Source: an uncultured Zetaproteobacteria bacterium (GTDB lineage: Bacteria; Pseudomonadota; Zetaproteobacteria; Mariprofundales; Mariprofundaceae). Taken from it: a stretch of DNA of 64,000 nt. Made by a program: the position numbers and the translations under genes. The stretch lies in the NCBI GenBank assembly GCA_964458185.1, contig CAYWFG010000008.1, positions 2,843-66,842 of the forward strand. Direction: 5' to 3'. Below, piece by piece: positions 1-64,000 of this stretch. The notes below the pieces were generated by a model that had not been told where the DNA came from, ran no database searches, and was given only the letters and a program-made list of their open reading frames with translations. How positions within the stretch are numbered: position 1 is the first letter of the stretch; each line of letters opens with the position of its first letter.

Positions 1-1
1 T

Positions 2-3000
2 GTGCATACCATTTTGCAGGCTGTTGCTTTGTCTGTGGTGGACTTCCCCCGTATGCGCAAAAAATTACAGCATATTGGTCAAATATTGACGCAACAAAAC
101 CCTATTGAAGGCGCGTTATTAAATTGGATGAATGATGATCATTATATCATTTATGGTATACAATTATCATCTTGGCGAAAAGGGTTAATGCGCCGTTATC
201 CTGTTTTAGACCGAATTATCCCGAACTTACGTAAAGAACTAGCGATTGCCGACCATGCATCATCGGTAGGTTTACAATGGTTATCGTTACCCAGTATGCT
301 CAATCACCTTTATAGCCCTTCGCGCATGGAGGTAGTGCGTATTTCTTGGCATGAGCATGATGTGTTGCAGCAAGCCATCTTGATTGGTCATTTTGCACGC
401 AGCGGTCGATACAGCAATGCGAGTCAGATTCCGCGATTAGAGCAAACATGGCGCACCTTATGCCAATCTAGCATGTTAAAATACTCCAGCTTTTACCGTC
501 GAGAAATTCGTTCGTTGTTTGATCGAATGCCAAAACCTGTATTGCTGGGGGTAGCAGGGCAAGACTGGCTTAAACCATTGAAGGAAATTACTGATTTAAG
601 CAGCCCAACGCAAATGACTATTGCTCGTTTAACGCCTGAATATGGTGCTAGCGAGTTTCTCATGATGGCAATGATGACTGACCGATTTGGCCCTAATATT
701 TTATTGAACCTTCGTGAAACTTTGCAGCATGAAGGGTTGCTTTACCACGACCATATCAGTATCACTATGGGTTCAAAAAAAGTAATTATTGCTGCTGTTA
801 GTGCGAAAACAACATGGCCAAGCATGTCCTTATTGCATGCTCGCTTGCAAAATTGCGTGGTGTTTTGGAAAGACTTAGCAAAACGAAGTATTTTATCACA
901 ACCAGATAAGATAGATGTGCCCAAGGCATTGCATGCATTAGAACTTTTACCACGCTTGTATCAAGAACTTTATCCCCCCGAACAATTTGTGCGTGATCTT
1001 CAGGCGATTGATCGTATTGCCCATCAGCAACGGCGTTCTGTGCGTGTTGCTTTGGAAAAAGAGTTTATTACGGTTCATATTTATAGCCATAGCAATATAC
1101 CCTTGGGTATTTTGATTGAGCGGATTCAAGCATTTGGTTTGCTTGCTGTGCAAGAGTCACTGGTTACTTTCACGCATAGTAATCAGCCGATTGACCTTAT
1201 CAGCTTGCGTTGTACACCGCCATCTAAACTTCGTGTTGAGGCGAAAGAGCGTTTATCGTTTGCCCTTGAATCCGTACTCAATGAAGAAGCAGATCACGAT
1301 GCGCTTAATGCACTATTAATCTCAGCAGGTTTATCTATTTATGATGTGGCAGTATTAATTACATTAAGAAATCATTTGATTCAACTGCTTCCCGATGCAG
1401 CACTTAGCCCGTTATCGAGTATGATGAATCAATACCCTGCGGTTTCGTCACGTTTGTACCGTATGTTTGAATCACTGCACCGCCCTGCCATGCCACAAGC
1501 ATCCAGCCCGCAAAGTTGTTTGAATTTTAAAAAATCAATGCGTGATGTCAGTAGTTTAACCCATGACCGTTGGTTTCGTGCTTTAGAAAGCATGGTTTTA
1601 TCCAGCCTGAGAAGCAATGCTTATCAGCGTGAACTTGCAGAGCCATTGGCGATTAAATTAGATCCTGCTGCCTTAGATTTTATCCCACAGCCTAAACCCT
1701 ACCGTGAAATTTTTGTTCACGGCATTCACGTTGAGGGTGTTCATCTGCGCGCAGGCAGTGTAGCTCGTGGCGGCATCCGTTACTCTGATCGCCCTAATGA
1801 TTTTCGCACGGAAGTGCTAGAGTTAATGGCAACACAAACGGTGAAAAATGGGCAAATTCTGCCTACGGGAGCCAAGGGTGGTTTTGTTATTCGTGGTGAG
1901 TCTATTGATGCAGCTTTTGTGGTGCAACAATACCGCCTTTTTATTCGGGCATTGTTAACATTAACCGATAATCTTGTTGCAGGTGAAGTTGTTCATCCAG
2001 CAGGCATGCGCATTGCCACAATGGATCAATCAGACCCTTATCTGGTGGTTGCCGCCGATAAAGGCACTGCGCGTTTTTCTGATGATGCCAATGATTTAGC
2101 TGCTCAATGCCAATACTGGTTGGATGATGCTTTTGCCAGTGGCGGTCGTTATGGTTATGATCATAAAGTGTTTGGTATTACTGCGCGTGGTGCATGGGAG
2201 TGCGCCAAACAACATTTTCATACCTTAGGGCGGAATGCAGCGATTGACCCGATCAGCGTGGTTGGCATTGGCGATATGGCAGGGGATGTTTTTGGTAATG
2301 GCATGCTATTAAACCCTAATATTCGTTTGATTGCTGCATTTAACCATCGGCATATTTTTTTAGATCCCACCCCTGATACATCACAAGCTTTTACCGAACG
2401 GCAACGTTTATTTCAAGCAGTACAAGGCTGGGATAGCTACCAATCGGACTGTATCAGTAATGGTGGTGGTGTTTTTGATCGATACAGCAAAAAGATTATC
2501 CTGTCTGTCGAGATTTGTGCCGTTTTGGGCATTGATGTTGCTGAGATATCTGGTGAAGCTTTGATTCGAGCGATTCTTAAATCCCCTGTTGATTTGTTGT
2601 ACAATGGTGGCATCGGCACTTACGTGAAAGGCAACCAAGAAACGCATGCCGATGTTCGCGACCCTGCGAATAATAGTGTTCGCGTTAATGGCAGTGAATT
2701 GCGCTGCAGTGTGGTCTGCGAAGGCGGCAACCTTGGTTTTACCCAGCATGCACGCATTGAATACGCACAACATGGTGGTTTGATTTATACCGATGCGATT
2801 GATAACGCTGCTGGTGTCAATATGTCAGATCACGAAGTGAATTTAAAAATTCTTTTTTCAGCGACTGATGCAAGAGATATTGGTGTTGACCGACGCAATC
2901 AGATCCTTGCCAGCGTCGCAGATATCATCACAGAACAATGCTTAGAAGATAACCGAGAGCAAGCAAACGCTATCATGTTGGCACTTGTTAGTGCCAAACA

Positions 3001-4150
3001 TCATTTGCCGCGTTTTATTCGTTTGCGCGAACAATTGGTCAATGATGGTCGCCTTGATTTACGCATTGATGCTGCTATGCATGATGATGCAACATTGTTA
3101 CTAACACCGCAATTGGCTGTCTTGCTAGGGCATGAGAAAAATCGTATTCATGATGCCTTAAATGCCGATTCTTATGCAGAATGGAGCTTGTTTAGCCGTG
3201 GTTTATTGCTGCATTATTTCCCCACTACGATTCGACGGCGTTTTCAAGACCAGATTATGGCGCATCCACTGCGCATCAGTTTGGCCGATACGTGCGTTAG
3301 TAATCATGTATTAAACAACTATGGTCTAACCTGTGTGCATTATGTGCAATCATTGGTTGATACATCAGCAGCTTATGTTTGCGAAGCCTTAATGATTGGT
3401 GAACAATTACTTGGTATGCAGTCTATACAGGATGCAATTCATAAAAGTGATGTGGATGCACAGATGCTCAATAGTATTCAGCATCATATTCAAGAATATC
3501 ATTTGCAATTTGCCGAAGAGTTGTTGCGTCTGTGCGATGTTCGCACGCTGGATGCAGCATGGCTGAAGCGGCAACAACGCAGTCTTCGACAGTTTAAGAA
3601 AACAGAACAAGTCATGGGTGTTGGAAGCAATGAAAACAACTATTTCTTACGCCTGTTACGCCAAGCCTCTAGTGGAGGGCTGGCACAAAAAACGGCAACA
3701 GACTTAGCTACGTTACCTGAATTGGCTCAAATCCCCCCTGCATTGTACCTTAGTCGTGAACATCATCGACCATTAAAACATTGTTTGTATGCCATGCAGG
3801 CAGTACTTCATTTGCTCCCATTCTCTGCTATAGAATCACCCATGCGTGCCTCTAACTGGGGCGAAGGAGAGGTGCATTTATTGCGTTGTGAGTGGTTTCA
3901 TCGTTTGACCCTATTAAAGGCAAAGGCTGGCGCAGAATTACTGATGCAAAAACAAGGGGATTATGTGCAAATAGGCAAAGAACGATGGGAGAAACATCGC
4001 CATTGGGCAAGCCTGCAAACTTTTGCTTATCAATCAACAGAACGAAATAACAACCCAGCAGAAAAAGAAAAAGACCGTACGCATTTGATGCTGATGATGG
4101 CACGATTGGAATCAGTGGTCGAAGAGTCGAAAACGACCCATTCAGGTTAA
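2..4150 (+). CDS. gdhB: NAD-specific glutamate dehydrogenase, large (about 1600-aa class) form; N-terminus cut by window edge
   Basis: 1382-aa frame open to the window edge. Catalytic core RGGIRYSDRPNDFRTEVLELMATQTVKNGQILPTGAKGGFV and VVAADKGTA typical of the large bacterial NAD-GDH family. Confidence 0.85.
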   Translation: MHTILQAVALSVVDFPRMRKKLQHIGQILTQQNPIEGALLNWMNDDHYIIYGIQLSSWRKGLMRRYPVLDRIIPNLRKELAIADHASSVGLQWLSLPSMLNHLYSPSRMEVVRISWHEHDVLQQAILIGHFARSGRYSNASQIPRLEQTWRTLCQSSMLKYSSFYRREIRSLFDRMPKPVLLGVAGQDWLKPLKEITDLSSPTQMTIARLTPEYGASEFLMMAMMTDRFGPNILLNLRETLQHEGLLYHDHISITMGSKKVIIAAVSAKTTWPSMSLLHARLQNCVVFWKDLAKRSILSQPDKIDVPKALHALELLPRLYQELYPPEQFVRDLQAIDRIAHQQRRSVRVALEKEFITVHIYSHSNIPLGILIERIQAFGLLAVQESLVTFTHSNQPIDLISLRCTPPSKLRVEAKERLSFALESVLNEEADHDALNALLISAGLSIYDVAVLITLRNHLIQLLPDAALSPLSSMMNQYPAVSSRLYRMFESLHRPAMPQASSPQSCLNFKKSMRDVSSLTHDRWFRALESMVLSSLRSNAYQRELAEPLAIKLDPAALDFIPQPKPYREIFVHGIHVEGVHLRAGSVARGGIRYSDRPNDFRTEVLELMATQTVKNGQILPTGAKGGFVIRGESIDAAFVVQQYRLFIRALLTLTDNLVAGEVVHPAGMRIATMDQSDPYLVVAADKGTARFSDDANDLAAQCQYWLDDAFASGGRYGYDHKVFGITARGAWECAKQHFHTLGRNAAIDPISVVGIGDMAGDVFGNGMLLNPNIRLIAAFNHRHIFLDPTPDTSQAFTERQRLFQAVQGWDSYQSDCISNGGGVFDRYSKKIILSVEICAVLGIDVAEISGEALIRAILKSPVDLLYNGGIGTYVKGNQETHADVRDPANNSVRVNGSELRCSVVCEGGNLGFTQHARIEYAQHGGLIYTDAIDNAAGVNMSDHEVNLKILFSATDARDIGVDRRNQILASVADIITEQCLEDNREQANAIMLALVSAKHHLPRFIRLREQLVNDGRLDLRIDAAMHDDATLLLTPQLAVLLGHEKNRIHDALNADSYAEWSLFSRGLLLHYFPTTIRRRFQDQIMAHPLRISLADTCVSNHVLNNYGLTCVHYVQSLVDTSAAYVCEALMIGEQLLGMQSIQDAIHKSDVDAQMLNSIQHHIQEYHLQFAEELLRLCDVRTLDAAWLKRQQRSLRQFKKTEQVMGVGSNENNYFLRLLRQASSGGLAQKTATDLATLPELAQIPPALYLSREHHRPLKHCLYAMQAVLHLLPFSAIESPMRASNWGEGEVHLLRCEWFHRLTLLKAKAGAELLMQKQGDYVQIGKERWEKHRHWASLQTFAYQSTERNNNPAEKEKDRTHLMLMMARLESVVEESKTTHSG

Positions 4151-4203
4151 AATCATCTTTTGTTTTCACCATGCGGCGAACTTTAATGCTGTGAGGTAAA
4201 CAC

Positions 4204-5298
4204 ATGAATAAAAAAAGAATGATGGCATTCGTATCTTCGCTGAGTCTCTTAAGTGTATCGTTATTACCCGTTAATCATGCTGAGGCTCGCACACCAACGT
4301 TACAAGAAGCCTACCCTATAACGTTGTTGCTTGCCGATAAAAAACATGAGTTAACCTACCCTTCTATTGCTGGCAATCGGTTAGTTTTTACTGCGCGTCA
4401 TCATGATGCTGGCGATGTGTTTCGCGTGATTGAGTCAACGATTGATCAGCCAAGCATCAAAGGAAAAAGCGTACCAACAGCATTGACTAAAGAGTCTATT
4501 CGTTTTGGTGTCGCCACTGATGCAGGTGTTGGTTATGTTAGCAATCGCATGGGACCTGTTTCTGCTTGGTTATGGCTAAACTCAGGTGATATGCATACCT
4601 CAATAAGCAATTACCTGACTTACCGTGGCGGCTTGATTCCCAATCATTTGAATGCCTCCCCTGATGCACGTTTTTGGTGTTTTGATGCCAGCATGCAAAA
4701 AATCCGTCACAACGAGATGTTGCAAGAGTTTTCCAAAACATTGCATTTTGAATTGCGTGGTCAAATGTGGCGTGTTTATGATTCAAACTTTTACCGTCGT
4801 AAAGATGCCTACCGCGACAATAAAACAGGAACCAAAAATCGTTTCGAGCATCCCTTTTTGTTTATCTTTGATCGCCAAAGTGCAACGCTATCCATGATCC
4901 CTAATGCTTTTAATGGAACTATCTCTGCTGATGGTCAGCGTATTGTGTTTGTCCGTGAAATTGATGGTAATTATGATTTATGGATGCAAAACATGGATGG
5001 TACGGAGCTTACCCGTTTAACCGATACCCCAAATGGCGAATATGAACCTGCATTCAGCCCTGATGGTAGCAAACTGGCGTTTGTCTCCAACCGTGACGCA
5101 GATGGCAGTGTACGCCATACATCGTTGTATGTGATGGAATTATCCAGTGGCAAAAGTATCCGAATTACATTCTCGTCTCGTGCCAGTGATGGTGGTCCTG
5201 CATGGGCAGATGAACATCATCTAATTTTTCATTCTAATCGAAGTGAAAAAGAAGGAAAAACAGTCAACGATTGGCGTTTGTGGACAGTTGCATTTTAA
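4204..5298 (+). CDS. periplasmic TolB-like beta-propeller (PD40-repeat) protein
   Basis: GAGG Shine-Dalgarno before ATG 4204. Signal peptide MNKKRMMAFVSSLSLLSVSLLPVNHAEA. PD40-type repeats (ISADGQRIVFVRE, PAFSPDGSKLAFVSNRD). Confidence 0.6.
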   Translation: MNKKRMMAFVSSLSLLSVSLLPVNHAEARTPTLQEAYPITLLLADKKHELTYPSIAGNRLVFTARHHDAGDVFRVIESTIDQPSIKGKSVPTALTKESIRFGVATDAGVGYVSNRMGPVSAWLWLNSGDMHTSISNYLTYRGGLIPNHLNASPDARFWCFDASMQKIRHNEMLQEFSKTLHFELRGQMWRVYDSNFYRRKDAYRDNKTGTKNRFEHPFLFIFDRQSATLSMIPNAFNGTISADGQRIVFVREIDGNYDLWMQNMDGTELTRLTDTPNGEYEPAFSPDGSKLAFVSNRDADGSVRHTSLYVMELSSGKSIRITFSSRASDGGPAWADEHHLIFHSNRSEKEGKTVNDWRLWTVAF

Positions 5299-5393
5299 GT
5301 ATAATGCGTTATTATGCGCCGCGTTTTTCAGCGGCGTGTTCCAGTTGGAATATATAGCCTCTTTTTACTTTTTGACTCGCATGTGGGGATCCA

Positions 5394-5759
5394 ATGGCTT
5401 TGAACAAAGAGCAGTTGAATGATTTTGAAATACTGCTAAAAAAGTGGCGGGATGAACTTCAAGAAACGCACACCCGAAGCATACAAAATATGCAAGAAGA
5501 CCCTAGCGTATACCCTGATCCCAACGATCAAGCCAGTATTGAAACCGAACGTGATTTTGATATTCGCATCAAAGACCGTGAGCGTCAGTTGATTCGTAAA
5601 ATTGATCAAGCGATGGGACGAGTACGTGAAGGTGAATATGGTATATGCGATAGCTGCGGTGCAGACATTGCTTACAAACGTTTGTTGGCACGCCCTGTCA
5701 CCACGCTATGTATCGAATGCAAAACGGAACAAGAGCAGGGTGAACGCACCCACACCTAG
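5394..5759 (+). CDS. dksA: RNA polymerase-binding transcription factor DksA
   Basis: 121 aa. Coiled-coil N-half plus C4 zinc finger CDSCGADI...CIECK of the DksA/TraR family. Confidence 0.85.
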   Translation: MALNKEQLNDFEILLKKWRDELQETHTRSIQNMQEDPSVYPDPNDQASIETERDFDIRIKDRERQLIRKIDQAMGRVREGEYGICDSCGADIAYKRLLARPVTTLCIECKTEQEQGERTHT

Positions 5760-5769
5760 AAATGAGTGG

Positions 5770-6978
5770 TCAATGACTGACCACCCATTCATCGGCACGC
5801 TTATGGCTTAAAAATTCAATGTTCGACATGCTTAAGCCATAAGCGCCCGCCAAACCAAAAACAGCAATATCACCAATATCAGCATGCTCAATATACACAT
5901 TATTGGCTAATTTATCTGCGCCTGTGCAGAGCGGACCACCAAAATAAACCGACTCTTGATGAATACTTAGCTGTGCATCAAACAATTTTTTCACGCCCCG
6001 TCGAATAATCGTCATTGGGTGATTAATCCCCAGTGCCGCAGGACGACGAAAATGATTGATGCCACCTGCGCAAATCACCTGCTTTTTGCCACGACTTTCT
6101 TTAATATCAATGATTTCTGTGCAAAAGAATCCTGATTCTGCGGTTAAATAACGCCCCAGTTCAAGCACAAAGTGACGACCTTCAAAACCATGGGAGACGA
6201 TCAATGCTTGCAGGCCTTTTGCCCACAATGCGGGGTCAAGATCTTGCCCTCGCTCTAAATAATCAACGCCAAAACCACCACCAAAATCAATAATATCACA
6301 ACAAATATCAGGGTATGATGATTCGATTTCTTGCGTTAGAGAAAAAACCAAGGCGCAGTTTTTTAATAAATCATCCACATTGAGTACACCTGAAGCAGCA
6401 TAGACATGCAAACCACGAAAATTTAGATGAGTAAGCCCTAGCAACAATGGCAATACCGTATGCAATTGTTCTTCATCAACACCAAACTTCCGTGAGCCAC
6501 CAGAGAAGGTAGTTTGTGCCTCGTGAATATCAAAATTAGCATTGATCCGTAACAATACATCTTGCTGTATGCCTGCGCTAGCAGCAATCGTTTCTAGTCG
6601 GTATGCTTCAGTTAATGATTCAATATGAATTGTTTTAATCTGATTTTCCACACACCAATGAAGTTCTTCGACTGTTTTTCCTGGTCCTGTATAAATCAAG
6701 GCATTGGGCAAAAAACCTGCAGCAACGGCACGTTTTGCCTCACCCAAACTTGCAATTTCAATCCCTGCCACACCTGCAGCACGCGCCGTTGCTAAAAAAT
6801 CAGGGTGTGGATTCGCTTTCATGGCATAAAAAACATCAACCCCTGCGGGCATGATGCTACGCAGGCTAGTAATTTTTTGATGCATAGGGGAAAGATCATA
6901 CATATAACCATTCAGGGTCTGATTATCAATTTGTTTTTGCTGGCAAATCGCATGTTCAATATGAGGTAATAGATTCAT
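5770..6978 (-). CDS. PLP-dependent decarboxylase, Orn/DAP/Arg decarboxylase family 2 (substrate not assignable)
   Basis: FYAMKANPHP (PLP-lysine motif), DFGGGFG glycine loop, ELGRY, and GAYG near the C-terminus. Confidence 0.7.
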   Translation of the reverse strand: MNLLPHIEHAICQQKQIDNQTLNGYMYDLSPMHQKITSLRSIMPAGVDVFYAMKANPHPDFLATARAAGVAGIEIASLGEAKRAVAAGFLPNALIYTGPGKTVEELHWCVENQIKTIHIESLTEAYRLETIAASAGIQQDVLLRINANFDIHEAQTTFSGGSRKFGVDEEQLHTVLPLLLGLTHLNFRGLHVYAASGVLNVDDLLKNCALVFSLTQEIESSYPDICCDIIDFGGGFGVDYLERGQDLDPALWAKGLQALIVSHGFEGRHFVLELGRYLTAESGFFCTEIIDIKESRGKKQVICAGGINHFRRPAALGINHPMTIIRRGVKKLFDAQLSIHQESVYFGGPLCTGADKLANNVYIEHADIGDIAVFGLAGAYGLSMSNIEFLSHKRADEWVVSH

Positions 6979-7004
6979 GACTTATAATCAATTATTTGCA
7001 GGAA

Positions 7005-8045
7005 TCAGTGCGGCTGATGCAATAATGCCGACAATGGCACAAATAAATCATCCGCTTCATGAATATGCGCCTTCAAAAAAGCCAAGGTGTTTTTATGCGG
7101 ATGAAAAATAACAATACAGCCCCCTTTTTTGGCAGCGCGTTTCATGATTTTTTTCCACATACGGTTTAATGCTTGAGGAGACGCATCATTATCCAAGAAA
7201 AAACGACGGCTTGCCCACGGAACGCCTGCTTTAGCGGCTTGCACACGGGCAACAGAGTTTGCTGTGGTTAATGAGTCAAGAAAAAACAAACCGTGTTCAC
7301 GATTGATTTTCATCAACCAGCGCATGGCATCAGCTTGCTCGGTGAGCATCGAACCCATGTGATTGCTGATGCCTGTTACATGCGGAATACGTTGCAATGT
7401 TTTGTTGATCATGGCTTTCATTTGCGCTTCGTTCATTTCTGATGTCAGCCCTGTTTTGGTCATCATGGCATCGGCAATATCAGGGTCTTTGGGTTCCATC
7501 GGCATGTGCAGCATCACAGTATGCCCTGCATTGTAGACTTTGTTGGCGGCTGCCACGGCATCAGGGGCATCAGGTAAGATGGAAAATGTTAGTGGAATAC
7601 CATAGCCCAGCATGGTATCCACGGCTTTTGTACCATAACCCACATCGTCCATGATCAAGGCTAAACCATGATCTGCATGGTTGATGGTTGATGACTGTAC
7701 AGGTGTTTGCGTTTGTTCTTCAGCACTGATTTTTACATCATCACTACCCATTGCTGTTGATTGACCACTCATTGCAGACACTTCGGTCGCTGCTTCTGTG
7801 CTGCTTGCTGCAGCATTGTTAGCAGGGGCAGTATAAGAATCAATCGCCGCTTGTTTTTGCGGTGTTGCTGCTTCTGTTGCTGGCGGTGATTTTTTTACCG
7901 CTTGGGTGGTTACCTCACGTAAATACTGTACCTTTTCAGGCATCAAATAAATCACCAAAACAATACCTAGTACAACGGCAATGCCCAATGATACCCATAT
8001 AAGAATGGAGCCACGCTGCCCAATCATGGTCTTTTGTTGTTTCAT
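7005..8045 (-). CDS. divergent polysaccharide deacetylase family protein (YibQ-like), membrane anchored
   Basis: N-terminal TM helix, Ala/Thr/Ser-rich linker, C-terminal domain with NHMGS motif. Sits in the conserved envC-ctp-yibQ neighbourhood. Confidence 0.65.
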   Translation of the reverse strand: MKQQKTMIGQRGSILIWVSLGIAVVLGIVLVIYLMPEKVQYLREVTTQAVKKSPPATEAATPQKQAAIDSYTAPANNAAASSTEAATEVSAMSGQSTAMGSDDVKISAEEQTQTPVQSSTINHADHGLALIMDDVGYGTKAVDTMLGYGIPLTFSILPDAPDAVAAANKVYNAGHTVMLHMPMEPKDPDIADAMMTKTGLTSEMNEAQMKAMINKTLQRIPHVTGISNHMGSMLTEQADAMRWLMKINREHGLFFLDSLTTANSVARVQAAKAGVPWASRRFFLDNDASPQALNRMWKKIMKRAAKKGGCIVIFHPHKNTLAFLKAHIHEADDLFVPLSALLHQPH

Positions 8046-8047
8046 GA

Positions 8048-9412
8048 TTACCCCTCCTCTTTGGCTGCTTTACGCCCACTCAATACATGCATCGCTTTAA
8101 GCACATCCAAGGCACGTTGTAATTGTGTGTCTTTGGGAAGTCTTTTTTGCAATAACTCGGTAAACTTATTGACTTTGTCCGATGGGTGCGATTTAGCCTT
8201 GCTGTGTTTTTCGGGCAACTTGCCATTACCATTTTCTAAATGACCTTTGAGGTCACGCTCAGAGATATTGAATGAGGGTTGTTTTTCTTTGTCTTTAAGG
8301 GTAACACGTTGTTGTTCTACGGTAACATCAGGCTCAATCCCCGTTGCCTGAATAGAGCGACCACTGGGCGTATAATACAATGATGTGGTCAATTTGATTG
8401 CCGTACCATCTGGCAAGGGAATAATTCGTTGCACAGAACCTTTACCAAAGCTTTTAACACCCATAATCAATGCCCGTTGATTGTCTTGCAATGCGCCTGC
8501 TACAATTTCAGATGCTGATGCAGAGCCTTGATTGATCAACACAATCAATGGCTTGCCATGCAAAACATCACCTTTTTCTGCACTGAACGACATATTGCGA
8601 CCGACCCGTGATTTGGTGCTGACAATACCACCATCATCCAAGAAAAGATCACTCACTTCAACGGCTTGATCCAATAAACCACCGGGATTATTACGCAGAT
8701 CAAAAACAACGCCTTCGAGTGGGCCACCATTTTCTTTTTCTAATTCAGCGATTTTTTTCTTTAACTCTTCCCCTGCGCGTTGGCGAAATTGGGTAAGGCG
8801 GAGCCATCCATAATCAGGTGCTAATAGTCCACCTTTTACTGATTGCACTTTGATAATGGCACGAATCAAAGGAATAATTAAGGGTTTGTTCGCTCCTTCA
8901 CGAAAAACCGTCAAGGTGATACTCGTGCCTGGTATACCCCGCATCGTTTTTACCGCTTCTTGCAAAGAAATATCTTTTGCCAAAATGTCATCAATTTTAA
9001 CGATTAAATCACCCGCCTTGACACCTGCTCGCCATGCTGGCGTATCTTCGATAGGGGAAATAATGCGAATACCGCCTTCAGCGGCAGATATTTCAATACC
9101 CAAACCACCAAACTTGCCGTCTGTTTCTACTTGCATTTCTTTGAACATCGCCTTATTCATATAAGTCGAATGAGGGTCAAGGCTGGATAACATCCCTGTT
9201 AGTGCGCCATCAATGAGTTTTTCATCGGTAGACTCTTTAACATAAGCACGTTTAACGGCATCAAGAACCTGCGCAAATTTATCCAGCTGCTCAAAGTCAG
9301 TTGCGGCAGTTGCTTGCTTGTAGCCAACCGATGGATTCCAAGCAATGGTCGCAGCAATTACCACCAATAAACTGGAAAGCAATAATGTCCAACGTGTTTT
9401 ATTTAAGCGCAT
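8048..9412 (-). CDS. ctpA: carboxy-terminal processing protease (peptidase S41) with PDZ domain
   Basis: GGLGIEI PDZ region and LINQGSASASEIVAGALQD catalytic region. AGGAG lies 8 nt before ATG 9412; the ORF track's longer GTG start at 9433 is less likely. Confidence 0.85.
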   Translation of the reverse strand: MRLNKTRWTLLLSSLLVVIAATIAWNPSVGYKQATAATDFEQLDKFAQVLDAVKRAYVKESTDEKLIDGALTGMLSSLDPHSTYMNKAMFKEMQVETDGKFGGLGIEISAAEGGIRIISPIEDTPAWRAGVKAGDLIVKIDDILAKDISLQEAVKTMRGIPGTSITLTVFREGANKPLIIPLIRAIIKVQSVKGGLLAPDYGWLRLTQFRQRAGEELKKKIAELEKENGGPLEGVVFDLRNNPGGLLDQAVEVSDLFLDDGGIVSTKSRVGRNMSFSAEKGDVLHGKPLIVLINQGSASASEIVAGALQDNQRALIMGVKSFGKGSVQRIIPLPDGTAIKLTTSLYYTPSGRSIQATGIEPDVTVEQQRVTLKDKEKQPSFNISERDLKGHLENGNGKLPEKHSKAKSHPSDKVNKFTELLQKRLPKDTQLQRALDVLKAMHVLSGRKAAKEEG

Positions 9413-9444
9413 GGGCTTACTCCTAATCGTCACTTTTTAAACTT

Positions 9445-10698
9445 TTAACCACGACACCATCGTTCGGGGTTGGTTACTTTTCCGTGGTCACGTATTTCAA
9501 AATACAGGCGAACCCGTTCAATCCACCCTGTAGAGCCAGCATCAGTGATGACATCGCCAGCATGAACGCGATTACCAATTTTTTTATACAAGGCATCATT
9601 ATGGGCATAAATACTCATCACACCATCGCTGTGCTCTACAATCATCATCAAACCAAAACCACCAAACCAATCAGCATAACGCACAACACCATTGGCAATA
9701 GCCCTTACTTTTCGACCATTGCGGCTGCTTGATGCTGGTGCAATCAATACCCCTTTAAGTTTCGGACGATTTTGATCCAAACGCGCACCATAATGTGCTA
9801 CTATTTTTCCTCGCAAAGGCCAAGGCACACGACCTCGATGCTTGCGAATATGCCCCTTGATGGTGTATGCCGTTGGGGTAACGGTTTTTCCACCTTGCTT
9901 CGATTTACGCTGAGCTGCACGCTTGCGAGCCAAAGCTTGTTTGGCAATACGGTCTAATAAATGCCTCAAACCTCGTTGTTGTAATGCCAGTGTTGCATCC
10001 CGCGATTTTTTAAGACGCACATCATGACGCACTTTACCTGCCAATGCGCGTTTGGCACGTAACTTTTGTTTAGCTGCGGCTTCAACAACACTTTTTTCTT
10101 TACGCAGTTCGACCAGCAGCAGTTGTTCATCTTTTAAGGCGGCTTCAGAGATTAATAATGTTTTGATGGATTGTTGTAATGTCATCCGATCACGCGCTTG
10201 TCGCTCTAGCACTGCCGTCAACATATATTGGCGGTGGGGTATTTCAGTAACAGGAATCCCTGCTAAAACATCAAGCCAGCTAGGCTCTCGACCTGCTTGC
10301 CGCCACGCTGTTGCAGCCTCTTCCTGCATATTAGACTTAATGTGTGCAATGTTTGATTTTAAATCACCAATCTTCTTTCGCAAGGCTTTGATATTACGAT
10401 TAACAGTGCGCTGTTTATCAAGCACCACCGTTAATTCACGTTTTGCCTTCACCCACGAACGATCCAATGCACGCAAAGCCTTGTTCAATGAACCGAGTTT
10501 ATTTTCTAGCACCCGCCGTGTTTGAGCCAGTTCTTGGCGTTCTTTGTTCAGTTGCTGCAATTCGTGGTTGACATCACGGCTGGCAGCATGACTGATGGTT
10601 GGTGGCATTATTAAGCAGACTAAAAACAAATAAAAGAGTATATTTTTATACTTTACTGTTAAACAATACTGGTGTATGATAAATAAGTATATACTCAT
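9445..10698 (-). CDS. envC: murein hydrolase activator EnvC (coiled coil plus degenerate LytM/M23 domain)
   Basis: Long coiled-coil N-half. C-terminal M23 fold with a degenerate metal site (LYFEIR instead of HxH). ATG 10698 is the only Met that provides a signal-like N-terminus. Confidence 0.8.
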   Translation of the reverse strand: MSIYLFIIHQYCLTVKYKNILFYLFLVCLIMPPTISHAASRDVNHELQQLNKERQELAQTRRVLENKLGSLNKALRALDRSWVKAKRELTVVLDKQRTVNRNIKALRKKIGDLKSNIAHIKSNMQEEAATAWRQAGREPSWLDVLAGIPVTEIPHRQYMLTAVLERQARDRMTLQQSIKTLLISEAALKDEQLLLVELRKEKSVVEAAAKQKLRAKRALAGKVRHDVRLKKSRDATLALQQRGLRHLLDRIAKQALARKRAAQRKSKQGGKTVTPTAYTIKGHIRKHRGRVPWPLRGKIVAHYGARLDQNRPKLKGVLIAPASSSRNGRKVRAIANGVVRYADWFGGFGLMMIVEHSDGVMSIYAHNDALYKKIGNRVHAGDVITDAGSTGWIERVRLYFEIRDHGKVTNPERWCRG

Positions 10699-19413: not shown

Positions 19414-20844
19414 CTACCGAAACAAGCGCATTAACAAACCCACCACACGGCGCATGCGCTCTGAAAATATTCGCGCTGTATAAAAACTGCCTGCAATGCG
19501 CTTGTTGACCTCACTCAATGTTGGGTAAGGTGCAATTGCTGCTGCCATCGCACTAATTTTTAATTGCTCATTGATCGCCAACACCCATGGTTGAATCAAT
19601 TCCCCTGCATGCAAGCTGGCAATCGTTGCCCCTAAAATACGACCGTTCGGACGGACGATAACCTTAACCAAGCCTTCGGTTCTGCGCTCTGCCTGCGCCC
19701 GATCATTATCAGCAAACGACCAATGCAACACACGATGCTTGATGCCTTGTTTTTGCGCATCGGATGCTGCAAGACCAACATGCGCCAATTCTGGGTCGGT
19801 ATACGTCACCCAAGGAACCGCTTGGTAACGCACCTTCACTGGCCATTTAAACAATATATTGCGCAGCACAATCCCTGCTTGATACGCTGCCATGTGGGTG
19901 AACTGGTAAGGTCCCACAACATCACCCATGGCAAAAACACGAGGGTTGCTGGTGCGCAACGACGCATTCACCGTGATACCACGGTCAGTATAATCAACCC
20001 CTGCTTGTGCTAACGCTAAACCATGAACATTGGCGCGCCGCCCTGTGGCAATCAACACATGCGAGCCAGTCGTGCATTGGGTAATTCCATCCATCTCACA
20101 AAACACTTGAATATCGCCTGAAGGCAAGGCTTCAAAACGAATGTTGCGCCCCCCTTCATAAAATTGTATGCCCTCTTCTTGCAAGCGTTGAATCACCACA
20201 GCCGCAGCATCAGGATCACCTTTAACCAATAACCGAACTACTTCCATCACCGTAACATCAGCCCCTAAGCGGCGAGAGGCTTGTGCCAATTCCATGCCAA
20301 TAGGACCACCACCAACCACAATTAAATGAGAAATAGATTTTTTTTGATTAAAAATATTTTCATTGGTGAAAAAAGGAATCGTTTCCAAGCCTTTAATCGG
20401 GGGAATAAAAGGAGAAGAGCCTGTCGCTACAACAATATATTTAGCGTGAACCGTCACCTCACCCGCTTGAATGCATTGCTTGCCAACAAAGCTGGCTGCC
20501 GCCTGAATCACGCGCACACCCAACGCTTCAAAACGTGCCACCGAATCATTCGGTGCAATGGCAGCAATCACCGATTGTACATGATCATGCACTGCCGCAT
20601 AATCAACAGTGATGGAATCTACACGAACACCAAAGGCTGGTGCATCTCGAATATGTGCCGTTTTTTCAGCGGCTGCGAGCAAAGCCTTGGAAGGAACACA
20701 GCCTGTATTGAGGCAATCGCCCCCCATCGCGCCTTTTTCAATCAGCACTACACTAGCACCCATTTGCACAGCACCTGCAGCTAGGGTTAACCCACTAGAA
20801 CCTGCTCCAATAATACAAACATCAACATGAATTACTTCCCCCAT
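19414..20844 (-). CDS. class I pyridine nucleotide-disulfide oxidoreductase (Lpd/MerA-core-like flavoprotein); not a bona fide MerA
   Basis: GAGSSG FAD motif and redox disulfide GGDCLNTGCVPSK. C-terminal APYPTLSE has Tyr where Lpd/GR have the catalytic His. No NmerA domain and no C-terminal Cys pair. Confidence 0.75.
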   Translation of the reverse strand: MGEVIHVDVCIIGAGSSGLTLAAGAVQMGASVVLIEKGAMGGDCLNTGCVPSKALLAAAEKTAHIRDAPAFGVRVDSITVDYAAVHDHVQSVIAAIAPNDSVARFEALGVRVIQAAASFVGKQCIQAGEVTVHAKYIVVATGSSPFIPPIKGLETIPFFTNENIFNQKKSISHLIVVGGGPIGMELAQASRRLGADVTVMEVVRLLVKGDPDAAAVVIQRLQEEGIQFYEGGRNIRFEALPSGDIQVFCEMDGITQCTTGSHVLIATGRRANVHGLALAQAGVDYTDRGITVNASLRTSNPRVFAMGDVVGPYQFTHMAAYQAGIVLRNILFKWPVKVRYQAVPWVTYTDPELAHVGLAASDAQKQGIKHRVLHWSFADNDRAQAERRTEGLVKVIVRPNGRILGATIASLHAGELIQPWVLAINEQLKISAMAAAIAPYPTLSEVNKRIAGSFYTARIFSERMRRVVGLLMRLFR

Positions 20845-20982
20845 ACTAACATCCCCTTTTCGACAGTTATATTAACAAGAGTCGTGCCTTTTGGCAAAGC
20901 ATTACAATGAATAATTGATGATTAGAGCCTTGTTTCCAATATCAATATGCTTTAAAAAGGTCAAGTGCGTAAGATCAGTTAA

Positions 20983-21336
20983 TCACCGAATCGGGCATGG
21001 CGGACAACAACAATCAAACGCTTCTTTAGTGCGTATACGGTACAATGTATCGACAGGGAAAACAGCCACCAAACCATCGCCTGATTGCCCCGTGTAAGCC
21101 GTCTCCATAATACATTGGGCAATGCTATCGGTTTCAGATGCATCGCAAAAAATTTCAATTTGCGCATGGTTGCACATCATGTCTTCTCGATAATAATCGT
21201 GGTATTCACCATAACCACGCACCTGTGTGACACTGATGCCAGAGACATTGATGTCACGCAATGCCGCTTCAACTTTTTTTAACACCAAACTGCTGATCAC
21301 AGCGGTAATACGTTTATAATTCACATGGTCATTCAT
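20983..21336 (-). CDS. PII (GlnB)-superfamily protein of the heavy-metal-efflux-linked type, with a Cys-rich C-terminal tail
   Basis: KRITAVISSLVLKKVEAALRDINVSGISVTQVRGYGE...GDGLVAVFPVDTLYRIRT has PII topology. The T-loop is short and non-canonical. Tail is FDCCCPPCPIR. GGGAG Shine-Dalgarno before ATG 21336. Confidence 0.7.
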   Translation of the reverse strand: MNDHVNYKRITAVISSLVLKKVEAALRDINVSGISVTQVRGYGEYHDYYREDMMCNHAQIEIFCDASETDSIAQCIMETAYTGQSGDGLVAVFPVDTLYRIRTKEAFDCCCPPCPIR

Positions 21337-21403
21337 GATTAAAACTCCCTCTTTCATCAAATGTGCAAGCCATGAGTCACCATAGCTTGCACAAATTCAC
21401 CCT

Positions 21404-21907
21404 TTATTTATTATCAGGGTATTTCACACCGATAAAATGTTTGCCACCATCTTCGGTTTTAAACAACACCATGATCTTGTGTTGCCCTGGGTGGTCAAGC
21501 TCATAGCCTGCCATATACCAATCGCCCATTTTCATCATCATCTTGGATTCTGATTTGTCGTTGGGGTGGGTAACTTTAGAGTTCACCGCTTGTAAGCCAA
21601 CAACAGCACCATCTTTTTCAACTTTAACCATCAAGTGGAACGAACCACCGTGTGCCATACCTTCAGGGGCTTTCATGACATGAAAGCTTACTGTGTAACC
21701 ATCGACATCAGCCTTTTCCAGATACGTCCCTTTTTTCATGCCACCATCATGGCTCATCTCGCCCTTCATGTGACCGTCATGCATGTTGCATGGGTTGTGG
21801 GCATGCCCTTCGCCATGGGCATGATCGCCTGTTGCCCACGCGCTTGGCATGGCAAGGCTGGCGGCAAACAATGCCGCTGCTGTTAATAACATCCGTGTTT
21901 TTTTCAT
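21404..21907 (-). CDS. periplasmic His/Met-rich putative Cu/Ag-binding protein
   Basis: Signal peptide ending SAWA. Mature N-terminus TGDHAHGEGHAHNPCNMHDGHMKGEMSHDGGM. Beta-rich body carries an MMMKM patch. AAGGAG Shine-Dalgarno. Confidence 0.55.
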   Translation of the reverse strand: MKKTRMLLTAAALFAASLAMPSAWATGDHAHGEGHAHNPCNMHDGHMKGEMSHDGGMKKGTYLEKADVDGYTVSFHVMKAPEGMAHGGSFHLMVKVEKDGAVVGLQAVNSKVTHPNDKSESKMMMKMGDWYMAGYELDHPGQHKIMVLFKTEDGGKHFIGVKYPDNK

Positions 21908-21916
21908 GTAAACTCC

Positions 21917-22064
21917 TTAGTGTTCATGTTTTAAAATATAAGGCTTTGAATCCTGATGGGTTTCAGGATCGCCTGTGTGTTCCCAGCCTTTACTGTCGTG
22001 AAGGCCAGTGCAACCCATTAACAACGCCGAGAGAAAAACTACCAATATAATCGTTTTATCCATT
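21917..22064 (-). pseudogene. small (48-aa if repaired) lipoprotein gene interrupted by a 1-nt frameshift in a T-run
   Basis: AAGGAG lies 7 nt before ATG 22064. Frame 1 gives MDKTIILVVFLSALFNGLHWPSRQ*. Skipping one T at 22020-22022 gives MDKTIILVVFLSALLMGCTGLHDSKGWEHTGDPETHQDSKPYILKHEH*, which ends exactly at the next gene's Shine-Dalgarno. The out-of-frame part aligns with the intact mini-lipoprotein at 23259-23405. Confidence 0.5.
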
Positions 22065-22086
22065 TCTCACTCCTTGTTTTATGCTC

Positions 22087-22695
22087 TTATTTCACCGCAC
22101 CAAACGGCAAAACCCGTGCGAAAGGTCGATGCCCAGCGCGCATGTGCATCAATGCCATAAACACATGCCCAATCACATACAGCCATAATAATTTAGATAA
22201 CAATGAATGGCTGCTAAGCAATAGCTCCATGCCTTGTGAGATATGCTCATGGCTATGCCCACTTGGTTCACTGGTGAACCAAATAATGGTTCCTGTAATC
22301 GCCATACCTGCCATCACCAATAACCCCAGCATTTCAATAATCATGGATAAGGCATTATTGGGTTGAATAAATACAGACTTGCCGAGCAATGCAGCAGGCA
22401 GCTTGCCAAGCACTACTTTTGCATCGTGCCAATGTTGTAGCGACAAAAGCACTGCCATTTGTCGTTTGTTTTGCTCACCACGCATAACAATTGCCCACAG
22501 CACATTCGCCAATACAATGACCGCAACAATTAAGCCATCCAGTTGATGCAAACTCATCAAAAGATTGCCAAAGGGTGTGCCATGATCGTCAGGGTGTGAC
22601 ATCAATAAACTGCTTGATAGTTGAAACAGCACGCCAACAATCAAGCCTGCATGCAGCCAACGGGTGGTGACATGATAACCTTGCATAGTCATCAA
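22087..22695 (-). CDS. cytochrome b561-family membrane protein
   Basis: Four TM helices with conserved His positions (TRWLHAGL..., HQLDG..., HVFMALMH). The ATG overlaps the DUF411 stop (ATGA). Confidence 0.6.
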   Translation of the reverse strand: MMTMQGYHVTTRWLHAGLIVGVLFQLSSSLLMSHPDDHGTPFGNLLMSLHQLDGLIVAVIVLANVLWAIVMRGEQNKRQMAVLLSLQHWHDAKVVLGKLPAALLGKSVFIQPNNALSMIIEMLGLLVMAGMAITGTIIWFTSEPSGHSHEHISQGMELLLSSHSLLSKLLWLYVIGHVFMALMHMRAGHRPFARVLPFGAVK

Positions 22696-23180
22696 TAGTG
22701 CGCGAAGACTTCTGTTTTTCCGCTGCCGTTAAACGACAATACATCATAGCCTTCGGTGGGTAAGCCTTCTTTTTGCATGCCTGGTGATTTCATCGGCATG
22801 CCAGGGGCAGTAAGCCCCACAATATCAGGACGTTCTTTTAATAAACGTGCCACGTCTTTGGCTGGGACATGACCTTCTATAATATAACCGCCAATCAATG
22901 CCGTATGGCATGATTCCAATGATTTAGGTACGCCGTATTGTTTTTTGATGGCATTCATATTGTCACGTTTGTGTTCGGTGACGGTAAAGCCTGCTTGACG
23001 CATATGGCTTGCCCAATCACCGCAACAGCCACAGGTCGGGGATTTGTACATATCAATGGTTTGACCATTTGATTGTGCCACCGTTGTTGTTTTTTCTTCG
23101 GCTATTGCGGTATTCACCGCATAGGCTGTAAATAACATTGCCATCATAGCAAATAAGCCAGTTTTTTGATAAAGTTTCAT
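22692..23180 (-). CDS. copG: DUF411 / CopG-family periplasmic copper-binding protein
   Basis: SPTCGCCGDWASHM Cys cluster and GYIIEGHVPA...APGMPMKSPGM. Signal peptide from MKLYQKTG (ATG 23180, AAGGAA Shine-Dalgarno). Confidence 0.8.
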   Translation of the reverse strand: MKLYQKTGLFAMMAMLFTAYAVNTAIAEEKTTTVAQSNGQTIDMYKSPTCGCCGDWASHMRQAGFTVTEHKRDNMNAIKKQYGVPKSLESCHTALIGGYIIEGHVPAKDVARLLKERPDIVGLTAPGMPMKSPGMQKEGLPTEGYDVLSFNGSGKTEVFAHY

Positions 23181-23206
23181 GGTGTTCCTTTTGGTTTTTA
23201 TCTGTG

Positions 23207-23240
23207 CTTTTGCTCCCACACAAGCGCATGGAAGCAAAAG
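23207..23240 (-). other. intercistronic stem-loop (11-bp stem) between the mini-lipoprotein gene and copG
   Basis: On the mRNA strand, CTTTTGCTTCC pairs with GGGAGCAAAAG around a 12-nt loop. No U-tract follows. Confidence 0.5.
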
Positions 23241-23258
23241 TAAGGGATTCAATGGTCG

Positions 23259-23405
23259 TTAGCGAATAATATCAAATGAGCGGTCATGTGCATTTTTACC
23301 TGTATGCTTCATCGTTGTGCCATCAGCATTATCGTGTGTATTGGCACAAGCACCCAAACTGAGGGTAAACATCAGCATCATCGCCATCATTATATATTTT
23401 TTCAT
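23259..23405 (-). CDS. unannotated 48-aa lipoprotein (absent from the ORF track)
   Basis: MKKYIMMAMMLMFTLSLGACANTHDNADGTTMKHTGKNAHDRSFDIIR. Lipobox is LGAC. AAGGAG lies 8 nt upstream, inside the end of cusA2. The ATG overlaps the cusA2 stop (ATGA). Confidence 0.65.
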   Translation of the reverse strand: MKKYIMMAMMLMFTLSLGACANTHDNADGTTMKHTGKNAHDRSFDIIR

Positions 23406-26400
23406 ACGTCACTCTCCTTTACCATCGATTTTTCTTGCCATTGCAGCAATAAACCATACACAGCAGGCAATACCACAAGGCAAAGAATGGTAGTTGTTAC
23501 CATACCACCAATCATGGGCGCTGCAATGCGTTGCATCACACTGGAACCTGTGCCATCGCCCCACATAATCGGTAACAAACCTGCAATCACTGCCGTGGCA
23601 GTCATGGCAATGGGGCGCACCCGTTGCGCTGTGCCTTGGAGAACAGCGGCATACATTTCTTTTGGCTCTAATGGGCGTTGCAATACTTTACGCTTTTCAT
23701 CCACGGTTTGTGCAATGAACGTTAATACCAACACGCCAATTTCTGCGGCGACACCTGCCAGCGCGATAAAACCTACACCGACGGCAACACTTAAATTATA
23801 ATCCAGCAGATAAATCAACCAAATACCGCCGACCATGGCAAACGGCACAGAAACCATCACCACCAAGGGTTCGGTTAAGCGTTGAAAGTTAAAGTACAAT
23901 AGCAAGAAAATAAGCAACAACACCAATGGTGCAACAATTTGCATCCTTGCCTTGGCACGCTGCATGTATTCGTATTGCCCTGACCATATCACATTATAAC
24001 CTGCTGGAATTTTCACTTTTTCGGCTACAATTTGTTGTGCCTTAGTCACATAACCGCCAATATCGGAAGTTTTGATGTCCACATAAATCCATGTATCCAG
24101 CAACGAATCTTCACTTTTAATCACGGGTGGGCCACGGGTTAATGATAAATCTGCAACCAATGACAGAGGAATTTGCTCACCGTGGGGCGTGGGAATCAAT
24201 ACCCGTTTGAGTGCCTCAGGTGAATCACGCACTTCACGCGCATAACGCAGGTTCACAGGGTAGCGTTCCAACCCTTCCACGGTTTTGGTGATGTTCATGC
24301 CACCAATGGCTGATTGAATGACATCTTGCACGTCACCCACGGTTAAACCATAGCGCGAAGCTTCTTTGCGGTTGATTTTAATATCGTAATAATACCCACC
24401 CACCGCACGATCCCCCATCGCAGTTTGGGTTTCAGGTAGCATTTTTAACACGCCTTCAATCTCTTTGCCCAGACGTTGCAACTCTTCAAGGTTATCACCC
24501 ACGATCTTGATGCCTACAGGGGTTTTGATGCCTGTAGAAAGCATGTCGATCCGTGTTTTTATCGGGTATGTCCACGCATTGGCAATACCGGGGAAGTTGA
24601 TGGCTTGATCCATTTCCTTCATCAATTCCTTGCTGGTTTTTTCAGGATTTGGCCATGCTTCATGCGGTTTTAGATGAATGGTGGTTTCCATCATCGATAA
24701 CGATGCAGGGTCAGTCGCGGACTCTGCTCGCCCTACTTTACCAAATACCGTTTCCACTTCAGGAAACCGTTTGAGTATTTGATCGGTACGCTGCAAAATC
24801 TCTTTTGCCTTGGTAATAGAAATACCAGGGAATGCCGTCGGCATATACAAAATATCGCCTTCATCCAGTGGCGGCATGAACTCGCTGCCCAGCTTGCTTA
24901 ACGGGTACGCACCACTGACCAGCAGCACCACGGCAATCATCATGGTCATCCATTTAAAACGCATCGCCACCGTTAAAATGGGGGTGTGCAACCATTGCAA
25001 AAAACGATTGATCGGGTTTTTATGCTCAGGCATGATTTTTCCGCGAATAAAATAGCCCATCAACAAAGGAACCAAGGTAATCGCCAAAATCGCCGCTGCT
25101 GCCATCGAATAGGTTGCGGTAAACGCCAATGGTTTAAACAAACGCCCTTCTTGTGCTTCCAGCGCAAAAATCGCCAAATAAGACACCGTGATAATCAACA
25201 AAGAGAAAAACAACGCAGGGGCAACTTCTTTGGAGGCCGTGCCAATCGCTGCCCAATGTTCTTTGTTGTTGAGTGCACCGCCTTTTTGTTGCGTTCGCTG
25301 CTCCAGATGCTTGTGGGCATTTTCGATTAACACAATCGCGCCATCAACCATTGCCCCGAGCGTAATTGCGATACCACCCAACGACATAATGTTCGCGGCA
25401 AGCCCTTGGGTTTGCATCAAAATAAAGGCAATCAACACCCCCAAAGGCAAGGTGATAATCGCCACCAAGGCAGAGCGGGCATGCATGAGAAACAACAAGC
25501 AAACCAGCCCAATAACAATAAATTCTTCAATCAGTTTTTCTTTTAAATTGTCCACAGCGCGTTCAATTAAGCCGCTGCGGTCATAAACAGGAATAATCTC
25601 TACGCCTTCGGGAAGCCCTTTGCGTAATTCATCGAGTTTTTCTTTCACCGCATTGATGGTGGCTAAAGCATTTTCACCAAAGCGCATAATCACCACGCCG
25701 CCAGCGACTTCACCTTCGCCATTTAGCTCAACCAATCCACGGCGTAATTCAGGGCCTAAATGCACATGGGCTATATCACGAATACGAATCGGCGTACCCG
25801 TAGTGTTTGAACCAACAGGAATATCATTGATGTCTTCAATGCTTTGTATATAGCCTAATCCACGCACCATGTATTCGGTTTCAGACATTTCGAGTAAGCG
25901 TCCACCAACATCGTTGTTGGAGCGTTTGATCGCATATTTGACGGCAGATAATGGAATATTGTATGCCAGCAAAGCATCAGGATCGACTTCCACTTGGTAC
26001 TGTTTAACAAAACCACCAATGGAGGCGACTTCAGATACGCCATTAACGGTTTGCAAGCGGTAGCGTAGATACCAGTCTTGAATGGAGCGCAGTTGGGATA
26101 AATCATGTTTGCCTGTTTTATCAATCAAAGCATATTCATAGACCCAACCGACACCCGTGGCATCAGGGCCTAATGTAGGGGTTACGCCTTCGGGTAAAAA
26201 CTTGGAAGCATAATTAAGGAATTCTAACACACGGCTACGCGCCCAATACATATCGGTGCCATCTTCAAAAATGATGTAAACGAACGAAAAGCCAAAAAAT
26301 GAATAACCACGCACTGTTTTTGTTTTGGGTACGGCAAGCATGGCAGTGGTTAAAGGGTAGGTGACTTGGTCTTCGATCACTTGTGGGGCTTGACCGGGGA

Positions 26401-26557
26401 ATTCAGTGAAAACGATAACTTGGACATCCGATAAATCAGGGATGGCATCTAGGGGAATGGTTTTGACTGCCCATAAACCACCTAGGAATAATAGCATGGT
26501 TGCCATTAATACTAAAAATGGTTTTTTTAATGAGATGTCTACGATATTTTGGATCAT
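23402..26557 (-). CDS. cusA: CusA-type (monovalent Cu/Ag) heavy-metal-efflux RND permease, copy 2
   Basis: 1051 aa. TM4 motif LGAMVDGAIVLIEN (A-x5-D-x6-E, Cu/Ag type). Met triad contexts conserved (ILYMPT, SLSMMETT, RIDMLSTG). Confidence 0.9.
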   Translation of the reverse strand: MIQNIVDISLKKPFLVLMATMLLFLGGLWAVKTIPLDAIPDLSDVQVIVFTEFPGQAPQVIEDQVTYPLTTAMLAVPKTKTVRGYSFFGFSFVYIIFEDGTDMYWARSRVLEFLNYASKFLPEGVTPTLGPDATGVGWVYEYALIDKTGKHDLSQLRSIQDWYLRYRLQTVNGVSEVASIGGFVKQYQVEVDPDALLAYNIPLSAVKYAIKRSNNDVGGRLLEMSETEYMVRGLGYIQSIEDINDIPVGSNTTGTPIRIRDIAHVHLGPELRRGLVELNGEGEVAGGVVIMRFGENALATINAVKEKLDELRKGLPEGVEIIPVYDRSGLIERAVDNLKEKLIEEFIVIGLVCLLFLMHARSALVAIITLPLGVLIAFILMQTQGLAANIMSLGGIAITLGAMVDGAIVLIENAHKHLEQRTQQKGGALNNKEHWAAIGTASKEVAPALFFSLLIITVSYLAIFALEAQEGRLFKPLAFTATYSMAAAAILAITLVPLLMGYFIRGKIMPEHKNPINRFLQWLHTPILTVAMRFKWMTMMIAVVLLVSGAYPLSKLGSEFMPPLDEGDILYMPTAFPGISITKAKEILQRTDQILKRFPEVETVFGKVGRAESATDPASLSMMETTIHLKPHEAWPNPEKTSKELMKEMDQAINFPGIANAWTYPIKTRIDMLSTGIKTPVGIKIVGDNLEELQRLGKEIEGVLKMLPETQTAMGDRAVGGYYYDIKINRKEASRYGLTVGDVQDVIQSAIGGMNITKTVEGLERYPVNLRYAREVRDSPEALKRVLIPTPHGEQIPLSLVADLSLTRGPPVIKSEDSLLDTWIYVDIKTSDIGGYVTKAQQIVAEKVKIPAGYNVIWSGQYEYMQRAKARMQIVAPLVLLLIFLLLYFNFQRLTEPLVVMVSVPFAMVGGIWLIYLLDYNLSVAVGVGFIALAGVAAEIGVLVLTFIAQTVDEKRKVLQRPLEPKEMYAAVLQGTAQRVRPIAMTATAVIAGLLPIMWGDGTGSSVMQRIAAPMIGGMVTTTILCLVVLPAVYGLLLQWQEKSMVKESDV

Positions 26558-26581
26558 TGTTTTGCTCCTTTTCGGCTATGC

Positions 26582-26603
26582 GGGCAGGCACATAGGCCTG
26601 CCC
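26582..26603. repeat. GC-rich hairpin element GGGCAGGC-ACATAG-GCCTGCCC between cusA1 and cusA2
   Basis: Read directly. A near-identical copy in opposite orientation lies at 29781-29802. Confidence 0.6.
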
Positions 26604-26611
26604 CTACGGGG

Positions 26612-29600
26612 TTATTTGTGGGCTGCGCGTTCTTTTGCCTGTAATACCATGCCATAAATGACGGGTAGGACTAGCAGGCTTAACAATGTTGCCGTGACCA
26701 TGCCACCAATCATCGGCGCTGCGATGCGTTGCATGACATCGGAGCCTGTGCCTCCGCCCCACATGATCGGCAGTAAACCTGCAATGACGGCGGTGGCTGT
26801 CATGGCAATAGGGCGTACTCGTTGGGTTGTACCACTGGCTACGGCTTCGATGATGTCTTGGGATGATAATGCACCGCGTGTTTCGGCACGGCGTTTGGCG
26901 ACCGATTGATCGATAAAGGTCATCACCAACACGCCGATTTCTGCCGATACCCCTGCTAGCGCAATAAAACCAACAGCGACTGCAACACTCATATTATAAC
27001 CCAAATACCAAACCAGCCAAAAGCCACCAATCAAGGCAAAGGGAATAGAGAGCATGACCACCACAGGTGAGGTGAAATTTCTAAAGTTAAAATACAGCAA
27101 CAAAAAGATCGTCAACAGAGTAATCGGAATCACCACGCGAAGCCGTTCTGCGGCACGTTCCATGTATTCAAACTGACCAGACCACACCAGCGAGTAACCC
27201 GCAGGAATTTTCACTGTTTCTGCCACCTTCTTTTTAGCTTCAGCGACATAACCACCAATATCGGAGGTTTTAATATCGACATAAATCCATGCGTTCGGCG
27301 TGGCATTTTCTGTTTTAACCGATGGGGGGCCACGGCGAAGCTTTAACGTTGTCACCAAAGATAAAGGGATTTGTGTGCCTGTCGGCGTAGGGATCAACAC
27401 CCGTTTAAGTGATTCCATATTATCGCGCAATTCACGCGGATAACGAATATTAATCGGGTAACGCTCTAAGCCTTCCACCGTTTCACTCACATTCATGCCA
27501 CCAATGGCAGATTGAATCACATCTTGCACATCTCCCACCGTTAAACCATAACGAGCAGCTTCTTCACGGTTGATGTCAAAATCAAGGTAATACCCCCCTG
27601 CGGCACGGTCAGCAAAGGCAGACAATGTATCGGGAAGTTGTTTAATAGCGCGTTCAATTTCGCCAGCAACATCTTCTAATACCTGCAAGTCAGGCCCTGA
27701 TAGTTTAATGCCAATCGGGGTTTTAATCCCCGTAGAGAGCATATCAATCCGTGTTTTAATTGGGTATGTCCACGCATTGGCTAGCCCTGGGAATTTGATC
27801 GCAGCATCCATTTCTGCCATCAATTCTTTGGTTGTTTTGCTAGGATCTGGCCATTCCGATTTGGGTTTTAAACGAATGGTAGTTTCTAGCATCGAGAGTG
27901 GTGCAGGGTCAGTGGCTGTTTCTGCACGCCCTACCTTACCAAAGGTATGATGCACTTCAGGGAAGGTTGCCAGAATTTTATCCGTTTGCTGCAATAACTG
28001 CTTTGCCTTGGTAATAGAAATACCAGGGTAAGTCGTTGGCATATAGAGTATATCACCTTCATCCAAGGGCGGCATGAACTCTGAGCCTGTATTCATCAAC
28101 GGGTAGGCTGTTGCACCCAGCAAGATAAGGGCAAAACTTAGCGTGATAAAACGCCAACGCAGCGCAAAACCAAGCAATGGCGCATGCACCGACTTTAAAC
28201 CTTTATTGAGCCAATTATGCTCTTCACTGGGGATTTTTCCGCGAATCATCAGTCCCATCAGCACAGGAACCAAGGTAACGGCAAGCAATGCTGCCGCAGC
28301 CATCGCATAGGTTTTGGTGAACGCCAGCGGTGCAAACAATCGCCCTTCTTGCGCTTGCAAAGTAAACACAGGCAAAAATGATACCGTAATAATCAGCAGC
28401 GAGAAAAATAGCGCAGGACCGACCTCTTTGGAGGCAGCAGTAATCGCCTGCCATCGTGCCGTGGTATTGTTGCTTTGTTCAGGGGTAAGATTTTCTAGGT
28501 GCTTATGGGCATTTTCGATCATCACAATTGCCCCATCAATCATCGCACCAATGGCAATGGCAATACCGCCAAGACTCATAATATTGGCAGATAAGCCCTG
28601 CCATTGCATAATCATAAAAGCGATCAAAATTCCAATTGGCAAACTGATAATTGCCACCAAGGCACTGCGCGCATGCATTAAAAAGATCAAGCAGATGATT
28701 GCCACTACAATCGACTCTTCAATCAATTTACCCTTGAGATTTTCCACGGCACGTTCAATCAAATCACCACGGTCATACACGGGTATAATTTCTACACCTT
28801 CGGGCAAGCCTTCTTTTAGATCATCCAGTTTTTCGCGTACACGTTCAATGGTGGCTAAGGCGTTTTCACCATAACGCATAATAATAATGCCACCGACCAC
28901 TTCGCCTTCACCATTTAGCTCAACCAGTCCGCGCCGCAATTCTGGCCCAATATGAATATTCGCCAGTTGTTTAAGAAAAATTGGCGTACCATTATCATCC
29001 ACACCAACAGGAATGACCTCTAAATCATGCAAGCTTTTGATATACCCCAACCCACGCACCATGTATTCGGTTTCGCTCATTTCCACCAAACGCCCACCAA
29101 CATCATTATTCGAGCGTTGAATGGCATGTTTAATTTTTGCAAGTGGAATATTGTAGGCAAGCATGGCATCAGGGTTTAACTCAATTTGGTATTGTTTAAC
29201 ATAGCCACCAATCGAAGCCACTTCAGATACGCCTTGCACGGTTTGCAAAGGGTAACGTAAATACCAGTCTTGAATCGAACGGAGTTGCGATAAGTCGTGT
29301 TTTCCTGTTTTATCTACCAAGGCGTATTCGTAAATCCAGCCAACACCTGTGGCATCAGGGCCTAACTTTGGCGAGACACTGGCTGGCAAACGGTCTGCTG
29401 CATAATTCAAGTATTCCAGCACCCGCGTCCGCGCCCAATACATATCGGTGCCATCTTTGAAAATAACATAGACCATCGAAAAACCAAAAAACGAATAGCC
29501 CCGTACCACCTTGGTATTCGGCACAGAAAGCATCGCCGTGGTCAACGGGTAGGTTACTTGATCTTCGACAACTTGCGGTGCTTGCCCTTCAAACTGGGTA

Positions 29601-29749
29601 AATACAATCACCTGCACATCAGAAAGATCAGGGATGGCATCCAGTGGCGTGGCTTTCATCGCCTGAAACCCTGCAAACGAAATCAACAATGCAGCAATCA
29701 ATACCAAAAATCGGTTCCGAATGGATACATCAATAAGCGAACGAATCAT
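26612..29749 (-). CDS. cusA: CusA-type (monovalent Cu/Ag) heavy-metal-efflux RND permease, copy 1
   Basis: 1045 aa. TM4 motif IGAMIDGAIVMIEN. Met triad contexts ILYMPT, PLSMLETT and RIDMLSTG. Confidence 0.9.
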   Translation of the reverse strand: MIRSLIDVSIRNRFLVLIAALLISFAGFQAMKATPLDAIPDLSDVQVIVFTQFEGQAPQVVEDQVTYPLTTAMLSVPNTKVVRGYSFFGFSMVYVIFKDGTDMYWARTRVLEYLNYAADRLPASVSPKLGPDATGVGWIYEYALVDKTGKHDLSQLRSIQDWYLRYPLQTVQGVSEVASIGGYVKQYQIELNPDAMLAYNIPLAKIKHAIQRSNNDVGGRLVEMSETEYMVRGLGYIKSLHDLEVIPVGVDDNGTPIFLKQLANIHIGPELRRGLVELNGEGEVVGGIIIMRYGENALATIERVREKLDDLKEGLPEGVEIIPVYDRGDLIERAVENLKGKLIEESIVVAIICLIFLMHARSALVAIISLPIGILIAFMIMQWQGLSANIMSLGGIAIAIGAMIDGAIVMIENAHKHLENLTPEQSNNTTARWQAITAASKEVGPALFFSLLIITVSFLPVFTLQAQEGRLFAPLAFTKTYAMAAAALLAVTLVPVLMGLMIRGKIPSEEHNWLNKGLKSVHAPLLGFALRWRFITLSFALILLGATAYPLMNTGSEFMPPLDEGDILYMPTTYPGISITKAKQLLQQTDKILATFPEVHHTFGKVGRAETATDPAPLSMLETTIRLKPKSEWPDPSKTTKELMAEMDAAIKFPGLANAWTYPIKTRIDMLSTGIKTPIGIKLSGPDLQVLEDVAGEIERAIKQLPDTLSAFADRAAGGYYLDFDINREEAARYGLTVGDVQDVIQSAIGGMNVSETVEGLERYPINIRYPRELRDNMESLKRVLIPTPTGTQIPLSLVTTLKLRRGPPSVKTENATPNAWIYVDIKTSDIGGYVAEAKKKVAETVKIPAGYSLVWSGQFEYMERAAERLRVVIPITLLTIFLLLYFNFRNFTSPVVVMLSIPFALIGGFWLVWYLGYNMSVAVAVGFIALAGVSAEIGVLVMTFIDQSVAKRRAETRGALSSQDIIEAVASGTTQRVRPIAMTATAVIAGLLPIMWGGGTGSDVMQRIAAPMIGGMVTATLLSLLVLPVIYGMVLQAKERAAHK

Positions 29750-29780
29750 CTAAATTCCTTTAATAAAAACAATCAACTAG

Positions 29781-29802
29781 GGGCAGGCCTATCTGCCTGC
29801 CC
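29781..29802. repeat. GC-rich hairpin element GGGCAGGC-CTATCT-GCCTGCCC between cusB and cusA1
   Basis: Its reverse complement, C-GGGCAGGC-AGATAG-GCCTGCCC-CTA, matches the 26581-26606 copy except for one loop base. Confidence 0.6.
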
Positions 29803-29828
29803 GAATAATAAAAAATGACCAACAACAA

Positions 29829-31307
29829 TTATTTAGGCATTTCCATATCGCCCATATTCATGTCATCCATCTTGTCCATATCCATATCGCCCATATCCAT
29901 ACCTTTAGGTGCTACAACCTTAGGTTCTTGTTTCTTCATCATTTTGGCAGTGGCTTCTTTAAGTTTTGACTCAGAGTCAATCAAGAATTGGCTAGAGGTC
30001 ACGACAATCTCACCCTCTTTCAAACCATTAACAATTTGCACCATGCCATCAGCTTCCACGCCCAAAATAACCTTGCGTGGATCAAACTTACCTGCACCAC
30101 GCTGCACAAATACTTGCTCTTGTTCACCCGTGCGCACAATCGCTTCTGATGGAATAACAATGGCATCAACCTGCTTACCCGCTCTCACATTCACATTGGC
30201 AAACATTTCAGGCTTTAGCACCAAATCACTGTTATCAAATTCCAAACGAATTTTAACGGTGCGGGTTTTTGCTTCTAAGTAGGGGTAAATGTAACTTACT
30301 TTACCGATAAAAGTTCTCCCCGGTACGCCAGCGATTTTCATTTCAGCATCATCGCCTTCACGCACCCAAGGTAGATCATCTTCGTACAGATCTACAATCA
30401 CCCAAATATGGGTAAGATCAGCAATCATGTACAATTCAGTGGAAGGTGTGATCCGTTCCCCTTCACGTACGCCAATGTTCATGATTGTGCCATTAAAAGG
30501 TGAGTGGATATGCAGTGCTTTAATGACTTTGCGTGTGCGTTTTAATTTTCTAATTTGATGTTTGGGTACATCCAATAAATCAAGTCGTGAATACGCCGAT
30601 TTCAATAAATTTTTAGCTCCTTCACGCACATCAGGGAAAGGACTGTTCTTTAAAATATCAACGTTGTTTAATGCCAAAATATATTCTTCTTGTGTAGCGA
30701 CCAACTGCGGCGAATAAATCGCCATCAACATCGTATCTTTAGCAACGGTGTCACCCGTCTTGTTGATAAATAATTTTTCTACCCAGCCATCATACTTAGG
30801 GTGCAAACGTGCTACACGCTCTTCATCAAAAGTGACGCGCCCAATGGTGCGAATATCACGCGATAGTGTGATGCGTTTTGCCGTAGTGGTACGAACACCG
30901 ATATTTTGTGCCAGCGTACCATCAATTTTTACCGTGCCAGCCAACGATTTTTCATCACCACCACCATCGGCATACACGGGAATATAATCCATGCCCATTT
31001 CATCTTGCGCAGGAACAGGTGAAGTAATATTGGGATTCATCGGGTTGCGGTAAAACAATACTTTTTTTTCTTTGGGGGAATTCTCTTCGGCATAGACAGG
31101 CACATAATCCATGCCCATAGAATCTTTGGCGGGTACTTTGGATGTAGCCGTAGGATCCATGGCATTACGGTAAAAAAGAATTTTTCGTTCGTTACTAGCC
31201 GCTGGGGTTGAAGGGGATTGATTGGCGTAATACTGATTGCCAAAGTAGCCAGCCCCTGCACCGATAAGCAAGGTGACGATGGCAGTGCCGATAATGGATT
31301 TGTTCAT
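29829..31307 (-). CDS. cusB: CusB-type RND periplasmic adaptor with two N-terminal heavy-metal-binding repeats and a Met/Asp-rich tail
   Basis: Repeats ILFYRNAMDPTATSKVPAKDSMGMDYVPVYAEE and VLFYRNPMNPNITSPVPAQDEMGMDYIPVYADG. MFP barrel/hairpin body. Tail is GMDMGDMDMDKMDDMNMGDMEMPK. Confidence 0.85.
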   Translation of the reverse strand: MNKSIIGTAIVTLLIGAGAGYFGNQYYANQSPSTPAASNERKILFYRNAMDPTATSKVPAKDSMGMDYVPVYAEENSPKEKKVLFYRNPMNPNITSPVPAQDEMGMDYIPVYADGGGDEKSLAGTVKIDGTLAQNIGVRTTTAKRITLSRDIRTIGRVTFDEERVARLHPKYDGWVEKLFINKTGDTVAKDTMLMAIYSPQLVATQEEYILALNNVDILKNSPFPDVREGAKNLLKSAYSRLDLLDVPKHQIRKLKRTRKVIKALHIHSPFNGTIMNIGVREGERITPSTELYMIADLTHIWVIVDLYEDDLPWVREGDDAEMKIAGVPGRTFIGKVSYIYPYLEAKTRTVKIRLEFDNSDLVLKPEMFANVNVRAGKQVDAIVIPSEAIVRTGEQEQVFVQRGAGKFDPRKVILGVEADGMVQIVNGLKEGEIVVTSSQFLIDSESKLKEATAKMMKKQEPKVVAPKGMDMGDMDMDKMDDMNMGDMEMPK

Positions 31308-32602
31308 GGTTGATCCTTAATGGTTTGAATGGGTGTGCCTACGGCAGCTTCAAGGCGTGCCAAGGCTTGATTGGCTGTGCTGATCGCTTTCCAATACTGG
31401 GTTTCGTAGTTGTAACTGGTGATTTGACTGCGCACAAGGTTGAGGAAATCCACCTTGTTCACTTGGTAGCCTGCCAACATCGAAGCAACCGTTTGTGTGG
31501 CTTGGGGGATAATCCCCGTTTTAAACAACAGTGCTTGACGAGTCGCTGTTTGATAATCACTGACCGATTGGCTGATGTCTGTTTCCATGGTTAAGCGGCG
31601 ATCTTCTAGTGCAAAAGTCGCTCGTGCGGTGTCTGCCTCGCGTTGTGCTAATGCGCGGTCTTGTTTGGTATCGGTGAAAATAGGTAAATTCATGCTGAAC
31701 ATAATGCCCGTTAAATCGCTGCGACCTGCCCGCATACCATAATTTCCGCCAAGGGAAAAATCAGGGTAATAATCTTTTTTTGCTAATTCAACACGCGCTT
31801 TTGCTGCATCAATATGCTTGCGCTGCGCATCAAGCCATGGACGCGAAGCCAATGCGGTAGTGCGTAACAGTGATTCATCAGGAAGTGTATTTAATTGTTC
31901 AGAAATAGTTGCAGGCAAGGTGATTTGCGCATCTGCGCGGCGTTGCATCAAGGTGTTGAGTGCCGCCTGTTGATCGCGGCGAGTTCCTTTAAGAGAAATC
32001 TCACTATCTAACAACTTAGATAATTCAAGTTGTGCCAACAATACATCCGATTGTAAGCCTTGCCCTGTTTTGTATTTGCTGTCTGCAATACGAACAAATT
32101 GACGCAATAAACTTTGATTGCGTTGAACGATACGCAATGCTTGATCGACATAAACCAAGTTCCACCAATACATGTGGATATTCCGCTGCAACACCAAGCG
32201 AATTTCAGCGACATCCAACAATGCCGCCTGTGCTACAAAATCAGCACTTTTAGCGCGCAACGCCAACTTACCAGGGTACGGTAAGGCTTGAGTCAAACCT
32301 ACTTGAGTCTGGGTCATTGCTTCACGGCTTAAAGAAGGATTATTCAATGGAACATTCAGTATATTAAAATTAAACCGTGGATCGGGCAAGGTGGATACTT
32401 GCGCGGGGACTTCTGCCAATGCTTTGGCGCGTTCGCTTAAGCCTGTTAAAGCTGGATGCGTGGCAATGCTTTGCACGGCATCTTTTAATGTTAATGCTTT
32501 CGATGCATCTGCACTGTGTGCCGTCACCGTCACACCCCAAGCAAGCAACATACTCGCCAGCACTGCCCGCATGGGGGTCAGTGTATAAAGATAAGGCATC
32601 AT
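31304..32602 (-). CDS. cusC: TolC-family outer membrane factor (CusC-like)
   Basis: 432 aa with two OEP repeats. AGGAGG Shine-Dalgarno. Overlaps the cusB start by 4 nt. Confidence 0.8.
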   Translation of the reverse strand: MMPYLYTLTPMRAVLASMLLAWGVTVTAHSADASKALTLKDAVQSIATHPALTGLSERAKALAEVPAQVSTLPDPRFNFNILNVPLNNPSLSREAMTQTQVGLTQALPYPGKLALRAKSADFVAQAALLDVAEIRLVLQRNIHMYWWNLVYVDQALRIVQRNQSLLRQFVRIADSKYKTGQGLQSDVLLAQLELSKLLDSEISLKGTRRDQQAALNTLMQRRADAQITLPATISEQLNTLPDESLLRTTALASRPWLDAQRKHIDAAKARVELAKKDYYPDFSLGGNYGMRAGRSDLTGIMFSMNLPIFTDTKQDRALAQREADTARATFALEDRRLTMETDISQSVSDYQTATRQALLFKTGIIPQATQTVASMLAGYQVNKVDFLNLVRSQITSYNYETQYWKAISTANQALARLEAAVGTPIQTIKDQP

Positions 32603-32684
32603 ACCCTCCTATTGATAGAGGAATGAATAGTAAAAAGAAAATATGCCTAGAAAGTGTTCACAAGAACAAAAGACACAACGCTAT

Positions 32685-32713
32685 TTTATAATTCATTCCA
32701 GAAAACAACACAA
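32685..32713 (-). promoter_or_regulatory. candidate sigma70 promoter upstream of cusC (TTGTGT-17 nt-TATAAA)
   Basis: Read on the minus strand. The spacer contains one arm (GGAATGAAT) of a 9-bp inverted repeat whose other arm lies at 32620-32628. Confidence 0.3.
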
Positions 32714-32745
32714 CCTTACGTTATGGAATCATAAGAACGATAAAT

Positions 32746-33183
32746 TTAAATAAGTATGCGTTGGGTGGTGGTAAAAAGAAGAGAACTGCTACGCGGCGGC
32801 CCTGTAGGGGTGCGCGATATAAGCATGGAAAGCGTGAATACATGATAGTCTTCACGATCAAGCACAGAAAACATGCTAATATGATCCAGAGACAATAAAG
32901 CAAACACAGCAGAAGAAGCCTGCGTTGGTTCTTCACAATGGAAACAAGCGTGTGCCTGTGGTTGCTGTTGATGCAGGCCTATATCGGCATTGCAATGTTT
33001 TTCTACTTCGGTCAACAGCATGATAGAACCATCATCTGATGGCGTTGCAGGCATATCCGCAGCCATCAAACAAGCAGAAGATAGCAATAACTGTGCTGTA
33101 AAAAGCAAAGCCACGCCAGCCATAAGCCGCTGAAAACCACGATGGTCTGCAAAGTAAGAAAACATGGCGGCAATACTAGGCAT
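32746..33183 (-). CDS. hypothetical membrane-anchored/secreted Cys/His protein
   Basis: Hydrophobic N-segment LMAGVALLFTAQLLLSSACLMA followed by HCNADIGLHQQQPQAHACFHCEEP. Lies 3 nt (TTG start at 33195) or 15 nt (ATG start at 33183) downstream of the FtsX-like gene. No family recognised. Confidence 0.4.
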   Translation of the reverse strand: MPSIAAMFSYFADHRGFQRLMAGVALLFTAQLLLSSACLMAADMPATPSDDGSIMLLTEVEKHCNADIGLHQQQPQAHACFHCEEPTQASSAVFALLSLDHISMFSVLDREDYHVFTLSMLISRTPTGPPRSSSLLFTTTQRILI

Positions 33184-33198
33184 AGTGGGAAGCAAATG

Positions 33199-34401
33199 TC
33201 AAATAACATCAACAGGCTCTAGCCTAGCAGCACGCAGCGCAGGAACCACCGCCGCCAACAGCGTAGCGATAAAAACCAAGCCTACAGTATGCAATAAATG
33301 ATCAGTGTTGATTTCTGTGTAAATCATTGTATCGACATAAAAACGTTGAATGGTGTCCATCTGCCCAGACAAATCAATACCGACATGATGAAACCAACGC
33401 ACGCAGCTTAGCCCCAGTAATGTTCCGAGTGCCACCCCCGTGACACCAAGAATGATGGACTCAACCATGACCATGCCTGCCAAGGTATAACGAGGGCAAC
33501 CCAATGCCAACATGACACCAAACTCATGCACCCGCTCTAGCATACTCATCAACACAGTGTTCATCACCCCTGCAGCAACAATCAATAATACGACACCAAG
33601 AAATATATAATAAAAGACATTCTCTAACTCAACCCACTGTTGCATCATGGGGTACATATCGTACCAACGCATCACTTCGTATTGCTGTGGATTTAATGTG
33701 CCATGCAATTGTTGATAGACACCCTCAAGTTGATCGGCAGGTAACTGCAATAGAATACGCGAAATACGTTGACCCATCCCCAACCATTGTTGCATAAAAG
33801 CTAAGGGGACAATCGCTAATCCACGGTCAATGCCCATTTCACCACTGGAGATGATCCCCACCAAGGTGAACTTTTCGGCGGCTAAAGAACCAAAGCGATC
33901 TTCCGATAACAGTACCAGATCATCGCCGACTGTTATGCCAAGATTACGTGCTGTTGCCGCCCCCACCACACATGCTGTGGTATCATTGTCGTTTAAAAAA
34001 CGCCCACGGTCCACCTTTTGCGCCAAGGTTAAAAGCGTGAGGGAAGGCTCTACCCCCAACAACATCAAGCCTTCAGAAACATCTTCCCCCGCAGCCAATG
34101 CAAAGCCCTGTAATTGACGCGCATAATCATTAACCCCTGCTTGCTTAATCGCAGCATCAACGGTTGTAGCCTGCTGAATATAACGCGATAAACGCGGTGC
34201 GCGGAAATAGCCCTGTTGATGAATTTGTATGCTACCAACAATAGCGCGTTGCATATTGCGGGTCATATTGTTGTGCAGCCCATCGTTAAACCCCCACAAA
34301 AATAACAAAGAGGCAAGACCAATGGTAATCGCAGCCATGGTGATGACACTGCGGCGAGGGTTGCGAAAAATATTACGAAAAGCCATGGCAAACATCATCA
34401 C
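33199..34401 (-). CDS. FtsX-family ABC transporter permease (MacB/LolCE-like), with no adjacent ATPase
   Basis: 400 aa. TM1, a large periplasmic domain, then three C-terminal TM helices. N-terminus AFRNIFRNPRRSVITMAAI is typical of the family. Confidence 0.75.
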   Translation of the reverse strand: MMMFAMAFRNIFRNPRRSVITMAAITIGLASLLFLWGFNDGLHNNMTRNMQRAIVGSIQIHQQGYFRAPRLSRYIQQATTVDAAIKQAGVNDYARQLQGFALAAGEDVSEGLMLLGVEPSLTLLTLAQKVDRGRFLNDNDTTACVVGAATARNLGITVGDDLVLLSEDRFGSLAAEKFTLVGIISSGEMGIDRGLAIVPLAFMQQWLGMGQRISRILLQLPADQLEGVYQQLHGTLNPQQYEVMRWYDMYPMMQQWVELENVFYYIFLGVVLLIVAAGVMNTVLMSMLERVHEFGVMLALGCPRYTLAGMVMVESIILGVTGVALGTLLGLSCVRWFHHVGIDLSGQMDTIQRFYVDTMIYTEINTDHLLHTVGLVFIATLLAAVVPALRAARLEPVDVI

Positions 34402-34490
34402 GAAATCCTTATTTTACTTGCTATTATTTGGCAGGCTTTTAGGTTTCGCTCGCCTTTTGTCAGAAAGGTATTGACCTTATCATAGGTTAA

Positions 34491-34567
34491 CGGGGCGTAG
34501 CGCAGCCTGGTAGCGCACCAGACTGGGGGTCTGGTGGTCGGAGGTTCAAATCCTCTCGTCCCGACCA
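34491..34567 (+). tRNA. tRNA-Pro (anticodon GGG)
   Basis: A 77-nt cloverleaf folded by hand: acceptor CGGGGCG/CGTCCCG, D arm GCGC, anticodon stem CCAGA/TCTGG with loop CTGGGGG, T arm GGAGG-TTCAAAT-CCTCT, encoded CCA, then a T-run. Confidence 0.9.
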
Positions 34568-34712
34568 TACTTTTTTTATCAGCGTATCATGGCGTATAAA
34601 AAATGGAATACCAACACTTGCGCACTTTTATCCACTTATTTTTTCTTTTAGTCTTTGACTGCCGCTTATCCTCCTACTCGGTTAGTCAGGGCTTGCACTC
34701 AAATTTTCTCCT

Positions 34713-35354
34713 ATGAGCCAACTTCATGGTTTTCATCGTGCGCGCCAACGAATGGTGACTGAACAATTATCTAAACGTGGCATCAAAGATAAACGGGTGC
34801 TGCAAGCGATGTGCGATATTCCTCGTCATCAATTTGTGAGTCCTGCCATGGCAGCCCATGCCTACCAAGACTCTGCCTTACCCATTGGTGAAGGACAAAC
34901 GATATCACAACCTTATATGGTTGCACGAATGTGTGAGCTATTGAACCTGCGAGGCAATGAACGTGTCTTGGAGATTGGTACAGGCTGTGGTTATCACACC
35001 GCTATTTTGGCTCAATTGTGCTACCGTGTGTACAGCATCGAACGCATTCAATCATTGCATACGCAAGCAAAAGCAAATTTGCGTGCTATCGGTCAACACA
35101 ATGTGTTACTTAAATGCGCTGATGGTTTACAGGGCTGGAACGGCTTTGCTCCTTTTGATGCAATTGTTGTTACTGCTGGCGGTGCATTATCTCAAACATG
35201 GCTCAAACAATTACAATCAGGCGGTGTATTACTGATGCCTGAAGGTGATCAAGGGGAGCACCGCCTAATGCATCATCGTATAGAAAAGGGTGTAGTTCGC
35301 AGATCTCAACATGATCTGTGTTCTTTTGTGCCATTGCGCCAAGGGGTGCAATAG
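34713..35354 (+). CDS. pcm: protein-L-isoaspartate O-methyltransferase
   Basis: GQTISQPYMVARMCELL and VLEIGTGCGYHTA SAM motif. Confidence 0.9.
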   Translation: MSQLHGFHRARQRMVTEQLSKRGIKDKRVLQAMCDIPRHQFVSPAMAAHAYQDSALPIGEGQTISQPYMVARMCELLNLRGNERVLEIGTGCGYHTAILAQLCYRVYSIERIQSLHTQAKANLRAIGQHNVLLKCADGLQGWNGFAPFDAIVVTAGGALSQTWLKQLQSGGVLLMPEGDQGEHRLMHHRIEKGVVRRSQHDLCSFVPLRQGVQ

Positions 35355-35356
35355 TC

Positions 35357-35953
35357 ATGGCACAAGATTCATGGTTACGGCGCGTCTACCACTGGACGTT
35401 GGCTTGGGCGGATCATCCACAAGCGCGTTGGGCATTGTTTTTTATTGCCTTGATTGAAGCCAGCGTGTTTCCTATTCCACCTGATGTCTTATTATTGGCA
35501 TTGGCTTTAGGTCGCCCTGATTTATCGCTTCGCTTTGCAGCCGTGGCAACGGCTGGCTCAACCATCGGTGCGGCAGTAGGCTATGGTATTGGCATGCTGC
35601 TCTTGGTTAGCGTTGGCATTCCTGTATTAACATTTTTTGGCGCAATGCCACAATTTGAGCATGTGCAAACCCTGTTTCAAGATTATGGCGTGGTGTTGGT
35701 GTTGATTGCAGGTTTTTCCCCCATACCGTTCAAAGTCATTACCATTGCCGCTGGGGCCTTTGGGCTTTCTTTTTGGCTGTTTATTATAGCTGCATTATGT
35801 TCACGTGGCGCACGGTTTTACCTAGAAGGAATTGTAATGCGCTGGGGTGGCAAACGTTTGCGCGGTTGGGTAGAGAGGTATTTTGAATGGATAACTGCAT
35901 CGGTGGTAATACTGATCGTGGCTGGCTTTGCGATGTTATGGTTCATTCGTTAA
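35357..35953 (+). CDS. yqaA: YqaA-family (DedA-related) inner membrane protein
   Basis: ALIEASVFPIPPDVLL motif and multiple TM helices. The ATG at 35357 follows the pcm stop. Confidence 0.65.
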   Translation: MAQDSWLRRVYHWTLAWADHPQARWALFFIALIEASVFPIPPDVLLLALALGRPDLSLRFAAVATAGSTIGAAVGYGIGMLLLVSVGIPVLTFFGAMPQFEHVQTLFQDYGVVLVLIAGFSPIPFKVITIAAGAFGLSFWLFIIAALCSRGARFYLEGIVMRWGGKRLRGWVERYFEWITASVVILIVAGFAMLWFIR

Positions 35954-35955
35954 GC

Positions 35956-37650
35956 ATGATTGCCATGCTTGCTCTGGTATGGCTGTTACCTGTCATTGCG
36001 CACGCGGCTGACGCAGGGCCAGTTGTGTATTCACCGCATGTTTACCGTGATACACCTGCCACCAATTACCAATACAGAGAACCCAACAATAACAAAGCCC
36101 AATCCGCAGTGCGGCATTATTACCGTGTGCAAGCAGGCGATACTGTTGGTCGGATTGCTAGGCGTTTAAAGATAAAGAAATCACTGTTGATACAGCGTAA
36201 TGGTCTACGTCCACCTTATAGGATACGTGCTGGACAACGCCTTTGTATTAACGCGACATGTGCCAAACAGTCGATAGTTAGTAAAGGGCAATACTATAAA
36301 GTGCGTAAAGGCGATACCATCGAAGGCATTGCTGCACGTCTTCGATTAAAGCCTTTGCTGTTGATTGAACGCAATCATTTGCATTACCCTTATACTTTAA
36401 AAATAGGGCAACGATTATGCATCAATGCCAAACAGTCATGCACACAAGTAAAAAAATATCATCATAAAGATTATTATTATGTTCGCAAAGGCGATACGGT
36501 CGAACGCATTGCACGTAAATTACATCTCAAACAAGCATGGATAATCAAGCGTAACACGTTAAAGCCGCCCTATGTACTAAAACGTGGGCAACGCCTTTGC
36601 GTAAGCAAAACACACCATTGCAACCACCCAAAAACACCACCAAAATCTGTTTATCAATACCATGTAAGAGCAGGTGATACCTTGGGGCGTATTGCCATTA
36701 AACATGGTGTTTCACTTAAAAAACTAGCGCAGTGGAACGGCTTATCTTCACCCTATACTATTTTTGTTGGGCAAGAACTTTCGCTGCATAAAAATAGCAA
36801 AAAAAAGAATCATCAAGCAAAAAGTTTACCACCAGGTACGGTTTCTTTACCCAATACCGAATACACAGTCCGACGGTATGAAACCTTGGATTATTTATCC
36901 AATCGTTTTTCTATCGCTCAAAAACAAATTATTGCATTAAATCACCTCAAGAAACCCTACACATTAAAACAAGGGCAGGTGTTATGTTTAAATAATCCAG
37001 CGCCTTGCAGAAGTACCGTACACATTGTTGCCCCCAAAGAAACACTGGCACTTATTGCCCAGCGTTATAAGCTTAGTATTGATAGTTTGCGACAATTAAA
37101 TCTGTTAAAGCCACCGTATGAGGTATTTCCTAGTCAACGTATTTGCTTGCTAAAGCCGTACCCGTGTATTGGCGCGCATCGCGTCAATAAACTGGATAAA
37201 AATTGGATGCCTCGGCTCGAATGGCCGTTAAGCAATGATCACCGTATTGTCACGCCTTTTGGGCGACATGGTGGACGCATGCATGATGGCATTGATATTC
37301 AAGCAATCAAAGGAACGCCTGTCTATGCTGCTGCTGATGGTCGAGTGATTTTTGCAGGGGCAAAGCTTGGTAAGCCGAACCCCAAGAAAAAGAAAGCTTT
37401 AAAGTCTGCTTATGGAAAAATGGTGGTTATTGAGCACCCCAATCATATTTTTACTATTTATGCCCACAACAGCACCATTTATGCAAGGCATAACAGGCAA
37501 GTAAAACAAGGTGATATCATTGCCCTTTCAGGCGATACAGGACGAGTGGATATGCCCCAATTACATTTTGAACTACGCAAAGGGAAAAAAGCGATCAACC
37601 CCTTAGAATATTTACCCCAACGAGCCGTGATTATTGATTATGAAAAATAA
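35956..37650 (+). CDS. nlpD: NlpD-like murein hydrolase activator: six LysM repeats plus a degenerate M23 domain
   Basis: Signal peptide MIAMLALVWLLPVIAHA. Six Y-x-V-x-x-GDT/ET LysM units. M23 domain has HDGID but QLHFE in place of HxH. pcm-nlpD order is conserved. The start could also be at 35938. Confidence 0.75.
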   Translation: MIAMLALVWLLPVIAHAADAGPVVYSPHVYRDTPATNYQYREPNNNKAQSAVRHYYRVQAGDTVGRIARRLKIKKSLLIQRNGLRPPYRIRAGQRLCINATCAKQSIVSKGQYYKVRKGDTIEGIAARLRLKPLLLIERNHLHYPYTLKIGQRLCINAKQSCTQVKKYHHKDYYYVRKGDTVERIARKLHLKQAWIIKRNTLKPPYVLKRGQRLCVSKTHHCNHPKTPPKSVYQYHVRAGDTLGRIAIKHGVSLKKLAQWNGLSSPYTIFVGQELSLHKNSKKKNHQAKSLPPGTVSLPNTEYTVRRYETLDYLSNRFSIAQKQIIALNHLKKPYTLKQGQVLCLNNPAPCRSTVHIVAPKETLALIAQRYKLSIDSLRQLNLLKPPYEVFPSQRICLLKPYPCIGAHRVNKLDKNWMPRLEWPLSNDHRIVTPFGRHGGRMHDGIDIQAIKGTPVYAAADGRVIFAGAKLGKPNPKKKKALKSAYGKMVVIEHPNHIFTIYAHNSTIYARHNRQVKQGDIIALSGDTGRVDMPQLHFELRKGKKAINPLEYLPQRAVIIDYEK

Positions 37651-38170
37651 AAACCAACACCCCACCCTAGCAGCATGCATTCGAGATATTCCCGACTTCC
37701 CTAAAAAAGGAATCATCTTTAAAGACATCACGCCATTACTTGCCAATGCAACGGCATTTCATGATTCCATCGTTGCTTTGGCAACCAACTTACCCAAAGA
37801 AACAGATTTTATCGTTGGCATGGAATCCCGTGGTTTTTTGTTTGGCGCAGCACTTGCCATGCATACAGGACTGGGGTTTATCCCCATACGAAAACCTGGG
37901 AAATTACCCCATGATGTACATAGCATTGAATATGAATTGGAATATGGTGTTGATCAATTAGAAGTGCATCAAGATGCCTTGGCAGATCATCACAATGTTG
38001 TCATCGTTGATGATTTGTTGGCAACAGGCGGTACGGCAGCAGCCACATTGGCGCTCATTAGAAAACTGGGTGCTAACCCCATTGCCGCACTATTTGTGAT
38101 TGAATTAGATTTTTTACAAGGGCGAGAACGGTTGGTGGATGTGCCAGTTTATAGCCTGTTACATTATTGA
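37634..38170 (+). CDS. apt: adenine phosphoribosyltransferase
   Basis: DFPKKGIIFKDITPLL and VVIVDDLLATGGTA PRPP motif. Confidence 0.9.
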   Translation: MIMKNKNQHPTLAACIRDIPDFPKKGIIFKDITPLLANATAFHDSIVALATNLPKETDFIVGMESRGFLFGAALAMHTGLGFIPIRKPGKLPHDVHSIEYELEYGVDQLEVHQDALADHHNVVIVDDLLATGGTAAATLALIRKLGANPIAALFVIELDFLQGRERLVDVPVYSLLHY

Positions 38171-38193
38171 TTGATATTTTGCTAACACACCAC

Positions 38194-38688
38194 TTACTTT
38201 TCGCTAACACTCTTACCGCGTCGATCTTCTGATTTGCTTTTTTTGCATTCATCAGGGCGTAATTGGGTTGCCATTTTATCTAACACACCATTGATAAAGC
38301 CTCTGGCTGTTTCGCCTGAATAATCACGCGCCAATTCCAATGCCTCATTGATAATTACCCGATAAGGAATCTCTAAACGGTGTTGCAACTCCCACAATGC
38401 CATGCGAAGGATATTTAGCTCCAACATAGCAATGCTGCGTAAACTTCGTTTAATCAAAGGCTCAAGCGTCGCATCCAATACTGCACGCTCTTGCGTGATA
38501 AATGCAATGGCTTCACGCAGATAAGTTTCGTCTTGCTGCTTGCGTTCCATTTGGTTGAGTCGATCATTGATATGCACGGGCAAATCAGCCATGTCAAAAG
38601 CACCGCTTTGCCATGCATAAAGCACCTCAAGTATTGACTCTCGTGCCTGATGACGGTTCACACCAGTATGTTTTTTATGTTTGCCCAT
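38194..38688 (-). CDS. nusB: transcription antitermination factor NusB
   Basis: RHQARESILEVLYAWQ start. Conserved ribH-nusB order. Confidence 0.85.
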   Translation of the reverse strand: MGKHKKHTGVNRHQARESILEVLYAWQSGAFDMADLPVHINDRLNQMERKQQDETYLREAIAFITQERAVLDATLEPLIKRSLRSIAMLELNILRMALWELQHRLEIPYRVIINEALELARDYSGETARGFINGVLDKMATQLRPDECKKSKSEDRRGKSVSEK

Positions 38689-39163
38689 CAGTTAAATCCT
38701 TCAATGCTGAAGCAACCACAATCGCTGTTAACGCTGCTTCTTCGCCTTTGTGACCATGAACGCCACCAATACGTTCTTGCGCTTGTGCCAATGTGTCTAC
38801 GGTCAAGACACCATTTCCCACACCAACATCACCACGCTGCGCCACTATACCGATGGCATCCATTGCACCTTGGCATACATAGTCAAAATGCGCTGTATCA
38901 CCACGAATCACACAACCTAAACAAACAATGGCATCAAATCTCCCGCTTTTTGCCATTGCCATGGCAATAGTACCGATTTCAAAAGCACCGGGGACATAAA
39001 CAACTGTCAGGCTTTCATTATTACAGCCATGCTCGCGCAAGGCTGTTTGCGCACCAAGCAATAAAGCATCAGTAACGACAGCGTTAAAACGACTCACCAC
39101 AATGCCTACATGCATGCCTTTAGCATTGACTGTACCACTTAAGTGAGGTGCATCAAGACTCAT
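38675..39163 (-). CDS. ribH: 6,7-dimethyl-8-ribityllumazine synthase
   Basis: VGIVVSRFN...VPGAFEI...GCVIRGDTAHFDYV motifs. Confidence 0.9.
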   Translation of the reverse strand: MSLDAPHLSGTVNAKGMHVGIVVSRFNAVVTDALLLGAQTALREHGCNNESLTVVYVPGAFEIGTIAMAMAKSGRFDAIVCLGCVIRGDTAHFDYVCQGAMDAIGIVAQRGDVGVGNGVLTVDTLAQAQERIGGVHGHKGEEAALTAIVVASALKDLTDGQT

Positions 39164-40373
39164 TGACTGTATCCTTCATGGTTAACATGTGACCCATTTT
39201 ATTTTTTTTTGTTTGTAAATATTCAATATTATCGGCATGGGCTATGGTTTGCAATTGCACGCGCTCAACCACTTCTAAGCCATAACCATCAAGCGCAACA
39301 ATCTTTTTAGGGTTATTGGTCAGCAAGCGTAATTGACGTACACCAATATCACGCAAAATTTGTGCGCCTATGCCATAATCTCTCAAATCAGCTTTAAAGC
39401 CTAGTTTATGATTAGCTTCTACCGTATCATGACCTTCATCTTGCAACTGATAAGCACGCAGCTTATTGAGTAAACCAATGCCGCGTCCTTCTTGCCGAAG
39501 GTACAAAACAACGCCCTCCCCTACTGCTGCAATCTGCCGCATGGCAGCATGCAATTGTGAGCCACAATCACAACGGCGAGAAGTGAAAACATCGCCCGTT
39601 AAACACTCTGAATGAACACGCACCAAACAAGGCGCATCTTCTTTTGGCTCACCCATGATCAACGCTACATGTTCAGCTTGGTCAATCATATTGCTATAAC
39701 CTATCATGGTAAATTCGCCAAATTCTGTTGGTAATCGTACCGACACTTCATTTTTTACCAAAGAATCATACTGCAAACGATGGCGAATAATATCAGCGAT
39801 AGAGCCTACTTTTAGGTTATGTTTGCGCGCAAATCTTTTCAACTCTGGCATACGTGCCATGGTACCATCATCATTCATAATTTCACAAATCACACCACTG
39901 GGATGTAATTTTGCCATGCGGGCTAAATCCACACTTGCCTCGGTATGACCCGCACGAACCAACAAGCCGCCAGCCTGACTGATCAAAGGAAAAACATGCC
40001 CTGGCGTATGAATATCATCTGCTTTTACCGATGGATGAATGGCTGTGCGAATCGTATGCGCCCGATCATAGGCAGAAATCCCCGTCGTCACGCCTTCAGC
40101 CGCTTCTATAGACACCGTGAAATTGGTTTTAAATTTGGCATTGGTGTTGGCAACCATGAGACCCAGATTCATACGGTCGGCCTGCTCTTTTTCCATGGCA
40201 AGGCAAATTAAACCACGACCATGGGTAGCCATGAAGTTGATGGCTTCAGGTGTTACCCATTCAGCCGCCATCACCAAATCACCTTCATTTTCTCGTTCTT
40301 CATCATCTGCCAAAATAATCATTCGACCACAACGAAGTTCTTCTAATAACTCTTCACAAGATGCTAAACCCAT
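39153..40373 (-). CDS. ribBA: bifunctional 3,4-dihydroxy-2-butanone-4-phosphate synthase / GTP cyclohydrolase II
   Basis: [16 protein letters not shown] (RibB) and [13 protein letters not shown]...CDCG (RibA), 406 aa. Confidence 0.9.
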
Positions 40374-40520
40374 GTTTTATGCTCCGATATTGCCATGATA
40401 ATATATTTCAATGTTCATACCATGCTCCTGCATATTGCCAACAGACAATCATAAGTCAATCATGTTAGGCTACGCTGATATTAGAGGGTGGTACTGCATT
40501 CTTTAGGAGATAAATTCAAC

Positions 40521-40862
40521 ATGCATGAGATGTCACTTTGCGAGTCAATCATCAATACAGTCACCGAGCAAGCATCCCTTCATGCTTATGAACAAGTGCT
40601 ATCTATTCATTTAGAGGTTGGTTCACTTTCTTGTATTGAAACTAAAGCGATGTATTTTTCTTTTACGGCTGTCGCAAGCGGCACGATTGCTGATGGTGCG
40701 GTGCTTTGCATCCACCCTGTAAGTGCGATAGCTTGGTGCGAATCATGCGTTATGGAAGTCGCCATCACTCAACGTTACGATGCTTGCCCCCAATGTGGCT
40801 TTTACCCGCTGGATATTCAACAAGGCGATACCATGCGAATCAAAGACATAGAGGTCATATAA
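40521..40862 (+). CDS. hypA: hydrogenase/urease nickel-insertion metallochaperone HypA
   Basis: MHEMSLCESI N-terminal Ni motif and zinc site CESC...CPQCG. AGGAGA Shine-Dalgarno before ATG 40521. Confidence 0.8.
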   Translation: MHEMSLCESIINTVTEQASLHAYEQVLSIHLEVGSLSCIETKAMYFSFTAVASGTIADGAVLCIHPVSAIAWCESCVMEVAITQRYDACPQCGFYPLDIQQGDTMRIKDIEVI

Positions 40863-40924
40863 TGATTACAGACTCTTTATAGACAAGTCCCCTTGATCAC
40901 TCAAAGGGACTTATGCCGATCAAG

Positions 40925-41257
40925 CTATTTAGCAACGGCGGGTTCTTTTGCTTTGAGAACTGGCTTGGTTGCTGTGGAGAGTACGCCAAAAAGATCTTGA
41001 ATGTTGATTAACTTTTTTTCACCAACGCCTTTCACTGCCAATAATGCATCCATTCTTTTGATTTGACCATTTTTCTCACGAAAGCTAACAATAGCTGCTG
41101 CCGTTTTTTCACCAATGCCTTTGACCTCGGTGAGCTGTGTTGCAGTTGCCGTATTAATATCTTTAATATCAGCTGCTTGCAGCATGCCTGTATATGATAA
41201 CAATAGCATGGACAATATGATAAACAAACCTTGTTTTATCGGTGATTTTATTTGCAT
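40925..41257 (-). CDS. comEA: ComEA-family helix-hairpin-helix DNA-binding protein
   Basis: Signal peptide plus INTATATQLTEVKGIGEKTAAAIV...LLAVKGVGEKK tandem HhH. Confidence 0.8.
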   Translation of the reverse strand: MQIKSPIKQGLFIILSMLLLSYTGMLQAADIKDINTATATQLTEVKGIGEKTAAAIVSFREKNGQIKRMDALLAVKGVGEKKLINIQDLFGVLSTATKPVLKAKEPAVAK

Positions 41258-41380
41258 GAACTATCTCCTTGTAGGTAATAACAACACAAACCAAATGTTC
41301 AAACACCAATGGCTTGCTTGATGGAAACCATAAGTTGATAAAAGACTATTAGCAAGTATCGGCAATGTTCTCTCTAAAGC

Positions 41381-41410
41381 AAACAAAAAATGCCGCGCAA
41401 AAGCGCAGCA
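41381..41410 (-). terminator. rho-independent terminator after rplQ
   Basis: On the minus strand, TGCTGCGC-TTTT-GCGCGGCA followed by TTTTTTGTTT. Confidence 0.7.
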
Positions 41411-41435
41411 TTTTTTATACAAAAGAAGTTAAAAA

Positions 41436-41825
41436 CTATTCAACAAGTTCCGCTTCTACGGCTTGCTCAACATAATCAACCAAGGCAATAACAGCCATTG
41501 GTGCTGCATCACCCACACGAAACCCTGTTTTGGTCATGCGTGTGTAACCACCTGTACGCTCAGTAAAAAGCGGGGCAACATCATGAAATAAAAAGTCAAC
41601 CACTTTACGATGGCGCAATTTAGACAATGCCTGCCGTCTGGCATGCAAATCACCACGTTTTGCCAACGTCACCATTTTTTCCACATAAGGGCGAACCGCA
41701 CGTGCTTTGGCTTCTGTGGTTTTGATACTGCCATGCATGATCACTTCACCAGCGAGATTAGACAACAATGCACGACGGTGACCTGATGGTCTACCAAGCG
41801 CACCACGGTGTTTACGATGTCTCAT
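41436..41825 (-). CDS. rplQ: 50S ribosomal protein L17
   Basis: MRHRKHRGALGRPSGHRRALLSNL. Last gene of the alpha operon. Confidence 0.95.
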   Translation of the reverse strand: MRHRKHRGALGRPSGHRRALLSNLAGEVIMHGSIKTTEAKARAVRPYVEKMVTLAKRGDLHARRQALSKLRHRKVVDFLFHDVAPLFTERTGGYTRMTKTGFRVGDAAPMAVIALVDYVEQAVEAELVE

Positions 41826-41873
41826 GATATCTTCCTTTTTTCAACAGACCTGCATCCAATACAGGCATCATTT

Positions 41874-42857
41874 TTATTCAGTTTCAACAACAGTAGATTC
41901 TGGGTCAGGCTTCCAGTCACCCAGATCCATACCCAAGCTCAAGCCCAATGTTTCCAATACGATCATAATTTCATTCAATGATTTACGCCCAAAGTTAGGG
42001 GTACGAAGCATTTCTTGCTCACTGCGCTGAACCAAATCACCTACACGAAATACATCGTCACTCTTCAAACAATTCATTGAGCGAACAGAAAGATCTAAAT
42101 GATCAATCGGCTGACTTAAAATATCTTCAATGCGTTCTTCAATGACATCTTCAACTTCTTCTGCAACAATACAATCAAAGTCAGAGAAAACATCCAATTG
42201 CTCTTGAATAATTTTAGCTGCTTCACTTACCGCTGATTCAGGAGAAATACCACCATTAGTTTCAACTTCCAAAATCAACTTATCATAATTTGTTTTTTGA
42301 CTGATCCTTGCATTATCCACACGAGTAGAAACACGGCGAACAGGAGAAAAAGAAGCATCTAACAATAAAAAACCTAAAGGTCGATCGTCATCACTGCGTT
42401 CATTGGCAGGGTCATAACCACGACCATTTTCAATAATCGCTTCAAACTTAAATACAGCATCTTGGTTCAGATGCGCAAGAACCAATTCAGGGTTCAATAC
42501 ACGAACACCAGCAGGGCATTGAATATCACCAGCAGTCACAACTGCAGGGCCTTCAATATCCACCACTATATTTGCGATTCCTTCGGTGTTTTCAATCAGA
42601 ACATCCAGTTCTTTAAGCGTTAACATCATATCCATGACATCTTCACGAACGCCCTTGATGGTATCAAATTCATGCTGTACACCATCAAATTTCACAGAAG
42701 TGACCGCAGCCCCAACCATAGATGACAACAACATACGACGAAGCGCATTGCCCAACGATGTACCATACCCACGTTCAAGTGGCTCAAATGTAATTTTTGA
42801 AAAACGACCTGGAATAATCTCTTCTATATCAATAGAACGAGGCTTGATTAAGTCCAT
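41874..42857 (-). CDS. rpoA: DNA-directed RNA polymerase subunit alpha
   Basis: 327 aa, with NTD (GTSLGNALRRMLLSS) and CTD. Confidence 0.95.
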   Translation of the reverse strand: MDLIKPRSIDIEEIIPGRFSKITFEPLERGYGTSLGNALRRMLLSSMVGAAVTSVKFDGVQHEFDTIKGVREDVMDMMLTLKELDVLIENTEGIANIVVDIEGPAVVTAGDIQCPAGVRVLNPELVLAHLNQDAVFKFEAIIENGRGYDPANERSDDDRPLGFLLLDASFSPVRRVSTRVDNARISQKTNYDKLILEVETNGGISPESAVSEAAKIIQEQLDVFSDFDCIVAEEVEDVIEERIEDILSQPIDHLDLSVRSMNCLKSDDVFRVGDLVQRSEQEMLRTPNFGRKSLNEIMIVLETLGLSLGMDLGDWKPDPESTVVETE

Positions 42858-42977
42858 TCAATGCACTCCAAAAAACTTTGTGAAAGCGTAAACCTTCAAT
42901 CATTATCTTCAATAGAATGATCAAACATTTACTTAACCGAGTAAAAAAGAAGAAGTCACCCAAAGGTGACTGCTTAT

Positions 42978-43607
42978 TTATTTTGAATACAACTCAACAA
43001 CAAGCTGCTCACGAATTGATGGATCCAATTGCTCTCGCACTGGCATCTCACGAAAAACACCTTTTAATGTTTGCAAGTCCATATCCAACCATTCAGAAAG
43101 ACCACGCTGTCCTGCGGCTTCAGCCGAAGCTTTTACCCGCAAATGCTCTTTCGCTTTGCTGATAACTTCAATCTCATCACCCACTGCTACACGGTAAGAA
43201 GGGATGTTAGCAACACGCCCATTCACAGTGATATGCTTGTGACGAACGATTTGACGTGCTTCAGTGCGCGATGTTGCAAGACCCATGCGATAAACGACAT
43301 TATCTAAACGTGACTCTAGCAATTGCAGCAGGTTTAAACCCGTAATACCGCTCAAGCGATCTGCATCTTTAAAGTAACGCAAAAATTGCTTTTCTTGCAG
43401 ACCATAGATCCGTTTTACTTTCTGCTTTTCACGCAACTGTAAACCGTAATCGGAAACTTTTGAACGACGACCTTGACCATGCATACCTGGTGCAAAGGGT
43501 CTACGTTCAATAGGACACTTGTTAGAATAACATTTGCTACCCTTCAAGTATAAACGATCACCTTCGCGGCGACATAAACGACATTTAGCCTCTAAATAAC
43601 GTGCCAT
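42978..43607 (-). CDS. rpsD: 30S ribosomal protein S4 (Cys4 zinc-finger form)
   Basis: Start trimmed to MARYLEAKCRLCRREG (ATG 43607), 209 aa. Confidence 0.95.
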   Translation of the reverse strand: MARYLEAKCRLCRREGDRLYLKGSKCYSNKCPIERRPFAPGMHGQGRRSKVSDYGLQLREKQKVKRIYGLQEKQFLRYFKDADRLSGITGLNLLQLLESRLDNVVYRMGLATSRTEARQIVRHKHITVNGRVANIPSYRVAVGDEIEVISKAKEHLRVKASAEAAGQRGLSEWLDMDLQTLKGVFREMPVREQLDPSIREQLVVELYSK

Positions 43608-43620
43608 AAACCAACGACTC

Positions 43621-44004
43621 CTAAACTCGACGCCGTTTTGGAGGACGGCAACCATTATGTGGGATTGGGGTTACATCACGAATGGCGGTTACATTCAATC
43701 CAACAGCCGCAATCGCTCTCAATGCAGATTCACGACCAGAACCTGGGCCACGAAGCAGCACAGACACATTTTTTACGCCATGATCAATAGCCTTTTGGGA
43801 AGCTTCTTCTGCCGCAACCTGCGCTGCAAAAGGGGTGCTTTTACGCGACCCACGAAAGTTGGTGCCACTCGTTGCCCAACAAATCGCATTGCCCGACTCA
43901 TCGGTGAATGTAATAATTGTATTATTAAACGAAGCACGGATATGCGCAACAGCGTTGGCAATATTTTTCCGTACTTTTTTCTTACCTGTTCTAGGTGCAG
44001 CCAT
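43621..44004 (-). CDS. rpsK: 30S ribosomal protein S11
   Basis: [16 protein letters not shown] signature. Confidence 0.95.
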
Positions 44005-44023
44005 AATTTTCTCTCAGACCTGC

Positions 44024-44389
44024 TTATTTCTTTTTGCCAGCAACAGTACGACGCGGCCCTTTTCTGGTACGGGCATTAGTCTTACTGCGCTGTCCACGAA
44101 CTGGTAAACCACGGCGATGACGCAAGCCACGGTAGCAACCAAGATCAGTCAAACGCTTAATATTCAGCGTTACTTCACGGCGCAAATCACCTTCAACCGT
44201 AAATGCTTCTACAGCACCACGAATACTGGTAACTTCAGCCTCACTAAGATCTTTTACTCGAGCACTGGGATCAATCCCAGCCTCCTGAAGAATTTTAGTG
44301 GAACTGGACGAACCAATGCCATAAATATAAGTAAGAGCTACTACTACGCGCTTTTGCGTAGGAATATTTACTCCAGAAATACGAGCCAA
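44024..44389 (-). CDS. rpsM: 30S ribosomal protein S13
   Basis: [15 protein letters not shown]. Confidence 0.95.
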
Positions 44390-44422
44390 ACCATGCCTCC
44401 TGTTACAGTGCCGCAGCCATCA

Positions 44423-44536
44423 TCAGCCTTGACGCTGCTTGTGACGTGGGTTTTCGCAGATAACGCGTACAACACCTTTACGGCGAATGACACGACATTT
44501 ACTGCATATTTTTTTTACTGATGCCTGAACTTTCAT
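44423..44536 (-). CDS. rpmJ: 50S ribosomal protein L36 (zinc form); absent from the ORF track
   Basis: Hand translation gives [37 protein letters not shown]. Confidence 0.9.
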
Positions 44537-44571
44537 TATCAACCTCTAAGAAAGACCCTAATCAATAAAGA

Positions 44572-44790
44572 TTATTTAGCGCGGTAGCTAATGCGTCCGC
44601 GACTTAGATCATACGGAGAAATTTCCACCGTTACTTTATCACCAGGTAAGATACGAATATAATACTTGCGCATTTTACCTGAAATAGTACATAACAACTC
44701 ATGGTCATTTTCCAATTTTACTTTGAACATCGCATTGGGAAGTTTTTCTACAACTTCACCAGCCATCTCAATAATATCTTCTTTCGCCAT
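44572..44790 (-). CDS. infA: translation initiation factor IF-1
   Basis: 72 aa, [28 protein letters not shown]. Confidence 0.95.
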
Positions 44791-44808
44791 ATCACCTACC
44801 CTTAGTTA

Positions 44809-45453
44809 TTATTTGCCAAGAGCTTGCACAAGCCGCGAGTAAATATCATCAAGATTACCTTCAGCATCTACGCTACGAAAAAGATCAGAGTTCGCATAAT
44901 AATCAAGCAATGGTGCTGTTTGAGTACCATATACTTTTAAACGCGATCCAATCACTTCTTCACGATCATCATCACGCTGATAAAGCGAACTTCCACAACG
45001 ATCACAGCACCCTTCTTTTTCGGGCGGCGAATAATGCCGATGAAATCCAAAACCGCAAGCAGAACATATTAATCGACCCGATAAACGATTGATCAAAACT
45101 GTTTCTTCTGCTTCCATAAAAACAACACGATCAATCACAATACCATGCTCAGCAAGCATTTTAGACAAAGCCTCTGCCTGCGCTACATTGCGCGGGAAAC
45201 CGTCTAAAACAAAGCCTTTTACCGCATCATTAGCAGAAATACGTGACTCAATCATACCAATAACAACGGCATCAGGAACCAACTCGCCAGCATCCATAAA
45301 TGCTTTAGCTTTCAGCCCCAGTTCACTACTAGATTTCACCTCAGAGCGCAATAAGTCACCCATCGCAATGACCAATAAACCATACGCTTCAGATAAACGT
45401 ATACCTTGCGTTCCTTTACCAACCCCTGGAGGACCAAATAAAATCACATTCAT
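44809..45453 (-). CDS. adk: adenylate kinase (Cys4 zinc-lid type)
   Basis: GPPGVGKGTQ P-loop. Lid is CSACG...CCDRCG. Confidence 0.95.
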   Translation of the reverse strand: MNVILFGPPGVGKGTQGIRLSEAYGLLVIAMGDLLRSEVKSSSELGLKAKAFMDAGELVPDAVVIGMIESRISANDAVKGFVLDGFPRNVAQAEALSKMLAEHGIVIDRVVFMEAEETVLINRLSGRLICSACGFGFHRHYSPPEKEGCCDRCGSSLYQRDDDREEVIGSRLKVYGTQTAPLLDYYANSDLFRSVDAEGNLDDIYSRLVQALGK

Positions 45454-45455
45454 GG

Positions 45456-46784
45456 TTAACGACTCTTAAGCCGAGCTTTCTTCATCAAACCTTCATACTG
45501 ATGGCTCATCAAATGCGCCTGAATTTGTGACATGGTATCCATCGTTACCACGACCACAATCAACAGGCTTGTACCACCAAAGTAAAAGGGAACCGATAAT
45601 TTGCTGATCAAAATTTCTGGCAGCAGGCACACTAACGATACATAAAGCGCACCAACCACAGTAATCCTAGTCAACACATCATCAATATACTTGGCTGTTT
45701 TTTGCCCTGGTTTAATACCAGGAATAAAACCACCATTCTTCTTCAAGTTATCGGCTGTTTCCTTCGGATTGAAAACAATGGCAGTATAGAAGAAGCAAAA
45801 GAAGACAATAAGCCCAACAAACAAACTCAAGTACAACCATTGCCCAGGAGCCATCAGTGCTGCCACATCAGCAAGCCACTCCATCCCTTCTACTTCTTTG
45901 GTAAATTGCGCAAAAGTTGCTGGCAATAATATTAAGCTAGAAGCAAAAATAGGCGGAATAACACCTGCAGTATTAACTTTTAAAGGCAAGAATGAACTTT
46001 GCCCACCATATTGACGATTACCCACCTGCCGCTTGGCATACTGCACGGTAATTCGTCGCTGCGCTCGTTCAAACCAAACAACCACAGCAGTAACAGCAAC
46101 CGCCATCAAGAACAAAGCAAGCACCAAAAACGGTGAGTATTCACCCGTACTGGCTAATTCTAGCGTACCAAAAATAGCAGACGGCAAACCCGCGACAATA
46201 CCTGCAAAAATAATCAGTGAAATACCATTACCAATACCACGCTCGGTAATCTGCTCGCCCAACCACATCAGAAATACTGTACCACTGACCAAGGTCACAA
46301 CGGTAATAAAACGAAACATTAAACCAGGATCAACAACCACCGATTGACCATTAACCTGAAAAGTTTCTAATCCATAAGACATGCCAATACCCTGAAAAAT
46401 TGCCAAGCCAACCGTACCGTAACGGGTATATTGGGTGATTTTACGTCGACCTGCCTCACCTTCTTTCTTGAGTTGTTCAAGTTTTGGCGATACCACAGTC
46501 ATTAACTGAATAATAATAGCAGCAGAGATATAGGGCATGATACCAAGGGCAAAGATCGTCAGGCGAGACAATGCTCCACCTGAAAACATATCAAACATGC
46601 CGAGCAGGCTGCCTTTGGCTTCACTAAAAAATTGTGCCAAGACATGCGCATCAATACCTGGAACTGGAATATGCGCACCCAAGCGGTAGACAATAAGCAT
46701 GCCTAACACAAACAGAATGCGTGCTTTCAGCTCAGGAATCTTGCCAATATTGCCAAGACCACCCACGGCTGATACTTGATTCAT
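45456..46784 (-). CDS. secY: preprotein translocase subunit SecY
   Basis: 442 aa, 10 TM helices, position after rplO. Confidence 0.95.
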
Positions 46785-46786
46785 GC

Positions 46787-47236
46787 TTATTCCGCTCCAG
46801 CCAAACGAATAGAACCACCTGCAGCCTCAACCTTCGCCGCAGCAGCCTTAGAAACAGCGGTAACACAAATTTCTAATTTAACAGCAAGCTCACCTGTTGC
46901 CAACAGCTTCACAGGCAAAGCAGCATTGCCAATCAGTCCAGTCTTCAATAACATATCAGCATCAACCACGCTATCAGCGTCAAAGCTAGCCAACTGTTTA
47001 ACATTTACTAACTGAAAAACGGCCTTGTTTCTTGAGGTGAAACCACGCTTAGGAAGACGACGAATCAAAGGCATTTGACCACCTTCAAAACCGCGCATTA
47101 CTTTACCGCCAGTACGAGACTTTTGCCCTTTGTGACCGCGCCCGCCTGTTTTTCCTTGACCACTGGCGACACCACAGCCAAGACGTTGACGTTCACGACG
47201 TGATCCAGCGGTTGCCTGAATTGAATTCAACTTCAT
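46787..47236 (-). CDS. rplO: 50S ribosomal protein L15
   Basis: Start trimmed to [26 protein letters not shown] motif. Confidence 0.9.
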
Positions 47237-47326
47237 TTTTATTCCCTTCCAAGTATTGTATGGGATGTCATCAACCATACAAATGTTATAATGCATACTG
47301 AAACGGCAATAAAATGCCGCGATCAA

Positions 47327-47512
47327 TCAGCCGACAATTTGAACCAAATGAGGGATTGTATTCACCATGCCACGAATAGATGGTGTATCTTCCAGCTCAA
47401 CTTCTTGATGCATACGACGCATACCCAGCCCACGCAAGCAAGCCTTTTGTTTTTTATTGTACCCGATTCCGCTCTTTATTTGGCGAACCCGAATGGTTTT
47501 TTTTTCGCTCAT
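47327..47512 (-). CDS. rpmD: 50S ribosomal protein L30
   Basis: 61 aa, [11 protein letters not shown]. Confidence 0.9.
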
Positions 47513-47534
47513 GAAATTCCCCAGCGTTTAAAAA

Positions 47535-47560
47535 CTTATGAGGGCAAATGCCCTCATAAG
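47535..47560 (-). terminator. terminator-like hairpin inside the spc operon (between rpsE and rpmD)
   Basis: On the minus strand, CTTATGAGGGC-ATTT-GCCCTCATAAG (perfect 11-bp stem) followed by TTTTTAAAC. Confidence 0.45.
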
Positions 47561-47564
47561 TCAA

Positions 47565-48041
47565 TTATGATTTAGCCCGACGCGCAGCAACTTGGTCAGG
47601 ACTTTCTAATGTCTTTAAGCCATCAAAGGTAGCACGAACCACATTAATTTCGTTGCGAGAGCCGTGCATCTTCGTTAATACATCACGAATGCCTACGGCA
47701 TCCAATACTGCACGAACTGCCGACCCTGCAATCACACCTGTACCTTCACTGGCAGGTTTTAACAATACCCGTGATGCATCTTGACGACCCGTAACAGGAA
47801 AATAAATAGTACCACCTTTGCGTGGCACAAAAATCAACGATTTACGCGCAATTTCTGTGGCTTTACGAATGGCTTCAGGGACTTCTTTAGCTTTGGCATG
47901 ACCAAAACCTACATGACCATTACCATCGCCAACAACCATAAGAGCGGAAAAGCCCATGCGACGACCACCCGCAACAGTTTTGGCAACACGGTTGATGCCA
48001 ATCAATTTTTCAGTCAGATCTAATTCATCTGCGTTGATCAT
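47565..48041 (-). CDS. rpsE: 30S ribosomal protein S5
   Basis: [27 protein letters not shown]. Confidence 0.95.
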
Positions 48042-48053
48042 TGTCTATAGCTC

Positions 48054-48407
48054 CTAAAACTTCAAGCCAGCAGAACGTGCGCCTTCGGCAAAGGCCTTGA
48101 CACGTCCGTGGTAACGAAAAGAACCACGGTCAAATGCAACCTGCTCCACACCAGCGGCTTGTGCACGCTCTGCGAGCAGTTTGCCGACAGCTTCAGCAGC
48201 AGCACAGTTAGAGCCACTGGTAATATCACCATCGAGACTCGAAGCTGCAGCAAGTGTCTCACCCTTGGCATCATCAATAATTTGCCCATAAATATGGCGT
48301 GCAGAGCGAAATACGCTCAAACGCAACATACCTGAGGCCTTAACCCGTGAACGCACACGACGCGCACGACGAATTCCTGCATTGTTTTCATAACGCTTAG
48401 CAGACAT
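48054..48407 (-). CDS. rplR: 50S ribosomal protein L18
   Basis: 117 aa, [18 protein letters not shown]. Confidence 0.95.
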
Positions 48408-48416
48408 GTTATCCCC

Positions 48417-48950
48417 TTACGCCCTTTTGCCTTCTTTCATCACAACACGCTCATCCATATAACGTACCCCTTTACCTTTGTATGGCTCTGGAGGACGGAA
48501 GGCGCGCACTTCAGCAGCGACTTGACCTACTTTTTGTTTGTCATAGCCAGAAATGGTTATCTTTGTTTGCTCAACATTTGCATCAACACCTTCGGGTAAT
48601 ACATACTCAATAGGGTGCGAAAAACCAAGCGCAAGAACCAGTTTTCGTCCTTGTAATTGCGCACGATAACCAACGCCACGCAATTCTAAAACTTTACTAA
48701 ACCCTTGACTCACGCCAATCATATTGTTGGCAATCAATGAACGTACAAGACCAAATAAAGCATTGTTTTTCTTCGTTTTCACATCAGTGCAAGAAACGCG
48801 CAACACTGCGCCTTCTTGATCAACAGAAATGGTAGGAAACAAGGGTGACACCATGCTTCCCTTAGAACCCTTTACTGTTACTTGATCTGCTTCAATGTTG
48901 ACTGACACACCAGCAGGAATATCAATAGGTTGTTTACCAATACGTGACAT
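48417..48950 (-). CDS. rplF: 50S ribosomal protein L6
   Basis: MSRIGKQPIDIPAGV. Confidence 0.95.
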   Translation of the reverse strand: MSRIGKQPIDIPAGVSVNIEADQVTVKGSKGSMVSPLFPTISVDQEGAVLRVSCTDVKTKKNNALFGLVRSLIANNMIGVSQGFSKVLELRGVGYRAQLQGRKLVLALGFSHPIEYVLPEGVDANVEQTKITISGYDKQKVGQVAAEVRAFRPPEPYKGKGVRYMDERVVMKEGKRA

Positions 48951-48958
48951 ACGCTACC

Positions 48959-49354
48959 TCAAAAGACCGTACAAAGGACTTCGCCGCCAATATTGGCCTG
49001 ACGTGCCTTTTTATCTGTCATCATGCCTTTGGATGTACTCACAACGGCAATACCATAACCATTTTTTACACGCGGAAGGGTTGTTGCATTACAATAAACC
49101 CGACGACCAGGTTTCGATACGCGAGTAATCTCACGAATAACCCCGCGACCTTCATCATCAAACTTAAGAATCAAGCGAATGTATCGGCGACCTTTATAGT
49201 TATAAGGCTTTGCACCAACCACATACCCTTCTTCTTTTAGAATGGTTGCAATGGCAATCAAGGTGCGACTTGCACCCATTTCAATTTTTTCAATACCTGC
49301 TTGCTGTGCGTTACGAATACGTGTCAGCAAATCGGCAATTGGATCTGTCATCAT
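48959..49354 (-). CDS. rpsH: 30S ribosomal protein S8
   Basis: DPIADLLTRIRNA. Confidence 0.95.
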   Translation of the reverse strand: MMTDPIADLLTRIRNAQQAGIEKIEMGASRTLIAIATILKEEGYVVGAKPYNYKGRRYIRLILKFDDEGRGVIREITRVSKPGRRVYCNATTLPRVKNGYGIAVVSTSKGMMTDKKARQANIGGEVLCTVF

Positions 49355-49376
49355 ATCACTATCTCCTTATTGCCCA

Positions 49377-49562
49377 TCACCAACTTGATTTAACCATGCC
49401 CGGAATCTCACCTGCAAGCGCATGCTTACGCAGGCAAATTCTGCACATACCCAACTTACGGTACACAGAATGAGGACGACCACACAATTGGCAGCGCGTA
49501 TAACGACGCACTTTAAACTTTGGTGTACGCGCAGCTTTCGCAATCAACGCTTTCGTAGCCAT
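49377..49562 (-). CDS. rpsN: 30S ribosomal protein S14, short zinc-binding (type Z) form
   Basis: 61 aa, [20 protein letters not shown]. Confidence 0.95.
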
Positions 49563-49571
49563 ACTAAGCTC

Positions 49572-50111
49572 CTAAGAACGGAACGGCATATTGAAGCATT
49601 TCAACAGCGCGCGTCCTTCGTCATTGGTGTTGGCAGACGTACAAATGGTAATATCCATACCACGAACTTTATCCACCTTGTCATATTCAATTTCAGGGAA
49701 AATAATTTGTTCTTTTAAACCCAGCGTATAGTTTCCACGTCCGTCAAAAGACTTCGGCGAGACACCACGAAAATCACGAATGCGAGGCAGGGCAACATTA
49801 ACCAAGCGGTCAAAGAACTCCCACATTTTTTCCCCACGCAATGTCACCCGACAACCGACCGACATACCTTCGCGCAACTTAAAGTTAGCAATCGACTTCT
49901 TTGACTTGGTAACAATGGGTTTTTGCCCAGTTATTGCTGCCATATCAGCCGTTGCACCATCAAGAAGCTTGGCGTTTGCCGAGGCCTCACCCACACCCAT
50001 ATTCACTACAATTTTAGTAATTTGAGGAACTTGCATGGGGTTTTTATAACCAAATGCTTTGGTGAGTTCAGGTGCTACACGCGACTTGTAATCATCCTTT
50101 AAACGAGCCAT
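49572..50111 (-). CDS. rplE: 50S ribosomal protein L5
   Basis: [12 protein letters not shown], 179 aa. Confidence 0.95.
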
Positions 50112-50123
50112 CTTGTATAACCC

Positions 50124-50453
50124 CTACCGATCCTGAACTTCGCCACATTTGCGGCAACGACGTACTTTACGTCCGTCTTCTAACATCTTCACGCCCAATC
50201 GAACGCCTGATTGGCAATTCGGGCAAAAGTATTGCACATTAGACAATGCAATAGGGGCTTCTTTTTCTAAGATTCCACCATTACTGTTCGCTGATTGGCG
50301 GGTATGGCGTTTCACCATATTCACTTTAGAAATCAATACACGACCAGATGTTGGCAGTATTTTGATTACTTTTCCTCGCAATCCACGATCTCGTCCAGCA
50401 ATCACCGTCACCTCATCGTCACGGCGAATGCGAGTTTTCACTTCGGCAACCAT
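50124..50453 (-). CDS. rplX: 50S ribosomal protein L24 with a C-terminal CxxC...CxxC quartet
   Basis: [19 protein letters not shown] motif. GAAGGAG lies 7 nt before ATG 50453. C-terminus is FCPNCQ...RCRKCGE. Confidence 0.9.
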
Positions 50454-50469
50454 TTCCATACTCCTTCGC

Positions 50470-50838
50470 TTACAATACTTCAGGGGCAAGAGAAATAATT
50501 CTCATGTATCCCTTGTTACGAAGTTCTCTTGTTACTGGACCAAAAATACGTGTGCCAATGGGTTCGCCCTGCTTACTTAGCAGCACCGCTGCATTTTCAT
50601 CAAAGCGAATGGAGCTGCCATCAGGACGACGAAATTCTTTGGCTGTACGAACGACAACAGCACGTTGAACTTCACCTTTCTTTACCTTGCCATTGGGGGC
50701 AGCTTCTTTTACTGCCACCACAATCACATCACCCACACTGGCATAACGACGTTTTGAACCGCCAAGCACTTTAATACAAGCAACTTTTCTTGCGCCAGAA
50801 TTATCTGCAACTTGCAATACTGTTTCAGTTTGAATCAT
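50470..50838 (-). CDS. rplN: 50S ribosomal protein L14
   Basis: [18 protein letters not shown]. Confidence 0.95.
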
Positions 50839-50849
50839 AAATCACCGCC

Positions 50850-51116
50850 TCACAGTTGGTCAGCGCGGGTAATGATATCAATCATTGCCCACCGTTTGCG
50901 ACGTGAAATAGGCGTGGATTCAATAATGCGTACGGTATCACCGATATTGCAATCATTGCTTTCATCATGTGCCATATATTTTTTATGCGAGCGAACGGTT
51001 TTGCGGTAACGCGGGTGCAAAAAAGTACGCTCAACACGCACAACGATTGTTTTATCGCCTTTATTGCTAACAACCACGCCTTCCAGCTTACGTTTATTAC
51101 TCTTAACTTCAGACAT
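50850..51116 (-). CDS. rpsQ: 30S ribosomal protein S17
   Basis: 88 aa, [18 protein letters not shown]. Confidence 0.95.
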
Positions 51117-51125
51117 GCTCTACCT

Positions 51126-51314
51126 CTAACTACGGCGTTCAGACATGATCGTCTGAATACGGGCAATATCACGCTTCACTTGACCAATGCGTGCGGTGTT
51201 TGTGATCTGAACCGTTGCTTTTTGAAAGCGAAGTTTTAAATGCTCTGCTGCCAATTCTTCAAGCTGTTCTTGCAGTTCAGCTTCTTTTTTATTCCGCAAA
51301 TCAGATGCTTTCAT
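51126..51314 (-). CDS. rpmC: 50S ribosomal protein L29
   Basis: 62 aa, [14 protein letters not shown]. Confidence 0.9.
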
Positions 51315-51733
51315 CGCCCAACTCCGCGCATAACAATTTTAGTGCGAATAGGTAATTTCGCAGCAGCACGCTCTAATGCGCCCCGCGCCAAATCTTCATC
51401 AACACCGTCCATCTCATACAAAATGCGTCCAGCTTTTACTGCTGCCACCCAGAATTCTGGTGAGCCTTTACCGCTGCCCATTCGGACTTCAGCAGGTTTT
51501 TTGGACACAGGAAGATCAGGAAACATACGAATCCAGATACGTCCTTGACGTTTAATGTGACGGGTCATGGCAACACGGGCAGCTTCAATTTGACGCGCCG
51601 TAATGCGACCAGGTTCCATGGCTTTTAGCCCAATTTCACCAAAATTAAGCGACGCGCCACGTGGTGATTTACCACGGATACGTTGCAATTCTTTATGGTG
51701 TTTGCGCCAGCGAATTTTCTTTGGTTGTAACAT
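51311..51733 (-). CDS. rplP: 50S ribosomal protein L16
   Basis: [14 protein letters not shown]. Confidence 0.95.
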
Positions 51734-51754
51734 AACTACTCGGCCTTCCGTCAG

Positions 51755-52405
51755 CTATTTCTTATTTTGGGCATCATCACCCAGCTTTTCGCCGTTGAAT
51801 ACCCATACTTTAACACCAACAATACCGTAGGTCGTCTTGGCTTCTGAAAAACCATAACCAATATCCGCCCGCAATGTATGCAGCGGAACACGTCCCTCAC
51901 GGTACCATTCCATGCGTGCAATATCTGCACCGCCCAATCGACCCGAGCAATTAATACGCACACCCTTAGCACCCATGCGCATAGCACCTTGAACCGCACG
52001 TTTCATCGCGCGACGGTAAGAGATACGACGCTCAAGCTGCATGGCAATATTTTCTGCCACCAGTTGTGCTTCTGCTTCAGGACGACGCACTTCAACAATG
52101 TAAATTTGAACATCGCGTGCTGTGCGACGGATCAATTCACGGCGAAGTGCCTCAATTTCAGAACCTTTTTTACCAATCACTACGCCAGGTCTTGCCGTAT
52201 GAACACTGATTTTAATTTTATCAGTCGGACGCTCAATCACAATACGCGATACATGCGCGTGTTTCAAGCGAGCTTTCACATAGGTGCGAAGTTCAATATC
52301 TTGGCGCAATTGCGCGCCAAAATTCTTTTCAGCATACCAGACTGATTCCCAGCCGCGACTGATTCCAACCCTGAAACCAAGTGGGTGTACTTTCTGCCCC
52401 ATCAA
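51755..52405 (-). CDS. rpsC: 30S ribosomal protein S3
   Basis: [14 protein letters not shown]. The start is probably the second Met, at 52402. Confidence 0.95.
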
Positions 52406-52414
52406 CGAACTCCC

Positions 52415-52756
52415 TTAACTAACTTGACGAACAGCAATCAATACATGACTGCGGCGGTGAAAACGTTTGCGCATTCTGCCCATACCTTTAGGGCGGAAAC
52501 GCTTTAAGGTCTGGCCTTCATCAACAGTAGCCGTTGATACAATCAAATGATCTACATCAAGATCATTGTTTTGCTCAGCATTGGCAATCGCTGACTTCAG
52601 AACTTTTTCAACAATTCTAGCCGCTTTCTTTGGCGATAATTCTAACACCGCCAAAGCACGGCTAACTGGCAACCCACGAACAGCGTCTGCAATCAGGCGC
52701 ACTTTCTGAGCACTCATCTGTGCGTCTCTATGCAGAGCGCGTACTTCTTCGCTCAT
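52415..52756 (-). CDS. rplV: 50S ribosomal protein L22
   Basis: 113 aa, SAQKVRLIADAVRG. Confidence 0.95.
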   Translation of the reverse strand: MSEEVRALHRDAQMSAQKVRLIADAVRGLPVSRALAVLELSPKKAARIVEKVLKSAIANAEQNNDLDVDHLIVSTATVDEGQTLKRFRPKGMGRMRKRFHRRSHVLIAVRQVS

Positions 52757-52762
52757 TTCATG

Positions 52763-53044
52763 CTACCTCTTCTTTCTCGCTTTTTTATCAGCACCGTGAC
52801 CATAATAGGTTCGCGTTGGTGAAAATTCGCCAAGCTTATGACCGACCATATTTTCTGTAACAAATACAGGAATAAATTTATTGCCGTTATGCACAGCAAA
52901 ATTCAAACCTACAAACTCAGGCGTAATGGTAGAACGACGTGACCATGTTTTAAGTACTGTCTTTTTACCTTCAGCCACATAACGAGACACCTTTTTTTGC
53001 AAAGATGGCTCAATATAAGCGCCTTTTTTAAGCGAACGTGCCAT
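52763..53044 (-). CDS. rpsS: 30S ribosomal protein S19
   Basis: [11 protein letters not shown]...[10 protein letters not shown]. Confidence 0.95.
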
Positions 53045-53053
53045 GATCTATCC

Positions 53054-53884
53054 TCACTTCTGGTTCCTACGGCGAACAATGTCACGACTGGAAGCCTTAT
53101 TCTTCTTGCGTGTTTTATGACCCTTCGTTGGCACACCCCAAGGTGTCACTGGGTGACGACCACCTGAAGTACGCCCTTCACCACCACCATGCGGATGGTC
53201 AACAGGGTTCATTGCCACACCACGAACGTGGGGGCGCACACCCTGCCAGCGTGAACGGCCAGCTTTACCTACCTTAGCATTCGAATGGTCAGCGTTTCCA
53301 ACAACACCGATCGAAGCCATGCAGCGAATATCAACACGTCTAAATTCACCAGATGGAAGTTTAAGAATGGCTTTACCGCCTTCTTTACCCATCAATTGAA
53401 TGCCAGCACCTGCGCTACGAGCCATTTGCCCGCCTTTACCCGGTTTCATTTCAATATTGTGCAGCATAGTACCCACACGAATATTGCTGATCGGCAGCGC
53501 ATTGCCAGGCTTGATCTCTGCATCTCCCCCTGCCATCACTGCATCACCAGCACGCAGACCTTGCGGGGCAAGAATATAACGCTTATCGCCATTACTGAAA
53601 ATAACAAGGGCAATATGCGAAGTACGATTAGGATCATACTCAAGGCGCGACACTATACCTTCAATTCCGTGATTGTCACGTTTAAAATCAACATCACGCA
53701 ATAAACGCTTGTGTCCACCACCAATATGACGTGCTGTCATGCGACCGTTATTGTTACGACCACCTGTTTTGGTGGCACCGCGTGTTAACGACTTTAATGG
53801 ACCACCCTTGTGCAACTCTGGTGTTACTGCCGCAACACGACCGCGAGAACCATTAGTATTGGGCTTTAATGCTTTCAATGCCAT
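53054..53884 (-). CDS. rplB: 50S ribosomal protein L2
   Basis: 276 aa, [16 protein letters not shown]. Confidence 0.95.
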
Positions 53885-53887
53885 GAT

Positions 53888-54187
53888 TTATGCCTCTTCT
53901 TCTGGATCAATAGATTGACCTTCAACAAGACGAACAACCGCTTTGCGGTAACCAGGGCGTTTACCCACATGCGCACCACGTCGACGTTCTTTACCTGGAA
54001 TGGTAATCACCTGAATCTTTTCTACTTGAACTTCAAAAATAGTTTGCACAGCTTGTTTCACATCAGCCTTAGTGGCACGATTAGAAATTTTAAACACATA
54101 TTGATTATTTTCTGCTTTCGCACCATAGCTTTTTTCTGTAATTACAGGAGAAAGCAGGGTATTCATGTCTTTGTAGTTTGCACTCAT
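53888..54187 (-). CDS. rplW: 50S ribosomal protein L23
   Basis: 99 aa, LLSPVITEKS. Confidence 0.9.
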   Translation of the reverse strand: MSANYKDMNTLLSPVITEKSYGAKAENNQYVFKISNRATKADVKQAVQTIFEVQVEKIQVITIPGKERRRGAHVGKRPGYRKAVVRLVEGQSIDPEEEA

Positions 54188-54807
54188 GACAGATTCCCCT
54201 CAATTTTTTCCAGTGCAGATTCAGTCAATACAACACGATCAAACTTCATCAAGTCATGCAGGTTTACCTGACCATCAAGCACCACTTTAACACCCACCAA
54301 ATTGCGCGAAGACAATTCGATTTCACGGGTAAGTTCGCTTACAACATACAATGCCGAAGGCGTTGCCAAGGCTGTGGTCACTTCAACAAACGACTTAGTT
54401 TTAACAATCGGTAAATCTAACGTGTTTAGCACCGTGATACGTTCATTGCGAAGCGCATCAGACAACACCATACGCACAGCCAAACGACGTTCTTTACGAT
54501 TCACACGACTGGCAAAAGATGATTCCCCTTTAGGGCCATGTGCTACGCCACCATGCCGCCATTGTGCAGAACGGGTAGAACCTTGCCGCGCACGACCTGT
54601 TCCTTTTTGTTTCCATGGTTTTCTACCACCACCTGAAACATCACCGCGTGTTTTACTCTTCGCTGTGCCTGCACGTTGTGCCAAGGCAAGTGATGCATAA
54701 ACACGATGGACATAACCTGTATCCAAATCAATATCAAACACGGCTGCATTTAATGCACGGCTGCCAACCACTTCATTTTTTTGGTTGACGATATTAATGT
54801 CTGCCAT
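54184..54807 (-). CDS. rplD: 50S ribosomal protein L4
   Basis: 207 aa, GGGRKPWKQKGTGRARQGS. Confidence 0.95.
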   Translation of the reverse strand: MADINIVNQKNEVVGSRALNAAVFDIDLDTGYVHRVYASLALAQRAGTAKSKTRGDVSGGGRKPWKQKGTGRARQGSTRSAQWRHGGVAHGPKGESSFASRVNRKERRLAVRMVLSDALRNERITVLNTLDLPIVKTKSFVEVTTALATPSALYVVSELTREIELSSRNLVGVKVVLDGQVNLHDLMKFDRVVLTESALEKIEGNLS

Positions 54808-54808
54808 A

Positions 54809-55438
54809 TTACGCTCCCTTCACAGCAGGGCGAATTTCAATCAGGCCTTGCTTCGCACCAGGTACTGCGCCGCGCACTAAAATGCGATTCTGCTCAGCAT
54901 CAACACGAACAACCTCAAGATTTTGCACCGTAGCCCGCACAGCACCATGATGACCCGGCATTTTCTTACCTGGGAATACACGACCTGGCCATTGGCATTG
55001 ACCTGTTGAACCCATTTGACGATGCGTTTTTTCTGCACCATGGGTTGCACGACCACCAGCAAAACCATAGCGTTTCATCACACCAGTAAAACCACGACCT
55101 TTCGATGTGCCAGAGACATCAACTTTTTGCCCAGCTTCAAACATGGTCGCATCTAACACTTGACCCAATGTAAACTCAGCATTCGCAGCGATGCGAAATT
55201 CTTTCATCGCACCCATTTCTTCTTGCCCTTGCTTGGCATAATGACCTTGCACGGCACGGCTAGAGCCTTTGCGTGCATCACCATAACCAACTTGAACGGC
55301 ATCATAACCATCACGGTCAGCAGTTCTTCGTGCAATCACTTTGCACGTTTCAATTTTTAATACAGTGACAGGAACTGCAGAACCATCTTCTGCAAAAACT
55401 TGCGTCATTCCCGCCTTACGGGCGATCAAACCACACAT
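54809..55438 (-). CDS. rplC: 50S ribosomal protein L3
   Basis: GLIARKAGMTQVF...GKGFTGVMKR. Confidence 0.95.
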   Translation of the reverse strand: MCGLIARKAGMTQVFAEDGSAVPVTVLKIETCKVIARRTADRDGYDAVQVGYGDARKGSSRAVQGHYAKQGQEEMGAMKEFRIAANAEFTLGQVLDATMFEAGQKVDVSGTSKGRGFTGVMKRYGFAGGRATHGAEKTHRQMGSTGQCQWPGRVFPGKKMPGHHGAVRATVQNLEVVRVDAEQNRILVRGAVPGAKQGLIEIRPAVKGA

Positions 55439-55450
55439 GATGTTCTCCTG

Positions 55451-55759
55451 CTACAGCTTGATTTCGACATCGACACCTGATGGAAGATTTAACTTCATCA
55501 GGGCATCCACCGTTTGAGGGGTAGGACGGTCAATATCAAGCAAGCGTTTATGGGTACGAATCTCGAATTGTTCACGAGAATCTTTGTATTTATGCGGTGA
55601 ACGAATCACGCAAAATTTACGAATGCGGGTGGGGATGGGAATAGGCCCACGAACCACTGCGCCCGTACGTTTAGCCGTCGCGACAATATCTTCAGCACTC
55701 TTATCAAGAATGCGATGATCAAATGCCTTCAGGCGAATTCGGATACTTTGAGTTGCCAT
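55451..55759 (-). CDS. rpsJ: 30S ribosomal protein S10
   Basis: [14 protein letters not shown]. Confidence 0.95.
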
Positions 55760-55774
55760 ATGAAATCGGCTCCT

Positions 55775-56965
55775 TTATTCGCTAATCTCAGTTACAACGC
55801 CAGCGCCCACTGTGCGGCCGCCTTCACGAATCGCAAAACGCAATTCTTTATCCATCGCAATCGGTGTAATCAAGGTGACATCCATTGATACATTATCACC
55901 AGGCATTACCATTTCTGTACCTTCAGGTAAGGTAACAGAACCTGTTACATCGGTGGTACGGAAATAAAACTGTGGGCGATAACCATTAAAGAATGGGGTA
56001 TGACGACCGCCTTCTTCTTTGGTCAAGATATACGCTTCAGCTTTAAATTTGGTGTGCGGGTTGATTGAACCCGGTTTTGCCAATACTTGACCGCGCTCAA
56101 CATCTTCACGTTTCGTGCCGCGCAATAATGCACCGATATTGTCGCCTGCTTCACCACGATCTAGCAGCTTGCGGAACATTTCCACGCCTGTACAAATCGT
56201 TTTAGTGGTATCACGGATGCCAACAATTTCAATTTCTTCGCCGACAGTCACAACGCCTTGCTCAACACGCCCTGTTACCACAGTGCCACGACCAGAGATA
56301 GAAAACACGTCTTCAATTGGCATCAAAAACGGACGATCAATCGGACGATCTGGCGTGGGGATAAAGCTATCCACCGCTTCCATCAATTTGTGAATAGCAG
56401 GCGCACCAATATCAGAAGTATCACCCTCTAACGCTTTAAGTGCAGAACCGATAATTACAGGGGTATCGTCACCAGGGAAATCGTAAGAATCAAGTAGCTC
56501 ACGGACTTCCATTTCTACCAATTCCAGCAATTCATCATCATCCACCATGTCTGCTTTGTTCAAGAAGACAACCAAATGAGGAACGTTTACCTGACGCGCT
56601 AACAATACATGTTCACGGGTTTGTGGCATGGGACCATCAGCTGCCGAAACAACCAAGATACCGCCGTCCATCTGCGCTGCACCCGTAATCATATTTTTTA
56701 CATAATCAGCATGCCCTGGGCAATCTACATGGGCATAATGACGGGCTTTTGTTTCGTATTCAACGTGGGCTGTCGCAATGGTAATACCGCGTTCACGCTC
56801 TTCAGGTGCGCCATCAATATCGCCATAATCTTTAAATTCTGCCAACCCTTCTGCTGCCAACACCTTAGTGATAGCAGCCGTTAATGTTGTTTTACCGTGA
56901 TCAACGTGACCAATAGTGCCAATGTTGACGTGCGGCTTGGTACGCTCAAATTTTTCTTTTGACAT
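55775..56965 (-). CDS. tuf: elongation factor Tu
   Basis: 396 aa, [21 protein letters not shown]. Confidence 0.97.
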
Positions 56966-56975
56966 GAATAAACTC

Positions 56976-59054
56976 CTAACCCTTCACACTGGCAACAATT
57001 TCTTGTGCAATGCTTGCAGGTACTTCTTCGTAATGATCAAACTGCATGGAATAGGTCGCACGACCTTGAGAGATAGAACGCAAATGGGTGGCATAACCAA
57101 ACATTTCTGACAATGGCACTTCAGCATCAATAACCTTGGCATTACCACGGTCGTTCATACCCATGATTTTGCCACGACGACGATTCAGATCGCCGACCAC
57201 ATCACCCATATAATCTTCTGGGGTAACCACTTCCACTTTCATGGTTGGCTCTAACAATACAGGCTTACATTGTTGGCAACCACTGCGGAAGCCCATTGAA
57301 CCTGCAATTTTAAACGCCATTTCTGAGGAATCGACATCATGGTAAGAGCCATCAACCAAGGTGACACGAACGTCTACCATCGGGAAGCCTGCCATCACGC
57401 CATTATTCATCGCTTCTTCAGCACCCTTGCCAACAGCGCCAATGTATTCACGCGGCACAGAACCACCGACAATTTTGTCGATAAACTCAAAACCACCGCC
57501 CGCTTCCATCGGTTCGATTTCTAACCAGACATGACCATATTGACCACGACCGCCTGACTGACGAACAAACTTGCCTTCAGCACGGATAGAACGACGAATC
57601 GTTTCACGGTAAGCCACTTGAGGTTTGCCGATATTAGCATTAACACCAAACTCACGCTGCATGCGGTCAACAATAATTTCTAAATGCAACTCACCCATGC
57701 CTGAAATAATGGTTTGACCCGTTTCTTCATCGGTATGAACGCGAAAAGAAGGATCTTCTGCAGCCAAACGACCCAAGGCAATACTCATCTTTTCTTGGTC
57801 TGCCTTGGTTTTTGGCTCAATAGCAACAGAAATAACAGGTTCTGGAAACTCCATCCGCTCCAGCACAATAGGATGATCGCCATCACACAAAGTATCGCCT
57901 GTCGTCGTCTGCTTCAGACCCACAGCGGCAGCAATATCACCTGCGCGAACTTCTTTAATTTCTTTGCGATCATTGGCATGCATTTGAAGAATACGACCAA
58001 TGCGTTCCTTGCGACCTTTGACGGAGTTAATCACATAAGAACCCGCTTCCAGTACGCCCGAATAAACGCGGAAATAGGTTAATGTACCCACATAAGGATC
58101 GGTCATCACTTTAAATGCCAAGGCGGAAAAAGGCTCATCATCAGCACTACGACGCTCTGCTGCATCATCAGAATCAGGCAAAAGACCTTTAATAGCAGGA
58201 ACATCAACAGGGGCTGGTAGGTAATCAACAACAGCATCCAATAAGGTTTGAACACCCTTGTTTTTAAAGGCTGTACCACAAAAAACAGGAATCAGGTCAA
58301 TATCCAATACCGCTTTGCGAATACATGTTTTAAGCTTATCTTCAGGCACATCGTTGCCATCTAAATAAGATTCCATCAATGCTTCATCATACATCAATAC
58401 AGCATCAAGCAAGCCTTCACGACGGTCTGCCGCTTCTTCTTGCAGATCAGCGGGAATATCTTCAATGGTATAATCAGCACCCATGGCTTCATCGTTCCAC
58501 ACAACAGCCTTCATGCGAACCAAATCAACCACGCCCTTGAATTCATCCTCCGCACCGATGGGCATATTTAAAGCCACAGCATTGTGACCCAAACGCTCTT
58601 TCACTTCTTCAACCACACGGTAAAAATCAGCACCGATACGATCCATCTTGTTGACAAAAGCGATACGGGGAACACTGTAGCGATCTGCTTGCCGCCATAC
58701 TGTTTCAGATTGTGGCTCAACGCCGCCAACCGCACAAAAAACGCCAACCGCACCATCAAGGACGCGCAATGAGCGCTCTACTTCAATGGTAAAATCAACG
58801 TGACCGGGGGTGTCAATAATGTTAATAAGGTGATCGTTCCACGTACAAGTGGTTGCCGCAGAGGTGATGGTAATGCCACGCTCTTGCTCTTGCTCCATCC
58901 AATCCATGGTGGCAGCACCGTCGTGGACTTCGCCGATTTTATGGGAAACACCAGTGTAGAAAAGGATGCGTTCCGTTGTTGTTGTCTTACCAGCATCAAT
59001 ATGAGCCATAATGCCAATGTTGCGGACACGTTCAAGTGGTGTACTTCTAGCCAC
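56976..59054 (-). CDS. fusA: elongation factor G
   Basis: [23 protein letters not shown] lies 9 nt before GTG 59054 ([15 protein letters not shown]). The track's TTG start at 59075 is less likely. Confidence 0.95.
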
Positions 59055-59183
59055 AGTTAGATTCTCCTCTTCCAAACCAGTTGTAATAGAACAAAGCCCA
59101 CAAAGCGTGGGCTAGATAATGATGGGTCAGTACTTACATGAAACAAGCCCCGACAAAAAACGGAATAAACCGCTATGAAACAG

Positions 59184-59654
59184 TTACCAGCGAAAGTGCG
59201 AAAACGCCTTGTTGGCTTCTGCCATACGGTGGGTATCGTCACGCTTGCGGAATGCACCGCCGCGCTCATTAATAGCATCCACCAATTCGTTACCCAAACG
59301 CTCTGCCATCGTATGCTCAGAACGGGCGCGAGAATAACTCACCAACCAACGAATCGCGAGCGACATTTGACGACGATCAGATACTTCAATCGGAACTTGG
59401 TAAGTAGCACCGCCAACACGGCGAGATTTTACTTCAACCAAGGGGCGAATCGCTTCTAATGCACGGTGAATCACTTCTAAAGCGGGTTCACCTGACTTTT
59501 TGGCAGCGATATCCATGGCATCATAGACAATCGCTTCGGCAATGGATTTTTTACCACCACGCATCACGCGGTTAATCACAGTAGATACTTTATTGTCGCC
59601 ATATTTCGCGTCTGGGACAACGGGACGACGGGGGGCAGGACCTTTACGAGGCAT
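59184..59654 (-). CDS. rpsG: 30S ribosomal protein S7
   Basis: MPRKGPAPRRPV, 156 aa. Confidence 0.95.
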   Translation of the reverse strand: MPRKGPAPRRPVVPDAKYGDNKVSTVINRVMRGGKKSIAEAIVYDAMDIAAKKSGEPALEVIHRALEAIRPLVEVKSRRVGGATYQVPIEVSDRRQMSLAIRWLVSYSRARSEHTMAERLGNELVDAINERGGAFRKRDDTHRMAEANKAFSHFRW

Positions 59655-59668
59655 AACCTAAACTCCTA

Positions 59669-60040
59669 TTATTTGGGACGCTTGGCGCCGTATTTGGAAC
59701 GTGCTTGTCTACGACCATCAACACCTGTGGTATCTAGTACACCACGCAAGATATGGTAACGAACACCCGGTAAATCTTTTACACGACCGCCACGAATCAA
59801 GACCACGGAATGCTCTTGCAACTTATGACCTTCGCCAGGAATATACGCCGTCACTTCATGACCATTCGTCAAACGCACACGGGCGACCTTACGCAAAGCA
59901 GAGTTCGGCTTTTTCGGTGTTGTGGTGTACACGCGGGTACAAACACCACGTCGTTGCGGGCAAGCCTGCAACGCGGGAACTTTGTTGATTTTGCGTTTGT
60001 CTTTTCGTGGTTTGCGAATCAACTGATTAATTGTTGGCAT
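59669..60040 (-). CDS. rpsL: 30S ribosomal protein S12
   Basis: Start trimmed to [13 protein letters not shown] (ATG 60040), 123 aa. Confidence 0.95.
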
Positions 60041-60112
60041 GTGACCTTGTCTCCAGTTTTTCACCCATTTCTAGCAGCCACGCCCTAGCGACCACCTTTT
60101 AAAGGGCGGCGA

Positions 60113-60141
60113 AATTTAGCGGGCAAAGATACAACTGTCAA
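60113..60141 (-). promoter_or_regulatory. candidate sigma70 promoter of the str operon (TTGACA-17 nt-TAAATT)
   Basis: Read on the minus strand, about 75 nt upstream of the rpsL ATG. Confidence 0.55.
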
Positions 60142-60259
60142 CCCAGCAATTAAAAAAAGATGCTTACATTCGACACATCGACAAAAAAACAGCAAGCTAC
60201 GCCATGAATTCTTGCCTGCTTGTAACTAGAACAACACAACAAGCAAAGCAATTCCTCAT

Positions 60260-60289
60260 CCTTGACATATTATGTCAAGGCGTTAAAGT
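60260..60289 (+). promoter_or_regulatory. candidate promoter (TTGACA-16 nt-TAAAGT) embedded in a perfect 10-1-10 palindrome CCTTGACATA-T-TATGTCAAGG
   Basis: Read directly. The -35 box is at 60262-60267, the -10 box at 60284-60289 and the palindrome at 60260-60280, about 30 nt upstream of the yjfI-like ATG. Confidence 0.55.
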
Positions 60290-60316
60290 TCCGTCCACAA
60301 AAGAAGGAGAGTACAC

Positions 60317-60733
60317 ATGGTTGATCTAAAAACATTGGCTAGTCAACTGACAGAGCGCGGCAGCGATGCCTCCGATGATTTTTCTTTTACAGTTAGCCCG
60401 ATCCCTGGCGATGTAGAAGTATTACAAATCATTATTGAAGATCGGGAAGAATTACCGATTTTTGTTTCAGTATCTAACGAGCAAGTTTTATGCATTGCTT
60501 ATTTATTCAAAGAGAACGAAGTGAAAGAAGGCATGTTGAACGACATGAACCATGCCATGCTTGCTGCTAACATATCAATCCCATTGTCTGCATTTGCTAA
60601 AATTGATTCGCAATATGTGATTTATGGTGCGTTATCAGTACATTCACAACTGAATGATATTGTCCATGAGCTTGATGTATTGGCATCTAATACCATGGAA
60701 GCCATCGAAGCCATGGATGCTTACCTTACCTAA
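60317..60733 (+). CDS. YjfI-like (DUF2170) protein
   Basis: 138 aa. GGAGAG Shine-Dalgarno. PIFVSVSNEQVLCIAYLF...LSAFAKIDSQYVIYGALS resembles my recollection of the YjfI family. It precedes the PspA-like and YjfK-like genes, as in the E. coli yjfIJK locus. Confidence 0.55.
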   Translation: MVDLKTLASQLTERGSDASDDFSFTVSPIPGDVEVLQIIIEDREELPIFVSVSNEQVLCIAYLFKENEVKEGMLNDMNHAMLAANISIPLSAFAKIDSQYVIYGALSVHSQLNDIVHELDVLASNTMEAIEAMDAYLT

Positions 60734-60770
60734 ACAGGTATCTAATTAATTAACACAAGGAATTCCCTCT

Positions 60771-61466
60771 ATGTCTATTTTAAATAAAATTTTTACGGCT
60801 ATTCGCGGTGGTGCGCGTGAAATGGGCGAAGCGATTGTTGACAAAAACAGCATTCGTATTTTTGAGCAAGAAATCAGCGATGCCGAAGACAAACTGCAAG
60901 ATGCCAAACGCAATCTAACCGAAGTCATGGCAAAAGAAATGCAGGCAAGCCGCAAGGTAACATCATTAACCGCTGATGTGCAAAAGCACGAAAACTTTGC
61001 CGCTCAAGCCTTAGAAAAAGATGACGAAGAACTGGCTTTAGAAATCGCGCAAAAGATTGTTGAGATTCAATCTGAATTGGAAGATCAGAAAAAAGCCCAA
61101 GGAAGCTTCGCCTCCCATGTTTCTCGCCTTAAAGGCATGATCAAACAAACAGGCAAGACACTGGTGGAAATGAAACGTCAATTGGTGATGGTAAAAACCA
61201 CCGATAGCGTACAAAAAGCTACCACTGCCATCAACAATAACTATGCATCAGGGTCATCAAAACTACTCACTGCAAAAGAATCATTGGATCGCATCAAGCA
61301 ACGGCAACAAGATTTAGATGACCGTCTTGCTGCAGGTGAACAACTTAAAGGCGATCTAGAAGGCAACGATTTAGAAGCCAAGATGAAAGCCGCTGGCATT
61401 ATGGGAGGCGGCAACAACGACGCAAAAGATATTCTAGCTAAATTAAAAGCCAAGAAAAGTAGCTGA
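60771..61466 (+). CDS. PspA/IM30-family protein (YjfJ-like)
   Basis: 231-aa all-helical coiled coil. N-terminus MSILNKIFTAIRGGAREMGEAIVDKNSIRIFEQEI is typical of PspA/YjfJ. Confidence 0.75.
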   Translation: MSILNKIFTAIRGGAREMGEAIVDKNSIRIFEQEISDAEDKLQDAKRNLTEVMAKEMQASRKVTSLTADVQKHENFAAQALEKDDEELALEIAQKIVEIQSELEDQKKAQGSFASHVSRLKGMIKQTGKTLVEMKRQLVMVKTTDSVQKATTAINNNYASGSSKLLTAKESLDRIKQRQQDLDDRLAAGEQLKGDLEGNDLEAKMKAAGIMGGGNNDAKDILAKLKAKKSS

Positions 61467-61469
61467 TTG

Positions 61470-62114
61470 ATGGCTGGTTTTTTTGAACGCTTGTTTGGTG
61501 GCAACGAACCCGTACGTTCACGCAGGTTTGATCACCCGCGTGACTTGCGTGCGGGCGATATTATCAAAATGAATTTTCTCAAGCAGTCTGAACTTAGCGG
61601 TAAAACTTTTGAGGTTTCACAAATCAACACCTACATTTATGGTAATCTTTGTTACCCTGAATTGGTGTTGAAAGACCGTGAAGGGCACATTGTTTTTTTG
61701 ATGGTTGAAGAAGAAGACGGGGAGGAATATCTGGCTTTTAGCAAAAAAGTTGCCAAAGCCGATATTCGCACCCTCCTTAGTCAAGCGCAGTTAGATAGCA
61801 TCTTAGCACAAGGTGCTGGCACAAAAATCACACTGGAACAAACCCTTGCAGGTTTTGATGGCTGGTTGGCTAAGAAATACACAGAAACAGATGACCATGT
61901 GAAAGGGATGTTTATTAAAGGTGATGCACGCTATCTGTCGAATGAAGAAATGAAGCGAACTGAAGGATTTTCATCGCACACACTGGTTGATAAAAGTGAC
62001 AAGTACGCGCTGGAAATTGAAGTCTATGAGACAGGTGAACTTGAATTAAGCGTTACCGTCTACCACGATATTGATGAAATTGATGAAATGTGGCCGGGTC
62101 AAGCAGACACATGA
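61470..62114 (+). CDS. YjfK-like (DUF2491) protein
   Basis: MAGFFERLFGG N-terminus, 214 aa, immediately after the PspA-like gene. Confidence 0.55.
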   Translation: MAGFFERLFGGNEPVRSRRFDHPRDLRAGDIIKMNFLKQSELSGKTFEVSQINTYIYGNLCYPELVLKDREGHIVFLMVEEEDGEEYLAFSKKVAKADIRTLLSQAQLDSILAQGAGTKITLEQTLAGFDGWLAKKYTETDDHVKGMFIKGDARYLSNEEMKRTEGFSSHTLVDKSDKYALEIEVYETGELELSVTVYHDIDEIDEMWPGQADT

Positions 62115-62419
62115 TTCGCAACCCCAAATGGGATCAAGAGCAAAAAATAGCAAAGGCCACGCAAGTGGCTTTTGAGCTGGAACAAAAGGTCGCGCAACAC
62201 ATTCAGCGATTGGCGATTGAAGAAGGCTTAACACCTTCCAGTCAGATTAGAAAAATGATTGGCTTGCCTTATTCTCCGCCGAAGCGCCCGCGCTTGACTG
62301 TTTCTTTATCACCCAATGATTATCAATTACTCGGAAATAACTATCAGTTACTGCCATCCGATGCACTGGCGATTAGGCGGAAAATCATGCAGGACTTAAT
62401 TGCATCGCTGGACGAATAA
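62111..62419 (+). CDS. small putative DNA-binding protein with two ribbon-helix-helix-like halves
   Basis: The ATG overlaps the yjfK-like stop (ATGA). Halves are TQVAFELEQKVAQHIQRLAIEEGLTPSSQIRKMI and RLTVSLSPNDYQLLGNNYQLLPSDALAIRRKIMQDL. Confidence 0.4.
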   Translation: MIRNPKWDQEQKIAKATQVAFELEQKVAQHIQRLAIEEGLTPSSQIRKMIGLPYSPPKRPRLTVSLSPNDYQLLGNNYQLLPSDALAIRRKIMQDLIASLDE

Positions 62420-62574
62420 ACACAGTTTCTTTGACAGCCCCCTTCAATTCATTACCCTGCGCCTCGCCTATGGATGTAGGCATGAATCAATCTCGCTTCA
62501 AATGTGCCAAAGTTTGAGGCGTACCTTCGCTGGTTAACCACCAGCTTATACTAAAAGGACACCAAGAGGGCACC

Positions 62575-63081
62575 GTGTATTACGAAACAACCTTTATTGT
62601 CAACCCTGATGTATCTCAAGACAATACCCAAAACATTACCAATCAACTTGTTGAACGTGTAGAAAAAGCTGGTGGACGTGTGATCAAACGCGAATACTGG
62701 GGCGCACGCATGATGGCTTATAGCATTAACAAACGTAAACGTGGGCATTATATGTTCCTCGTCACCGATGGTGATGGCGATGCTATTAAAGCATTAGAAG
62801 ATGCTATTCGTTTGGATGAACGCATCGTCCGATTTTTGAGCGTTCGCTCTGAGTCATTCAGCGATAAGCCTTCACCTTTGGCTCGCCGCAGTAAACCTGC
62901 TGCAACGCCTGATGCTGATGGCGATGCTGAAACAGCAACCAAAGAAAGCGATGCTACAAAAGAAGCAACCTCGCCAACCGAAGAAACAACAGCAAGCCCT
63001 GCTACAGAAGCCACTACGCCCACTGACGCTGCGCCAGCCACTGAAGAAAAAACAACAGAAACCCCAGAGGCAACTGCCTAA
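62575..63081 (+). CDS. rpsF: 30S ribosomal protein S6 with a long acidic Thr/Ala/Glu/Pro tail
   Basis: GTG start. YYETTFIVNPD...EYWGARMMAYSINK. 168 aa. Confidence 0.9.
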   Translation: MYYETTFIVNPDVSQDNTQNITNQLVERVEKAGGRVIKREYWGARMMAYSINKRKRGHYMFLVTDGDGDAIKALEDAIRLDERIVRFLSVRSESFSDKPSPLARRSKPAATPDADGDAETATKESDATKEATSPTEETTASPATEATTPTDAAPATEEKTTETPEATA

Positions 63082-63089
63082 GTTTTCTG

Positions 63090-63440
63090 ATGATTCAACT
63101 TCAGGGTGTACTGCAAGATATTAAACAACGCTGGACACCCGATGGTAGTTTAGCCGTGATTGCATCATTGATGATTCCCCGCCCTTTATTGGGGCCTACC
63201 CGCGCTAAATGTGTAAGCGAACAACCTATTCCGTTGCGTGCCGATGGCAAAGCAGCAGAATTTTTGACGACGCAAGCAGGTAAGCATATCCAAGTATCTG
63301 GCGTACTGCGCAGGCGTTATTATTCGCGTGACGGCGAAGAACGCTGGGGGCAAGTGGAATTATGGGTGTCAGCGTCACAAGAAACAAATGCTGCATCGCA
63401 GCAAGATATTGATTTTATAGGAGTATCGCATGAGCGATAA
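63090..63440 (+). CDS. priB: primosomal replication protein PriB / SSB-like OB-fold protein
   Basis: 116 aa in the conserved slot between rpsF and rpsR. OB-like pattern. Sequence similarity to E. coli PriB is not obvious by eye. Confidence 0.6.
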
Positions 63441-63789
63441 TGCAACCGAAGTAAAAAAGGTTGAGACCCCTGCGGCAAAGCCAACAGAGCCAGCCAAGCA
63501 AGGTGCAAGCACACAAAACACATCCAGTGAGCGTCGCCCACCGCAACGCCGCCAAGGTGGTCGTAAATTTCAGCGTCGTCGCAAATTCTGCAAGTTTTGT
63601 GCGGATAAAACCATGACCATTGACTACAAAGACCCAGAGCAATTGTCTCAATTTATCACCGAGCGTTACAAACTATTGCCATCCCGCGTAACAGGAACGT
63701 GTTCTAAACACCAACGTCGCTTAACCACTGCCGTGAAACGCGCCCGTGTGTTGGCATTGTTGGCATTTACGCCATTACATCACGATTGA
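63430..63789 (+). CDS. rpsR: 30S ribosomal protein S18 with a roughly 45-aa N-terminal extension
   Basis: TAGGAG Shine-Dalgarno before ATG 63430. Core is [12 protein letters not shown]...[17 protein letters not shown]...KRARVLALL. Confidence 0.9.
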
Positions 63790-63823
63790 TTGTAGCCACA
63801 TCGTAGCTTAAAAAGCCCACCAA

Positions 63824-64000
63824 GATGAATACAATAAATCCAACCATGCCTACAGTTGTACGTTTTGCGCTAACCAAACCTGTGCCTTGTGCCTTGTTAT
63901 TGGTGCTTATGTTTTCAATGCAATTATGGCTACCGCAATGGTTTTCATCCATCCCTGCCTTGGCATTGATGGTTGCTTTTATCTGTATGGGATTAAACTT
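63824..64000 (+). CDS. hypothetical membrane protein, 3' end cut by window edge
   Basis: Hand translation gives MNTINPTMPTVVRFALTKPVPCALLLVLMFSMQLWLPQWFSSIPALALMVAFICMGLN. Hydrophobic. Occupies the slot between rpsR and the expected rplI. Confidence 0.3.

What the first reader, a model, noticed from the sequence alone, without database searches (positions are those of the whole stretch)
20983..34401. One-strand, roughly 12-gene Cu(I)/Ag(I) efflux supercluster with non-canonical accessory genes and no recognisable regulator
All genes from 34401 down to 20983 are on the minus strand with short or overlapping junctions. The junctions are 3 nt, 143 nt, a 4-nt overlap, 79 nt, 54 nt, ATGA, 78 nt, ATGA, 22 nt, 9 nt and about 67 nt. 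The order is FtsX-like permease, Cys/His protein, cusC, cusB, cusA1, cusA2, a 48-aa lipoprotein, DUF411/CopG, cytochrome b561, a frameshifted mini-lipoprotein, a His/Met-rich periplasmic protein and a PII-like protein. The canonical cusCFBA partners are missing: no cusF, no cusRS/copRS two-component system, no MerR/CueR and no copA. The cluster instead carries a putative redox pair, two mini-lipoproteins and a PII-type signal protein. I do not recognise this combination as a described system.
Basis: partly seen in the sequence, partly recalled or inferred. Interest (0 to 1): 0.78.

Follow-up and report, generated by a model that had tools for sequence, protein, structure and literature searches.

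The report
Extended copper-efflux operon of Zetaproteobacteria
This is a real copper/silver export operon of the kind carried by marine iron-oxidising Zetaproteobacteria; most of its odd accessory genes are conserved partners, its "missing" regulator is probably the small Cys/His leader gene at its head, and its conserved pair of tandem pump genes has not been reported for metal pumps.

Summary
The gene calls and junctions hold up. The organism is a Zetaproteobacterium.

- **Conservation.** In 80 related loci, 56 of 57 with enough upstream DNA have a CusA gene just upstream of the His/Met-rich gene. CopG/DUF411, the PII-like gene, cytochrome b561, the second mini-lipoprotein and the Cys/His gene recur.
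- **Not part of the module.** The FtsX-like permease recurs in none of the 80 loci. It is an orphan piece of a permease-permease-ATPase system. The first mini-lipoprotein is not conserved either.
- **Second mini-lipoprotein.** It is intact, not frameshifted.
- **Cys/His gene.** It is a divergent DUF2946 protein of the CutF/CruR class of copper-sensing leader ORFs. It has a signal peptide, a C…CxHC motif and a near-invariant C-terminal PPRSSSLLxTTTQRIRI. It has its own promoter placed for a leaderless transcript. In most relatives an anti-Shine-Dalgarno sequence just after its stop pairs with the cusC ribosome-binding site. In this window that helix is weak.
- **His/Met protein.** Its predicted fold resembles the copper protein CrdA.
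- **cusA2.** It belongs to an old paralogue clade that is always second in the pair. A 2024 survey found tandem RND genes only among drug pumps.

Verdict: a new variant of a known kind, of moderate interest.

The parts
33173..33202 (-). Sigma-70-type promoter of the module (TTGACA-18-TAGTAT). Its -10 element ends 7 nt before the leader ORF's ATG, which predicts a leaderless transcript.
   Evidence: Consensus scan hit, 10 of 12. The same TTGnnn-17-TAnnnT element, 6-7 nt before the ATG, occurs in 20 of 23 homologous loci, against 0.8% of random positions.
32746..33165 (-). CutF/CruR-like (divergent DUF2946) leader ORF, 139 aa. It has a signal-peptide-like N-terminus with a conserved Cys, an HC…CxHC motif, and a C-terminal PPRSSSLLFTTTQRILI-stop.
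   Evidence: Family alignments. 10 of 24 family members hit PF11162. The C-terminal 24 alignment columns are 64% identical against 25% for the rest, and third codon positions are free. Literature.
32603..32745 (-). Structured 143-nt spacer between the leader ORF and cusC. In relatives an anti-SD at +3..+15 after the stop pairs with the cusC SD. Here the equivalent pairing is weak and a long extra hairpin is inserted.
   Evidence: Fold z = -3.55. Family MFE structures and duplexes. Pair counts on register alignment A4. Footprint simulation shows an effect in relatives but none in the window.
31304..32602 (-). cusC-type outer-membrane factor
   Evidence: PF02321, E 2.4e-41.
29829..31307 (-). cusB-type adaptor with two tandem copies of the E. 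coli CusB N-terminal Met site and a C-terminal (M-D-M)n tail
   Evidence: NCBIfam CusB and PF16576. Alignment to E. coli CusB. Motif counts across relatives.
26612..29749 (-). cusA1, RND permease of the CusA type
   Evidence: 1274 bits against E. coli CusA. Met triad, D405 and E939 are kept.
23402..26557 (-). cusA2, a member of a separate paralogue clade that is always the second gene of a tandem pair. It is 70% identical to cusA1.
   Evidence: NJ tree of 74 CusA sequences. Residue table and identities.
23259..23405 (-). 48-aa putative lipoprotein, joined to cusA2 by an ATGA overlap. Not conserved in relatives.
   Evidence: Only marginal similarity (E 0.007) to a 48-aa lipoprotein in L006/L007.
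22692..23180 (-). CopG (DUF411) periplasmic copper protein with a CxCC motif
   Evidence: PF04214, E 1.9e-26. PDB 6WIS, E 1e-33. Present in 43 of 80 loci.
22087..22695 (-). Membrane cytochrome b561 family protein
   Evidence: PF01292, E 2.5e-14. Same DUF411-cytochrome b-His/Met order in L009 and L010. Elsewhere it pairs with a shorter paralogue of the His/Met protein.
21917..22063 (-). Conserved 48-aa His-rich lipoprotein (C…HDxKGWEHxGD…EHxH). Intact.
   Evidence: Homologues directly upstream of the His/Met gene in about 11-14 loci.
21404..21907 (-). Periplasmic His/Met-rich beta-sandwich protein (remote YtkA-like) with a CrdA/P19-like predicted fold
   Evidence: 414 homologues. Invariant His/Met/Glu columns. 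AF2 core pLDDT above 90. Foldseek top hit is H. pylori CrdA, followed by FetP/FtrA. 56 of 57 loci have a cusA upstream.
20983..21336 (-). PII-like protein with a shortened T-loop (consistent with the PII-NG type). Its Cys-rich C-terminal tail is unique to this genome.
   Evidence: PF00543, E 2e-15. Alignment to PII structures shows T-loop gaps. Family alignment. Present in 31 of 80 loci. PII-NG literature.
33199..34401 (-). Orphan FtsX/MacB-type permease. Adjacent to the module but not part of it.
   Evidence: No homologue in 80 loci. Its relatives are always permease-permease-ATPase. No partner gene in the window. The junction is also seen in an independent assembly.

Best explanation
The region is the Zetaproteobacterial form of a Cus-type Cu(I)/Ag(I) RND efflux operon, fused to a periplasmic copper-handling set.

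**Start of the operon.** Transcription most likely starts at its own promoter (33202-33173), at the ATG of a 139-aa exported Cys/His leader protein of the CutF/CruR (DUF2946) class.

**Inferred regulation, by analogy with CutF.** While this peptide is exported co-translationally, copper binding to its C…CxHC motif changes how long the ribosome stays on the invariant C-terminal PPRSSSLLxTTTQRIRI-stop sequence. A ribosome held there covers the first roughly 12-15 nt after the stop. In most relatives that stretch holds the anti-Shine-Dalgarno sequence that otherwise sequesters the cusC ribosome-binding site. Copper would thereby control translation of cusC and the genes behind it. That would make this gene, rather than a two-component or MerR protein, the local regulator.

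**The pump.** It consists of CusC, one CusB and two paralogous CusA permeases. CusB carries a duplicated N-terminal Met site and a Met/Asp tail, and there is no CusF. The two CusA proteins either mix in one trimer or form two alternative pumps sharing CusB and CusC.

**Downstream genes (inferred roles).** These encode CopG, cytochrome b561, a His-rich mini-lipoprotein and a CrdA-like His/Met protein. They would bind periplasmic copper, keep it reduced and pass it to the pump. The PII-NG-type protein would modulate the system from the cytoplasm.

**Not part of it.** The FtsX-like gene is an unrelated orphan neighbour.

**Shown versus inferred.** Shown: gene identities, co-conservation, the promoter, leader-peptide conservation, the anti-SD:SD helix in relatives, and the paralogue clade. 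Inferred: stalling, copper sensing, the redox relay, the PII role and pump stoichiometry.
For: - **Gene identities:**
- **CusA residues:** Met triad and charged residues are kept in both CusA copies.
- **Co-conservation in 80 loci:** cusA lies upstream of the His/Met gene in 56 of 57 loci. DUF411 is in 43 of 80, PII in 31 of 80, cytochrome b in 16 of 80 and lipoprotein 2 in 11 of 80. The Cys/His ORF heads cusC in about 29 Zetaproteobacterial loci.
- **DUF2946 relation:** 10 of 24 family members hit the model, best E 1.7e-5.
- **Literature on CutF and CruR:** CutF-like ORFs are most often upstream of OEP/cusC genes, and CusD/SilD are members of the network.
- **Selection on the peptide tail:** identity at codon positions 1/2/3 is 0.73/0.78/0.41, and the tail is 64% identical against 25% for the rest of the protein.
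- **Leaderless-type promoter:** 20 of 23 loci against a 0.8% background.
- **Anti-SD:SD helix:** it closes the spacer in about 24 of 30 MFE structures, with duplex energies of -15 to -21 kcal/mol. On the register alignment 73.7% of cells pair, against 39-56% when the partner is slid, and the flanking pairs show compensatory changes.
- **Footprint simulation:** a ribosome footprint at the stop raises SD accessibility from a median of 0.11 to 0.38 (p = 3e-7).
- **Other CutF-like ORFs:** gammaproteobacterial versions of the operon carry other CutF-like ORFs ending …RPPIFR or …KPPRASHA.
- **CrdA-like fold:**
- **T2 paralogue clade:**
Against: - In this window and in its closest relative L005, the spacer is 143-146 nt. 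The canonical anti-SD:SD helix is weak here (-9.8 kcal/mol, z = -1.1), and the simulated ribosome footprint does not free the SD. The RNA part of the switch is therefore not demonstrated here.
- The window's own Cys/His protein gives no Pfam hit.
- Its PP dipeptide lies 16-17 residues from the C-terminus, outside the 'last 15 residues' filter used to define CutF-like proteins.
- CutF's own proline motif did not stall on its own in a LepB reporter. CruR works in the opposite direction and through Rho. The direction and mode of regulation therefore cannot be inferred.
- K984 of the E. coli proton relay is Ile in the whole clade.
- No expression, metal-binding or transport data exist for any member.
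Confidence: 0.68

Rival explanations
1. The Cys/His protein is a stable periplasmic or membrane-anchored copper chaperone, or a pump accessory that replaces CusF. It is not a regulatory leader peptide. Regulation is purely in trans, by a kinase/sigma-54 regulator or MerR protein encoded elsewhere.
For: - It is 139 aa long with conserved Cys/His residues and a signal peptide.
- Relatives often have HK + sigma-54 RR and MerR-CopA nearby.
- In the window the SD-shielding helix is weak.
- The window protein has no Pfam hit.
Against: - The best-conserved part is the last 17 residues, right up to the stop codon, and not the metal motif region.
- An anti-SD lies within a ribosome footprint of the stop codon in most relatives, with compensatory changes.
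- There is a DUF2946 relationship, and there are published cis-acting precedents.
Confidence: 0.2
2. CusA1 and CusA2 do not co-assemble. They form two separate homotrimeric pumps that share CusB and CusC, for example with different affinities or Cu versus Ag preference. Alternatively one is a redundant spare.
For: - Both copies keep every known functional residue.
- Only 3 sites strictly separate the T2 clade from the rest, one of them P620S next to M623.
- Many relatives manage with a single cusA.
Against: - T2 copies form one clade that is always in second position after a first cusA and one cusB. This is the same layout as the heteromeric MdtBC/MuxBC pumps.
- The paralogues are 70% identical to each other but 86-87% identical to their orthologues, so both have been kept for a long time.

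Neither observation decides the stoichiometry.
Confidence: 0.5
3. The downstream genes (CopG, cytochrome b561, lipoprotein, His/Met protein, PII) are not efflux accessories. They serve copper or iron acquisition and redox chemistry linked to the iron-oxidising lifestyle, and merely share an island with cusCBA.
For: - The His/Met protein's fold also matches FetP/FtrA (P19) iron-uptake proteins.
- Cytochrome b561 often pairs with a second paralogue of the His/Met protein away from cusA.
- Gene order and content vary between genomes.
Against: - The His/Met gene follows a CusA gene on the same strand in 56 of 57 loci, and is directly adjacent in 23.
- This holds also in non-iron-oxidising Gammaproteobacteria such as Motiliproteus and Neptunomonas.
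- The top fold match is CrdA, which is itself encoded with an RND copper efflux system.
- CopG is a known copper-resistance protein.
Confidence: 0.15

Closest known systems
E. coli CusCFBA Cu(I)/Ag(I) efflux system
   Same: - OEP, adaptor and RND permease in one operon.
- CusA is 54-55% identical, with M573/M623/M672, D405, E939 and the charged channel residues conserved.
- CusB has the N-terminal three-Met site.
   Different: - No CusF and no adjacent CusRS.
- Two CusA paralogues in tandem.
- The CusB Met site is duplicated and there is a Met/Asp tail.
- K984 is Ile, and M271/M755 are L/N.
- There is a leader ORF and five extra downstream genes.
CutF (Rhodobacter capsulatus cutFOG) and CruR (Bordetella pertussis bp2923): DUF2946 copper-sensing leader ORFs. 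CusD/SilD of Cupriavidus are placed in the same network.
   Same: - Small exported protein, first in the operon.
- Cys metal motif and a conserved proline-containing C-terminus.
- A structured spacer that shields the next gene's SD in most relatives.
- Sits upstream of an OEP gene, which is the commonest context reported for CutF-like proteins.
   Different: - The tail is longer and distinct (PPRSSSLLxTTTQRIRI-stop, with PP at -17/-16).
- A leaderless-type promoter.
- The family is small: 119 representatives among 1.84 billion proteins.
- Only sub-threshold DUF2946 hits.
- In this window the shielding helix is degenerate.
Helicobacter pylori CrdA with CrdB-CzcBA
   Same: A small periplasmic Met/His-rich beta-sandwich copper/silver protein encoded with an RND metal efflux system. 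It is the best structural match of the His/Met protein (TM 0.72 normalised to CrdA).
   Different: - No detectable sequence similarity.
- The gene lies downstream of the pump genes rather than at the head.
- It has an extra variable His/Met-rich linker.
MdtABC / MuxABC-OpmB / SmeJK heteromeric RND pumps
   Same: One adaptor gene followed by two paralogous permease genes kept in a fixed order through an old duplication.
   Different: - Those are drug pumps of HAE-1 clade B with about 50% identity between partners. Here the partners are HME/CusA-type with 70% identity.
- Heteromer formation is untested here.
PII-NG-czcABC operon (for example Geobacter sulfurreducens GSU2134-2137)
   Same: A PII-domain protein encoded in a heavy-metal RND operon.
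   Different: - Here it is the last gene rather than the first.
- The pump is Cus-type rather than Czc-type.
- Relatives carry two PII subtypes, one after cusA2 and one after the His/Met gene.

Membership tests
CusCBA-type (HME-RND) Cu(I)/Ag(I) efflux system | RND permease with the CusA methionine triad M573/M623/M672 | tested here: met
   Conserved in cusA1, cusA2 and all 71 clade members.
CusCBA-type (HME-RND) Cu(I)/Ag(I) efflux system | Proton-relay residues D405, E939 and K984 | tested here: inconclusive
   D405 and E939 are conserved. K984 is Ile in every member of the clade.
CusCBA-type (HME-RND) Cu(I)/Ag(I) efflux system | CusB adaptor with an N-terminal three-Met Cu(I) site, and an OEP outer-membrane factor, in the same operon | tested here: met
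   The Met site is present twice.
CusCBA-type (HME-RND) Cu(I)/Ag(I) efflux system | Periplasmic chaperone CusF | tested here: not met
   No CusF-like ORF in the cluster. A CrdA-like protein may substitute for it.
CusCBA-type (HME-RND) Cu(I)/Ag(I) efflux system | Copper/silver export and resistance | not testable with these tools
   Needs MIC and transport assays.
CutF/CruR-like DUF2946 copper-sensing leader ORF | Under 150 aa, first gene, next gene on the same strand within 1000 nt, N-terminal signal peptide | tested here: met
   139 aa, with a 143-nt spacer to cusC. The hydrophobic N-terminus and AxA-type site were judged by inspection of the alignments; no signal-peptide predictor was available.
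CutF/CruR-like DUF2946 copper-sensing leader ORF | Cys/His metal-binding motif | tested here: met
   C38, C64, C80, H82 and C83 are invariant or nearly invariant.
CutF/CruR-like DUF2946 copper-sensing leader ORF | [quoted passage not shown] | tested here: not met
   PP is at positions -17/-16. It is followed by an invariant RSSSLLxTTTQRIRI tail.
CutF/CruR-like DUF2946 copper-sensing leader ORF | Match to Pfam DUF2946 (PF11162) | tested here: inconclusive
   The window protein has no hit. 10 of 24 family members hit, best E 1.7e-5.
CutF/CruR-like DUF2946 copper-sensing leader ORF | Stem-loop shielding the downstream SD, placed so that a ribosome at the ORF's end can open it | tested here: inconclusive
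   Met in about 24 of 30 relatives. Weak in the window and unaffected by the simulated footprint.
CutF/CruR-like DUF2946 copper-sensing leader ORF | Acts only in cis, with copper-dependent ribosome stalling | not testable with these tools
   Needs genetics, toeprinting or ribosome profiling.
CopG (DUF411) | DUF411 domain with a CxCC motif and the Met motif | tested here: met
   PF04214, E 1.9e-26. 6WIS, E 1e-33, with CGCC and PGMPxxSPGM aligned.
PII-NG | P-II domain protein encoded with heavy-metal RND genes | tested here: met
   PF00543, E 2e-15. Context in 31 of 80 loci. Literature.
PII-NG | Phylogenetic placement inside the PII-NG clade | not tested
   No reference PII-NG sequences were available. 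Only a shortened T-loop was seen.
CrdA / P19 (FetP, FtrA) periplasmic copper proteins | Sequence homology | tested here: not met
   A profile search of PDB sequences found nothing at E up to 10. There is no Pfam Iron_transport hit, only weak YtkA hits in 9 of 20 members.
CrdA / P19 (FetP, FtrA) periplasmic copper proteins | Shared fold | tested here: met
   Foldseek gives CrdA at E 1.3e-4 with TM 0.72 (normalised to the target), and FetP/FtrA at E 4-7e-4. The model core has pLDDT above 90.
Heteromeric RND pumps (MdtBC type) | Two paralogous permease genes in tandem after one adaptor gene, from an old duplication | tested here: met
   (13 of 46 loci).
Heteromeric RND pumps (MdtBC type) | Membership of HAE-1 clade B | tested here: not met
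   Both are CusA/HME type. A survey found tandem pairs only in clade B.
Heteromeric RND pumps (MdtBC type) | Physical heterotrimer | not testable with these tools
   Needs co-purification or cryo-EM.

The most novel reading that the evidence does not exclude
Two linked novelties.

1. CusA1 and CusA2 co-assemble into the first heteromeric heavy-metal RND pump. This would be an independent origin of the MdtBC-type architecture inside the HME family.
2. The operon is switched by a new class of arrest peptide (PPRSSSLLxTTTQRIRI-stop). It would be translated from a leaderless mRNA and sense periplasmic copper during its own export.
Probability: 0.25. Interest if true: 0.75.

Novelty: new variant of a known kind. 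Interest (0 to 1): 0.55.

Why it matters
- **Origin of the 'supercluster'.** It is a lineage-wide module of marine iron-oxidising Zetaproteobacteria and some marine Gammaproteobacteria, not a one-off.
- **A candidate local regulator.** A copper-sensing leader peptide offers an answer to the missing-regulator puzzle. Family-wide RNA and peptide evidence makes this directly testable.
- **Tandem metal-pump genes.** The conserved CusA paralogue pair falls outside a 2024 survey's finding, in 920 reference genomes, that tandem RND permease genes occur only among drug pumps. If the pair co-assembles, it would open the question of what a mixed trimer does for a metal pump.
- **Uncharacterised proteins.** The cluster also defines a CrdA-like periplasmic protein family and a His-rich mini-lipoprotein, both tied to CusA and neither characterised.

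Tried and rejected
- **Exact-sequence look-ups.** Two window proteins were not on record. The source contig was reached only indirectly.
- **Rfam.** It found only the tRNA.
- **Terminator scan.** It gave no convincing internal terminator.
- **Sigma-54 promoter upstream of the leader ORF.** I looked for this because relatives carry a sigma-54 regulator. No consistent site was found.
- **Plasmid collection.** It holds no relative of the His/Met protein.
- **FtsX-like gene as part of the system.** Rejected.
- **Cys-rich C-terminal tail of the PII protein as a conserved metal site.** Rejected, because it is unique to this genome.
- **Duplication of the CusB Met site tracking the tandem cusA.** It does not.
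- **Disulfide oxidoreductase (19414-20844) as a member.** Rejected, 1 of 80 loci.
- **Simple 'ribosome footprint frees the SD' model.** It works for relatives but not for this window or for L005.
- **Clade-specific residues separating CusA2 from the rest.** Only three were found, so they say little about function.

Full report
**Observation.** Family searches confirm the labels: FtsX/MacB-type permease, an unassigned Cys/His ORF, an OEP, a CusB-type adaptor, two CusA/CzcA permeases, DUF411, cytochrome b561 and a P-II domain protein. The two 48-aa lipoproteins and the His/Met-rich protein have no Pfam family. A tRNA-Pro gene lies just upstream on the other strand. The flanks are housekeeping genes: argG on one side, pcm, an M23/LysM peptidase and ribosomal protein operons on the other. 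Homologues of the His/Met protein place the organism in the Zetaproteobacteria (Mariprofundaceae). A 100% identical protein is on record from a 73-kb contig.

**Is it Cu/Ag?** CusA1 scores 1274 bits against E. coli CusA and 542 against the zinc pump ZneA. I aligned 74 CusA sequences from related loci with E. coli CusA. M573, M623, M672, D405, E939, R83, E567, D617, E625, R669 and K678 are invariant in both copies. K984 is Ile, and the M271/M755 pair is L/N, in the entire clade. The adaptor carries two tandem copies of the E. coli CusB N-terminal Met site and a C-terminal Met/Asp repeat. There is no CusF.

**Co-conservation.** I scanned one genome per species with a profile of the His/Met protein. 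This returned 80 loci, mostly Zetaproteobacterial MAGs and isolates, plus marine Gammaproteobacteria such as Chromatiales, Motiliproteus, Neptunomonas and Pontibacterium. I then searched all window proteins against these loci and clustered the ORFs. The recurring order is: Cys/His ORF, cusC, cusB, cusA (one or two copies), then a variable set of PII, DUF411, a thioredoxin-like lipoprotein, cytochrome b561, the mini-lipoprotein, the His/Met protein (often with a second paralogue), a YHS-domain protein and PII. This is frequently followed by a histidine kinase with a sigma-54 response regulator, and by MerR and CopA.

The counts are as follows (unless stated):
- A CusA gene ends within 2.6 kb upstream of the His/Met gene, on the same strand, in 56 of 57 loci with enough sequence.
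- DUF411 occurs in 43 of 80 loci, PII in 31, cytochrome b561 in 16 and the second mini-lipoprotein in 11.
- The FtsX-like gene occurs in none, the disulfide oxidoreductase in one, and the first mini-lipoprotein in none convincingly.
- None of the kinase, sigma-54 regulator, MerR or CopA families has a homologue anywhere in the 64-kb window.

**The FtsX-like gene.** Its closest relatives (58-63% identity, 19 metagenome loci) always sit in a permease-permease-ATPase unit with no cus genes nearby. The window has neither the second permease nor the ATPase. It is an orphan neighbour. The junction with the Cys/His gene is not an assembly artefact, because an independent assembly shows it too.

**The Cys/His gene.**
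- *The protein.* Alignment of about 30 homologues shows a signal-peptide-like N-terminus with a conserved Cys, an HC…CxHC motif, and a nearly invariant C-terminus, PPRSSSLLxTTTQRIRI, running to the stop codon.
- *Selection on the tail.* The tail is 64% identical across the family against 25% for the rest of the protein. Its third codon positions vary freely (0.41 identity, against 0.73 and 0.78 at positions 1 and 2). Selection therefore acts on the peptide, not on the RNA.
- *Family assignment.* Ten of 24 members give sub-threshold hits to DUF2946; the window protein itself gives none. The subfamily is small, with 119 representatives among 1.84 billion proteins.
- *Literature.* DUF2946 proteins were recently shown to be copper-sensing upstream ORFs. 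CruR of Bordetella controls Rho-dependent termination through a C-terminal RAPP arrest motif. CutF of Rhodobacter is exported co-translationally, stalls on a C-terminal proline motif when copper is bound, and thereby opens a stem-loop that shields the next gene's ribosome-binding site. The CutF study reports that CutF-like ORFs most often precede OEP (cusC/czcC/silC) genes, and it places Cupriavidus CusD and SilD in the same network.
- *Other forms.* Gammaproteobacterial versions of the present operon carry other small Cys/His ORFs ending …RPPIFR, …KPPRASHA or …FRPPRQL in the same position.

**RNA and promoter evidence.**
- *Promoter.* In 20 of 23 loci a TTGnnn-17-TAnnnT element ends exactly 6-7 nt before the leader ORF's ATG, and no Shine-Dalgarno sequence lies between them. 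Random positions show this pattern 0.8% of the time. This predicts a leaderless transcript. In the window the element is TTGACA-18-TAGTAT (33202-33173), which the consensus scan had already flagged. The operon therefore starts here and not at the FtsX-like gene.
- *Anti-SD:SD helix.* Downstream, in about 24 of 30 loci, the minimum-energy fold pairs a CCUUCUGC-like sequence at +3 to +15 after the stop codon with the cusC GCAGGAGG ribosome-binding site 70-90 nt away, enclosing two hairpins.
- *Pair counts.* On a register alignment of the two arms, 73.7% of cells pair, against 39-56% when the partner is slid. The flanking pairs show compensatory A-U/G-C exchanges, and 1-6 of 500 shuffles reach the observed values. 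The caveat is that the register was taken from predicted duplexes.
- *Footprint simulation.* Forcing the first 12 nt after the stop to be unpaired, as a ribosome at the stop codon would, raises the unpaired probability of the ribosome-binding site from a median of 0.11 to 0.38. This is p = 3e-7 against free RNA and p = 1e-5 against a control footprint.
- *The window differs.* In this window and in its nearest relative L005 the spacer is longer (143-146 nt) and folds stably (z = -3.55). The equivalent helix is weak, and the simulation shows no release. The leader peptide is fully conserved here, but the RNA half of the switch is not demonstrated for this genome.

**Tandem CusA.**
- *Frequency.* Thirteen of 46 loci with enough sequence have two adjacent cusA genes.
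- *Paralogue clade.* In a neighbour-joining tree all second copies form one clade, which includes the window's cusA2.
- *Age of the duplication.* The two window copies are 70% identical to each other but 86-87% identical to their counterparts in other species. The duplication is therefore old and both copies have been maintained.
- *Prior survey.* A 2024 survey of 6,205 RND permeases in 920 genomes found 203 tandem pairs, all in HAE-1 clade B (MdtBC, MuxBC, SmeJK) and none among metal pumps.
- *Assembly unresolved.* Whether the two CusA proteins mix in one trimer cannot be decided here. Both keep all known functional residues, and only three sites strictly separate the clades, one of which (P620S) lies next to M623.

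**Other accessories.**
- *CopG.* The DUF411 protein matches the solved CopG structure at E 1e-33, with its CxCC motif.
- *His/Met protein.* It has a variable His/Met linker and a conserved domain with invariant His, Met and Glu residues. Its predicted core is confident. The best structural matches are H. pylori CrdA, a copper/silver protein encoded with an RND efflux system, and then the P19 proteins FetP and FtrA. Sequence searches find no solved relative and only weak YtkA-like hits.
- *PII protein.* It aligns to canonical PII structures with gaps in the T-loop. PII-NG proteins are known to cluster with czc-type pumps. Its Cys-rich tail is unique to this genome.
- *Cytochrome b561.* It is found in the same DUF411-cytochrome-His/Met order in two relatives. 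Elsewhere it pairs with a shorter paralogue of the His/Met protein. This hints at an electron-transfer partnership, which is an inference.

**Verdict.** This is a genuine, conserved, extended Cus-type operon, not an unrecognisable new system. Its parts are known kinds (CusCBA, CopG, PII-NG, CutF-like leader) or remote analogues of known kinds (CrdA-like protein). Three things are new:
- the particular assembly, which is widespread in Zetaproteobacteria;
- the distinctive leader-peptide tail with a leaderless-type promoter;
- the conserved tandem CusA paralogues, which I could not find described.

Noticed in passing
window 10695-12879 (-): A low-GC stretch (0.30-0.34, against about 0.45 elsewhere). 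It holds a C-5 cytosine DNA methyltransferase gene and an adjacent 369-aa ORF with no Pfam hit. This is probably a horizontally acquired restriction-modification pair.
   Followed up: partly
window 34491-34567 (+) and 33199-34401 (-): A tRNA-Pro(GGG) gene sits 89 nt from the start of the orphan FtsX/MacB-type permease gene. The permease lacks the second permease and the ATPase that accompany all its close relatives.
   Followed up: yes
window 23402-29749; loci L005-L084: Every CusA of this clade (71 sequences, whether single or tandem) has Ile in place of the E. coli proton-relay residue K984. Every one also has L/N in place of the M271/M755 pair.
   Followed up: partly
window 29829-31307; CusB genes of L001-L084: CusB proteins of this group carry one or two copies of the N-terminal three-Met site, and almost all end in (M-D-M)n repeats. 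The copy number does not track single versus tandem cusA.
   Followed up: yes
L006, L007, L008, L013, L024, L026, L036, L037, L051: A shorter paralogue of the His/Met protein followed by a cytochrome b561 gene recurs as a separate pair several kb from the cus genes. In L006 and L007 it is preceded by a 48-aa lipoprotein weakly similar to the window's first mini-lipoprotein.
   Followed up: partly
L001/L011, L006-L010, L026-L029, L033, L036, L046, L065, L081, L084: In relatives the module is followed by a histidine kinase, a sigma-54-dependent response regulator, a 462-aa protein with a CxxCH-like motif and a His-rich membrane protein. None of these is in the window.
   Followed up: partly
L058, L071, L074, L082, L083 upstream of cusC: Gammaproteobacterial versions of the operon begin with other small Cys/His ORFs ending …RPPIFR, …KPPRASHA or …FRPPRQL. 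These are classical CutF-like tails.
   Followed up: partly
window 19141-19164: A perfect 10-bp palindromic hairpin flanked by A and T runs, which looks like a bidirectional terminator. It lies between a Roadblock/LC7-like ORF (18759-19118, +) and the disulfide oxidoreductase gene (19414-20844, -).
   Followed up: no
window 20983-21000: The PII-like protein ends in a Cys-rich tail (CCCPPCPIR) that no homologue in 33 related sequences shares.
   Followed up: yes

Follow-up and report, generated by a model that had tools for sequence, protein, structure and literature searches.

Few signal transducers are as widespread as PII proteins, and the logic of the GlnK-AmtB pair has been proposed for PII regulation of transporters. 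In that pair, a trimeric PII protein with a T-loop is encoded beside a trimeric channel, which it plugs. SbtB, a cyanobacterial PII-type protein likewise encoded beside its transporter, carries in its C-terminal R-loop the motif CGPxGC; this C-x4-C redox module governs both the T-loop and the handling of nucleotides. CutA1 is another small trimer with a ferredoxin-like fold and a history of association with copper tolerance; this PII-like trimer has been reported to bind Cu(II) via a His2Cys site equivalent to the ATP cleft of PII, and its role in metal tolerance is disputed. PII-NG, the "new group" of Sant'Anna et al. (2009), is described in the literature as having its genes linked to those for heavy-metal efflux. 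Its homologue in Geobacter sulfurreducens, GSU2134, is reported to be induced by Co(II) together with czcABC.

The gene described here lies in a window of 64,000 nucleotides (the whole stretch of DNA that was analysed) from an uncultured Zetaproteobacteria bacterium, and its product is referred to as the window PII protein. The likeness to GlnK-AmtB is one of fold and gene position, CusA being the counterpart of the transporter and docking being hypothetical. The differences are a T-loop that is shorter by seven residues and has neither Tyr51 nor the Arg47-type tip, a remodelled ATP/2-oxoglutarate pocket, and relatives that pair also with monomeric or dimeric CopA ATPases and with MerR genes, which is at odds with a simple trimer-on-trimer plug of an RND pump. 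The likeness to SbtB is one of cysteine spacing, shared by C109/C114 of the window protein and by a C-x4-C subclade of PII-NG. The locus contains no sbtA, the motif reads CCCPPC (KCxHDVC in relatives) instead of CGPxGC and has two extra cysteines, and the context is copper, whereas that of SbtB is inorganic carbon. CutA1 has no sequence relationship with the window protein, which does not match the CutA1 profile PF03091 in a Pfam search (PF00543 being the sole family at E<=0.01), and CutA lacks a T-loop. The partner pump in the window is of the Cus type (Cu/Ag), whereas that of GSU2134 is described as of the Czc type. Literature searches on PII-like proteins with RND/CzcA and on P-II with cusA and copper returned no relevant report.

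Fold, effector pocket and family membership

The minus-strand open reading frame at 20983-21336 is a real gene of 117 amino acids, with the translation MNDHVNYKRITAVISS...LYRIRTKEAFDCCCPPCPIR followed by a stop codon. Its ATG at 21336 is preceded by a Shine-Dalgarno sequence (Table 1), and the TTG at 21360, which the ORF tool had taken as the start, is less likely. The product possesses no signal peptide and is thus taken to be cytoplasmic. The first-pass annotation had read a GlnB/PII fold from the sequence, and three comparisons agree with it. The product matches Pfam PF00543 with 57.7 bits (cutoff 25), its residues 8-105 being aligned with positions 2-102 of the 102 in the profile. The AF2 monomer model (mean pLDDT 82.5) shows the order beta-alpha-beta-beta-alpha-beta, with strands at residues 7-15, 35-39, 57-65 and 88-95, helices at 16-28 and 66-80, and a loop between the second and third strands. 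In a Foldseek search of the PDB with this model, the best 50 matches are all PII/GlnK proteins, the top ones with TMq of 0.71-0.77. Residues G83, G86, D87 and G88 of the B-loop are invariant across the family alignments. A metagenome scan queried with the window PII protein alone found no relatives.

The protein departs from canonical GlnB and GlnK at the sites of ligand binding and modification. In a HMMER alignment with the Mycobacterium tuberculosis PII protein 3lf0, the T-loop shows seven gap positions, and Arg38, Gln39, Tyr51, Lys58 and Lys90 of 3lf0 align with Glu44, Tyr45, Met53, His57 and Leu89 (R38E, Q39Y, Y51M, K58H and K90L). Canonical Arg101 and Arg103 are kept as Arg100 and Arg102. 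The PROSITE uridylylation pattern Y-[KR]-G-[AS]-[AE]-Y, which we take to be the canonical T-loop Tyr51 motif, was found by regular expression in none of 405 family sequences and is missing from the window protein as well, in keeping with the earlier description of a short T-loop without uridylylation context. The PROSITE-type C-terminal signature [ST]-x3-G-[DY]-G-[KR]-[IV]-[FW] is likewise unmatched by regular expression in the window protein, and the scores against the NCBIfam equivalog models are 50.9 bits for GlnB (NF008111; cutoff 202) and 46 bits for GlnK (NF007946; cutoff 181). With the ATP/2-oxoglutarate pocket and the Tyr51 site both remodelled, the window PII protein is not a reporter of nitrogen status.

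Profile searches of the family yielded 1804 clusters at E<=1e-10 and 1617 at E<=1e-15, and all members inspected among these clusters have GYGEY and a short T-loop in common. By sequence comparison, the window PII protein appears to belong to the metal-transport-linked group PII-NG. It shares with that group the PF00543 match, the lack of GlnB/GlnK signatures, the link to heavy-metal efflux and the invariant signatures derived here, namely GYGEY, His57, GDG and RIRT. Within PII-NG it falls into a cysteine-rich subclade, mostly Zetaproteobacteria-like, with C55, C64, C75 and H46, which together with M53 are its clade-specific soft ligands. It differs from the group at three near-invariant residues (W53M, R59Q and H81Y) and in its DCCCPPC tail, found in only one other sequence. 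There are also long PII-NG-like variants with predicted membrane anchors and no additional Pfam domain.

The copper/silver cluster and related loci

The PII gene is the penultimate gene of a co-directional run extending from 34401 to 19414, in accordance with its earlier placement at the end of a metal cluster. CusA1 scores 1274 bits to Escherichia coli CusA versus 542 to ZneA and keeps the M573/M623/M672 triad. It is, as judged from these comparisons, a CusA orthologue, and the pumps of the cluster are of the Cu(I)/Ag(I) type. The neighbours of the PII gene are cus genes, DUF411, cytochrome b561 and housekeeping genes, with no amtB, glnA or nitrogen genes nearby. Among the flanking ORFs scanned there is no metal-responsive regulator, and the remark of the first-pass annotation that no other regulator was visible stands for these ORFs.

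Table 1. The PII-NG gene, its sequence elements and the surrounding genes in the window, in the order of the run.
Feature	Coordinates	Strand	Basis or remarks
MacB/FtsX-like permease, first gene of run	33199..34401	-	PF12704 + PF02687
149-aa ORF, unknown family	32746..33195	-	no significant family match
CusC-like outer membrane factor	31304..32602	-	PF02321, 142 bits
CusB-like membrane fusion protein	29829..31307	-	PF16576, 260.8 bits
CusA paralogue 1 (CusA1; HME-RND, Cu(I)/Ag(I) type)	26612..29749	-	TIGR00914, 1268.6 bits
CusA paralogue 2 (HME-RND)	23402..26557	-	TIGR00914, 1246 bits; Met-triad residues readable in translation
DUF411 (CopG-like) protein, CGCCGDW motif	22692..23252	-	PF04214, 92 bits; in 23/80 related loci
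Cytochrome b561-family membrane protein	22087..22695	-	PF01292, 53.9 bits
Secreted His/Met-rich 167-aa protein, unknown family	21404..21907	-	conserved upstream neighbour of PII gene
14-bp intercistronic RNA hairpin, His/Met-rich gene to PII gene	21362..21393	-	-21.1 kcal/mol, z-score -4.0
Shine-Dalgarno GAGGGAG	21345..21351	-	8 nt 5' of ATG at 21336; read from sequence
PII-NG gene	20983..21336	-	117 aa + stop; translation, PF00543, AF2 fold, Foldseek
Shortened T-loop, residues 41-56, GYGEYHDYYREDMMCN	21169..21216	-	GYGEY base invariant; end Met53-Met54-Cys55-x-His57; low pLDDT
B-loop G83-x-x-G86-D87-G88	21073..21090	-	invariant alignment columns; Leu89 in place of canonical Lys90
C-terminal extension, residues 104-117, KEAFDCCCPPCPIR	20986..21027	-	past conserved YRIRT; alignments, AF2
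D108-C114 motif DCCCPPC	20995..21015	-	four Cys; C109/C114 = C-x4-C; L081 codon comparison
Class-I flavoprotein disulfide reductase, CLNTGC active site, last gene of run	19414..20844	-	Pyr_redox_2 + Pyr_redox_dim

In 30 of 80 related loci, a gene for a homologue of the His/Met-rich protein precedes the PII gene. The His/Met-rich protein of the window has no significant Pfam match (E at least 0.014, far below cutoff) and no match in the PDB. The hairpin between its gene and the PII gene has an analogue of different sequence in L081, the locus of the closest relative (z-score -5.4), and a terminator-like hairpin is found in another locus, L082. In the gap that separates the PII gene from the disulfide reductase gene downstream, a promoter-like site was located at 20897-20869, and a terminator scan of this gap found none. 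The hairpin upstream and the possible promoter downstream of the PII gene leave the operon structure uncertain. The reductase scores below the MerA, Lpd and RclA cutoffs, and a conserved pairing of it with the PII gene was rejected, as none of the other loci compared contains it.

Across the 80 related genome loci, the PII-NG gene is usually co-directional with cusCBA and downstream of it. Of the loci whose PII protein has a cysteine-free tail, 46 could be judged; a cusA homologue is encoded upstream and on the same strand in 35 of these, and within 1.5 kb in 26. This reproduces the association with heavy-metal RND genes that had been described for the new PII group. Relatives with a C-x4-C tail adjoin CopA-type ATPase or MerR-like genes (MerR read by eye), not CusA, which is evidence against a family-wide mechanism that is specific to RND gating.

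Cysteine tails of the window protein and of PII-NG

The window protein ends in FDCCCPPCPIR, for which five cysteines in eight residues had been claimed; there are in fact four in six residues (C109, C110, C111 and C114). With C55, C64 and C75, the whole protein has seven. The AF2 pLDDT averages 78 at residues 101-110 and 46 at residues 111-117, with values below 50 at 110-112 and 114-117, so that the model lends the distal tail no structural support. The closest relative, in L081, shares 86% amino acid identity and keeps DCCCPPC, in which the two genes differ by three synonymous changes, in cysteine codons, and no non-synonymous change, whereas the whole gene shows 48 synonymous and 17 non-synonymous codon differences. 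The motif is therefore translated and under selection.

The first-pass annotation had named conservation of the cysteine tail among homologues as a check on its reading, and for the exact motif the survey went largely against that reading: CCCPPC occurs in just two of the retrieved protein clusters (P0001 and P0002) and is not family-wide. Among representatives at 50% identity, any tail cysteine is found in 16 of 124, cysteine making up 1.8% of tail and 1.0% of core residues, and a cysteine tail as a general property of PII-NG was accordingly rejected. In the cysteine-rich clade of the window protein itself, 22 of 63 clusters have any tail cysteine. Most family members carry acidic tails without cysteine, and with CCCPPC limited to two sequences, the core mechanism of the family cannot reside in the tail.

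The cysteine tails that do occur have arisen in several forms and are associated with the identity of residue 100, which corresponds to Arg101 of canonical PII proteins. The C-x4-C tail is present in about a third of close family members and goes with His at this position: it is found in 49 of 78 sequences with His100 but in 1 of 258 with any other residue (raw counts, ignoring kinship). The large subclade in which it is conserved has an AF2 mean pLDDT of 79 at residues 101-109. Tail cysteines are found in 18 of 20 Cys100 sequences versus 20 of 208 Arg100 sequences (again raw counts, ignoring kinship), and the Cys100 subclade ends in a terminal Cys. That cysteine tails keep recurring in the family, in covariation with residue 100, leaves a functional thiol tail credible. 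Nucleotide metabolism, not metal, is the context of a separate PII-like protein that has a CCC tail.

Proposed role and alternative readings

The window PII protein may be a cytoplasmic signal protein of the Cu(I)/Ag(I) efflux cluster, its tail sensing metal or redox state through thiols in a manner particular to this lineage and analogous to the R-loop of SbtB. The reading, drawn from the sequence and from analogy with described PII systems, is offered tentatively and as a little short of probable. The PII gene would most likely be co-expressed with cusC, cusB, the two cusA genes and the DUF411/CopG-like, cytochrome b561 and His/Met-rich genes, and the product would presumably be a homotrimer. 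Soft ligands appear to have gathered in this lineage at two places, the C-terminal base of the T-loop (Met53, Met54, Cys55 and His57) and the 14-residue C-terminal extension with its four cysteines. The tail may fold back to residue 100 at the effector cleft and respond there either to cytoplasmic Cu(I)/Ag(I), bound through thiolates, or to the copper-induced oxidation of thiols. In response, the conformation of the T-loop would shift and alter its contact with a copper-export component, whichever the direction of regulation, and the trimeric CusA pumps are the prime candidate for the target.

Extended to the family, the proposal becomes bolder, and in that form we consider it unlikely to hold. 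PII-NG would be the first PII proteins to sense metal or a metal-induced thiol state directly, the tail and residue 100 acting as an exchangeable lid on the old ATP/2-oxoglutarate cleft. When occupied by Cu(I)/Ag(I), or when oxidised, the lid would move the short T-loops, and these would then gate exporters from the cytoplasmic side as GlnK gates AmtB, with trimeric CusA as the exporter here and CopA in other clades. The variants of the lid would be an acidic tail with Arg100, C-x4-C with His100, a terminal Cys with Cys100 and, in the window, CCCPPC with Arg100.

Among the alternatives, a pure redox switch like the R-loop of SbtB is the strongest competitor, though unlikely. A disulfide between C109 and C114, or between neighbouring cysteines, would form under oxidising or copper stress, be reduced by thioredoxin or by the adjacent disulfide reductase, and toggle the PII output without metal coordination. 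The spacing equals that of CGPxGC in SbtB, whose C105-C110 disulfide is reduced by TrxA, and the large subclade with the conserved C-x4-C tail has a prediction of fair confidence there. One gene of this tail type (locus L083) directly follows a Thioredoxin_3 gene, another follows a DsbA-like gene and CopA, and in the window a class-I disulfide reductase gene comes directly after the PII gene. However, that reductase has no counterpart beside the PII gene at any other locus compared, the cysteine triplet with Pro-Pro resembles a metal-thiolate motif more than a simple hairpin disulfide, and the context throughout is copper export. Cu(I) sensing and redox sensing can, moreover, coexist.

Another possibility is that the protein does no signalling and instead buffers or chaperones Cu(I)/Ag(I) in the cytoplasm, its tail, with 12 thiols per trimer, resembling a mini-metallothionein that would pass Cu(I) to the cytoplasmic methionine entry of CusA or to a CopA-type ATPase. 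The four tail cysteines together with Met53, Met54, Cys55 and His57 would suit such a function, as would the cytoplasmic location and the family partners CusA and CopA, both Cu(I) exporters. Most family members, however, lack tail cysteines and yet show the same synteny, so that thiol chaperoning cannot be the function of the family. The conserved PII core, T-loop and GDG B-loop indicate instead an interaction module under ligand control, and the hairpin separating the PII gene from the upstream genes suggests a lower, regulator-like expression. We regard this role as quite unlikely.

The tail could also be a recent neutral extension of the C-terminus, arising for instance from a shifted stop codon, on a protein that works like any other PII-NG member. 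Within the family, variation is greatest in the tails, this motif is known from two sequences, its distal part is of low pLDDT, and between the window protein and its L081 relative the final residues differ and the stop codon has moved by one codon. Against neutrality stand the three synonymous and no non-synonymous changes in DCCCPPC at about 14% protein divergence, the covariation of cysteine tails with residue 100 in other clades, and the cysteine frequency of the core (0.4-1%), at which four cysteines in six residues are very unlikely to have come about by drift. A neutral tail is thus given only a small chance.

An ordinary nitrogen-regulatory GlnB/GlnK that stands beside a metal cluster by chance is hardly conceivable, for, although databases label the relatives "P-II family nitrogen regulator", the scores far under the equivalog cutoffs, the replaced ATP/2-oxoglutarate ligands and Tyr51 and the missing uridylylation pattern rule out that canonical identity, and neither the neighbourhood without amtB or glnA nor the cusCBA synteny conserved across classes agrees with it.

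The window PII protein provides a handle on a metal-linked PII group recognised since 2009, as it combines a four-cysteine tail under selection with a clean Cu(I)/Ag(I) efflux context. New relative to the literature searched are the cysteine-rich core clade within PII-NG, the division of the family into tail classes, in covariation with the counterpart of the ATP-binding Arg101, and the large C-x4-C class associated with CopA or MerR genes instead of RND pumps. Should the tail prove to sense Cu(I) or the oxidation of thiols, the reach of PII signalling, so far carbon, nitrogen and energy status, would come to include metal homeostasis. A post-translational layer of control would then also be suggested for Cus-type pumps, whose known control is otherwise transcriptional.

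Gene structure and genomic surroundings

The PII gene is the second-last member of a co-directional run extending from 34401 to 19414 on the minus strand, in agreement with the first-pass annotation, which had placed it at the end of the metal cluster. Its ATG at 21336 is preceded at 8 nt by the Shine-Dalgarno sequence GAGGGAG, so that a longer, TTG-started version of the ORF is unlikely. The protein contains seven Cys residues, four in the tail (C109, C110, C111 and C114) together with C55, C64 and C75; the Cys-rich tail noticed earlier is present, with four cysteines and not the five then counted. No signal peptide or hydrophobic segment was found in the sequence, so the protein should be cytoplasmic.

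Features of the metal cluster and its borders, in the order of the run (window positions)
Feature	Position	Strand	Remarks
tRNA-Pro(GGG) gene	34491-34567	plus	adjoins the 15-kb metal cluster at its upstream end
MacB/FtsX-like permease	33199-34401	minus	first gene of run; no adjoining ABC ATPase gene
149-aa ORF	32746-33195	minus	second in run; family unassigned
CusC-like outer membrane factor		minus	third in run
CusB-like fusion protein		minus	fourth in run
CusA1 (CusA paralogue)	26612-29749	minus	after CusB-like gene
CusA2 (CusA paralogue)	23402-26557	minus	after CusB-like gene
DUF411 protein		minus	after CusA paralogues
Cytochrome b561		minus	between DUF411 and His/Met-rich genes
Secreted His/Met-rich protein, 167 aa	21404-21907	minus	directly before PII gene; outside known families
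Hairpin	21362-21393	minus	between His/Met-rich and PII genes; 14 bp, -21.1 kcal/mol, z -4.0
PII gene	20983-21336	minus	117 aa; C-terminus ...LYRIRTKEAFDCCCPPCPIR
Class-I flavoprotein disulfide reductase	19414-20844	minus	last of run; active site CLNTGC
Roadblock/LC7-like small ORF	18759-19118	plus	just past cluster; Pfam 21 bits, below cutoff of 23

CusA1 scores 1274 bits against E. coli CusA versus 542 against ZneA and has conserved M573, M623 and M672, the triad that binds Cu(I)/Ag(I); the same Met residues are readable in the CusA2 translation. This tandem pair is served by a single CusB and a single CusC, and cusA is also duplicated at four compared loci (L003, L018, L022 and L082). Flanking genes are of housekeeping type (argG, pcm, an NlpD-like gene, riboflavin genes and a ribosomal protein region). 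The tRNA gene at the cluster end would fit island insertion; the GC content of the cluster is not distinct from that of the flanks. No two-component or MerR-type gene occurs among the window ORFs scanned, as the earlier remark that no other regulator is visible had suggested. Hairpins also precede the PII gene at L081, the locus of the closest relative (about 1074-1116, same place, other sequence, z -5.4), and at L082, that of a relative with 57% identity (about 9938-9974, GC-rich and followed by UUUU). The hairpin before the PII gene may set PII dosage, either as an attenuator between the two cistrons or as an element for mRNA processing.

The PII-NG family and its departure from canonical PII

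The window protein most likely belongs to PII-NG, a PII group already described under this name. Its Geobacter member GSU2134 stands at the head of a czcABC operon that Co(II) induces; the literature searchable here reports neither a ligand nor a partner nor a structure of PII-NG. A single-sequence search gave 17 relatives, profile searches 1804 clusters at E<=1e-10 and 1617 at E<=1e-15, and an exhaustive representative search 1314 at E<=1e-10. GYGEY at the T-loop base, D52, H57, E61, F63, G83, GDG, P94-V95 and (Y)RIRT are invariant or nearly so in the family.

The GlnB/PII fold first read from the sequence is borne out by three methods. PF00543 covers residues 8-105 over the whole profile (57.7 bits, Pfam cutoff 25). 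The AlphaFold2 model, built with 128 homologues, has the PII order beta-alpha-beta-beta-alpha-beta and a mean pLDDT of 82.5; the T-loop (residues 40-56) and the distal tail alone have low confidence (in the tail, average 46 for residues 111-117, and below 50 at 110-112 and 114-117). The best 50 Foldseek matches in the PDB are all GlnK, GlnB or PII (TMq 0.71-0.77), and by sequence no closer solved relative was found. In the HMMER alignment with M. tuberculosis PII, the T-loop is 7 residues shorter and the pocket is remodelled (R38 to E44, Q39 to Y45, Y51 to M53, K58 to H57 and K90 to L89); the GDG B-loop is unchanged, as are R101 and R103 (here R100 and R102). PII proteins are marked by two PROSITE-type signatures, for uridylylation and for the C-terminus. 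Both patterns are missing in the window protein; the former occurs in none of the 405 family sequences collected and the latter is missing in 404. A short T-loop lacking the canonical uridylylation context, as originally described, is thereby confirmed.

Synteny was compared across 80 loci, all taken from species-representative genomes; most of these are MAGs with a Zeta-, Gamma- or Deltaproteobacteria label. The PII gene usually lies downstream of cusCBA in the same direction, which independently reproduces the linkage to heavy-metal RND genes noted by comparative genomics. DUF411 is found near it in 23 loci, and a homologue of the His/Met-rich protein lies directly upstream, between cusCBA and the PII gene, in 30. 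The latter protein, with no significant Pfam match and no PDB match, is a periplasmic component conserved in these Cus clusters. Distant PII-NG-like proteins (P0026, P0038, P0039, P0041, P0052, P0055, P0065, P0070, P0071, P0095, P0097 and P0105), 173-207 aa long, have two hydrophobic helices and a conserved H-x-x-H in an extended C-terminus, and look like membrane-anchored PII.

Tail classes, residue 100 and genomic context

Most of the family possesses an acidic, Cys-free tail, [RK]SEAxxxE[IV] (class A). Class B, [RK][EQK]KCx[HYF][DE][VA]C, contains a C-x4-C motif and includes 43 of the 128 close clusters. A third group combines Cys at residue 100 with Cys at or near the C-terminus, and CC or CCC tails occur sporadically (P0031, P0045, P0059, P0118 and P0152). 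Tail Cys is found in only 16 of 124 family representatives at the 50%-identity level, indicating that Cys tails are clade-specific add-ons; a Cys tail as a family-wide trait was rejected on the same count. Conservation of the window protein's tail in homologues is narrow: exact DCCCPPC is confined to this protein and one metagenomic relative (P0002 at L081, 86% identity), the next relative (57%) has another tail with one Cys, and the motif is young.

Tail type covaries with residue 100, equivalent to the ATP-phosphate-binding Arg101 of canonical PII. In raw counts that ignore phylogeny, the C-x4-C tail is present in 49 of 78 sequences with His100 versus 1 of 258 with another residue, and tail Cys in 18 of 20 with Cys100, a group with several different tail architectures, versus 20 of 208 with Arg100. 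From this covariation we infer a tail folded back over the effector cleft, close to residue 100. Residues 101-109 of class B tails are modelled by AlphaFold with fair confidence (mean pLDDT 79). The window protein retains Arg100 and falls within a core clade rich in Cys; of its 63 clusters, several carry a Mariprofundus or Mariprofundaceae annotation. The clade is defined by C64, present in all, and contains H46 in 49, C55 in 40 and C75 in 45. The T-loop of this clade ends in D-M-M-C-x-H, not D-W-M-V-x-H, so that the soft ligands Met, Cys and His gather both at the base of the T-loop and in the tail.

Genomic context was counted as same-strand cusA homologues lying upstream, at loci that could be judged. 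For class A, a homologue lies within 1.5 kb in 26 of 46 loci and within 7 kb in 9 more; for class B, within 1.5 kb in none of 11. Class B genes follow genes for other copper-related or thiol-redox functions. At two loci this is a CopA-type P1B ATPase gene, which comes after a DsbA-like gene in L052 and shares its cluster with MerR, DUF411 and cupredoxin genes in L085; elsewhere it is a MerR-like gene beside a TRASH/YHS-like gene (L076, by eye) or a Thioredoxin_3 gene (L083). What members of the family have in common is copper homeostasis generally, not RND pumps specifically. A separate PII-like lineage (P0045 at L087, 2664-3035, and P0279) has a conserved CCC tail and has lost the GDG B-loop; the P0045 gene lies in a non-metal context, between nucleoside/AMP-phosphorylase-like and PRPP synthetase genes.

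Proposed function and alternatives

The best-supported reading is that the window protein serves a Cu(I)/Ag(I) efflux system as a cytoplasmic signal protein of PII type. The nitrogen-sensing pocket has been rebuilt, and this lineage has gained a thiol-rich C-terminal module. Judged by analogy with the sensor loops that other PII proteins have at their C-termini, the module would respond to Cu(I)/Ag(I) or to the oxidation of thiols; its state would bias the T-loop, which in turn would control interaction with a copper exporter. The analysis shows the identity of the protein, the remodelled pocket, the synteny, the selection on the tail and the covariation, while the trimer, the ligand, the partner and the direction of the effect are what we infer. 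The closest analogue of the module is the R-loop of SbtB, CGPxGC, a C-x4-C disulfide switch that is reduced by TrxA and controls the T-loop and nucleotide turnover. In GlnK-AmtB and SbtB-SbtA, PII controls a neighbouring transporter, and the window protein may work alike, although membership tests place it outside both. CutA1, the other copper-associated PII-like protein, shows no sequence kinship with it.

A pure redox switch is unlikely. As a reductant, the disulfide reductase encoded downstream is attractive, but among the loci compared it adjoins the PII gene only in the window, and a promoter-like site precedes its gene. The enzyme scores under the cutoffs for MerA, Lpd and RclA; it has no C-terminal Cys pair of the MerA type, and the end of its chain is basic and amphipathic. 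A role of the Cys-rich protein as a Cu(I) buffer or chaperone is improbable. Little probability is likewise given to a neutral recent C-terminal extension: codons differ between the window gene and L081 at 48 synonymous and 17 non-synonymous sites, but DCCCPPC itself contains three synonymous Cys-codon changes and no replacement, indicating that the motif is translated and under purifying selection. The last residues and the stop position are not the same in the two genes. An ordinary GlnB or GlnK is effectively excluded; the NCBIfam equivalog scores are 50.9 bits versus a cutoff of 202 for GlnB and 46 versus 181 for GlnK.

The literature searchable here makes no mention of the poly-Cys tail and Cys-rich core clade, of the C-x4-C class with its CopA/MerR context, or of the coupling between residue 100 and the tail. 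The finding overturns nothing; it makes the 15-year-old question of PII-NG experimentally approachable.

Follow-up and report, generated by a model that had tools for sequence, protein, structure and literature searches.

Tandem CusA-type permease genes in a putative Cu(I)/Ag(I) efflux operon of an iron-oxidising zetaproteobacterium

A genome of the Mariprofundaceae—iron-oxidising, marine Zetaproteobacteria—carries two adjacent and diverged genes for CusA-type RND permeases, cusA1 and cusA2, in one operon with a single periplasmic adaptor and a single outer-membrane factor (OMF). Judging from its sequence, the locus would be a tripartite Cu(I)/Ag(I) efflux operon that encodes two complete CusA isoforms, a reading that we hold with slightly more confidence than doubt. 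The explanation toward which we lean on balance is that both isoforms share CusB and the OMF and possibly mix within trimers. Such a two-permease arrangement appears to be previously undescribed for HME-RND pumps, as the earlier note on this DNA had supposed: a systematic survey of 920 genomes places tandem RND permease genes in HAE-1 clade B (MdtBC/MuxBC/SmeJK) only (PMC10872679). Two adjacent CusA/CzcA genes are mentioned for Alteromonas CUKW (PMC8478169); no adjacent cusA genes are found on the closest plasmid (Methylomonas) or on an Alteromonas macleodii plasmid. Where the names 'cusA1/cusA2' appear in the literature, they denote genes of separate operons or come from automatic numbering.

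Gene order and the single adaptor and outer-membrane factor

The window—the whole 64-kb stretch of DNA that was analysed—holds the operon on its minus strand in the order small ORF, OMF, cusB, cusA1, cusA2 and accessory genes (Table 1). The two permease ORFs of 1045 and 1051 aa described in the earlier note are exact in length and placement. One adaptor and one OMF gene had been counted there as well, and rightly so: tblastn with the adaptor and the OMF finds each of them in single copy and no second one in the 64-kb window. The small ORF of 149 aa may open the locus. It has a homologue at the equivalent position in locus L007 (tblastn), and an ORF of 124–166 aa without Pfam match precedes the OMF gene in L081, L082, L083, L165, L167, and L169.

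Table 1. Features of the tandem cusA operon in the 64-kb window.
Feature	Position	Strand	Basis or remark
Small ORF, 149 aa	32746..33195	-	no Pfam/NCBIfam match; directly upstream of OMF gene
OMF ('cusC' by position)	31304..32602	-	PF02321 OEP, E = 2.4e-41; OEP/TolC family
CusB-type periplasmic adaptor, 492 aa	29829..31307	-	PF16576 HlyD_D23, E = 9e-78
cusA1, canonical CusA-type HME-RND permease, 1045 aa	26612..29749	-	TIGR00914 CusA/CzcA
Intercistronic spacer cusA1/cusA2, 54 nt	26558..26611	-	hairpin and Shine-Dalgarno
cusA2, second CusA-type permease, 1051 aa	23402..26557	-	TIGR00914 CusA/CzcA
Lipoprotein-like ORF, 48 aa	23259..23405	-	lipobox LGAC; 4-nt overlap with cusA2 stop codon
DUF411 (CopG-like, CGCC motif) periplasmic protein	22692..23252	-	PF04214, E = 1.9e-26
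Cytochrome b561-family membrane protein	22087..22695	-	PF01292, E = 2.5e-14; start overlaps DUF411 gene
Secreted His/Met-rich protein, 167 aa	21404..21907	-	no Pfam/NCBIfam match
P-II-like small protein	20983..21360	-	PF00543, E = 2e-15

The OMF bears a signal peptide and no lipobox Cys in its N-terminus, scores under the NodT and TolC cutoffs and shows a faint similarity to E. coli CusC (E = 0.005). Hence, the name 'cusC', under which the gene was first read, rests on operon position: it holds for an outer-membrane factor of the OEP family within the operon and fails for a CusC-type lipoprotein. The protein is a different subtype that would fill the same role. The stop codon of its gene overlaps the start of cusB by 4 nt.

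The adaptor scores 219 bits against the CusB model NF007303—under the 390-bit cutoff—and shares 31% identity with E. coli CusB across 387 aa that take in the Met motif of the N-terminus (around M49/M64/M66). Its N-terminus carries two Met-site modules, FYRNAMDP..MGMD and FYRNPMNP..MGMD, and its C-terminus a Met/Asp-rich tail. A link between the doubled Met module and the tandem cusA genes is ruled out by the module counts: seven of 10 tandem loci have one module and three have two, as does the window, and among the non-tandem loci 57 have one, 12 have two and 11 have none.

The accessory genes recur. The 48-aa lipoprotein-like ORF is conserved after cusA2 in L170 and L082, and the DUF411 gene adjoins cusA in L004, L007, L009, L031, L081, L165–L167, and L169. 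A cytochrome b561 gene is found again in L004, L007, L082, L169, and L170. The His/Met-rich protein is a recurrent neighbour with one to three copies per locus (beside cusA in L001, L002, L004, L006, L007, L014, L016, and L031 by tblastn), and a P-II-like gene stands beside cusA in L001, L004, L006–L008, L010, L028, L031, L081–L083, L166, L167, and L169. Among the annotated operon neighbours, Pfam and NCBIfam give no match for CusF.

Within the spacer between the permease genes, an AAGGAG Shine-Dalgarno, which makes a strong ribosome-binding site, stands 7 nt before the cusA2 ATG. The spacer hairpin (GGGCAGGC/GCCTGCCC) is GC-rich, 8 bp long and without T-run; the fold of −20.9 kcal/mol is not significant against shuffles (z = −1.28), and no terminator-like site is called on the minus strand of this spacer. 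In eight loci, the spacers measure 12–54 nt and hold a Shine-Dalgarno. Both permeases are thus presumably made from one transcript. A promoter-like motif conserved between the two genes in L001, L006, and L169 suggests separate control there; the same motif is absent from the window's spacer.

Family and conserved sites of the two permeases

The two proteins align over their full length with 70% identity (731/1047), 85% positives and two gaps (BLASTP)—close to, and slightly lower than, the three-quarters that had been estimated by eye. Their DNA is 70.8% identical over ~3 kb and shares 22 20-mers only; hence, the pair is not an assembly duplicate, as already proposed from its divergence. A chimera is ruled out likewise by this DNA identity and by the recurrence of the pair in 12 independent assemblies.

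Both copies score far above the cutoff of TIGR00914 CusA/CzcA (1268.6 and 1246.1 bits, cutoff 701), whereas the MdtB and MdtC models reach 233–262 bits on either copy against cutoffs of 1584–1774. In a PDB search with cusA1, the best match among solved structures is E. coli CusA with 1274 bits versus 542 bits for ZneA, and cusA1 and cusA2 are 55% and 54% identical to E. coli CusA, respectively. The TM4 motifs IGAMIDGAIVMIEN and LGAMVDGAIVLIEN are present and align to the correct E. coli residues, and so do the Met-site contexts ILYMPT (M573), PLSMLETT and SLSMMETT (M623), and RIDMLSTG (M672), all as the earlier note had listed them. The periplasmic three-methionine site (M573, M623, and M672) and E625 are kept in both copies and in 108/108 other aligned sequences. 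Together with E567, D617, E625, K678, R83, and R669, as well as the proton-relay residues D405 and E939 and T987, the Met triad is invariant in the two copies and throughout the alignment of 37 zetaproteobacterial CusA (nine A1, 21 A2, and seven of the PV-1 group). The CusB-contact positions of CusA, R771 and R777 among them, are equally conserved in cusA1 and cusA2. The motifs and family scores thus bear out two diverged permeases of CusA type, both with a predicted intact site for monovalent Cu(I)/Ag(I). A divalent, Czc-like role of cusA2 was considered and is ruled out by the Met triad and by best matches to CusA rather than ZneA (PDB search with cusA1).

K984, the 'proton sweeper' of E. 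coli, is replaced by Ile in cusA1 and cusA2 alike, and 40 of 71 other CusA homologues have I, V or L there, so that details of coupling in E. coli may not transfer. The main differences between the copies lie in the transmembrane coupling region, where A2 bears M410L, K482A, G476K, P463A, and A399T. Scored against a consensus built from the remaining CusA sequences of the alignment, in E. coli numbering, the A2 variants comprise V349I, A399T, I400L, M410L, F461Y, P463A, G476K, K482A, P620S, and L872M. Six of six transmembrane relay methionines (M410–M501, M403–M486, M391–M1009) are present in cusA1, which also has K482 and P463 as in E. coli; cusA2 retains five of the six, M410 being replaced by Leu. 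L410 is found in 28/28 A2 and PV-1-type sequences, and since stand-alone pumps carry it too, M410 may not define CusA. Single-copy pumps from Gammaproteobacteria and other groups carry parts of the A2 signature (T399, A/S482, K476, and in some cases L410 too). The trimer-interface segment, residues 215–235, shows one conservative difference (V/L) in the window pair.

Age and distribution of the tandem

The order OMF-cusB-cusA1-cusA2 is found in 12 independent assemblies of Zetaproteobacteria (Mariprofundaceae), namely the window and L001, L004, L006, L007, L082, L083, L165, L166, L167, L169, and L170, and no tandem cusA pair occurs in ~150 other CusA loci examined. An exact-match look-up of cusA1 gives no match, and among the matches listed in a metagenome scan there are relatives of ≤73% identity only and no new tandem loci. 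In neighbour-joining trees—the method used for all trees here—all downstream copies (A2) form one clade with 100% bootstrap support; the earlier note had put forward a phylogeny and the conservation of the pair as checks. The pairwise distances of the A1 orthologues correlate with those of the A2 orthologues at r = 0.88 (reached by 0 of 5000 Mantel permutations). A recent duplication in situ is excluded because the downstream copies are one clade and the paralogue distance of 0.30 matches or exceeds every distance between orthologues of the tandem loci. The duplication is ancient by these trees and distances, and the pair appears inherited as a unit. The monophyly of the two upstream-copy (A1) groups has a bootstrap of 16% only, so that a common origin of all tandem loci is likely rather than established.

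Both genes are intact and under strong purifying selection: relative to L170 (dS = 0.45), dN/dS is 0.016 for A1 (402 codons) and 0.023 for A2 (1051 codons), and dN is equal in A1 and A2 across eight loci. Decay of one copy is ruled out by the two intact ORFs and by dN/dS of ~0.02 for each.

This equal constraint, the identical catalytic residues and a metal-rich habitat—the relatives are hydrothermal and iron-mat MAGs—would fit redundancy or dosage only, in which two equivalent CusA raise the capacity in metal-rich vent or iron-mat settings without differentiation. Gene conversion of residues 51–200 in L083 adds to this, as it implies that these parts are interchangeable between the copies; yet of 11 loci, L083 alone shows it. 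Duplicates kept for dosage tend to be young, to be homogenised or to disappear, whereas here a 30% difference and separate clades are held across the whole radiation, with dS between loci saturated, and lineage-specific differences are fixed at functionally named positions (M410, K482, and P463). We therefore regard dosage alone as unlikely.

In the trees, the sister group of A2 consists of single-copy pumps (74–91% bootstrap), which would also fit if cusA2 had been inserted from another operon and were no partner of the upstream CusB and OMF. Its partners would then be elsewhere or downstream (48-aa lipoprotein, DUF411, cytochrome b561), or its substrate would be other than Cu(I)/Ag(I). What follows A2 is similar to the gene set after the cusA of Mariprofundus ferrooxydans PV-1 (DUF411, redoxin, P-II, MerR), and translational coupling links the small lipoprotein ORF with cusA2. 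However, the Met triad and charged residues of A2 are fully CusA-like, the CusB-contact positions are as conserved as in A1, the 64 kb hold no second adaptor or OMF, and A2 co-diverges with A1 over the whole radiation. An inserted, unpartnered cusA2 hence strikes us as very improbable.

Two pump isoforms on one adaptor and channel

In the reading that we prefer, CusA1 and CusA2 would have their docking partners, a CusB hexamer and an OMF trimer, in common, so that a cell would hold two kinds of pump core. Stochastically mixed CusA1/CusA2 trimers would probably form as well, with which the gene conversion of residues 51–200 in L083 is compatible; such mixing is suggested by the near-identical interface hairpin and by the independence of the protomers in E. 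coli CusA, where no inter-protomer coupling is needed (PMC8092243). In the same protein, the methionine channel opens to the cytosol at M410–M501, its entrance there, and a proposed proton wire begins at K482 (PMC8092243), and it is from E. coli work only that we infer a functional meaning of M410L and K482A. The isoform differences would thus sit at transport coupling and cytoplasmic metal entry: A1 has the E. coli-like TM4–TM6 design (entrance pair M410–M501, K482, and P463) and, as a working hypothesis, can draw Cu(I) from the cytoplasm as well as from the periplasm; A2 has L410, A482, K476, and A463. Speculating from these residue identities, A2 might admit cytoplasmic metal differently or less well and move protons along a changed path, and it might be tuned to a different metal load or to a different regime of pH or proton-motive force.

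The earlier note had left the choice between a heterotrimer and two pumps sharing CusBC; of these, sharing is favoured here, and an obligate heterotrimer in the style of MdtB2C is not supported. Its wider form—a CusA1/CusA2 heterotrimer that is obligate or at least strongly preferred, a counterpart of MdtB2C in the HME family, of independent origin and with divided labour—appears quite unlikely to us. There, for example, A1 (M410/K482) would let in Cu(I) from the cytoplasm and couple protons in the canonical way, and A2 (L410/A482/K476) would be specialised for periplasmic capture. The A1-then-A2 order is fixed in 12/12 loci, with short intergenic distances (12–54 nt in eight loci), and the A2 clade proper lies downstream of A1 in 11 of 12 contexts examined; this near-constant pairing is also what a dedicated heteromer would lead one to expect. 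The co-divergence of the copies, the near-identical trimer-interface loop and the clustering of the lineage-specific differences in TM4–TM6, where proton and metal relays meet (PMC8092243), point the same way, and MdtB2C is a precedent (PMC7015380).

Complete operons with only one permease, however, exist for each lineage: L009 and L014 (a Ghiorsea MAG whose single CusA is 88% identical to cusA1) have the A1 type, L168 has an A2-clade permease next to a cusB and an OMF gene of its own, and PV-1 (L081) has the A2-sister type, all by genomic occurrence. Furthermore, the A2 transmembrane substitutions occur in stand-alone CusA pumps, some relatives have the promoter-like motif between the genes, and CusA protomers need no inter-protomer coupling (PMC8092243). 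For these reasons, two isoforms are favoured over an obligate heterotrimer. Neither subunit is degenerate, and the binding-site, catalytic and relay residues tested are all kept in both copies, which gives no sign of an MdtB/MdtC-like division of labour.

Compared with E. coli CusCFBA (CusA structures 3K07, 3T51, 3NE5, and 7KF5-8), the locus shares the tripartite operon logic, full-length CusA likeness including the Met triad, E567, D617, E625, K678, R83, R669, D405, and E939 in both copies, and a CusB-like adaptor with the N-terminal Met site. It differs in having two permease genes instead of one, no adjacent cusF or cusRS, an OMF without CusC-type lipoprotein character, and an adaptor with two N-terminal Met modules and a Met/Asp tail. 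Neither copy conserves the periplasmic M271–M755 pair or K984, and M410 and K482 are missing from A2. Single-copy zetaproteobacterial cusCBA operons (PV-1, Ghiorsea) share the OMF-cusB-cusA backbone and the DUF411, P-II-like, His/Met-rich and cytochrome b561 neighbours while having one permease gene only; the PV-1 permease carries an A2-like transmembrane signature.

To our knowledge, heteromeric RND pumps are limited to MdtBC, MuxBC, and SmeJK, and in the genome they are marked by permease genes in tandem. MdtABC, MuxABC-OpmB, and SmeIJK resemble the present locus in their tandem paralogous permeases with one adaptor, their ancient duplication and their clade-wide conservation. They belong to HAE-1 clade B, however, and not to the HME/CusA family, which speaks of an independent origin, and the cusA pair is confined to Zetaproteobacteria in the loci sampled. 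MdtB and MdtC are ~50% identical, compared with 70% for cusA1 and cusA2. MdtB2C is a heterotrimer, whereas cusA1/cusA2 are known here from their genes, both appear to be fully competent, and either lineage is found without the other as well.

The locus thus represents a second, independent and evolutionarily stable two-permease operon, this time in a metal-efflux family. It offers a natural test of whether RND trimers mix paralogues in general and whether one adaptor and channel set serves two pump cores. The cytoplasmic and periplasmic uptake routes of CusA are debated, and since the copies differ at M410 (metal entrance) and K482 (proton wire), the pair would be a natural experiment on these routes. 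Were a heterotrimer to form, it would be the first heteromeric heavy-metal RND pump, evolved independently of MdtB2C, and one CusB6-OMF3 conduit would drain cytoplasm and periplasm. In any case, the locus bears on copper handling by iron-oxidising Zetaproteobacteria at hydrothermal vents.

Two CusA-type permeases behind one adaptor

The cus operon encodes two CusA-type permeases on the minus strand—an upstream CusA1 and a downstream CusA2—whose ORFs were found exactly where the earlier note had placed them. An end-to-end alignment of the proteins has two gaps and gives 85% positives at 70% identity, slightly below the three-quarters estimated in that note. The genes are 70.8% identical on the DNA level and have only 22 20-mers in common, which marks them as old paralogues and bears out that they are not an assembly duplicate. 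Both permeases score above 1240 bits against TIGR00914 (CusA/CzcA, cutoff 701) and, in the same kind of profile search, far under every cutoff of the multidrug RND models. The best solved structure for CusA1 is E. coli CusA with 1274 bits, against 542 bits for the divalent pump ZneA; CusA1 and CusA2 share 55% and 54% of their residues, respectively, with E. coli CusA. Argininosuccinate synthase from the window finds its best named relatives, 82–93% identical, in Mariprofundaceae, Mariprofundus, and Zetaproteobacteria, and the nearest relatives of both permeases belong to that group too; the DNA thus comes from a zetaproteobacterial iron oxidiser. On the sequence level, both copies agree with CusA in family score and in the periplasmic methionine site; both depart from E. 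coli at K984 (E. coli CusA numbering throughout), and CusA2 also lacks M410, as do some stand-alone homologues. An unrelated role of cusA2 is a reading to which we give very little credence.

Features of the cus locus in the window, in order of transcription
Feature	Position	Strand	Remarks
ORF without family match, 149 aa	32746-33195	-	before the OMF gene; Cys/His motifs HCNAD..., CFHCEEP
Outer-membrane factor (OMF) gene ('cusC')	31304..32602	-	OEP family
cusB	29829..31307	-	CusB-type adaptor; directly upstream of the permease pair
cusA1	26612..29749	-	CusA-type permease, 1045 aa
cusA2	23402..26557	-	CusA-type permease, 1051 aa
Lipoprotein-like ORF, 48 aa	23259-23405	-	MKKYIMMAMMLMFTLSLGAC..., lipobox LGAC; 4-nt overlap with cusA2 stop codon
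DUF411 (CopG-like) and cytochrome b561 genes	within 22087-23252	-	downstream of the 48-aa ORF, in that order
Secreted His/Met-rich protein, 167 aa	21404-21907	-	no Pfam or NCBIfam match
P-II-like protein	20983-21360	-	follows the His/Met-rich gene
MerA-like FAD oxidoreductase		-	last of the listed locus genes

A tblastn search of the 64 kb returned no second copy of either the adaptor or the OMF gene, as the earlier note had read it. Its label 'cusC' holds by position but not by likeness: the product has no lipobox and faint similarity to E. coli CusC (E = 0.005), and represents an OEP-family, non-lipoprotein subtype serving a Cus-type pump. The cusB product carries two tandem N-terminal Met metal-site modules (FYRNAMDP..MGMD and FYRNPMNP..MGMD)—the second aligning with the M49/M64/M66 region of E. 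coli CusB—and a Met/Asp-rich C-terminal tail. Relatives have 0 to 2 of these modules, a count that does not track with tandem cusA. The 54-nt cusA1-cusA2 spacer contains an 8-bp GC hairpin that lacks a T-run and, after it, AAGGAG 7 nt 5' of the cusA2 ATG; its minus strand yielded no terminator-like call. The simplest reading is co-transcription of both permease genes with independent translation initiation.

Several flanking genes recur in relatives. An ORF of 124–166 aa without Pfam match precedes the OMF gene in seven other loci (L007, L081, L082, L083, L165, L167, and L169). The 48-aa lipoprotein-like ORF is kept 3' of cusA2 in L170 (4455-4601) and L082 (11459-11605), with a common C-terminal motif H[DE]xxFDI[IL][RK], and could encode a small, putative accessory partner of the pump. 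Many loci of Zeta- and Gammaproteobacteria encode 1–3 copies of the His/Met-rich protein next to cusA; in this operon without cusF, it is a candidate periplasmic copper-binding protein. P-II-like, cytochrome b561, and DUF411 (CopG-like) genes are recurrent neighbours of these operons across Zetaproteobacteria. In the window, a tRNA gene lies at 34491-34564 on the plus strand, about 1.9 kb past the operon start, and in Mariprofundus ferrooxydans PV-1 (L081 1-3860) the homologous single-cusA locus adjoins two integrase genes. Both hint at mobility of the cus locus, despite a flat G+C content across this region of the window.

Conservation and age of the pair

With CusA2 as query against one genome per GTDB species, 80 loci were retrieved, four of which (L001, L004, L006, and L007, all Zetaproteobacteria) show the order OMF-cusB-cusA-cusA with the upstream copy nearer to cusA1 and the downstream copy nearer to cusA2. 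No tandem pair occurs in the other 76 genome loci, among the 80 metagenome loci listed, or in the two plasmid loci inspected. When the contigs carrying the nearest homologues of CusA2 were looked up, the tandem order also emerged in L082, L083, L165, L166, L167, L169, and L170, the last being 98% identical to the window. One metagenomic homologue (L105 2436-5879) consists of two matching pieces of about 73% and 55% identity roughly 280 nt apart—either a split gene or a gene with an insertion. In L001 (9893-9916), L006 (9936-9959), and L169 (7692-7715), where the cusA1-cusA2 spacers are long (70–334 nt), the motif CTTGACYTRTGYCCYGYACATRGC lies between the permease genes. With its TTGAC element and a following spacer of about 19 nt, it looks like a predicted MerR/CueR-type promoter; the window does not carry it.

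The earlier note had proposed a phylogeny and a conservation check. The order OMF-cusB-cusA1-cusA2 is retained in 12 independent assemblies, window included. A neighbour-joining tree built from 109 CusA sequences groups every downstream copy in a single clade with 100% bootstrap, on all columns as well as in a re-run without the N-terminal 210 columns. Its sister is a clade of single-copy permeases including that of PV-1 (support 74–91%). For the upstream copies, the tree gives two robust groups: the window and L082 stand with L014 and L009, both single-copy, and L083, L001, L004, L006, and L007 make up the second. Monophyly of the two groups together reaches 16% bootstrap only. Across 11 tandem loci, orthologue distances of CusA1 and CusA2 correlate with r = 0.88, a value reached by 0 of 5000 Mantel permutations, and the within-locus paralogue distance of 0.30 equals or exceeds every orthologue distance among them. 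Hence, judged from these distances, the pair predates the radiation and was inherited as a unit.

Against L170 (dS = 0.45), cusA1 has a dN/dS of 0.016 over 402 codons and cusA2 one of 0.023 over 1051 codons, and dN is equal for both copies in eight of eight comparisons. Neither gene is in decay. In L083 (6830-13153), residues 51-200 are 100% identical between the two copies and the remainder 60–90%, marking a gene-conversion tract between paralogues; none was seen between cusA1 and cusA2 of the window.

Residue differences between the copies

Residues were compared in an alignment of both copies, MG1655 CusA, and 106 relatives. The motifs quoted in the earlier note align with the E. coli residues named there—ILYMPT at M573, PLSMLETT or SLSMMETT at M623, and RIDMLSTG at M672—and both copies have the TM4 signature, which surrounds D405. 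Besides these methionines and D405, both keep E567, D617, E625, K678, R83, R669, E939, and T987. R771 and R777, candidate CusB contacts, are likewise kept in both.

Most of the fixed differences map to the membrane domain. Compared with CusA1, with E. coli CusA, and with the majority of other CusA, the A2 clade carries V349I, A399T, I400L, M410L, F461Y, P463A/V, G476K, K482A, and L872M, in addition to P620S three residues N-terminal of M623. Set beside these differences, pure dosage redundancy of the two genes appears unlikely, though not far-fetched. In the cryo-EM work on E. coli CusA, the transmembrane methionine channel has its cytosolic entrance at M410-M501, K482 starts the proposed proton wire on the periplasmic side, and TM4 couples metal export to proton import (PMC8092243). 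Mapped onto these roles, CusA1 would be the canonical design and CusA2 a coupling or entrance variant, their differentiation being one of cytoplasmic entry and proton-path tuning. Most of the A2 signature is not exclusive to tandem genes: it is common to PV-1-type single pumps, and stand-alone pumps of Gammaproteobacteria and other bacteria have individual residues of it (T399, A/S482, K476, in some cases L410 or S620). The A2 design thus appears to be a self-sufficient natural variant rather than a crippled subunit.

Other positions depart from E. coli in both copies. At K984, the 'proton sweeper' of E. coli, both have Ile, as do 37 of 37 aligned zetaproteobacterial CusA, and 40 of 71 other homologues have I, V, or L; L and N replace the M271-M755 pair. 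Details of the E. coli relay may hence not generalise. Four A2-clade proteins (P0004, P0007, P0008, and P0009) bear Q/K/E/S-rich low-complexity insertions of 25–45 aa in the cytoplasmic loop right after TM4, which the window CusA2 lacks.

Assembly with shared partners

The earlier note had offered two pumps sharing CusBC or a heterotrimer. We lean toward the former, with two complete isoforms on a common adaptor and channel; stochastic mixing of the two within trimers is probable as well. A dedicated CusA1/CusA2 heterotrimer would fit the invariant A1-then-A2 order, the short spacers in 8 of 12 loci, the near-constant pairing of A2-clade genes with an A1 copy, and the co-divergence of both; moreover, the trimer-interface hairpin (residues 220-230 in E. 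coli CusA; PMC8092243) differs at one conservative position between the window copies. However, each lineage serves as sole permease in some relatives: an A1-type gene in the complete operons of L014 (a Ghiorsea MAG) and L009, in L168 an A2-clade gene accompanied by a separate cusB and OMF gene (order A-B-C), and an A2-sister-type permease in the complete PV-1 operon. Both copies are complete in their catalytic residues, the A2 signature is found in stand-alone pumps, and a TTGAC-containing, MerR-type-promoter-like motif separates the genes in L001, L006, and L169. CusA protomers also bind and export independently (PMC8092243), which forces no stoichiometry. An obligate heterotrimer is hence disfavoured, and a dedicated one seems improbable to us.

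As in MdtABC, two tandem paralogous permeases of ancient duplication stand behind one adaptor; unlike MdtBC, the pair belongs to the HME family instead of HAE-1 clade B, and either paralogue has lineage members that occur alone. Among 6205 RND permeases from 920 genomes, a systematic survey lists 203 tandem permease pairs, all HAE-1 clade B (PMC10872679). In line with the earlier note, which knew of no such arrangement for HME-RND Cu/Ag pumps, we found no description of tandem cusA in the literature searched; one paper mentions in passing a neighbouring pair of CusA/CzcA genes on an Alteromonas chromosome (PMC8478169). The locus is best described as a conserved two-permease HME-RND operon beside the known tandem pairs of HAE-1 clade B. 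The pair may simply be two homotrimeric pumps with common partners. It offers an independent system for asking whether RND paralogues co-assemble, and the natural M410/K482 contrast between its copies bears on the question of cytoplasmic uptake.

What the first reader, a model, noticed from the sequence alone, without database searches (positions are those of the whole stretch)
23259..23405. Unannotated 48-aa lipoprotein translationally coupled to cusA2
The gene falls below the ORF-track size cut-off. An AAGGAG sits 8 nt upstream, inside the cusA2 3' end, and the ATG overlaps the cusA2 TGA (ATGA). The product is MKKYIMMAMMLMFTLSLGAC|ANTHDNADGTTMKHTGKNAHDRSFDIIR, with a textbook lipobox. The mature peptide is 29 aa and carries three His and one Met. 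Its motif pattern C-x3-HD...HTG...H recurs in a second small gene 1.3 kb downstream. It may represent a new family of metal-handling mini-lipoproteins attached to an RND pump.
Basis: seen in the sequence. Interest (0 to 1): 0.62.

Follow-up and report, generated by a model that had tools for sequence, protein, structure and literature searches.

The report
Mini-lipoprotein coupled to copper efflux pump
A real 48-codon gene that starts on the stop codon of a copper-pump gene encodes a tiny lipid-anchored, histidine-bearing peptide; it is a diverged copy of an unnamed, untested family of mini-lipoproteins that iron-oxidising Zetaproteobacteria keep inside their copper-efflux operons.

Summary
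On the minus strand, ORF1 (23405..23259, 48 aa) has AAGGAG 8 nt upstream, and its ATG overlaps the TGA of a CusA-type pump gene (ATGA). It has a lipoprotein signal peptide with lipobox LGAC, and a 29-aa mature peptide with three His and one Met.

ORF1 itself has only near-identical relatives from the same microbial-mat study. In these the start codon, Shine-Dalgarno site, overlap, lipobox Cys, HD and HTG are kept (pN/pS about 0.2).

The second small gene, ORF2, belongs to a well-conserved family with no Pfam or NCBIfam model. I found 24 clusters of 45-72 aa. The mature consensus is C-S-S-M-HDGKGWEH-x-GDPETHQD-x2-PY-x2-EH-x-H. All eight contexts inspected were cusCBA-type operons of Zetaproteobacteria. 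In three of them the gene overlaps the cusA stop codon, as ORF1 does.

The pumps closest to CusA2 carry a canonical family member at ORF1's position. ORF1 is therefore most likely a diverged positional orthologue that has lost the family's invariant Trp and C-terminal HxH.

The function is inferred, not shown: a lipid-anchored, His-based periplasmic metal-binding accessory of the Cu(I)/Ag(I) pump. There are no expression data.

The parts
23259..23405 (-). ORF1. A 48-aa mini-lipoprotein precursor. Signal peptide codons 1-19 (23405..23349), lipobox L-G-A-C with Cys20 at 23348..23346, mature 29-aa peptide CANTHDNADGTTMKHTGKNAHDRSFDIIR, stop TAA at 23261..23259.
   Evidence: Searches give the sequence. 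One search gives only weak hits limited to lipoprotein signal peptides. Searches show three variants that keep the start, the Cys, HD and HTG. One search gives pN/pS 0.21. One search shows the product is present in public gene calls.
23414..23419 (-). Shine-Dalgarno AAGGAG, 8 nt before the ORF1 ATG and lying inside the last codons of cusA2 (..V-K-E-S-D-V).
   Evidence: It is conserved in L081/L082 and in the third variant, even though the CusA tail changes from KESDV to KENNL.
23402..23405 (-). ATGA overlap: the ORF1 start codon overlaps the cusA2 stop codon (translational coupling).
   Evidence: The same ATGA overlap joins family members to cusA in L132 and L294; in L130 the junction is ATGATG, with an ATGA or a 1-nt overlap depending on which ATG is used.
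23402..26557 (-). cusA2. A 1051-aa CusA-type heavy-metal RND pump that keeps the Cu(I)/Ag(I) methionine-triad positions.
   Evidence: One search places it in a clade with the L083 and L294 pumps, which have canonical mini-lipoproteins directly downstream.
26612..29749 (-). cusA1. A tandem paralogue, 1045 aa, 70% identical to CusA2, in a clade with the L130 and L132 pumps.
29829..32602 (-). cusB-like membrane-fusion protein (29829..31307) and cusC-like outer-membrane factor (31304..32602).
22692..23180 (-). DUF411 (CopG-type) secreted protein with a CGCC motif, the gene next after ORF1. The 78-nt spacer holds no terminator.
22087..22695 (-). Cytochrome b561-type membrane protein.
21917..22063 (-). 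ORF2. A 48-aa canonical member of the HDGKGWEH mini-lipoprotein family: MDKTIILVVFLSALLMGC|TGLHDSKGWEHTGDPETHQDSKPYILKHEH.
   Evidence: (89.5 bits against the family HMM).
21404..21907 (-). 167-aa secreted His/Met-rich protein with a conserved beta-sandwich domain. In every locus inspected it is the downstream neighbour of the mini-lipoprotein family, directly or after one further small gene (L083, L130).
   Evidence: No Pfam or PDB match. The AlphaFold2 model is low-confidence.
20983..21360 (-). P-II-like protein, a recurrent member of these operons.

Best explanation
ORF1 is a genuine gene of a Zetaproteobacterium (family Mariprofundaceae).

It is translated by coupling to cusA2: a Shine-Dalgarno site lies inside the cusA2 tail and the junction is ATGA. 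This arrangement would tie its synthesis to that of the pump.

The precursor carries a type-II (lipoprotein) signal peptide. Cleavage before Cys20 and acylation would leave a 29-residue peptide tethered by lipid to a periplasm-facing membrane leaflet.

ORF1 is a diverged positional orthologue or paralogue of a conserved, unnamed family of 45-53-aa mini-lipoproteins. The mature consensus is C-S-S-[LM]-HDGKGWEH-x-GDPETHQD-x2-PY-x2-EH-x-H. Zetaproteobacteria place this family inside cusCBA-type Cu(I)/Ag(I) efflux operons, right after cusA or after the DUF411 gene. It always lies just upstream of a conserved ~170-aa His/Met-rich periplasmic protein, directly or after one further small gene.

Proposed mechanism (inferred): the mature peptide is unstructured on its own. 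It uses its His side chains (plus Asp/Glu, and Trp in canonical members) to capture periplasmic copper at the membrane surface. It then hands the metal to, or takes it from, the pump or its periplasmic partners. This would be a lipid-anchored counterpart of a soluble periplasmic metallochaperone or metal buffer; no CusF domain was seen among the operon genes inspected.

Shown: the anatomy, the conservation, the operon linkage and the family's existence. Inferred: lipidation, metal binding, the partner protein and the direction of transfer.
For: Anatomy.

Lipoprotein signal: only signal-peptide-level matches to many lipoprotein families. [G/A]-C is invariant across the family.

Reality of ORF1:
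- Three sequence variants exist: the window, L081/L082 (92% aa identity) and a 166-nt contig in run X3.
- All keep the ATG, AAGGAG, the ATGA overlap, the Cys, HD and HTG, while the overlapping CusA tail changes.
- pN/pS is 0.21 over codons 1-27.
- Gene callers called it.
- Look-alike mini-lipoprotein ORFs are essentially absent from 1.5 Mb of comparable loci.

The family: 24 ORF2-type clusters, P0002-P0026. Invariant positions are C, H, G-W, H and a C-terminal H-x-H.

Context, always a cus operon:
- L127 (M. micogutta), L128, L293 and L295: CusA, DUF411, mini-lipoprotein, 167-aa homologue.
- L130/131, L132 and L294: the mini-lipoprotein starts on the cusA stop codon.
- L083: the mini-lipoprotein lies 135 nt after cusA.

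Link of ORF1 to the family:
- A family HMM built without ORF1-type sequences scores ORF1 at 17.7 bits. It is the second-best of 1854 six-frame ORFs in the window, E 2.4e-4.
- L081 scores 19.1 bits against a best noise score of 10.6 among 39,786 ORFs.
- The third variant has the mature N-terminus CSNMHD, matching the family consensus, and scores 22.3 bits.
- Mature-only Smith-Waterman scores against shuffles give P = 0.006 for ORF1 and 0.0035 for the third variant.
- In the CusA tree, CusA2 groups with the L083 and L294 pumps, whose immediate downstream gene is a canonical family member.

Copper context: the CusA Met triad is conserved. DUF411, cytochrome b561, YHS, HMA and MerR genes lie in the operons.

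Disorder: in the AlphaFold2 model of the family the mature part is coil with pLDDT about 60.
Against: - There is no expression, lipidation or metal-binding data. The only metatranscriptomes from the site are 8-18 Mb and show nothing over ORF1.
- ORF1 lacks the family-invariant Trp, the Glu and the C-terminal H-x-H.
- The HMM alignment covers only the signal peptide plus C-x3-HD, and a mature-only HMM gives 3-5 bits, which is not significant.
- An exhaustive phmmer search of 1.84 billion representatives finds no ORF1-type relative beyond the 92% one, so conservation of ORF1 itself is shallow.
- The third variant rests on one depth-2 contig with up to three unlisted differences.
- Canonical mature peptides carry little or no Met beyond position +4 and no Cys beyond the lipid anchor. 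These are the usual Cu(I) ligands of Cus components, so the metal and its oxidation state are open.
- Only 3 of 43 genome loci with the 167-aa protein carry the mini-lipoprotein, so it is dispensable for that partner.
Confidence: 0.5

Rival explanations
1. Structural pump accessory rather than metal carrier. The lipopeptide docks on CusA2, CusB or CusC and tunes assembly, stability or gating, as the 49-aa AcrZ does on AcrB or the lipoprotein YbjP does on TolC. The His residues would serve protein contacts or pH sensing.
For: The ATGA coupling to cusA recurs in four lineages, as is common for subunits of one complex. Each cusA clade has its own mini-lipoprotein. The peptide has no fold of its own. 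Precedent: YbjP binds TolC 3:3 (abstract of PMC13095208). AcrZ is cited from my own knowledge.
Against: In four of eight contexts the DUF411 gene separates the mini-lipoprotein from cusA. The constant neighbour is the secreted 167-aa protein, not the pump. Four invariant His plus Trp in a 30-residue acidic peptide, inside a copper operon, fits a metal site better. No complex prediction could be run.
Confidence: 0.2
2. ORF1 is a decaying or functionally released duplicate of the canonical mini-lipoprotein. It is still translated, but its mature peptide no longer does the family's job. It may persist only because its translation keeps ribosomes on the mRNA between cusA2 and the DUF411 gene.
For: ORF1 has lost the invariant Trp and C-terminal H-x-H. 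A canonical copy, ORF2, is present in the same operon. ORF1-type genes are confined to one site and one 50% cluster. pN/pS is higher in the mature part (0.42) than in the signal peptide (0.11), on very few sites.
Against: The closest relative, L081, keeps ORF1 but lacks ORF2, so there ORF1 is the only mini-lipoprotein. HD, HTG and a third His are identical in all three variants. The frame is open and the lipobox intact in all of them.
Confidence: 0.15
3. The signal peptide is not cleaved. The product would be a single-pass inner-membrane peptide with its N-terminus in the cytoplasm and its C-terminus in the periplasm, carrying a 28-residue periplasmic tail.
For: A hydrophobic helix at residues 3-18 is predicted. 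No processing data exist.
Against: [G/A]-Cys at the end of the hydrophobic segment is invariant in all 26 sequences. Such conservation is the signature of a lipobox and is not needed for a plain membrane anchor. The N-terminus matches many lipoprotein models.
Confidence: 0.05
4. Chance open reading frame in the cusA2-DUF411 spacer; no gene.
For: The ORF is very short. There are no deep homologues of its own type and no RNA or protein evidence.
Against: It has a strong Shine-Dalgarno site at ideal spacing, the ATGA junction, a complete lipoprotein signal and purifying selection. Its position is identical to that of canonical family genes in sister loci. The background rate of such ORFs is near zero.
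Confidence: 0.04

Closest known systems
Unnamed Zetaproteobacterial mini-lipoprotein family (for example 'hypothetical protein MMIC_P1587' of Mariprofundus micogutta, P0011; window ORF2)
   Same: Same size (48 aa), lipoprotein signal and C-x3-HD directly after the lipid-anchor Cys. It has an H-[TS]-G motif and acidic, His-bearing composition. It lies in a cusCBA operon and has the same ATGA coupling to cusA as P0014 and P0024 (P0026 has ATGATG). It is the positional equivalent in the CusA2 clade.
   Different: ORF1 lacks G-W-E (it has T-M-K) and the C-terminal E-H-x-H. It has a 3-residue insertion after HD. It is followed by the DUF411 gene, not by the 167-aa protein. Statistical support for homology is moderate only. 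The family itself has no Pfam or NCBIfam model and no experimental data.
CusF (periplasmic Cu(I)/Ag(I) metallochaperone of E. coli CusCFBA)
   Same: A small periplasmic accessory encoded inside a cus operon. In CusF the metal is held by His and Met with a Trp cap (own knowledge). Canonical mini-lipoproteins have invariant His and Trp. None of the inspected operon genes with a Pfam entry carried a CusF domain.
   Different: CusF is a soluble ~90-residue OB-fold barrel. The mini-lipoproteins are ~30 residues, lipid-anchored, without a predicted fold, with no sequence match, and largely Met-free. This is an analogy of role, not family membership.
SilE / PcoE (His/Met-rich periplasmic metal 'sponges')
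   Same: Intrinsically disordered, His-rich periplasmic proteins of copper/silver resistance loci that are thought to order on metal binding (own knowledge). The mini-lipoprotein is predicted as coil.
   Different: SilE and PcoE are ~120-140 aa, soluble, Met-rich and carry many sites. There is no sequence relationship (no Pfam hit).
AcrZ (49-aa accessory of the RND pump AcrB) and YbjP (lipoprotein bound to TolC)
   Same: Small or lipid-anchored accessory proteins attached to tripartite RND pumps. AcrZ is almost the same length as ORF1. YbjP is a lipoprotein bound 3:3 to the outer-membrane channel (PMC13095208 abstract).
   Different: AcrZ is an uncleaved transmembrane helix encoded away from acrAB (own knowledge). 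YbjP is a much larger folded protein (own knowledge). Neither is His-rich or linked to metal pumps. There is no sequence similarity.
Entericidin A/B, Lpp and other 40-80-aa lipoproteins
   Same: Similar size and signal peptide. A JGI record even names one family member 'Lpp'. There are weak NCBIfam hits to entericidin A and other lipoprotein models.
   Different: Those hits cover the signal peptide only and fall far below the cut-offs (for example 13.9 bits against 86). The mature peptides are unrelated.

Membership tests
Bacterial lipoproteins (signal peptidase II substrates) | N-terminal basic region, hydrophobic region, and a lipobox [LVI..][ASTVIG][GAS]-Cys about 15-25 residues from the start | tested here: met
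   The sequence is MKK-YIMMAMMLMFTLS-LGA-C20. The N-terminus matches 12 NCBIfam lipoprotein models at E 1e-4 to 0.1, over the signal peptide only. The Cys codon is kept in all variants, with a synonymous TGT to TGC change.
Bacterial lipoproteins (signal peptidase II substrates) | Diacylglyceryl modification and cleavage at the Cys (globomycin-sensitive) | not testable with these tools
   This needs labelling or mass spectrometry.
HDGKGWEH mini-lipoprotein family of Zetaproteobacteria (unnamed) | 45-53 aa from the likely start (database-72 aa), a lipobox, and C-x(2,3)-H-D at the mature N-terminus | tested here: met
   ORF1 is 48 aa with C-ANT-HD. The third variant has C-SNM-HD, matching the consensus C-S-[SN]-M-HD.
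HDGKGWEH mini-lipoprotein family of Zetaproteobacteria (unnamed) | Invariant G-W-(E)-H-x-G core | tested here: not met
   ORF1 has G-T-T-M-K-H-T-G. The His and Gly are kept, but Trp and Glu are absent and there is a 3-residue insertion.
HDGKGWEH mini-lipoprotein family of Zetaproteobacteria (unnamed) | Invariant C-terminal H-x-H | tested here: not met
   ORF1 ends ...HDRSFDIIR. There is no remnant after the stop codon.
HDGKGWEH mini-lipoprotein family of Zetaproteobacteria (unnamed) | Significant score against a family profile built without the candidate | tested here: inconclusive
   The scores are 17.7-22.3 bits, with E from 2e-4 to 5e-3 and 7-11 bits above the best noise. However, the aligned part is the signal peptide plus C-x3-HD. 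A mature-only HMM is not significant. Mature-only Smith-Waterman against shuffles gives P = 0.006 and 0.0035.
HDGKGWEH mini-lipoprotein family of Zetaproteobacteria (unnamed) | Located in a cusCBA-type operon, directly after cusA (overlapping its stop codon) or after the DUF411 gene | tested here: met
   ORF1 overlaps the cusA2 stop, as P0014, P0024 and P0026 overlap theirs. The CusA2 clade has canonical members at this position.
HDGKGWEH mini-lipoprotein family of Zetaproteobacteria (unnamed) | Followed by the ~170-aa His/Met-rich secreted protein, directly or after one further small gene | tested here: not met
   ORF1 is followed by the DUF411 and cytochrome b561 genes. ORF2 holds the canonical position.
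CusF (Pfam CusF_Ec) | An OB-fold domain of ~80 residues with a His/Met/Met/Trp Cu(I) site | tested here: not met
   There is no Pfam hit at E 0.01. The 29-residue mature peptide cannot form the fold, and the model is coil.
AcrZ | An uncleaved transmembrane helix, no lipobox, bound in the AcrB transmembrane groove | tested here: not met
   A conserved lipobox Cys is present and there is no Pfam hit. Binding is not testable here.
Entericidin A/B | A match to the entericidin models above the cut-off | tested here: not met
   ORF2 scores 13.9 bits against a cut-off of 86, over residues 1-19 only. ORF1 has no hit.

The most novel reading that the evidence does not exclude
The HDGKGWEH mini-lipoproteins, with ORF1 as a pump-specific diverged copy, would be a new class of ~30-residue lipid-anchored periplasmic metallochaperones. 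This would be the smallest such carrier that I know of. One would be dedicated to each CusA pump, made in step with it through stop/start overlap. They would shuttle copper between the pump, the DUF411 (CopG-type) protein and the conserved 170-aa His/Met protein, and so replace CusF in Zetaproteobacteria living in metal-rich iron mats.
Probability: 0.3. Interest if true: 0.72.

Novelty: new variant of a known kind. Interest (0 to 1): 0.55.

Why it matters
Cus-type pumps are the main periplasmic copper and silver defence of Gram-negative bacteria. How metal reaches the pump is understood only for E. coli, through the soluble chaperone CusF.

The operon genes inspected here carried no CusF domain on record. 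The operons instead keep a conserved module of uncharacterised parts: a ~30-residue lipopeptide with four invariant His and a Trp, a 170-aa His/Met beta-sandwich protein, DUF411 and a P-II-like protein.

If the lipopeptide binds metal, it would define a minimal, synthesisable, membrane-tethered copper site and a new accessory class for RND pumps. It would also give a handle on metal tolerance in iron-oxidising mat builders.

More generally, this is a worked example of a conserved sub-50-aa gene family that domain databases miss.

Tried and rejected
1. Word-indexed protein searches with ORF1 or ORF2 alone returned only themselves and one 92% relative. The family appeared only when loci found through the 167-aa neighbour supplied more members for a profile.
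2. Exhaustive phmmer with ORF1 over 1.84 billion representatives gave P0001 plus six long repetitive proteins. I inspected two of these (P0031, P0032) and rejected the set as composition or repeat artefacts.
3. Scanning GTDB genomes for the ORF2 motif patterns found only the locus already known.
It gave no pump closer than 74% identity and no new mini-lipoprotein.
5. Pfam and NCBIfam gave no family for ORF1 or ORF2. The NCBIfam hits are signal-peptide only.
6. AlphaFold2 on the family alignment gave no confident fold for the mature peptide, so I did not run a fold search on it.
7. For the 167-aa partner, a profile search against PDB was empty. The single-sequence model has pLDDT 54 and Foldseek found nothing significant. 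A weak hit to the H. pylori copper protein CrdA is a hint only.
8. For RNA evidence, the three metatranscriptomes from the same study are 8-18 Mb and carry nothing over ORF1, which is uninformative.
9. No terminator, no promoter signal above background and no Rfam family lies around ORF1. I therefore rejected an RNA-element reading of the spacer.
10. The 171-aa plus-strand ORF at 23286..23801 is the antisense shadow of cusA2 and ORF1, not a gene.
Full report
**Observation**

- ORF1 runs 23405..23259 and encodes MKKYIMMAMMLMFTLSLGAC|ANTHDNADGTTMKHTGKNAHDRSFDIIR.
- AAGGAG (23419..23414) lies 8 nt before the ATG.
- The ATG overlaps the TGA of the upstream 1051-aa ORF, giving ATGA.
- That upstream ORF is a CusA. 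It scores 1246 bits on NCBIfam TIGR00914 and 1254 bits against E. coli CusA structures, with the three-methionine Cu(I)/Ag(I) site positions conserved.
- The second small gene, ORF2 (22063..21917), reads MDKTIILVVFLSALLMGC|TGLHDSKGWEHTGDPETHQDSKPYILKHEH and shares C-x3-HD...HTG...H with ORF1.

**The operon**

The operon on the minus strand runs in this order: cusC-like, cusB-like, cusA1, cusA2, ORF1, DUF411, cytochrome b561, ORF2, a 167-aa secreted His/Met-rich protein, a P-II-like protein and a pyridine-nucleotide-disulphide oxidoreductase. No terminator or known RNA element lies around ORF1.

**Source**

SecY is 83% identical to Mariprofundaceae MAGs and 79% identical to Ghiorsea. The DNA occurs only in runs from one microbial-mat study. 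The organism is therefore a Zetaproteobacterium.

**Is ORF1 a gene?**

Its own relatives are few.
- A word-indexed search and an exhaustive phmmer search of 1.84 billion representatives find only P0001, which is 92% identical. The other hits are long repetitive proteins.
- P0001 lies on two contigs with the same cusA-ORF1-DUF411-cytochrome b order.
- Laying contigs of a sister run revealed a third, more distant variant, 24 differences over 166 nt at depth 2. It reconstructs to MKKYVIMAMMLMFTLGLGAC|SNMHDDGDGATMKHTGKNAHD....

Across the three variants the ATG, AAGGAG, the ATGA junction, the lipobox Cys (TGT to TGC), HD and HTG are all kept. The overlapping CusA tail, by contrast, changes from KESDV to KENNL. 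pN/pS is 0.21 over the 27 reliably reconstructed codons, though the numbers are small.

A strict scan for intergenic mini-lipoprotein ORFs on the operon strand of 212 comparable loci (1.5 Mb) returned only ORF1-type genes, ORF2-type genes and one other gene. Such ORFs therefore do not arise by chance at any appreciable rate.

The exact ORF1 product is already in the NCBI, JGI and Logan gene calls. I put the probability that ORF1 is a real translated gene at about 0.85. No RNA or protein evidence exists, because the site's metatranscriptomes are tiny.

**The family**

The GTDB locus whose cusA was the best tblastn match to the CusA2 C-terminus (L001) carries an ORF2-like gene 135 nt after cusA. 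The 167-aa neighbour served as an anchor to fetch 43 more loci, and these yielded further members.

A profile search then gave 24 ORF2-type clusters, P0002-P0026, called at 45-72 aa. Their mature consensus is C-S-S-[LM]-HDGKGWEH-x-GDPETHQD-x2-PY-x2-EH-x-H. The invariant positions are Cys, His, Gly-Trp, His and a C-terminal His-x-His.

The only source names are 'hypothetical protein MMIC_P1587 [Mariprofundus micogutta]', a UniRef 'Lipoprotein' and one mistaken 'Lpp'. No Pfam or NCBIfam model matches. Four literature searches found no description.

**Family context**

All eight contexts I inspected are cusCBA-type operons.
- In M. micogutta (L127), L128, L293 and L295 the order is CusA, DUF411, mini-lipoprotein, 167-aa homologue.
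- In L130/131, L132 and L294 the mini-lipoprotein starts on the cusA stop codon. The junction is ATGA in L132 and L294, and ATGATG in L130.
- In L083 it lies 135 nt after cusA.

The gene downstream is always the 167-aa family, directly or after one more small gene.

**Is ORF1 a member?**

Evidence for:
- A profile of the 25 ORF2-type sequences, built without ORF1 types, scores ORF1 at 17.7 bits. That is the second-best of 1854 six-frame ORFs in the window, E 2.4e-4.
- The same profile scores L081 at 19.1 bits against a best noise score of 10.6 among 39,786 ORFs from metal-efflux loci.
- The third variant, whose mature N-terminus CSNMHD equals the family consensus, scores 22.3 bits.
- Mature-only Smith-Waterman scores exceed composition-preserving shuffles at P = 0.006 for ORF1 and 0.0035 for the third variant.
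- In a CusA tree, CusA2 groups with the pumps of L083 and L294. Both have a canonical member directly downstream, and in L294 it is ATGA-coupled. CusA1 groups with the pumps of L130 and L132, which are also coupled. Each pump clade thus has its own mini-lipoprotein, and ORF1 sits exactly where the CusA2 clade keeps one.

Evidence against:
- The profile alignment covers only the signal peptide and C-x3-HD, and a mature-only profile is not significant.
- ORF1 lacks the invariant Trp and the C-terminal HxH.
- ORF1 is not followed by the 167-aa gene.

I conclude, at about 0.7, that ORF1 is a diverged positional orthologue or paralogue. It is not a canonical member.

The window may be a composite locus. 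A cusA2-ORF1-DUF411-cytochrome b module may have been inserted between cusA1 and its original ORF2-167-aa module. This is inference only. The nearest relative, L081, keeps the tandem pumps but lacks ORF2.

**Mechanism**

Shown: stop/start overlap with a Shine-Dalgarno site inside cusA, a conserved lipobox, a short acidic His-bearing mature peptide, obligatory residence in Cu(I)/Ag(I) pump operons, and no CusF domain on record for any operon gene inspected. AlphaFold2 on the family alignment predicts the signal helix and an unstructured mature part with pLDDT about 60.

Inferred: after lipidation the ~30-residue peptide is tethered at the periplasmic face of a membrane. The +2 residues are Ala, Ser, Thr or Asn, not Asp, which by the E. 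coli sorting rule would send it to the outer membrane (own knowledge). There it would bind copper through His, with Asp/Glu and with Trp in canonical members. It would act as a membrane-tethered chaperone or buffer for the pump and its periplasmic partners DUF411 and the 167-aa protein.

The scarcity of Met, and the absence of Cys beyond the lipid anchor, leaves the metal and its oxidation state open.

Rival readings:
- A purely structural pump accessory, in the manner of AcrZ or YbjP (0.2).
- A functionally released duplicate (0.15).
- An uncleaved membrane peptide (0.05).
- A chance ORF (0.04).

**Comparison and novelty**

The role resembles CusF or SilE/PcoE, and the format resembles small lipoproteins and AcrZ. 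No defining feature of any of those families is met.

The family itself is undescribed and absent from domain libraries. I therefore rate it as a new variant of a known kind: a periplasmic accessory of a metal-efflux operon in a new, lipid-anchored, ~30-residue format. ORF1 is an atypical member.

Interest is moderate, for two reasons. The family evidence is solid, and simple peptide chemistry and genetics could test the function. However, nothing functional is yet shown, and ORF1 proper is confined to one site.

Noticed in passing
window 23402-29749 (minus strand): There are two tandem cusA genes, 70% identical to each other. They belong to different CusA clades: CusA1 groups with the L130/L132 pumps at 86-87% identity, and CusA2 with L083/L294 at 73-78%. 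The locus looks like two cus modules merged behind a single cusC-cusB pair.
   Followed up: partly
L081 5700-5891 compared with window 21900-22100: ORF2 shows presence/absence polymorphism. In the closest relative the cytochrome b561 gene is followed directly by the 167-aa gene, with no ORF2.
   Followed up: partly
window 21404-21907 (minus strand); homologues in L084-L126: The 167-aa secreted protein has a variable His/Met-rich N-terminal region and a highly conserved domain (DGYxVSFHVMKA..GGxH..MxKVEKDG..NSKVxHPNGKSESKMMMKMGDWYMAGYDL..H..MVLFKT.DG.KHF). There are 70 distinct sequences in the fetched loci. It has no Pfam family and no PDB relative by profile. The low-confidence beta-sandwich model gives only a weak Foldseek hint to the H. 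pylori copper protein CrdA.
   Followed up: partly
L130 7159-7287 (also L131 2369-2497): A second, unrelated 42-aa Met/His mini-lipoprotein, MKKRFWLLIFITFLSLNQGC|MMLGMLSGDGPMMGHQHDSEDE, lies between the canonical mini-lipoprotein and the 167-aa homologue.
   Followed up: no
L086 4842-4994: A different Gly/Tyr/His-rich mini-lipoprotein, ...LSGC|LGLYGGEGSGYMGGSQGYEESGHHGGFEHDD, occupies the slot just upstream of the 167-aa homologue. It scores only 8.8 bits against the family profile.
   Followed up: no
window 32746-33195 (minus strand); L127 821-1246: A ~140-150-aa protein is encoded upstream of cusC. It has a conserved H-C...C-x-H-C motif and a C-terminal RTPTGPPRSS-x-L-x-TT-x-RI-x-I tail. It has no Pfam hit and recurs at the head of these cus operons.
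   Followed up: no
L083 about 6160-6517: A secreted protein made of three M-S-D-[AVI]-Q-H-R-K-[HT]-M-[AG]-G repeats (His/Met-rich) lies between the mini-lipoprotein and the 167-aa homologue.
   Followed up: no
window about 26583-26605 (minus strand): A perfect 8-bp GC-rich hairpin (GGGCAGGC-CTATGT-GCCTGCCC) sits in the 54-nt spacer between cusA1 and cusA2. It has no T-run, so it is not a classical terminator.
   Followed up: no
window 20983-21360 (minus strand) and L127, L128: A P-II-like protein is a recurrent member of these copper-efflux operons. The operons are followed in relatives by cytochrome c and by a sensor kinase with a sigma-54 response regulator.
   Followed up: no
P0009: A JGI record names one family member 'outer membrane murein-binding lipoprotein Lpp'. 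This looks like an annotation error driven by the signal peptide.
   Followed up: no
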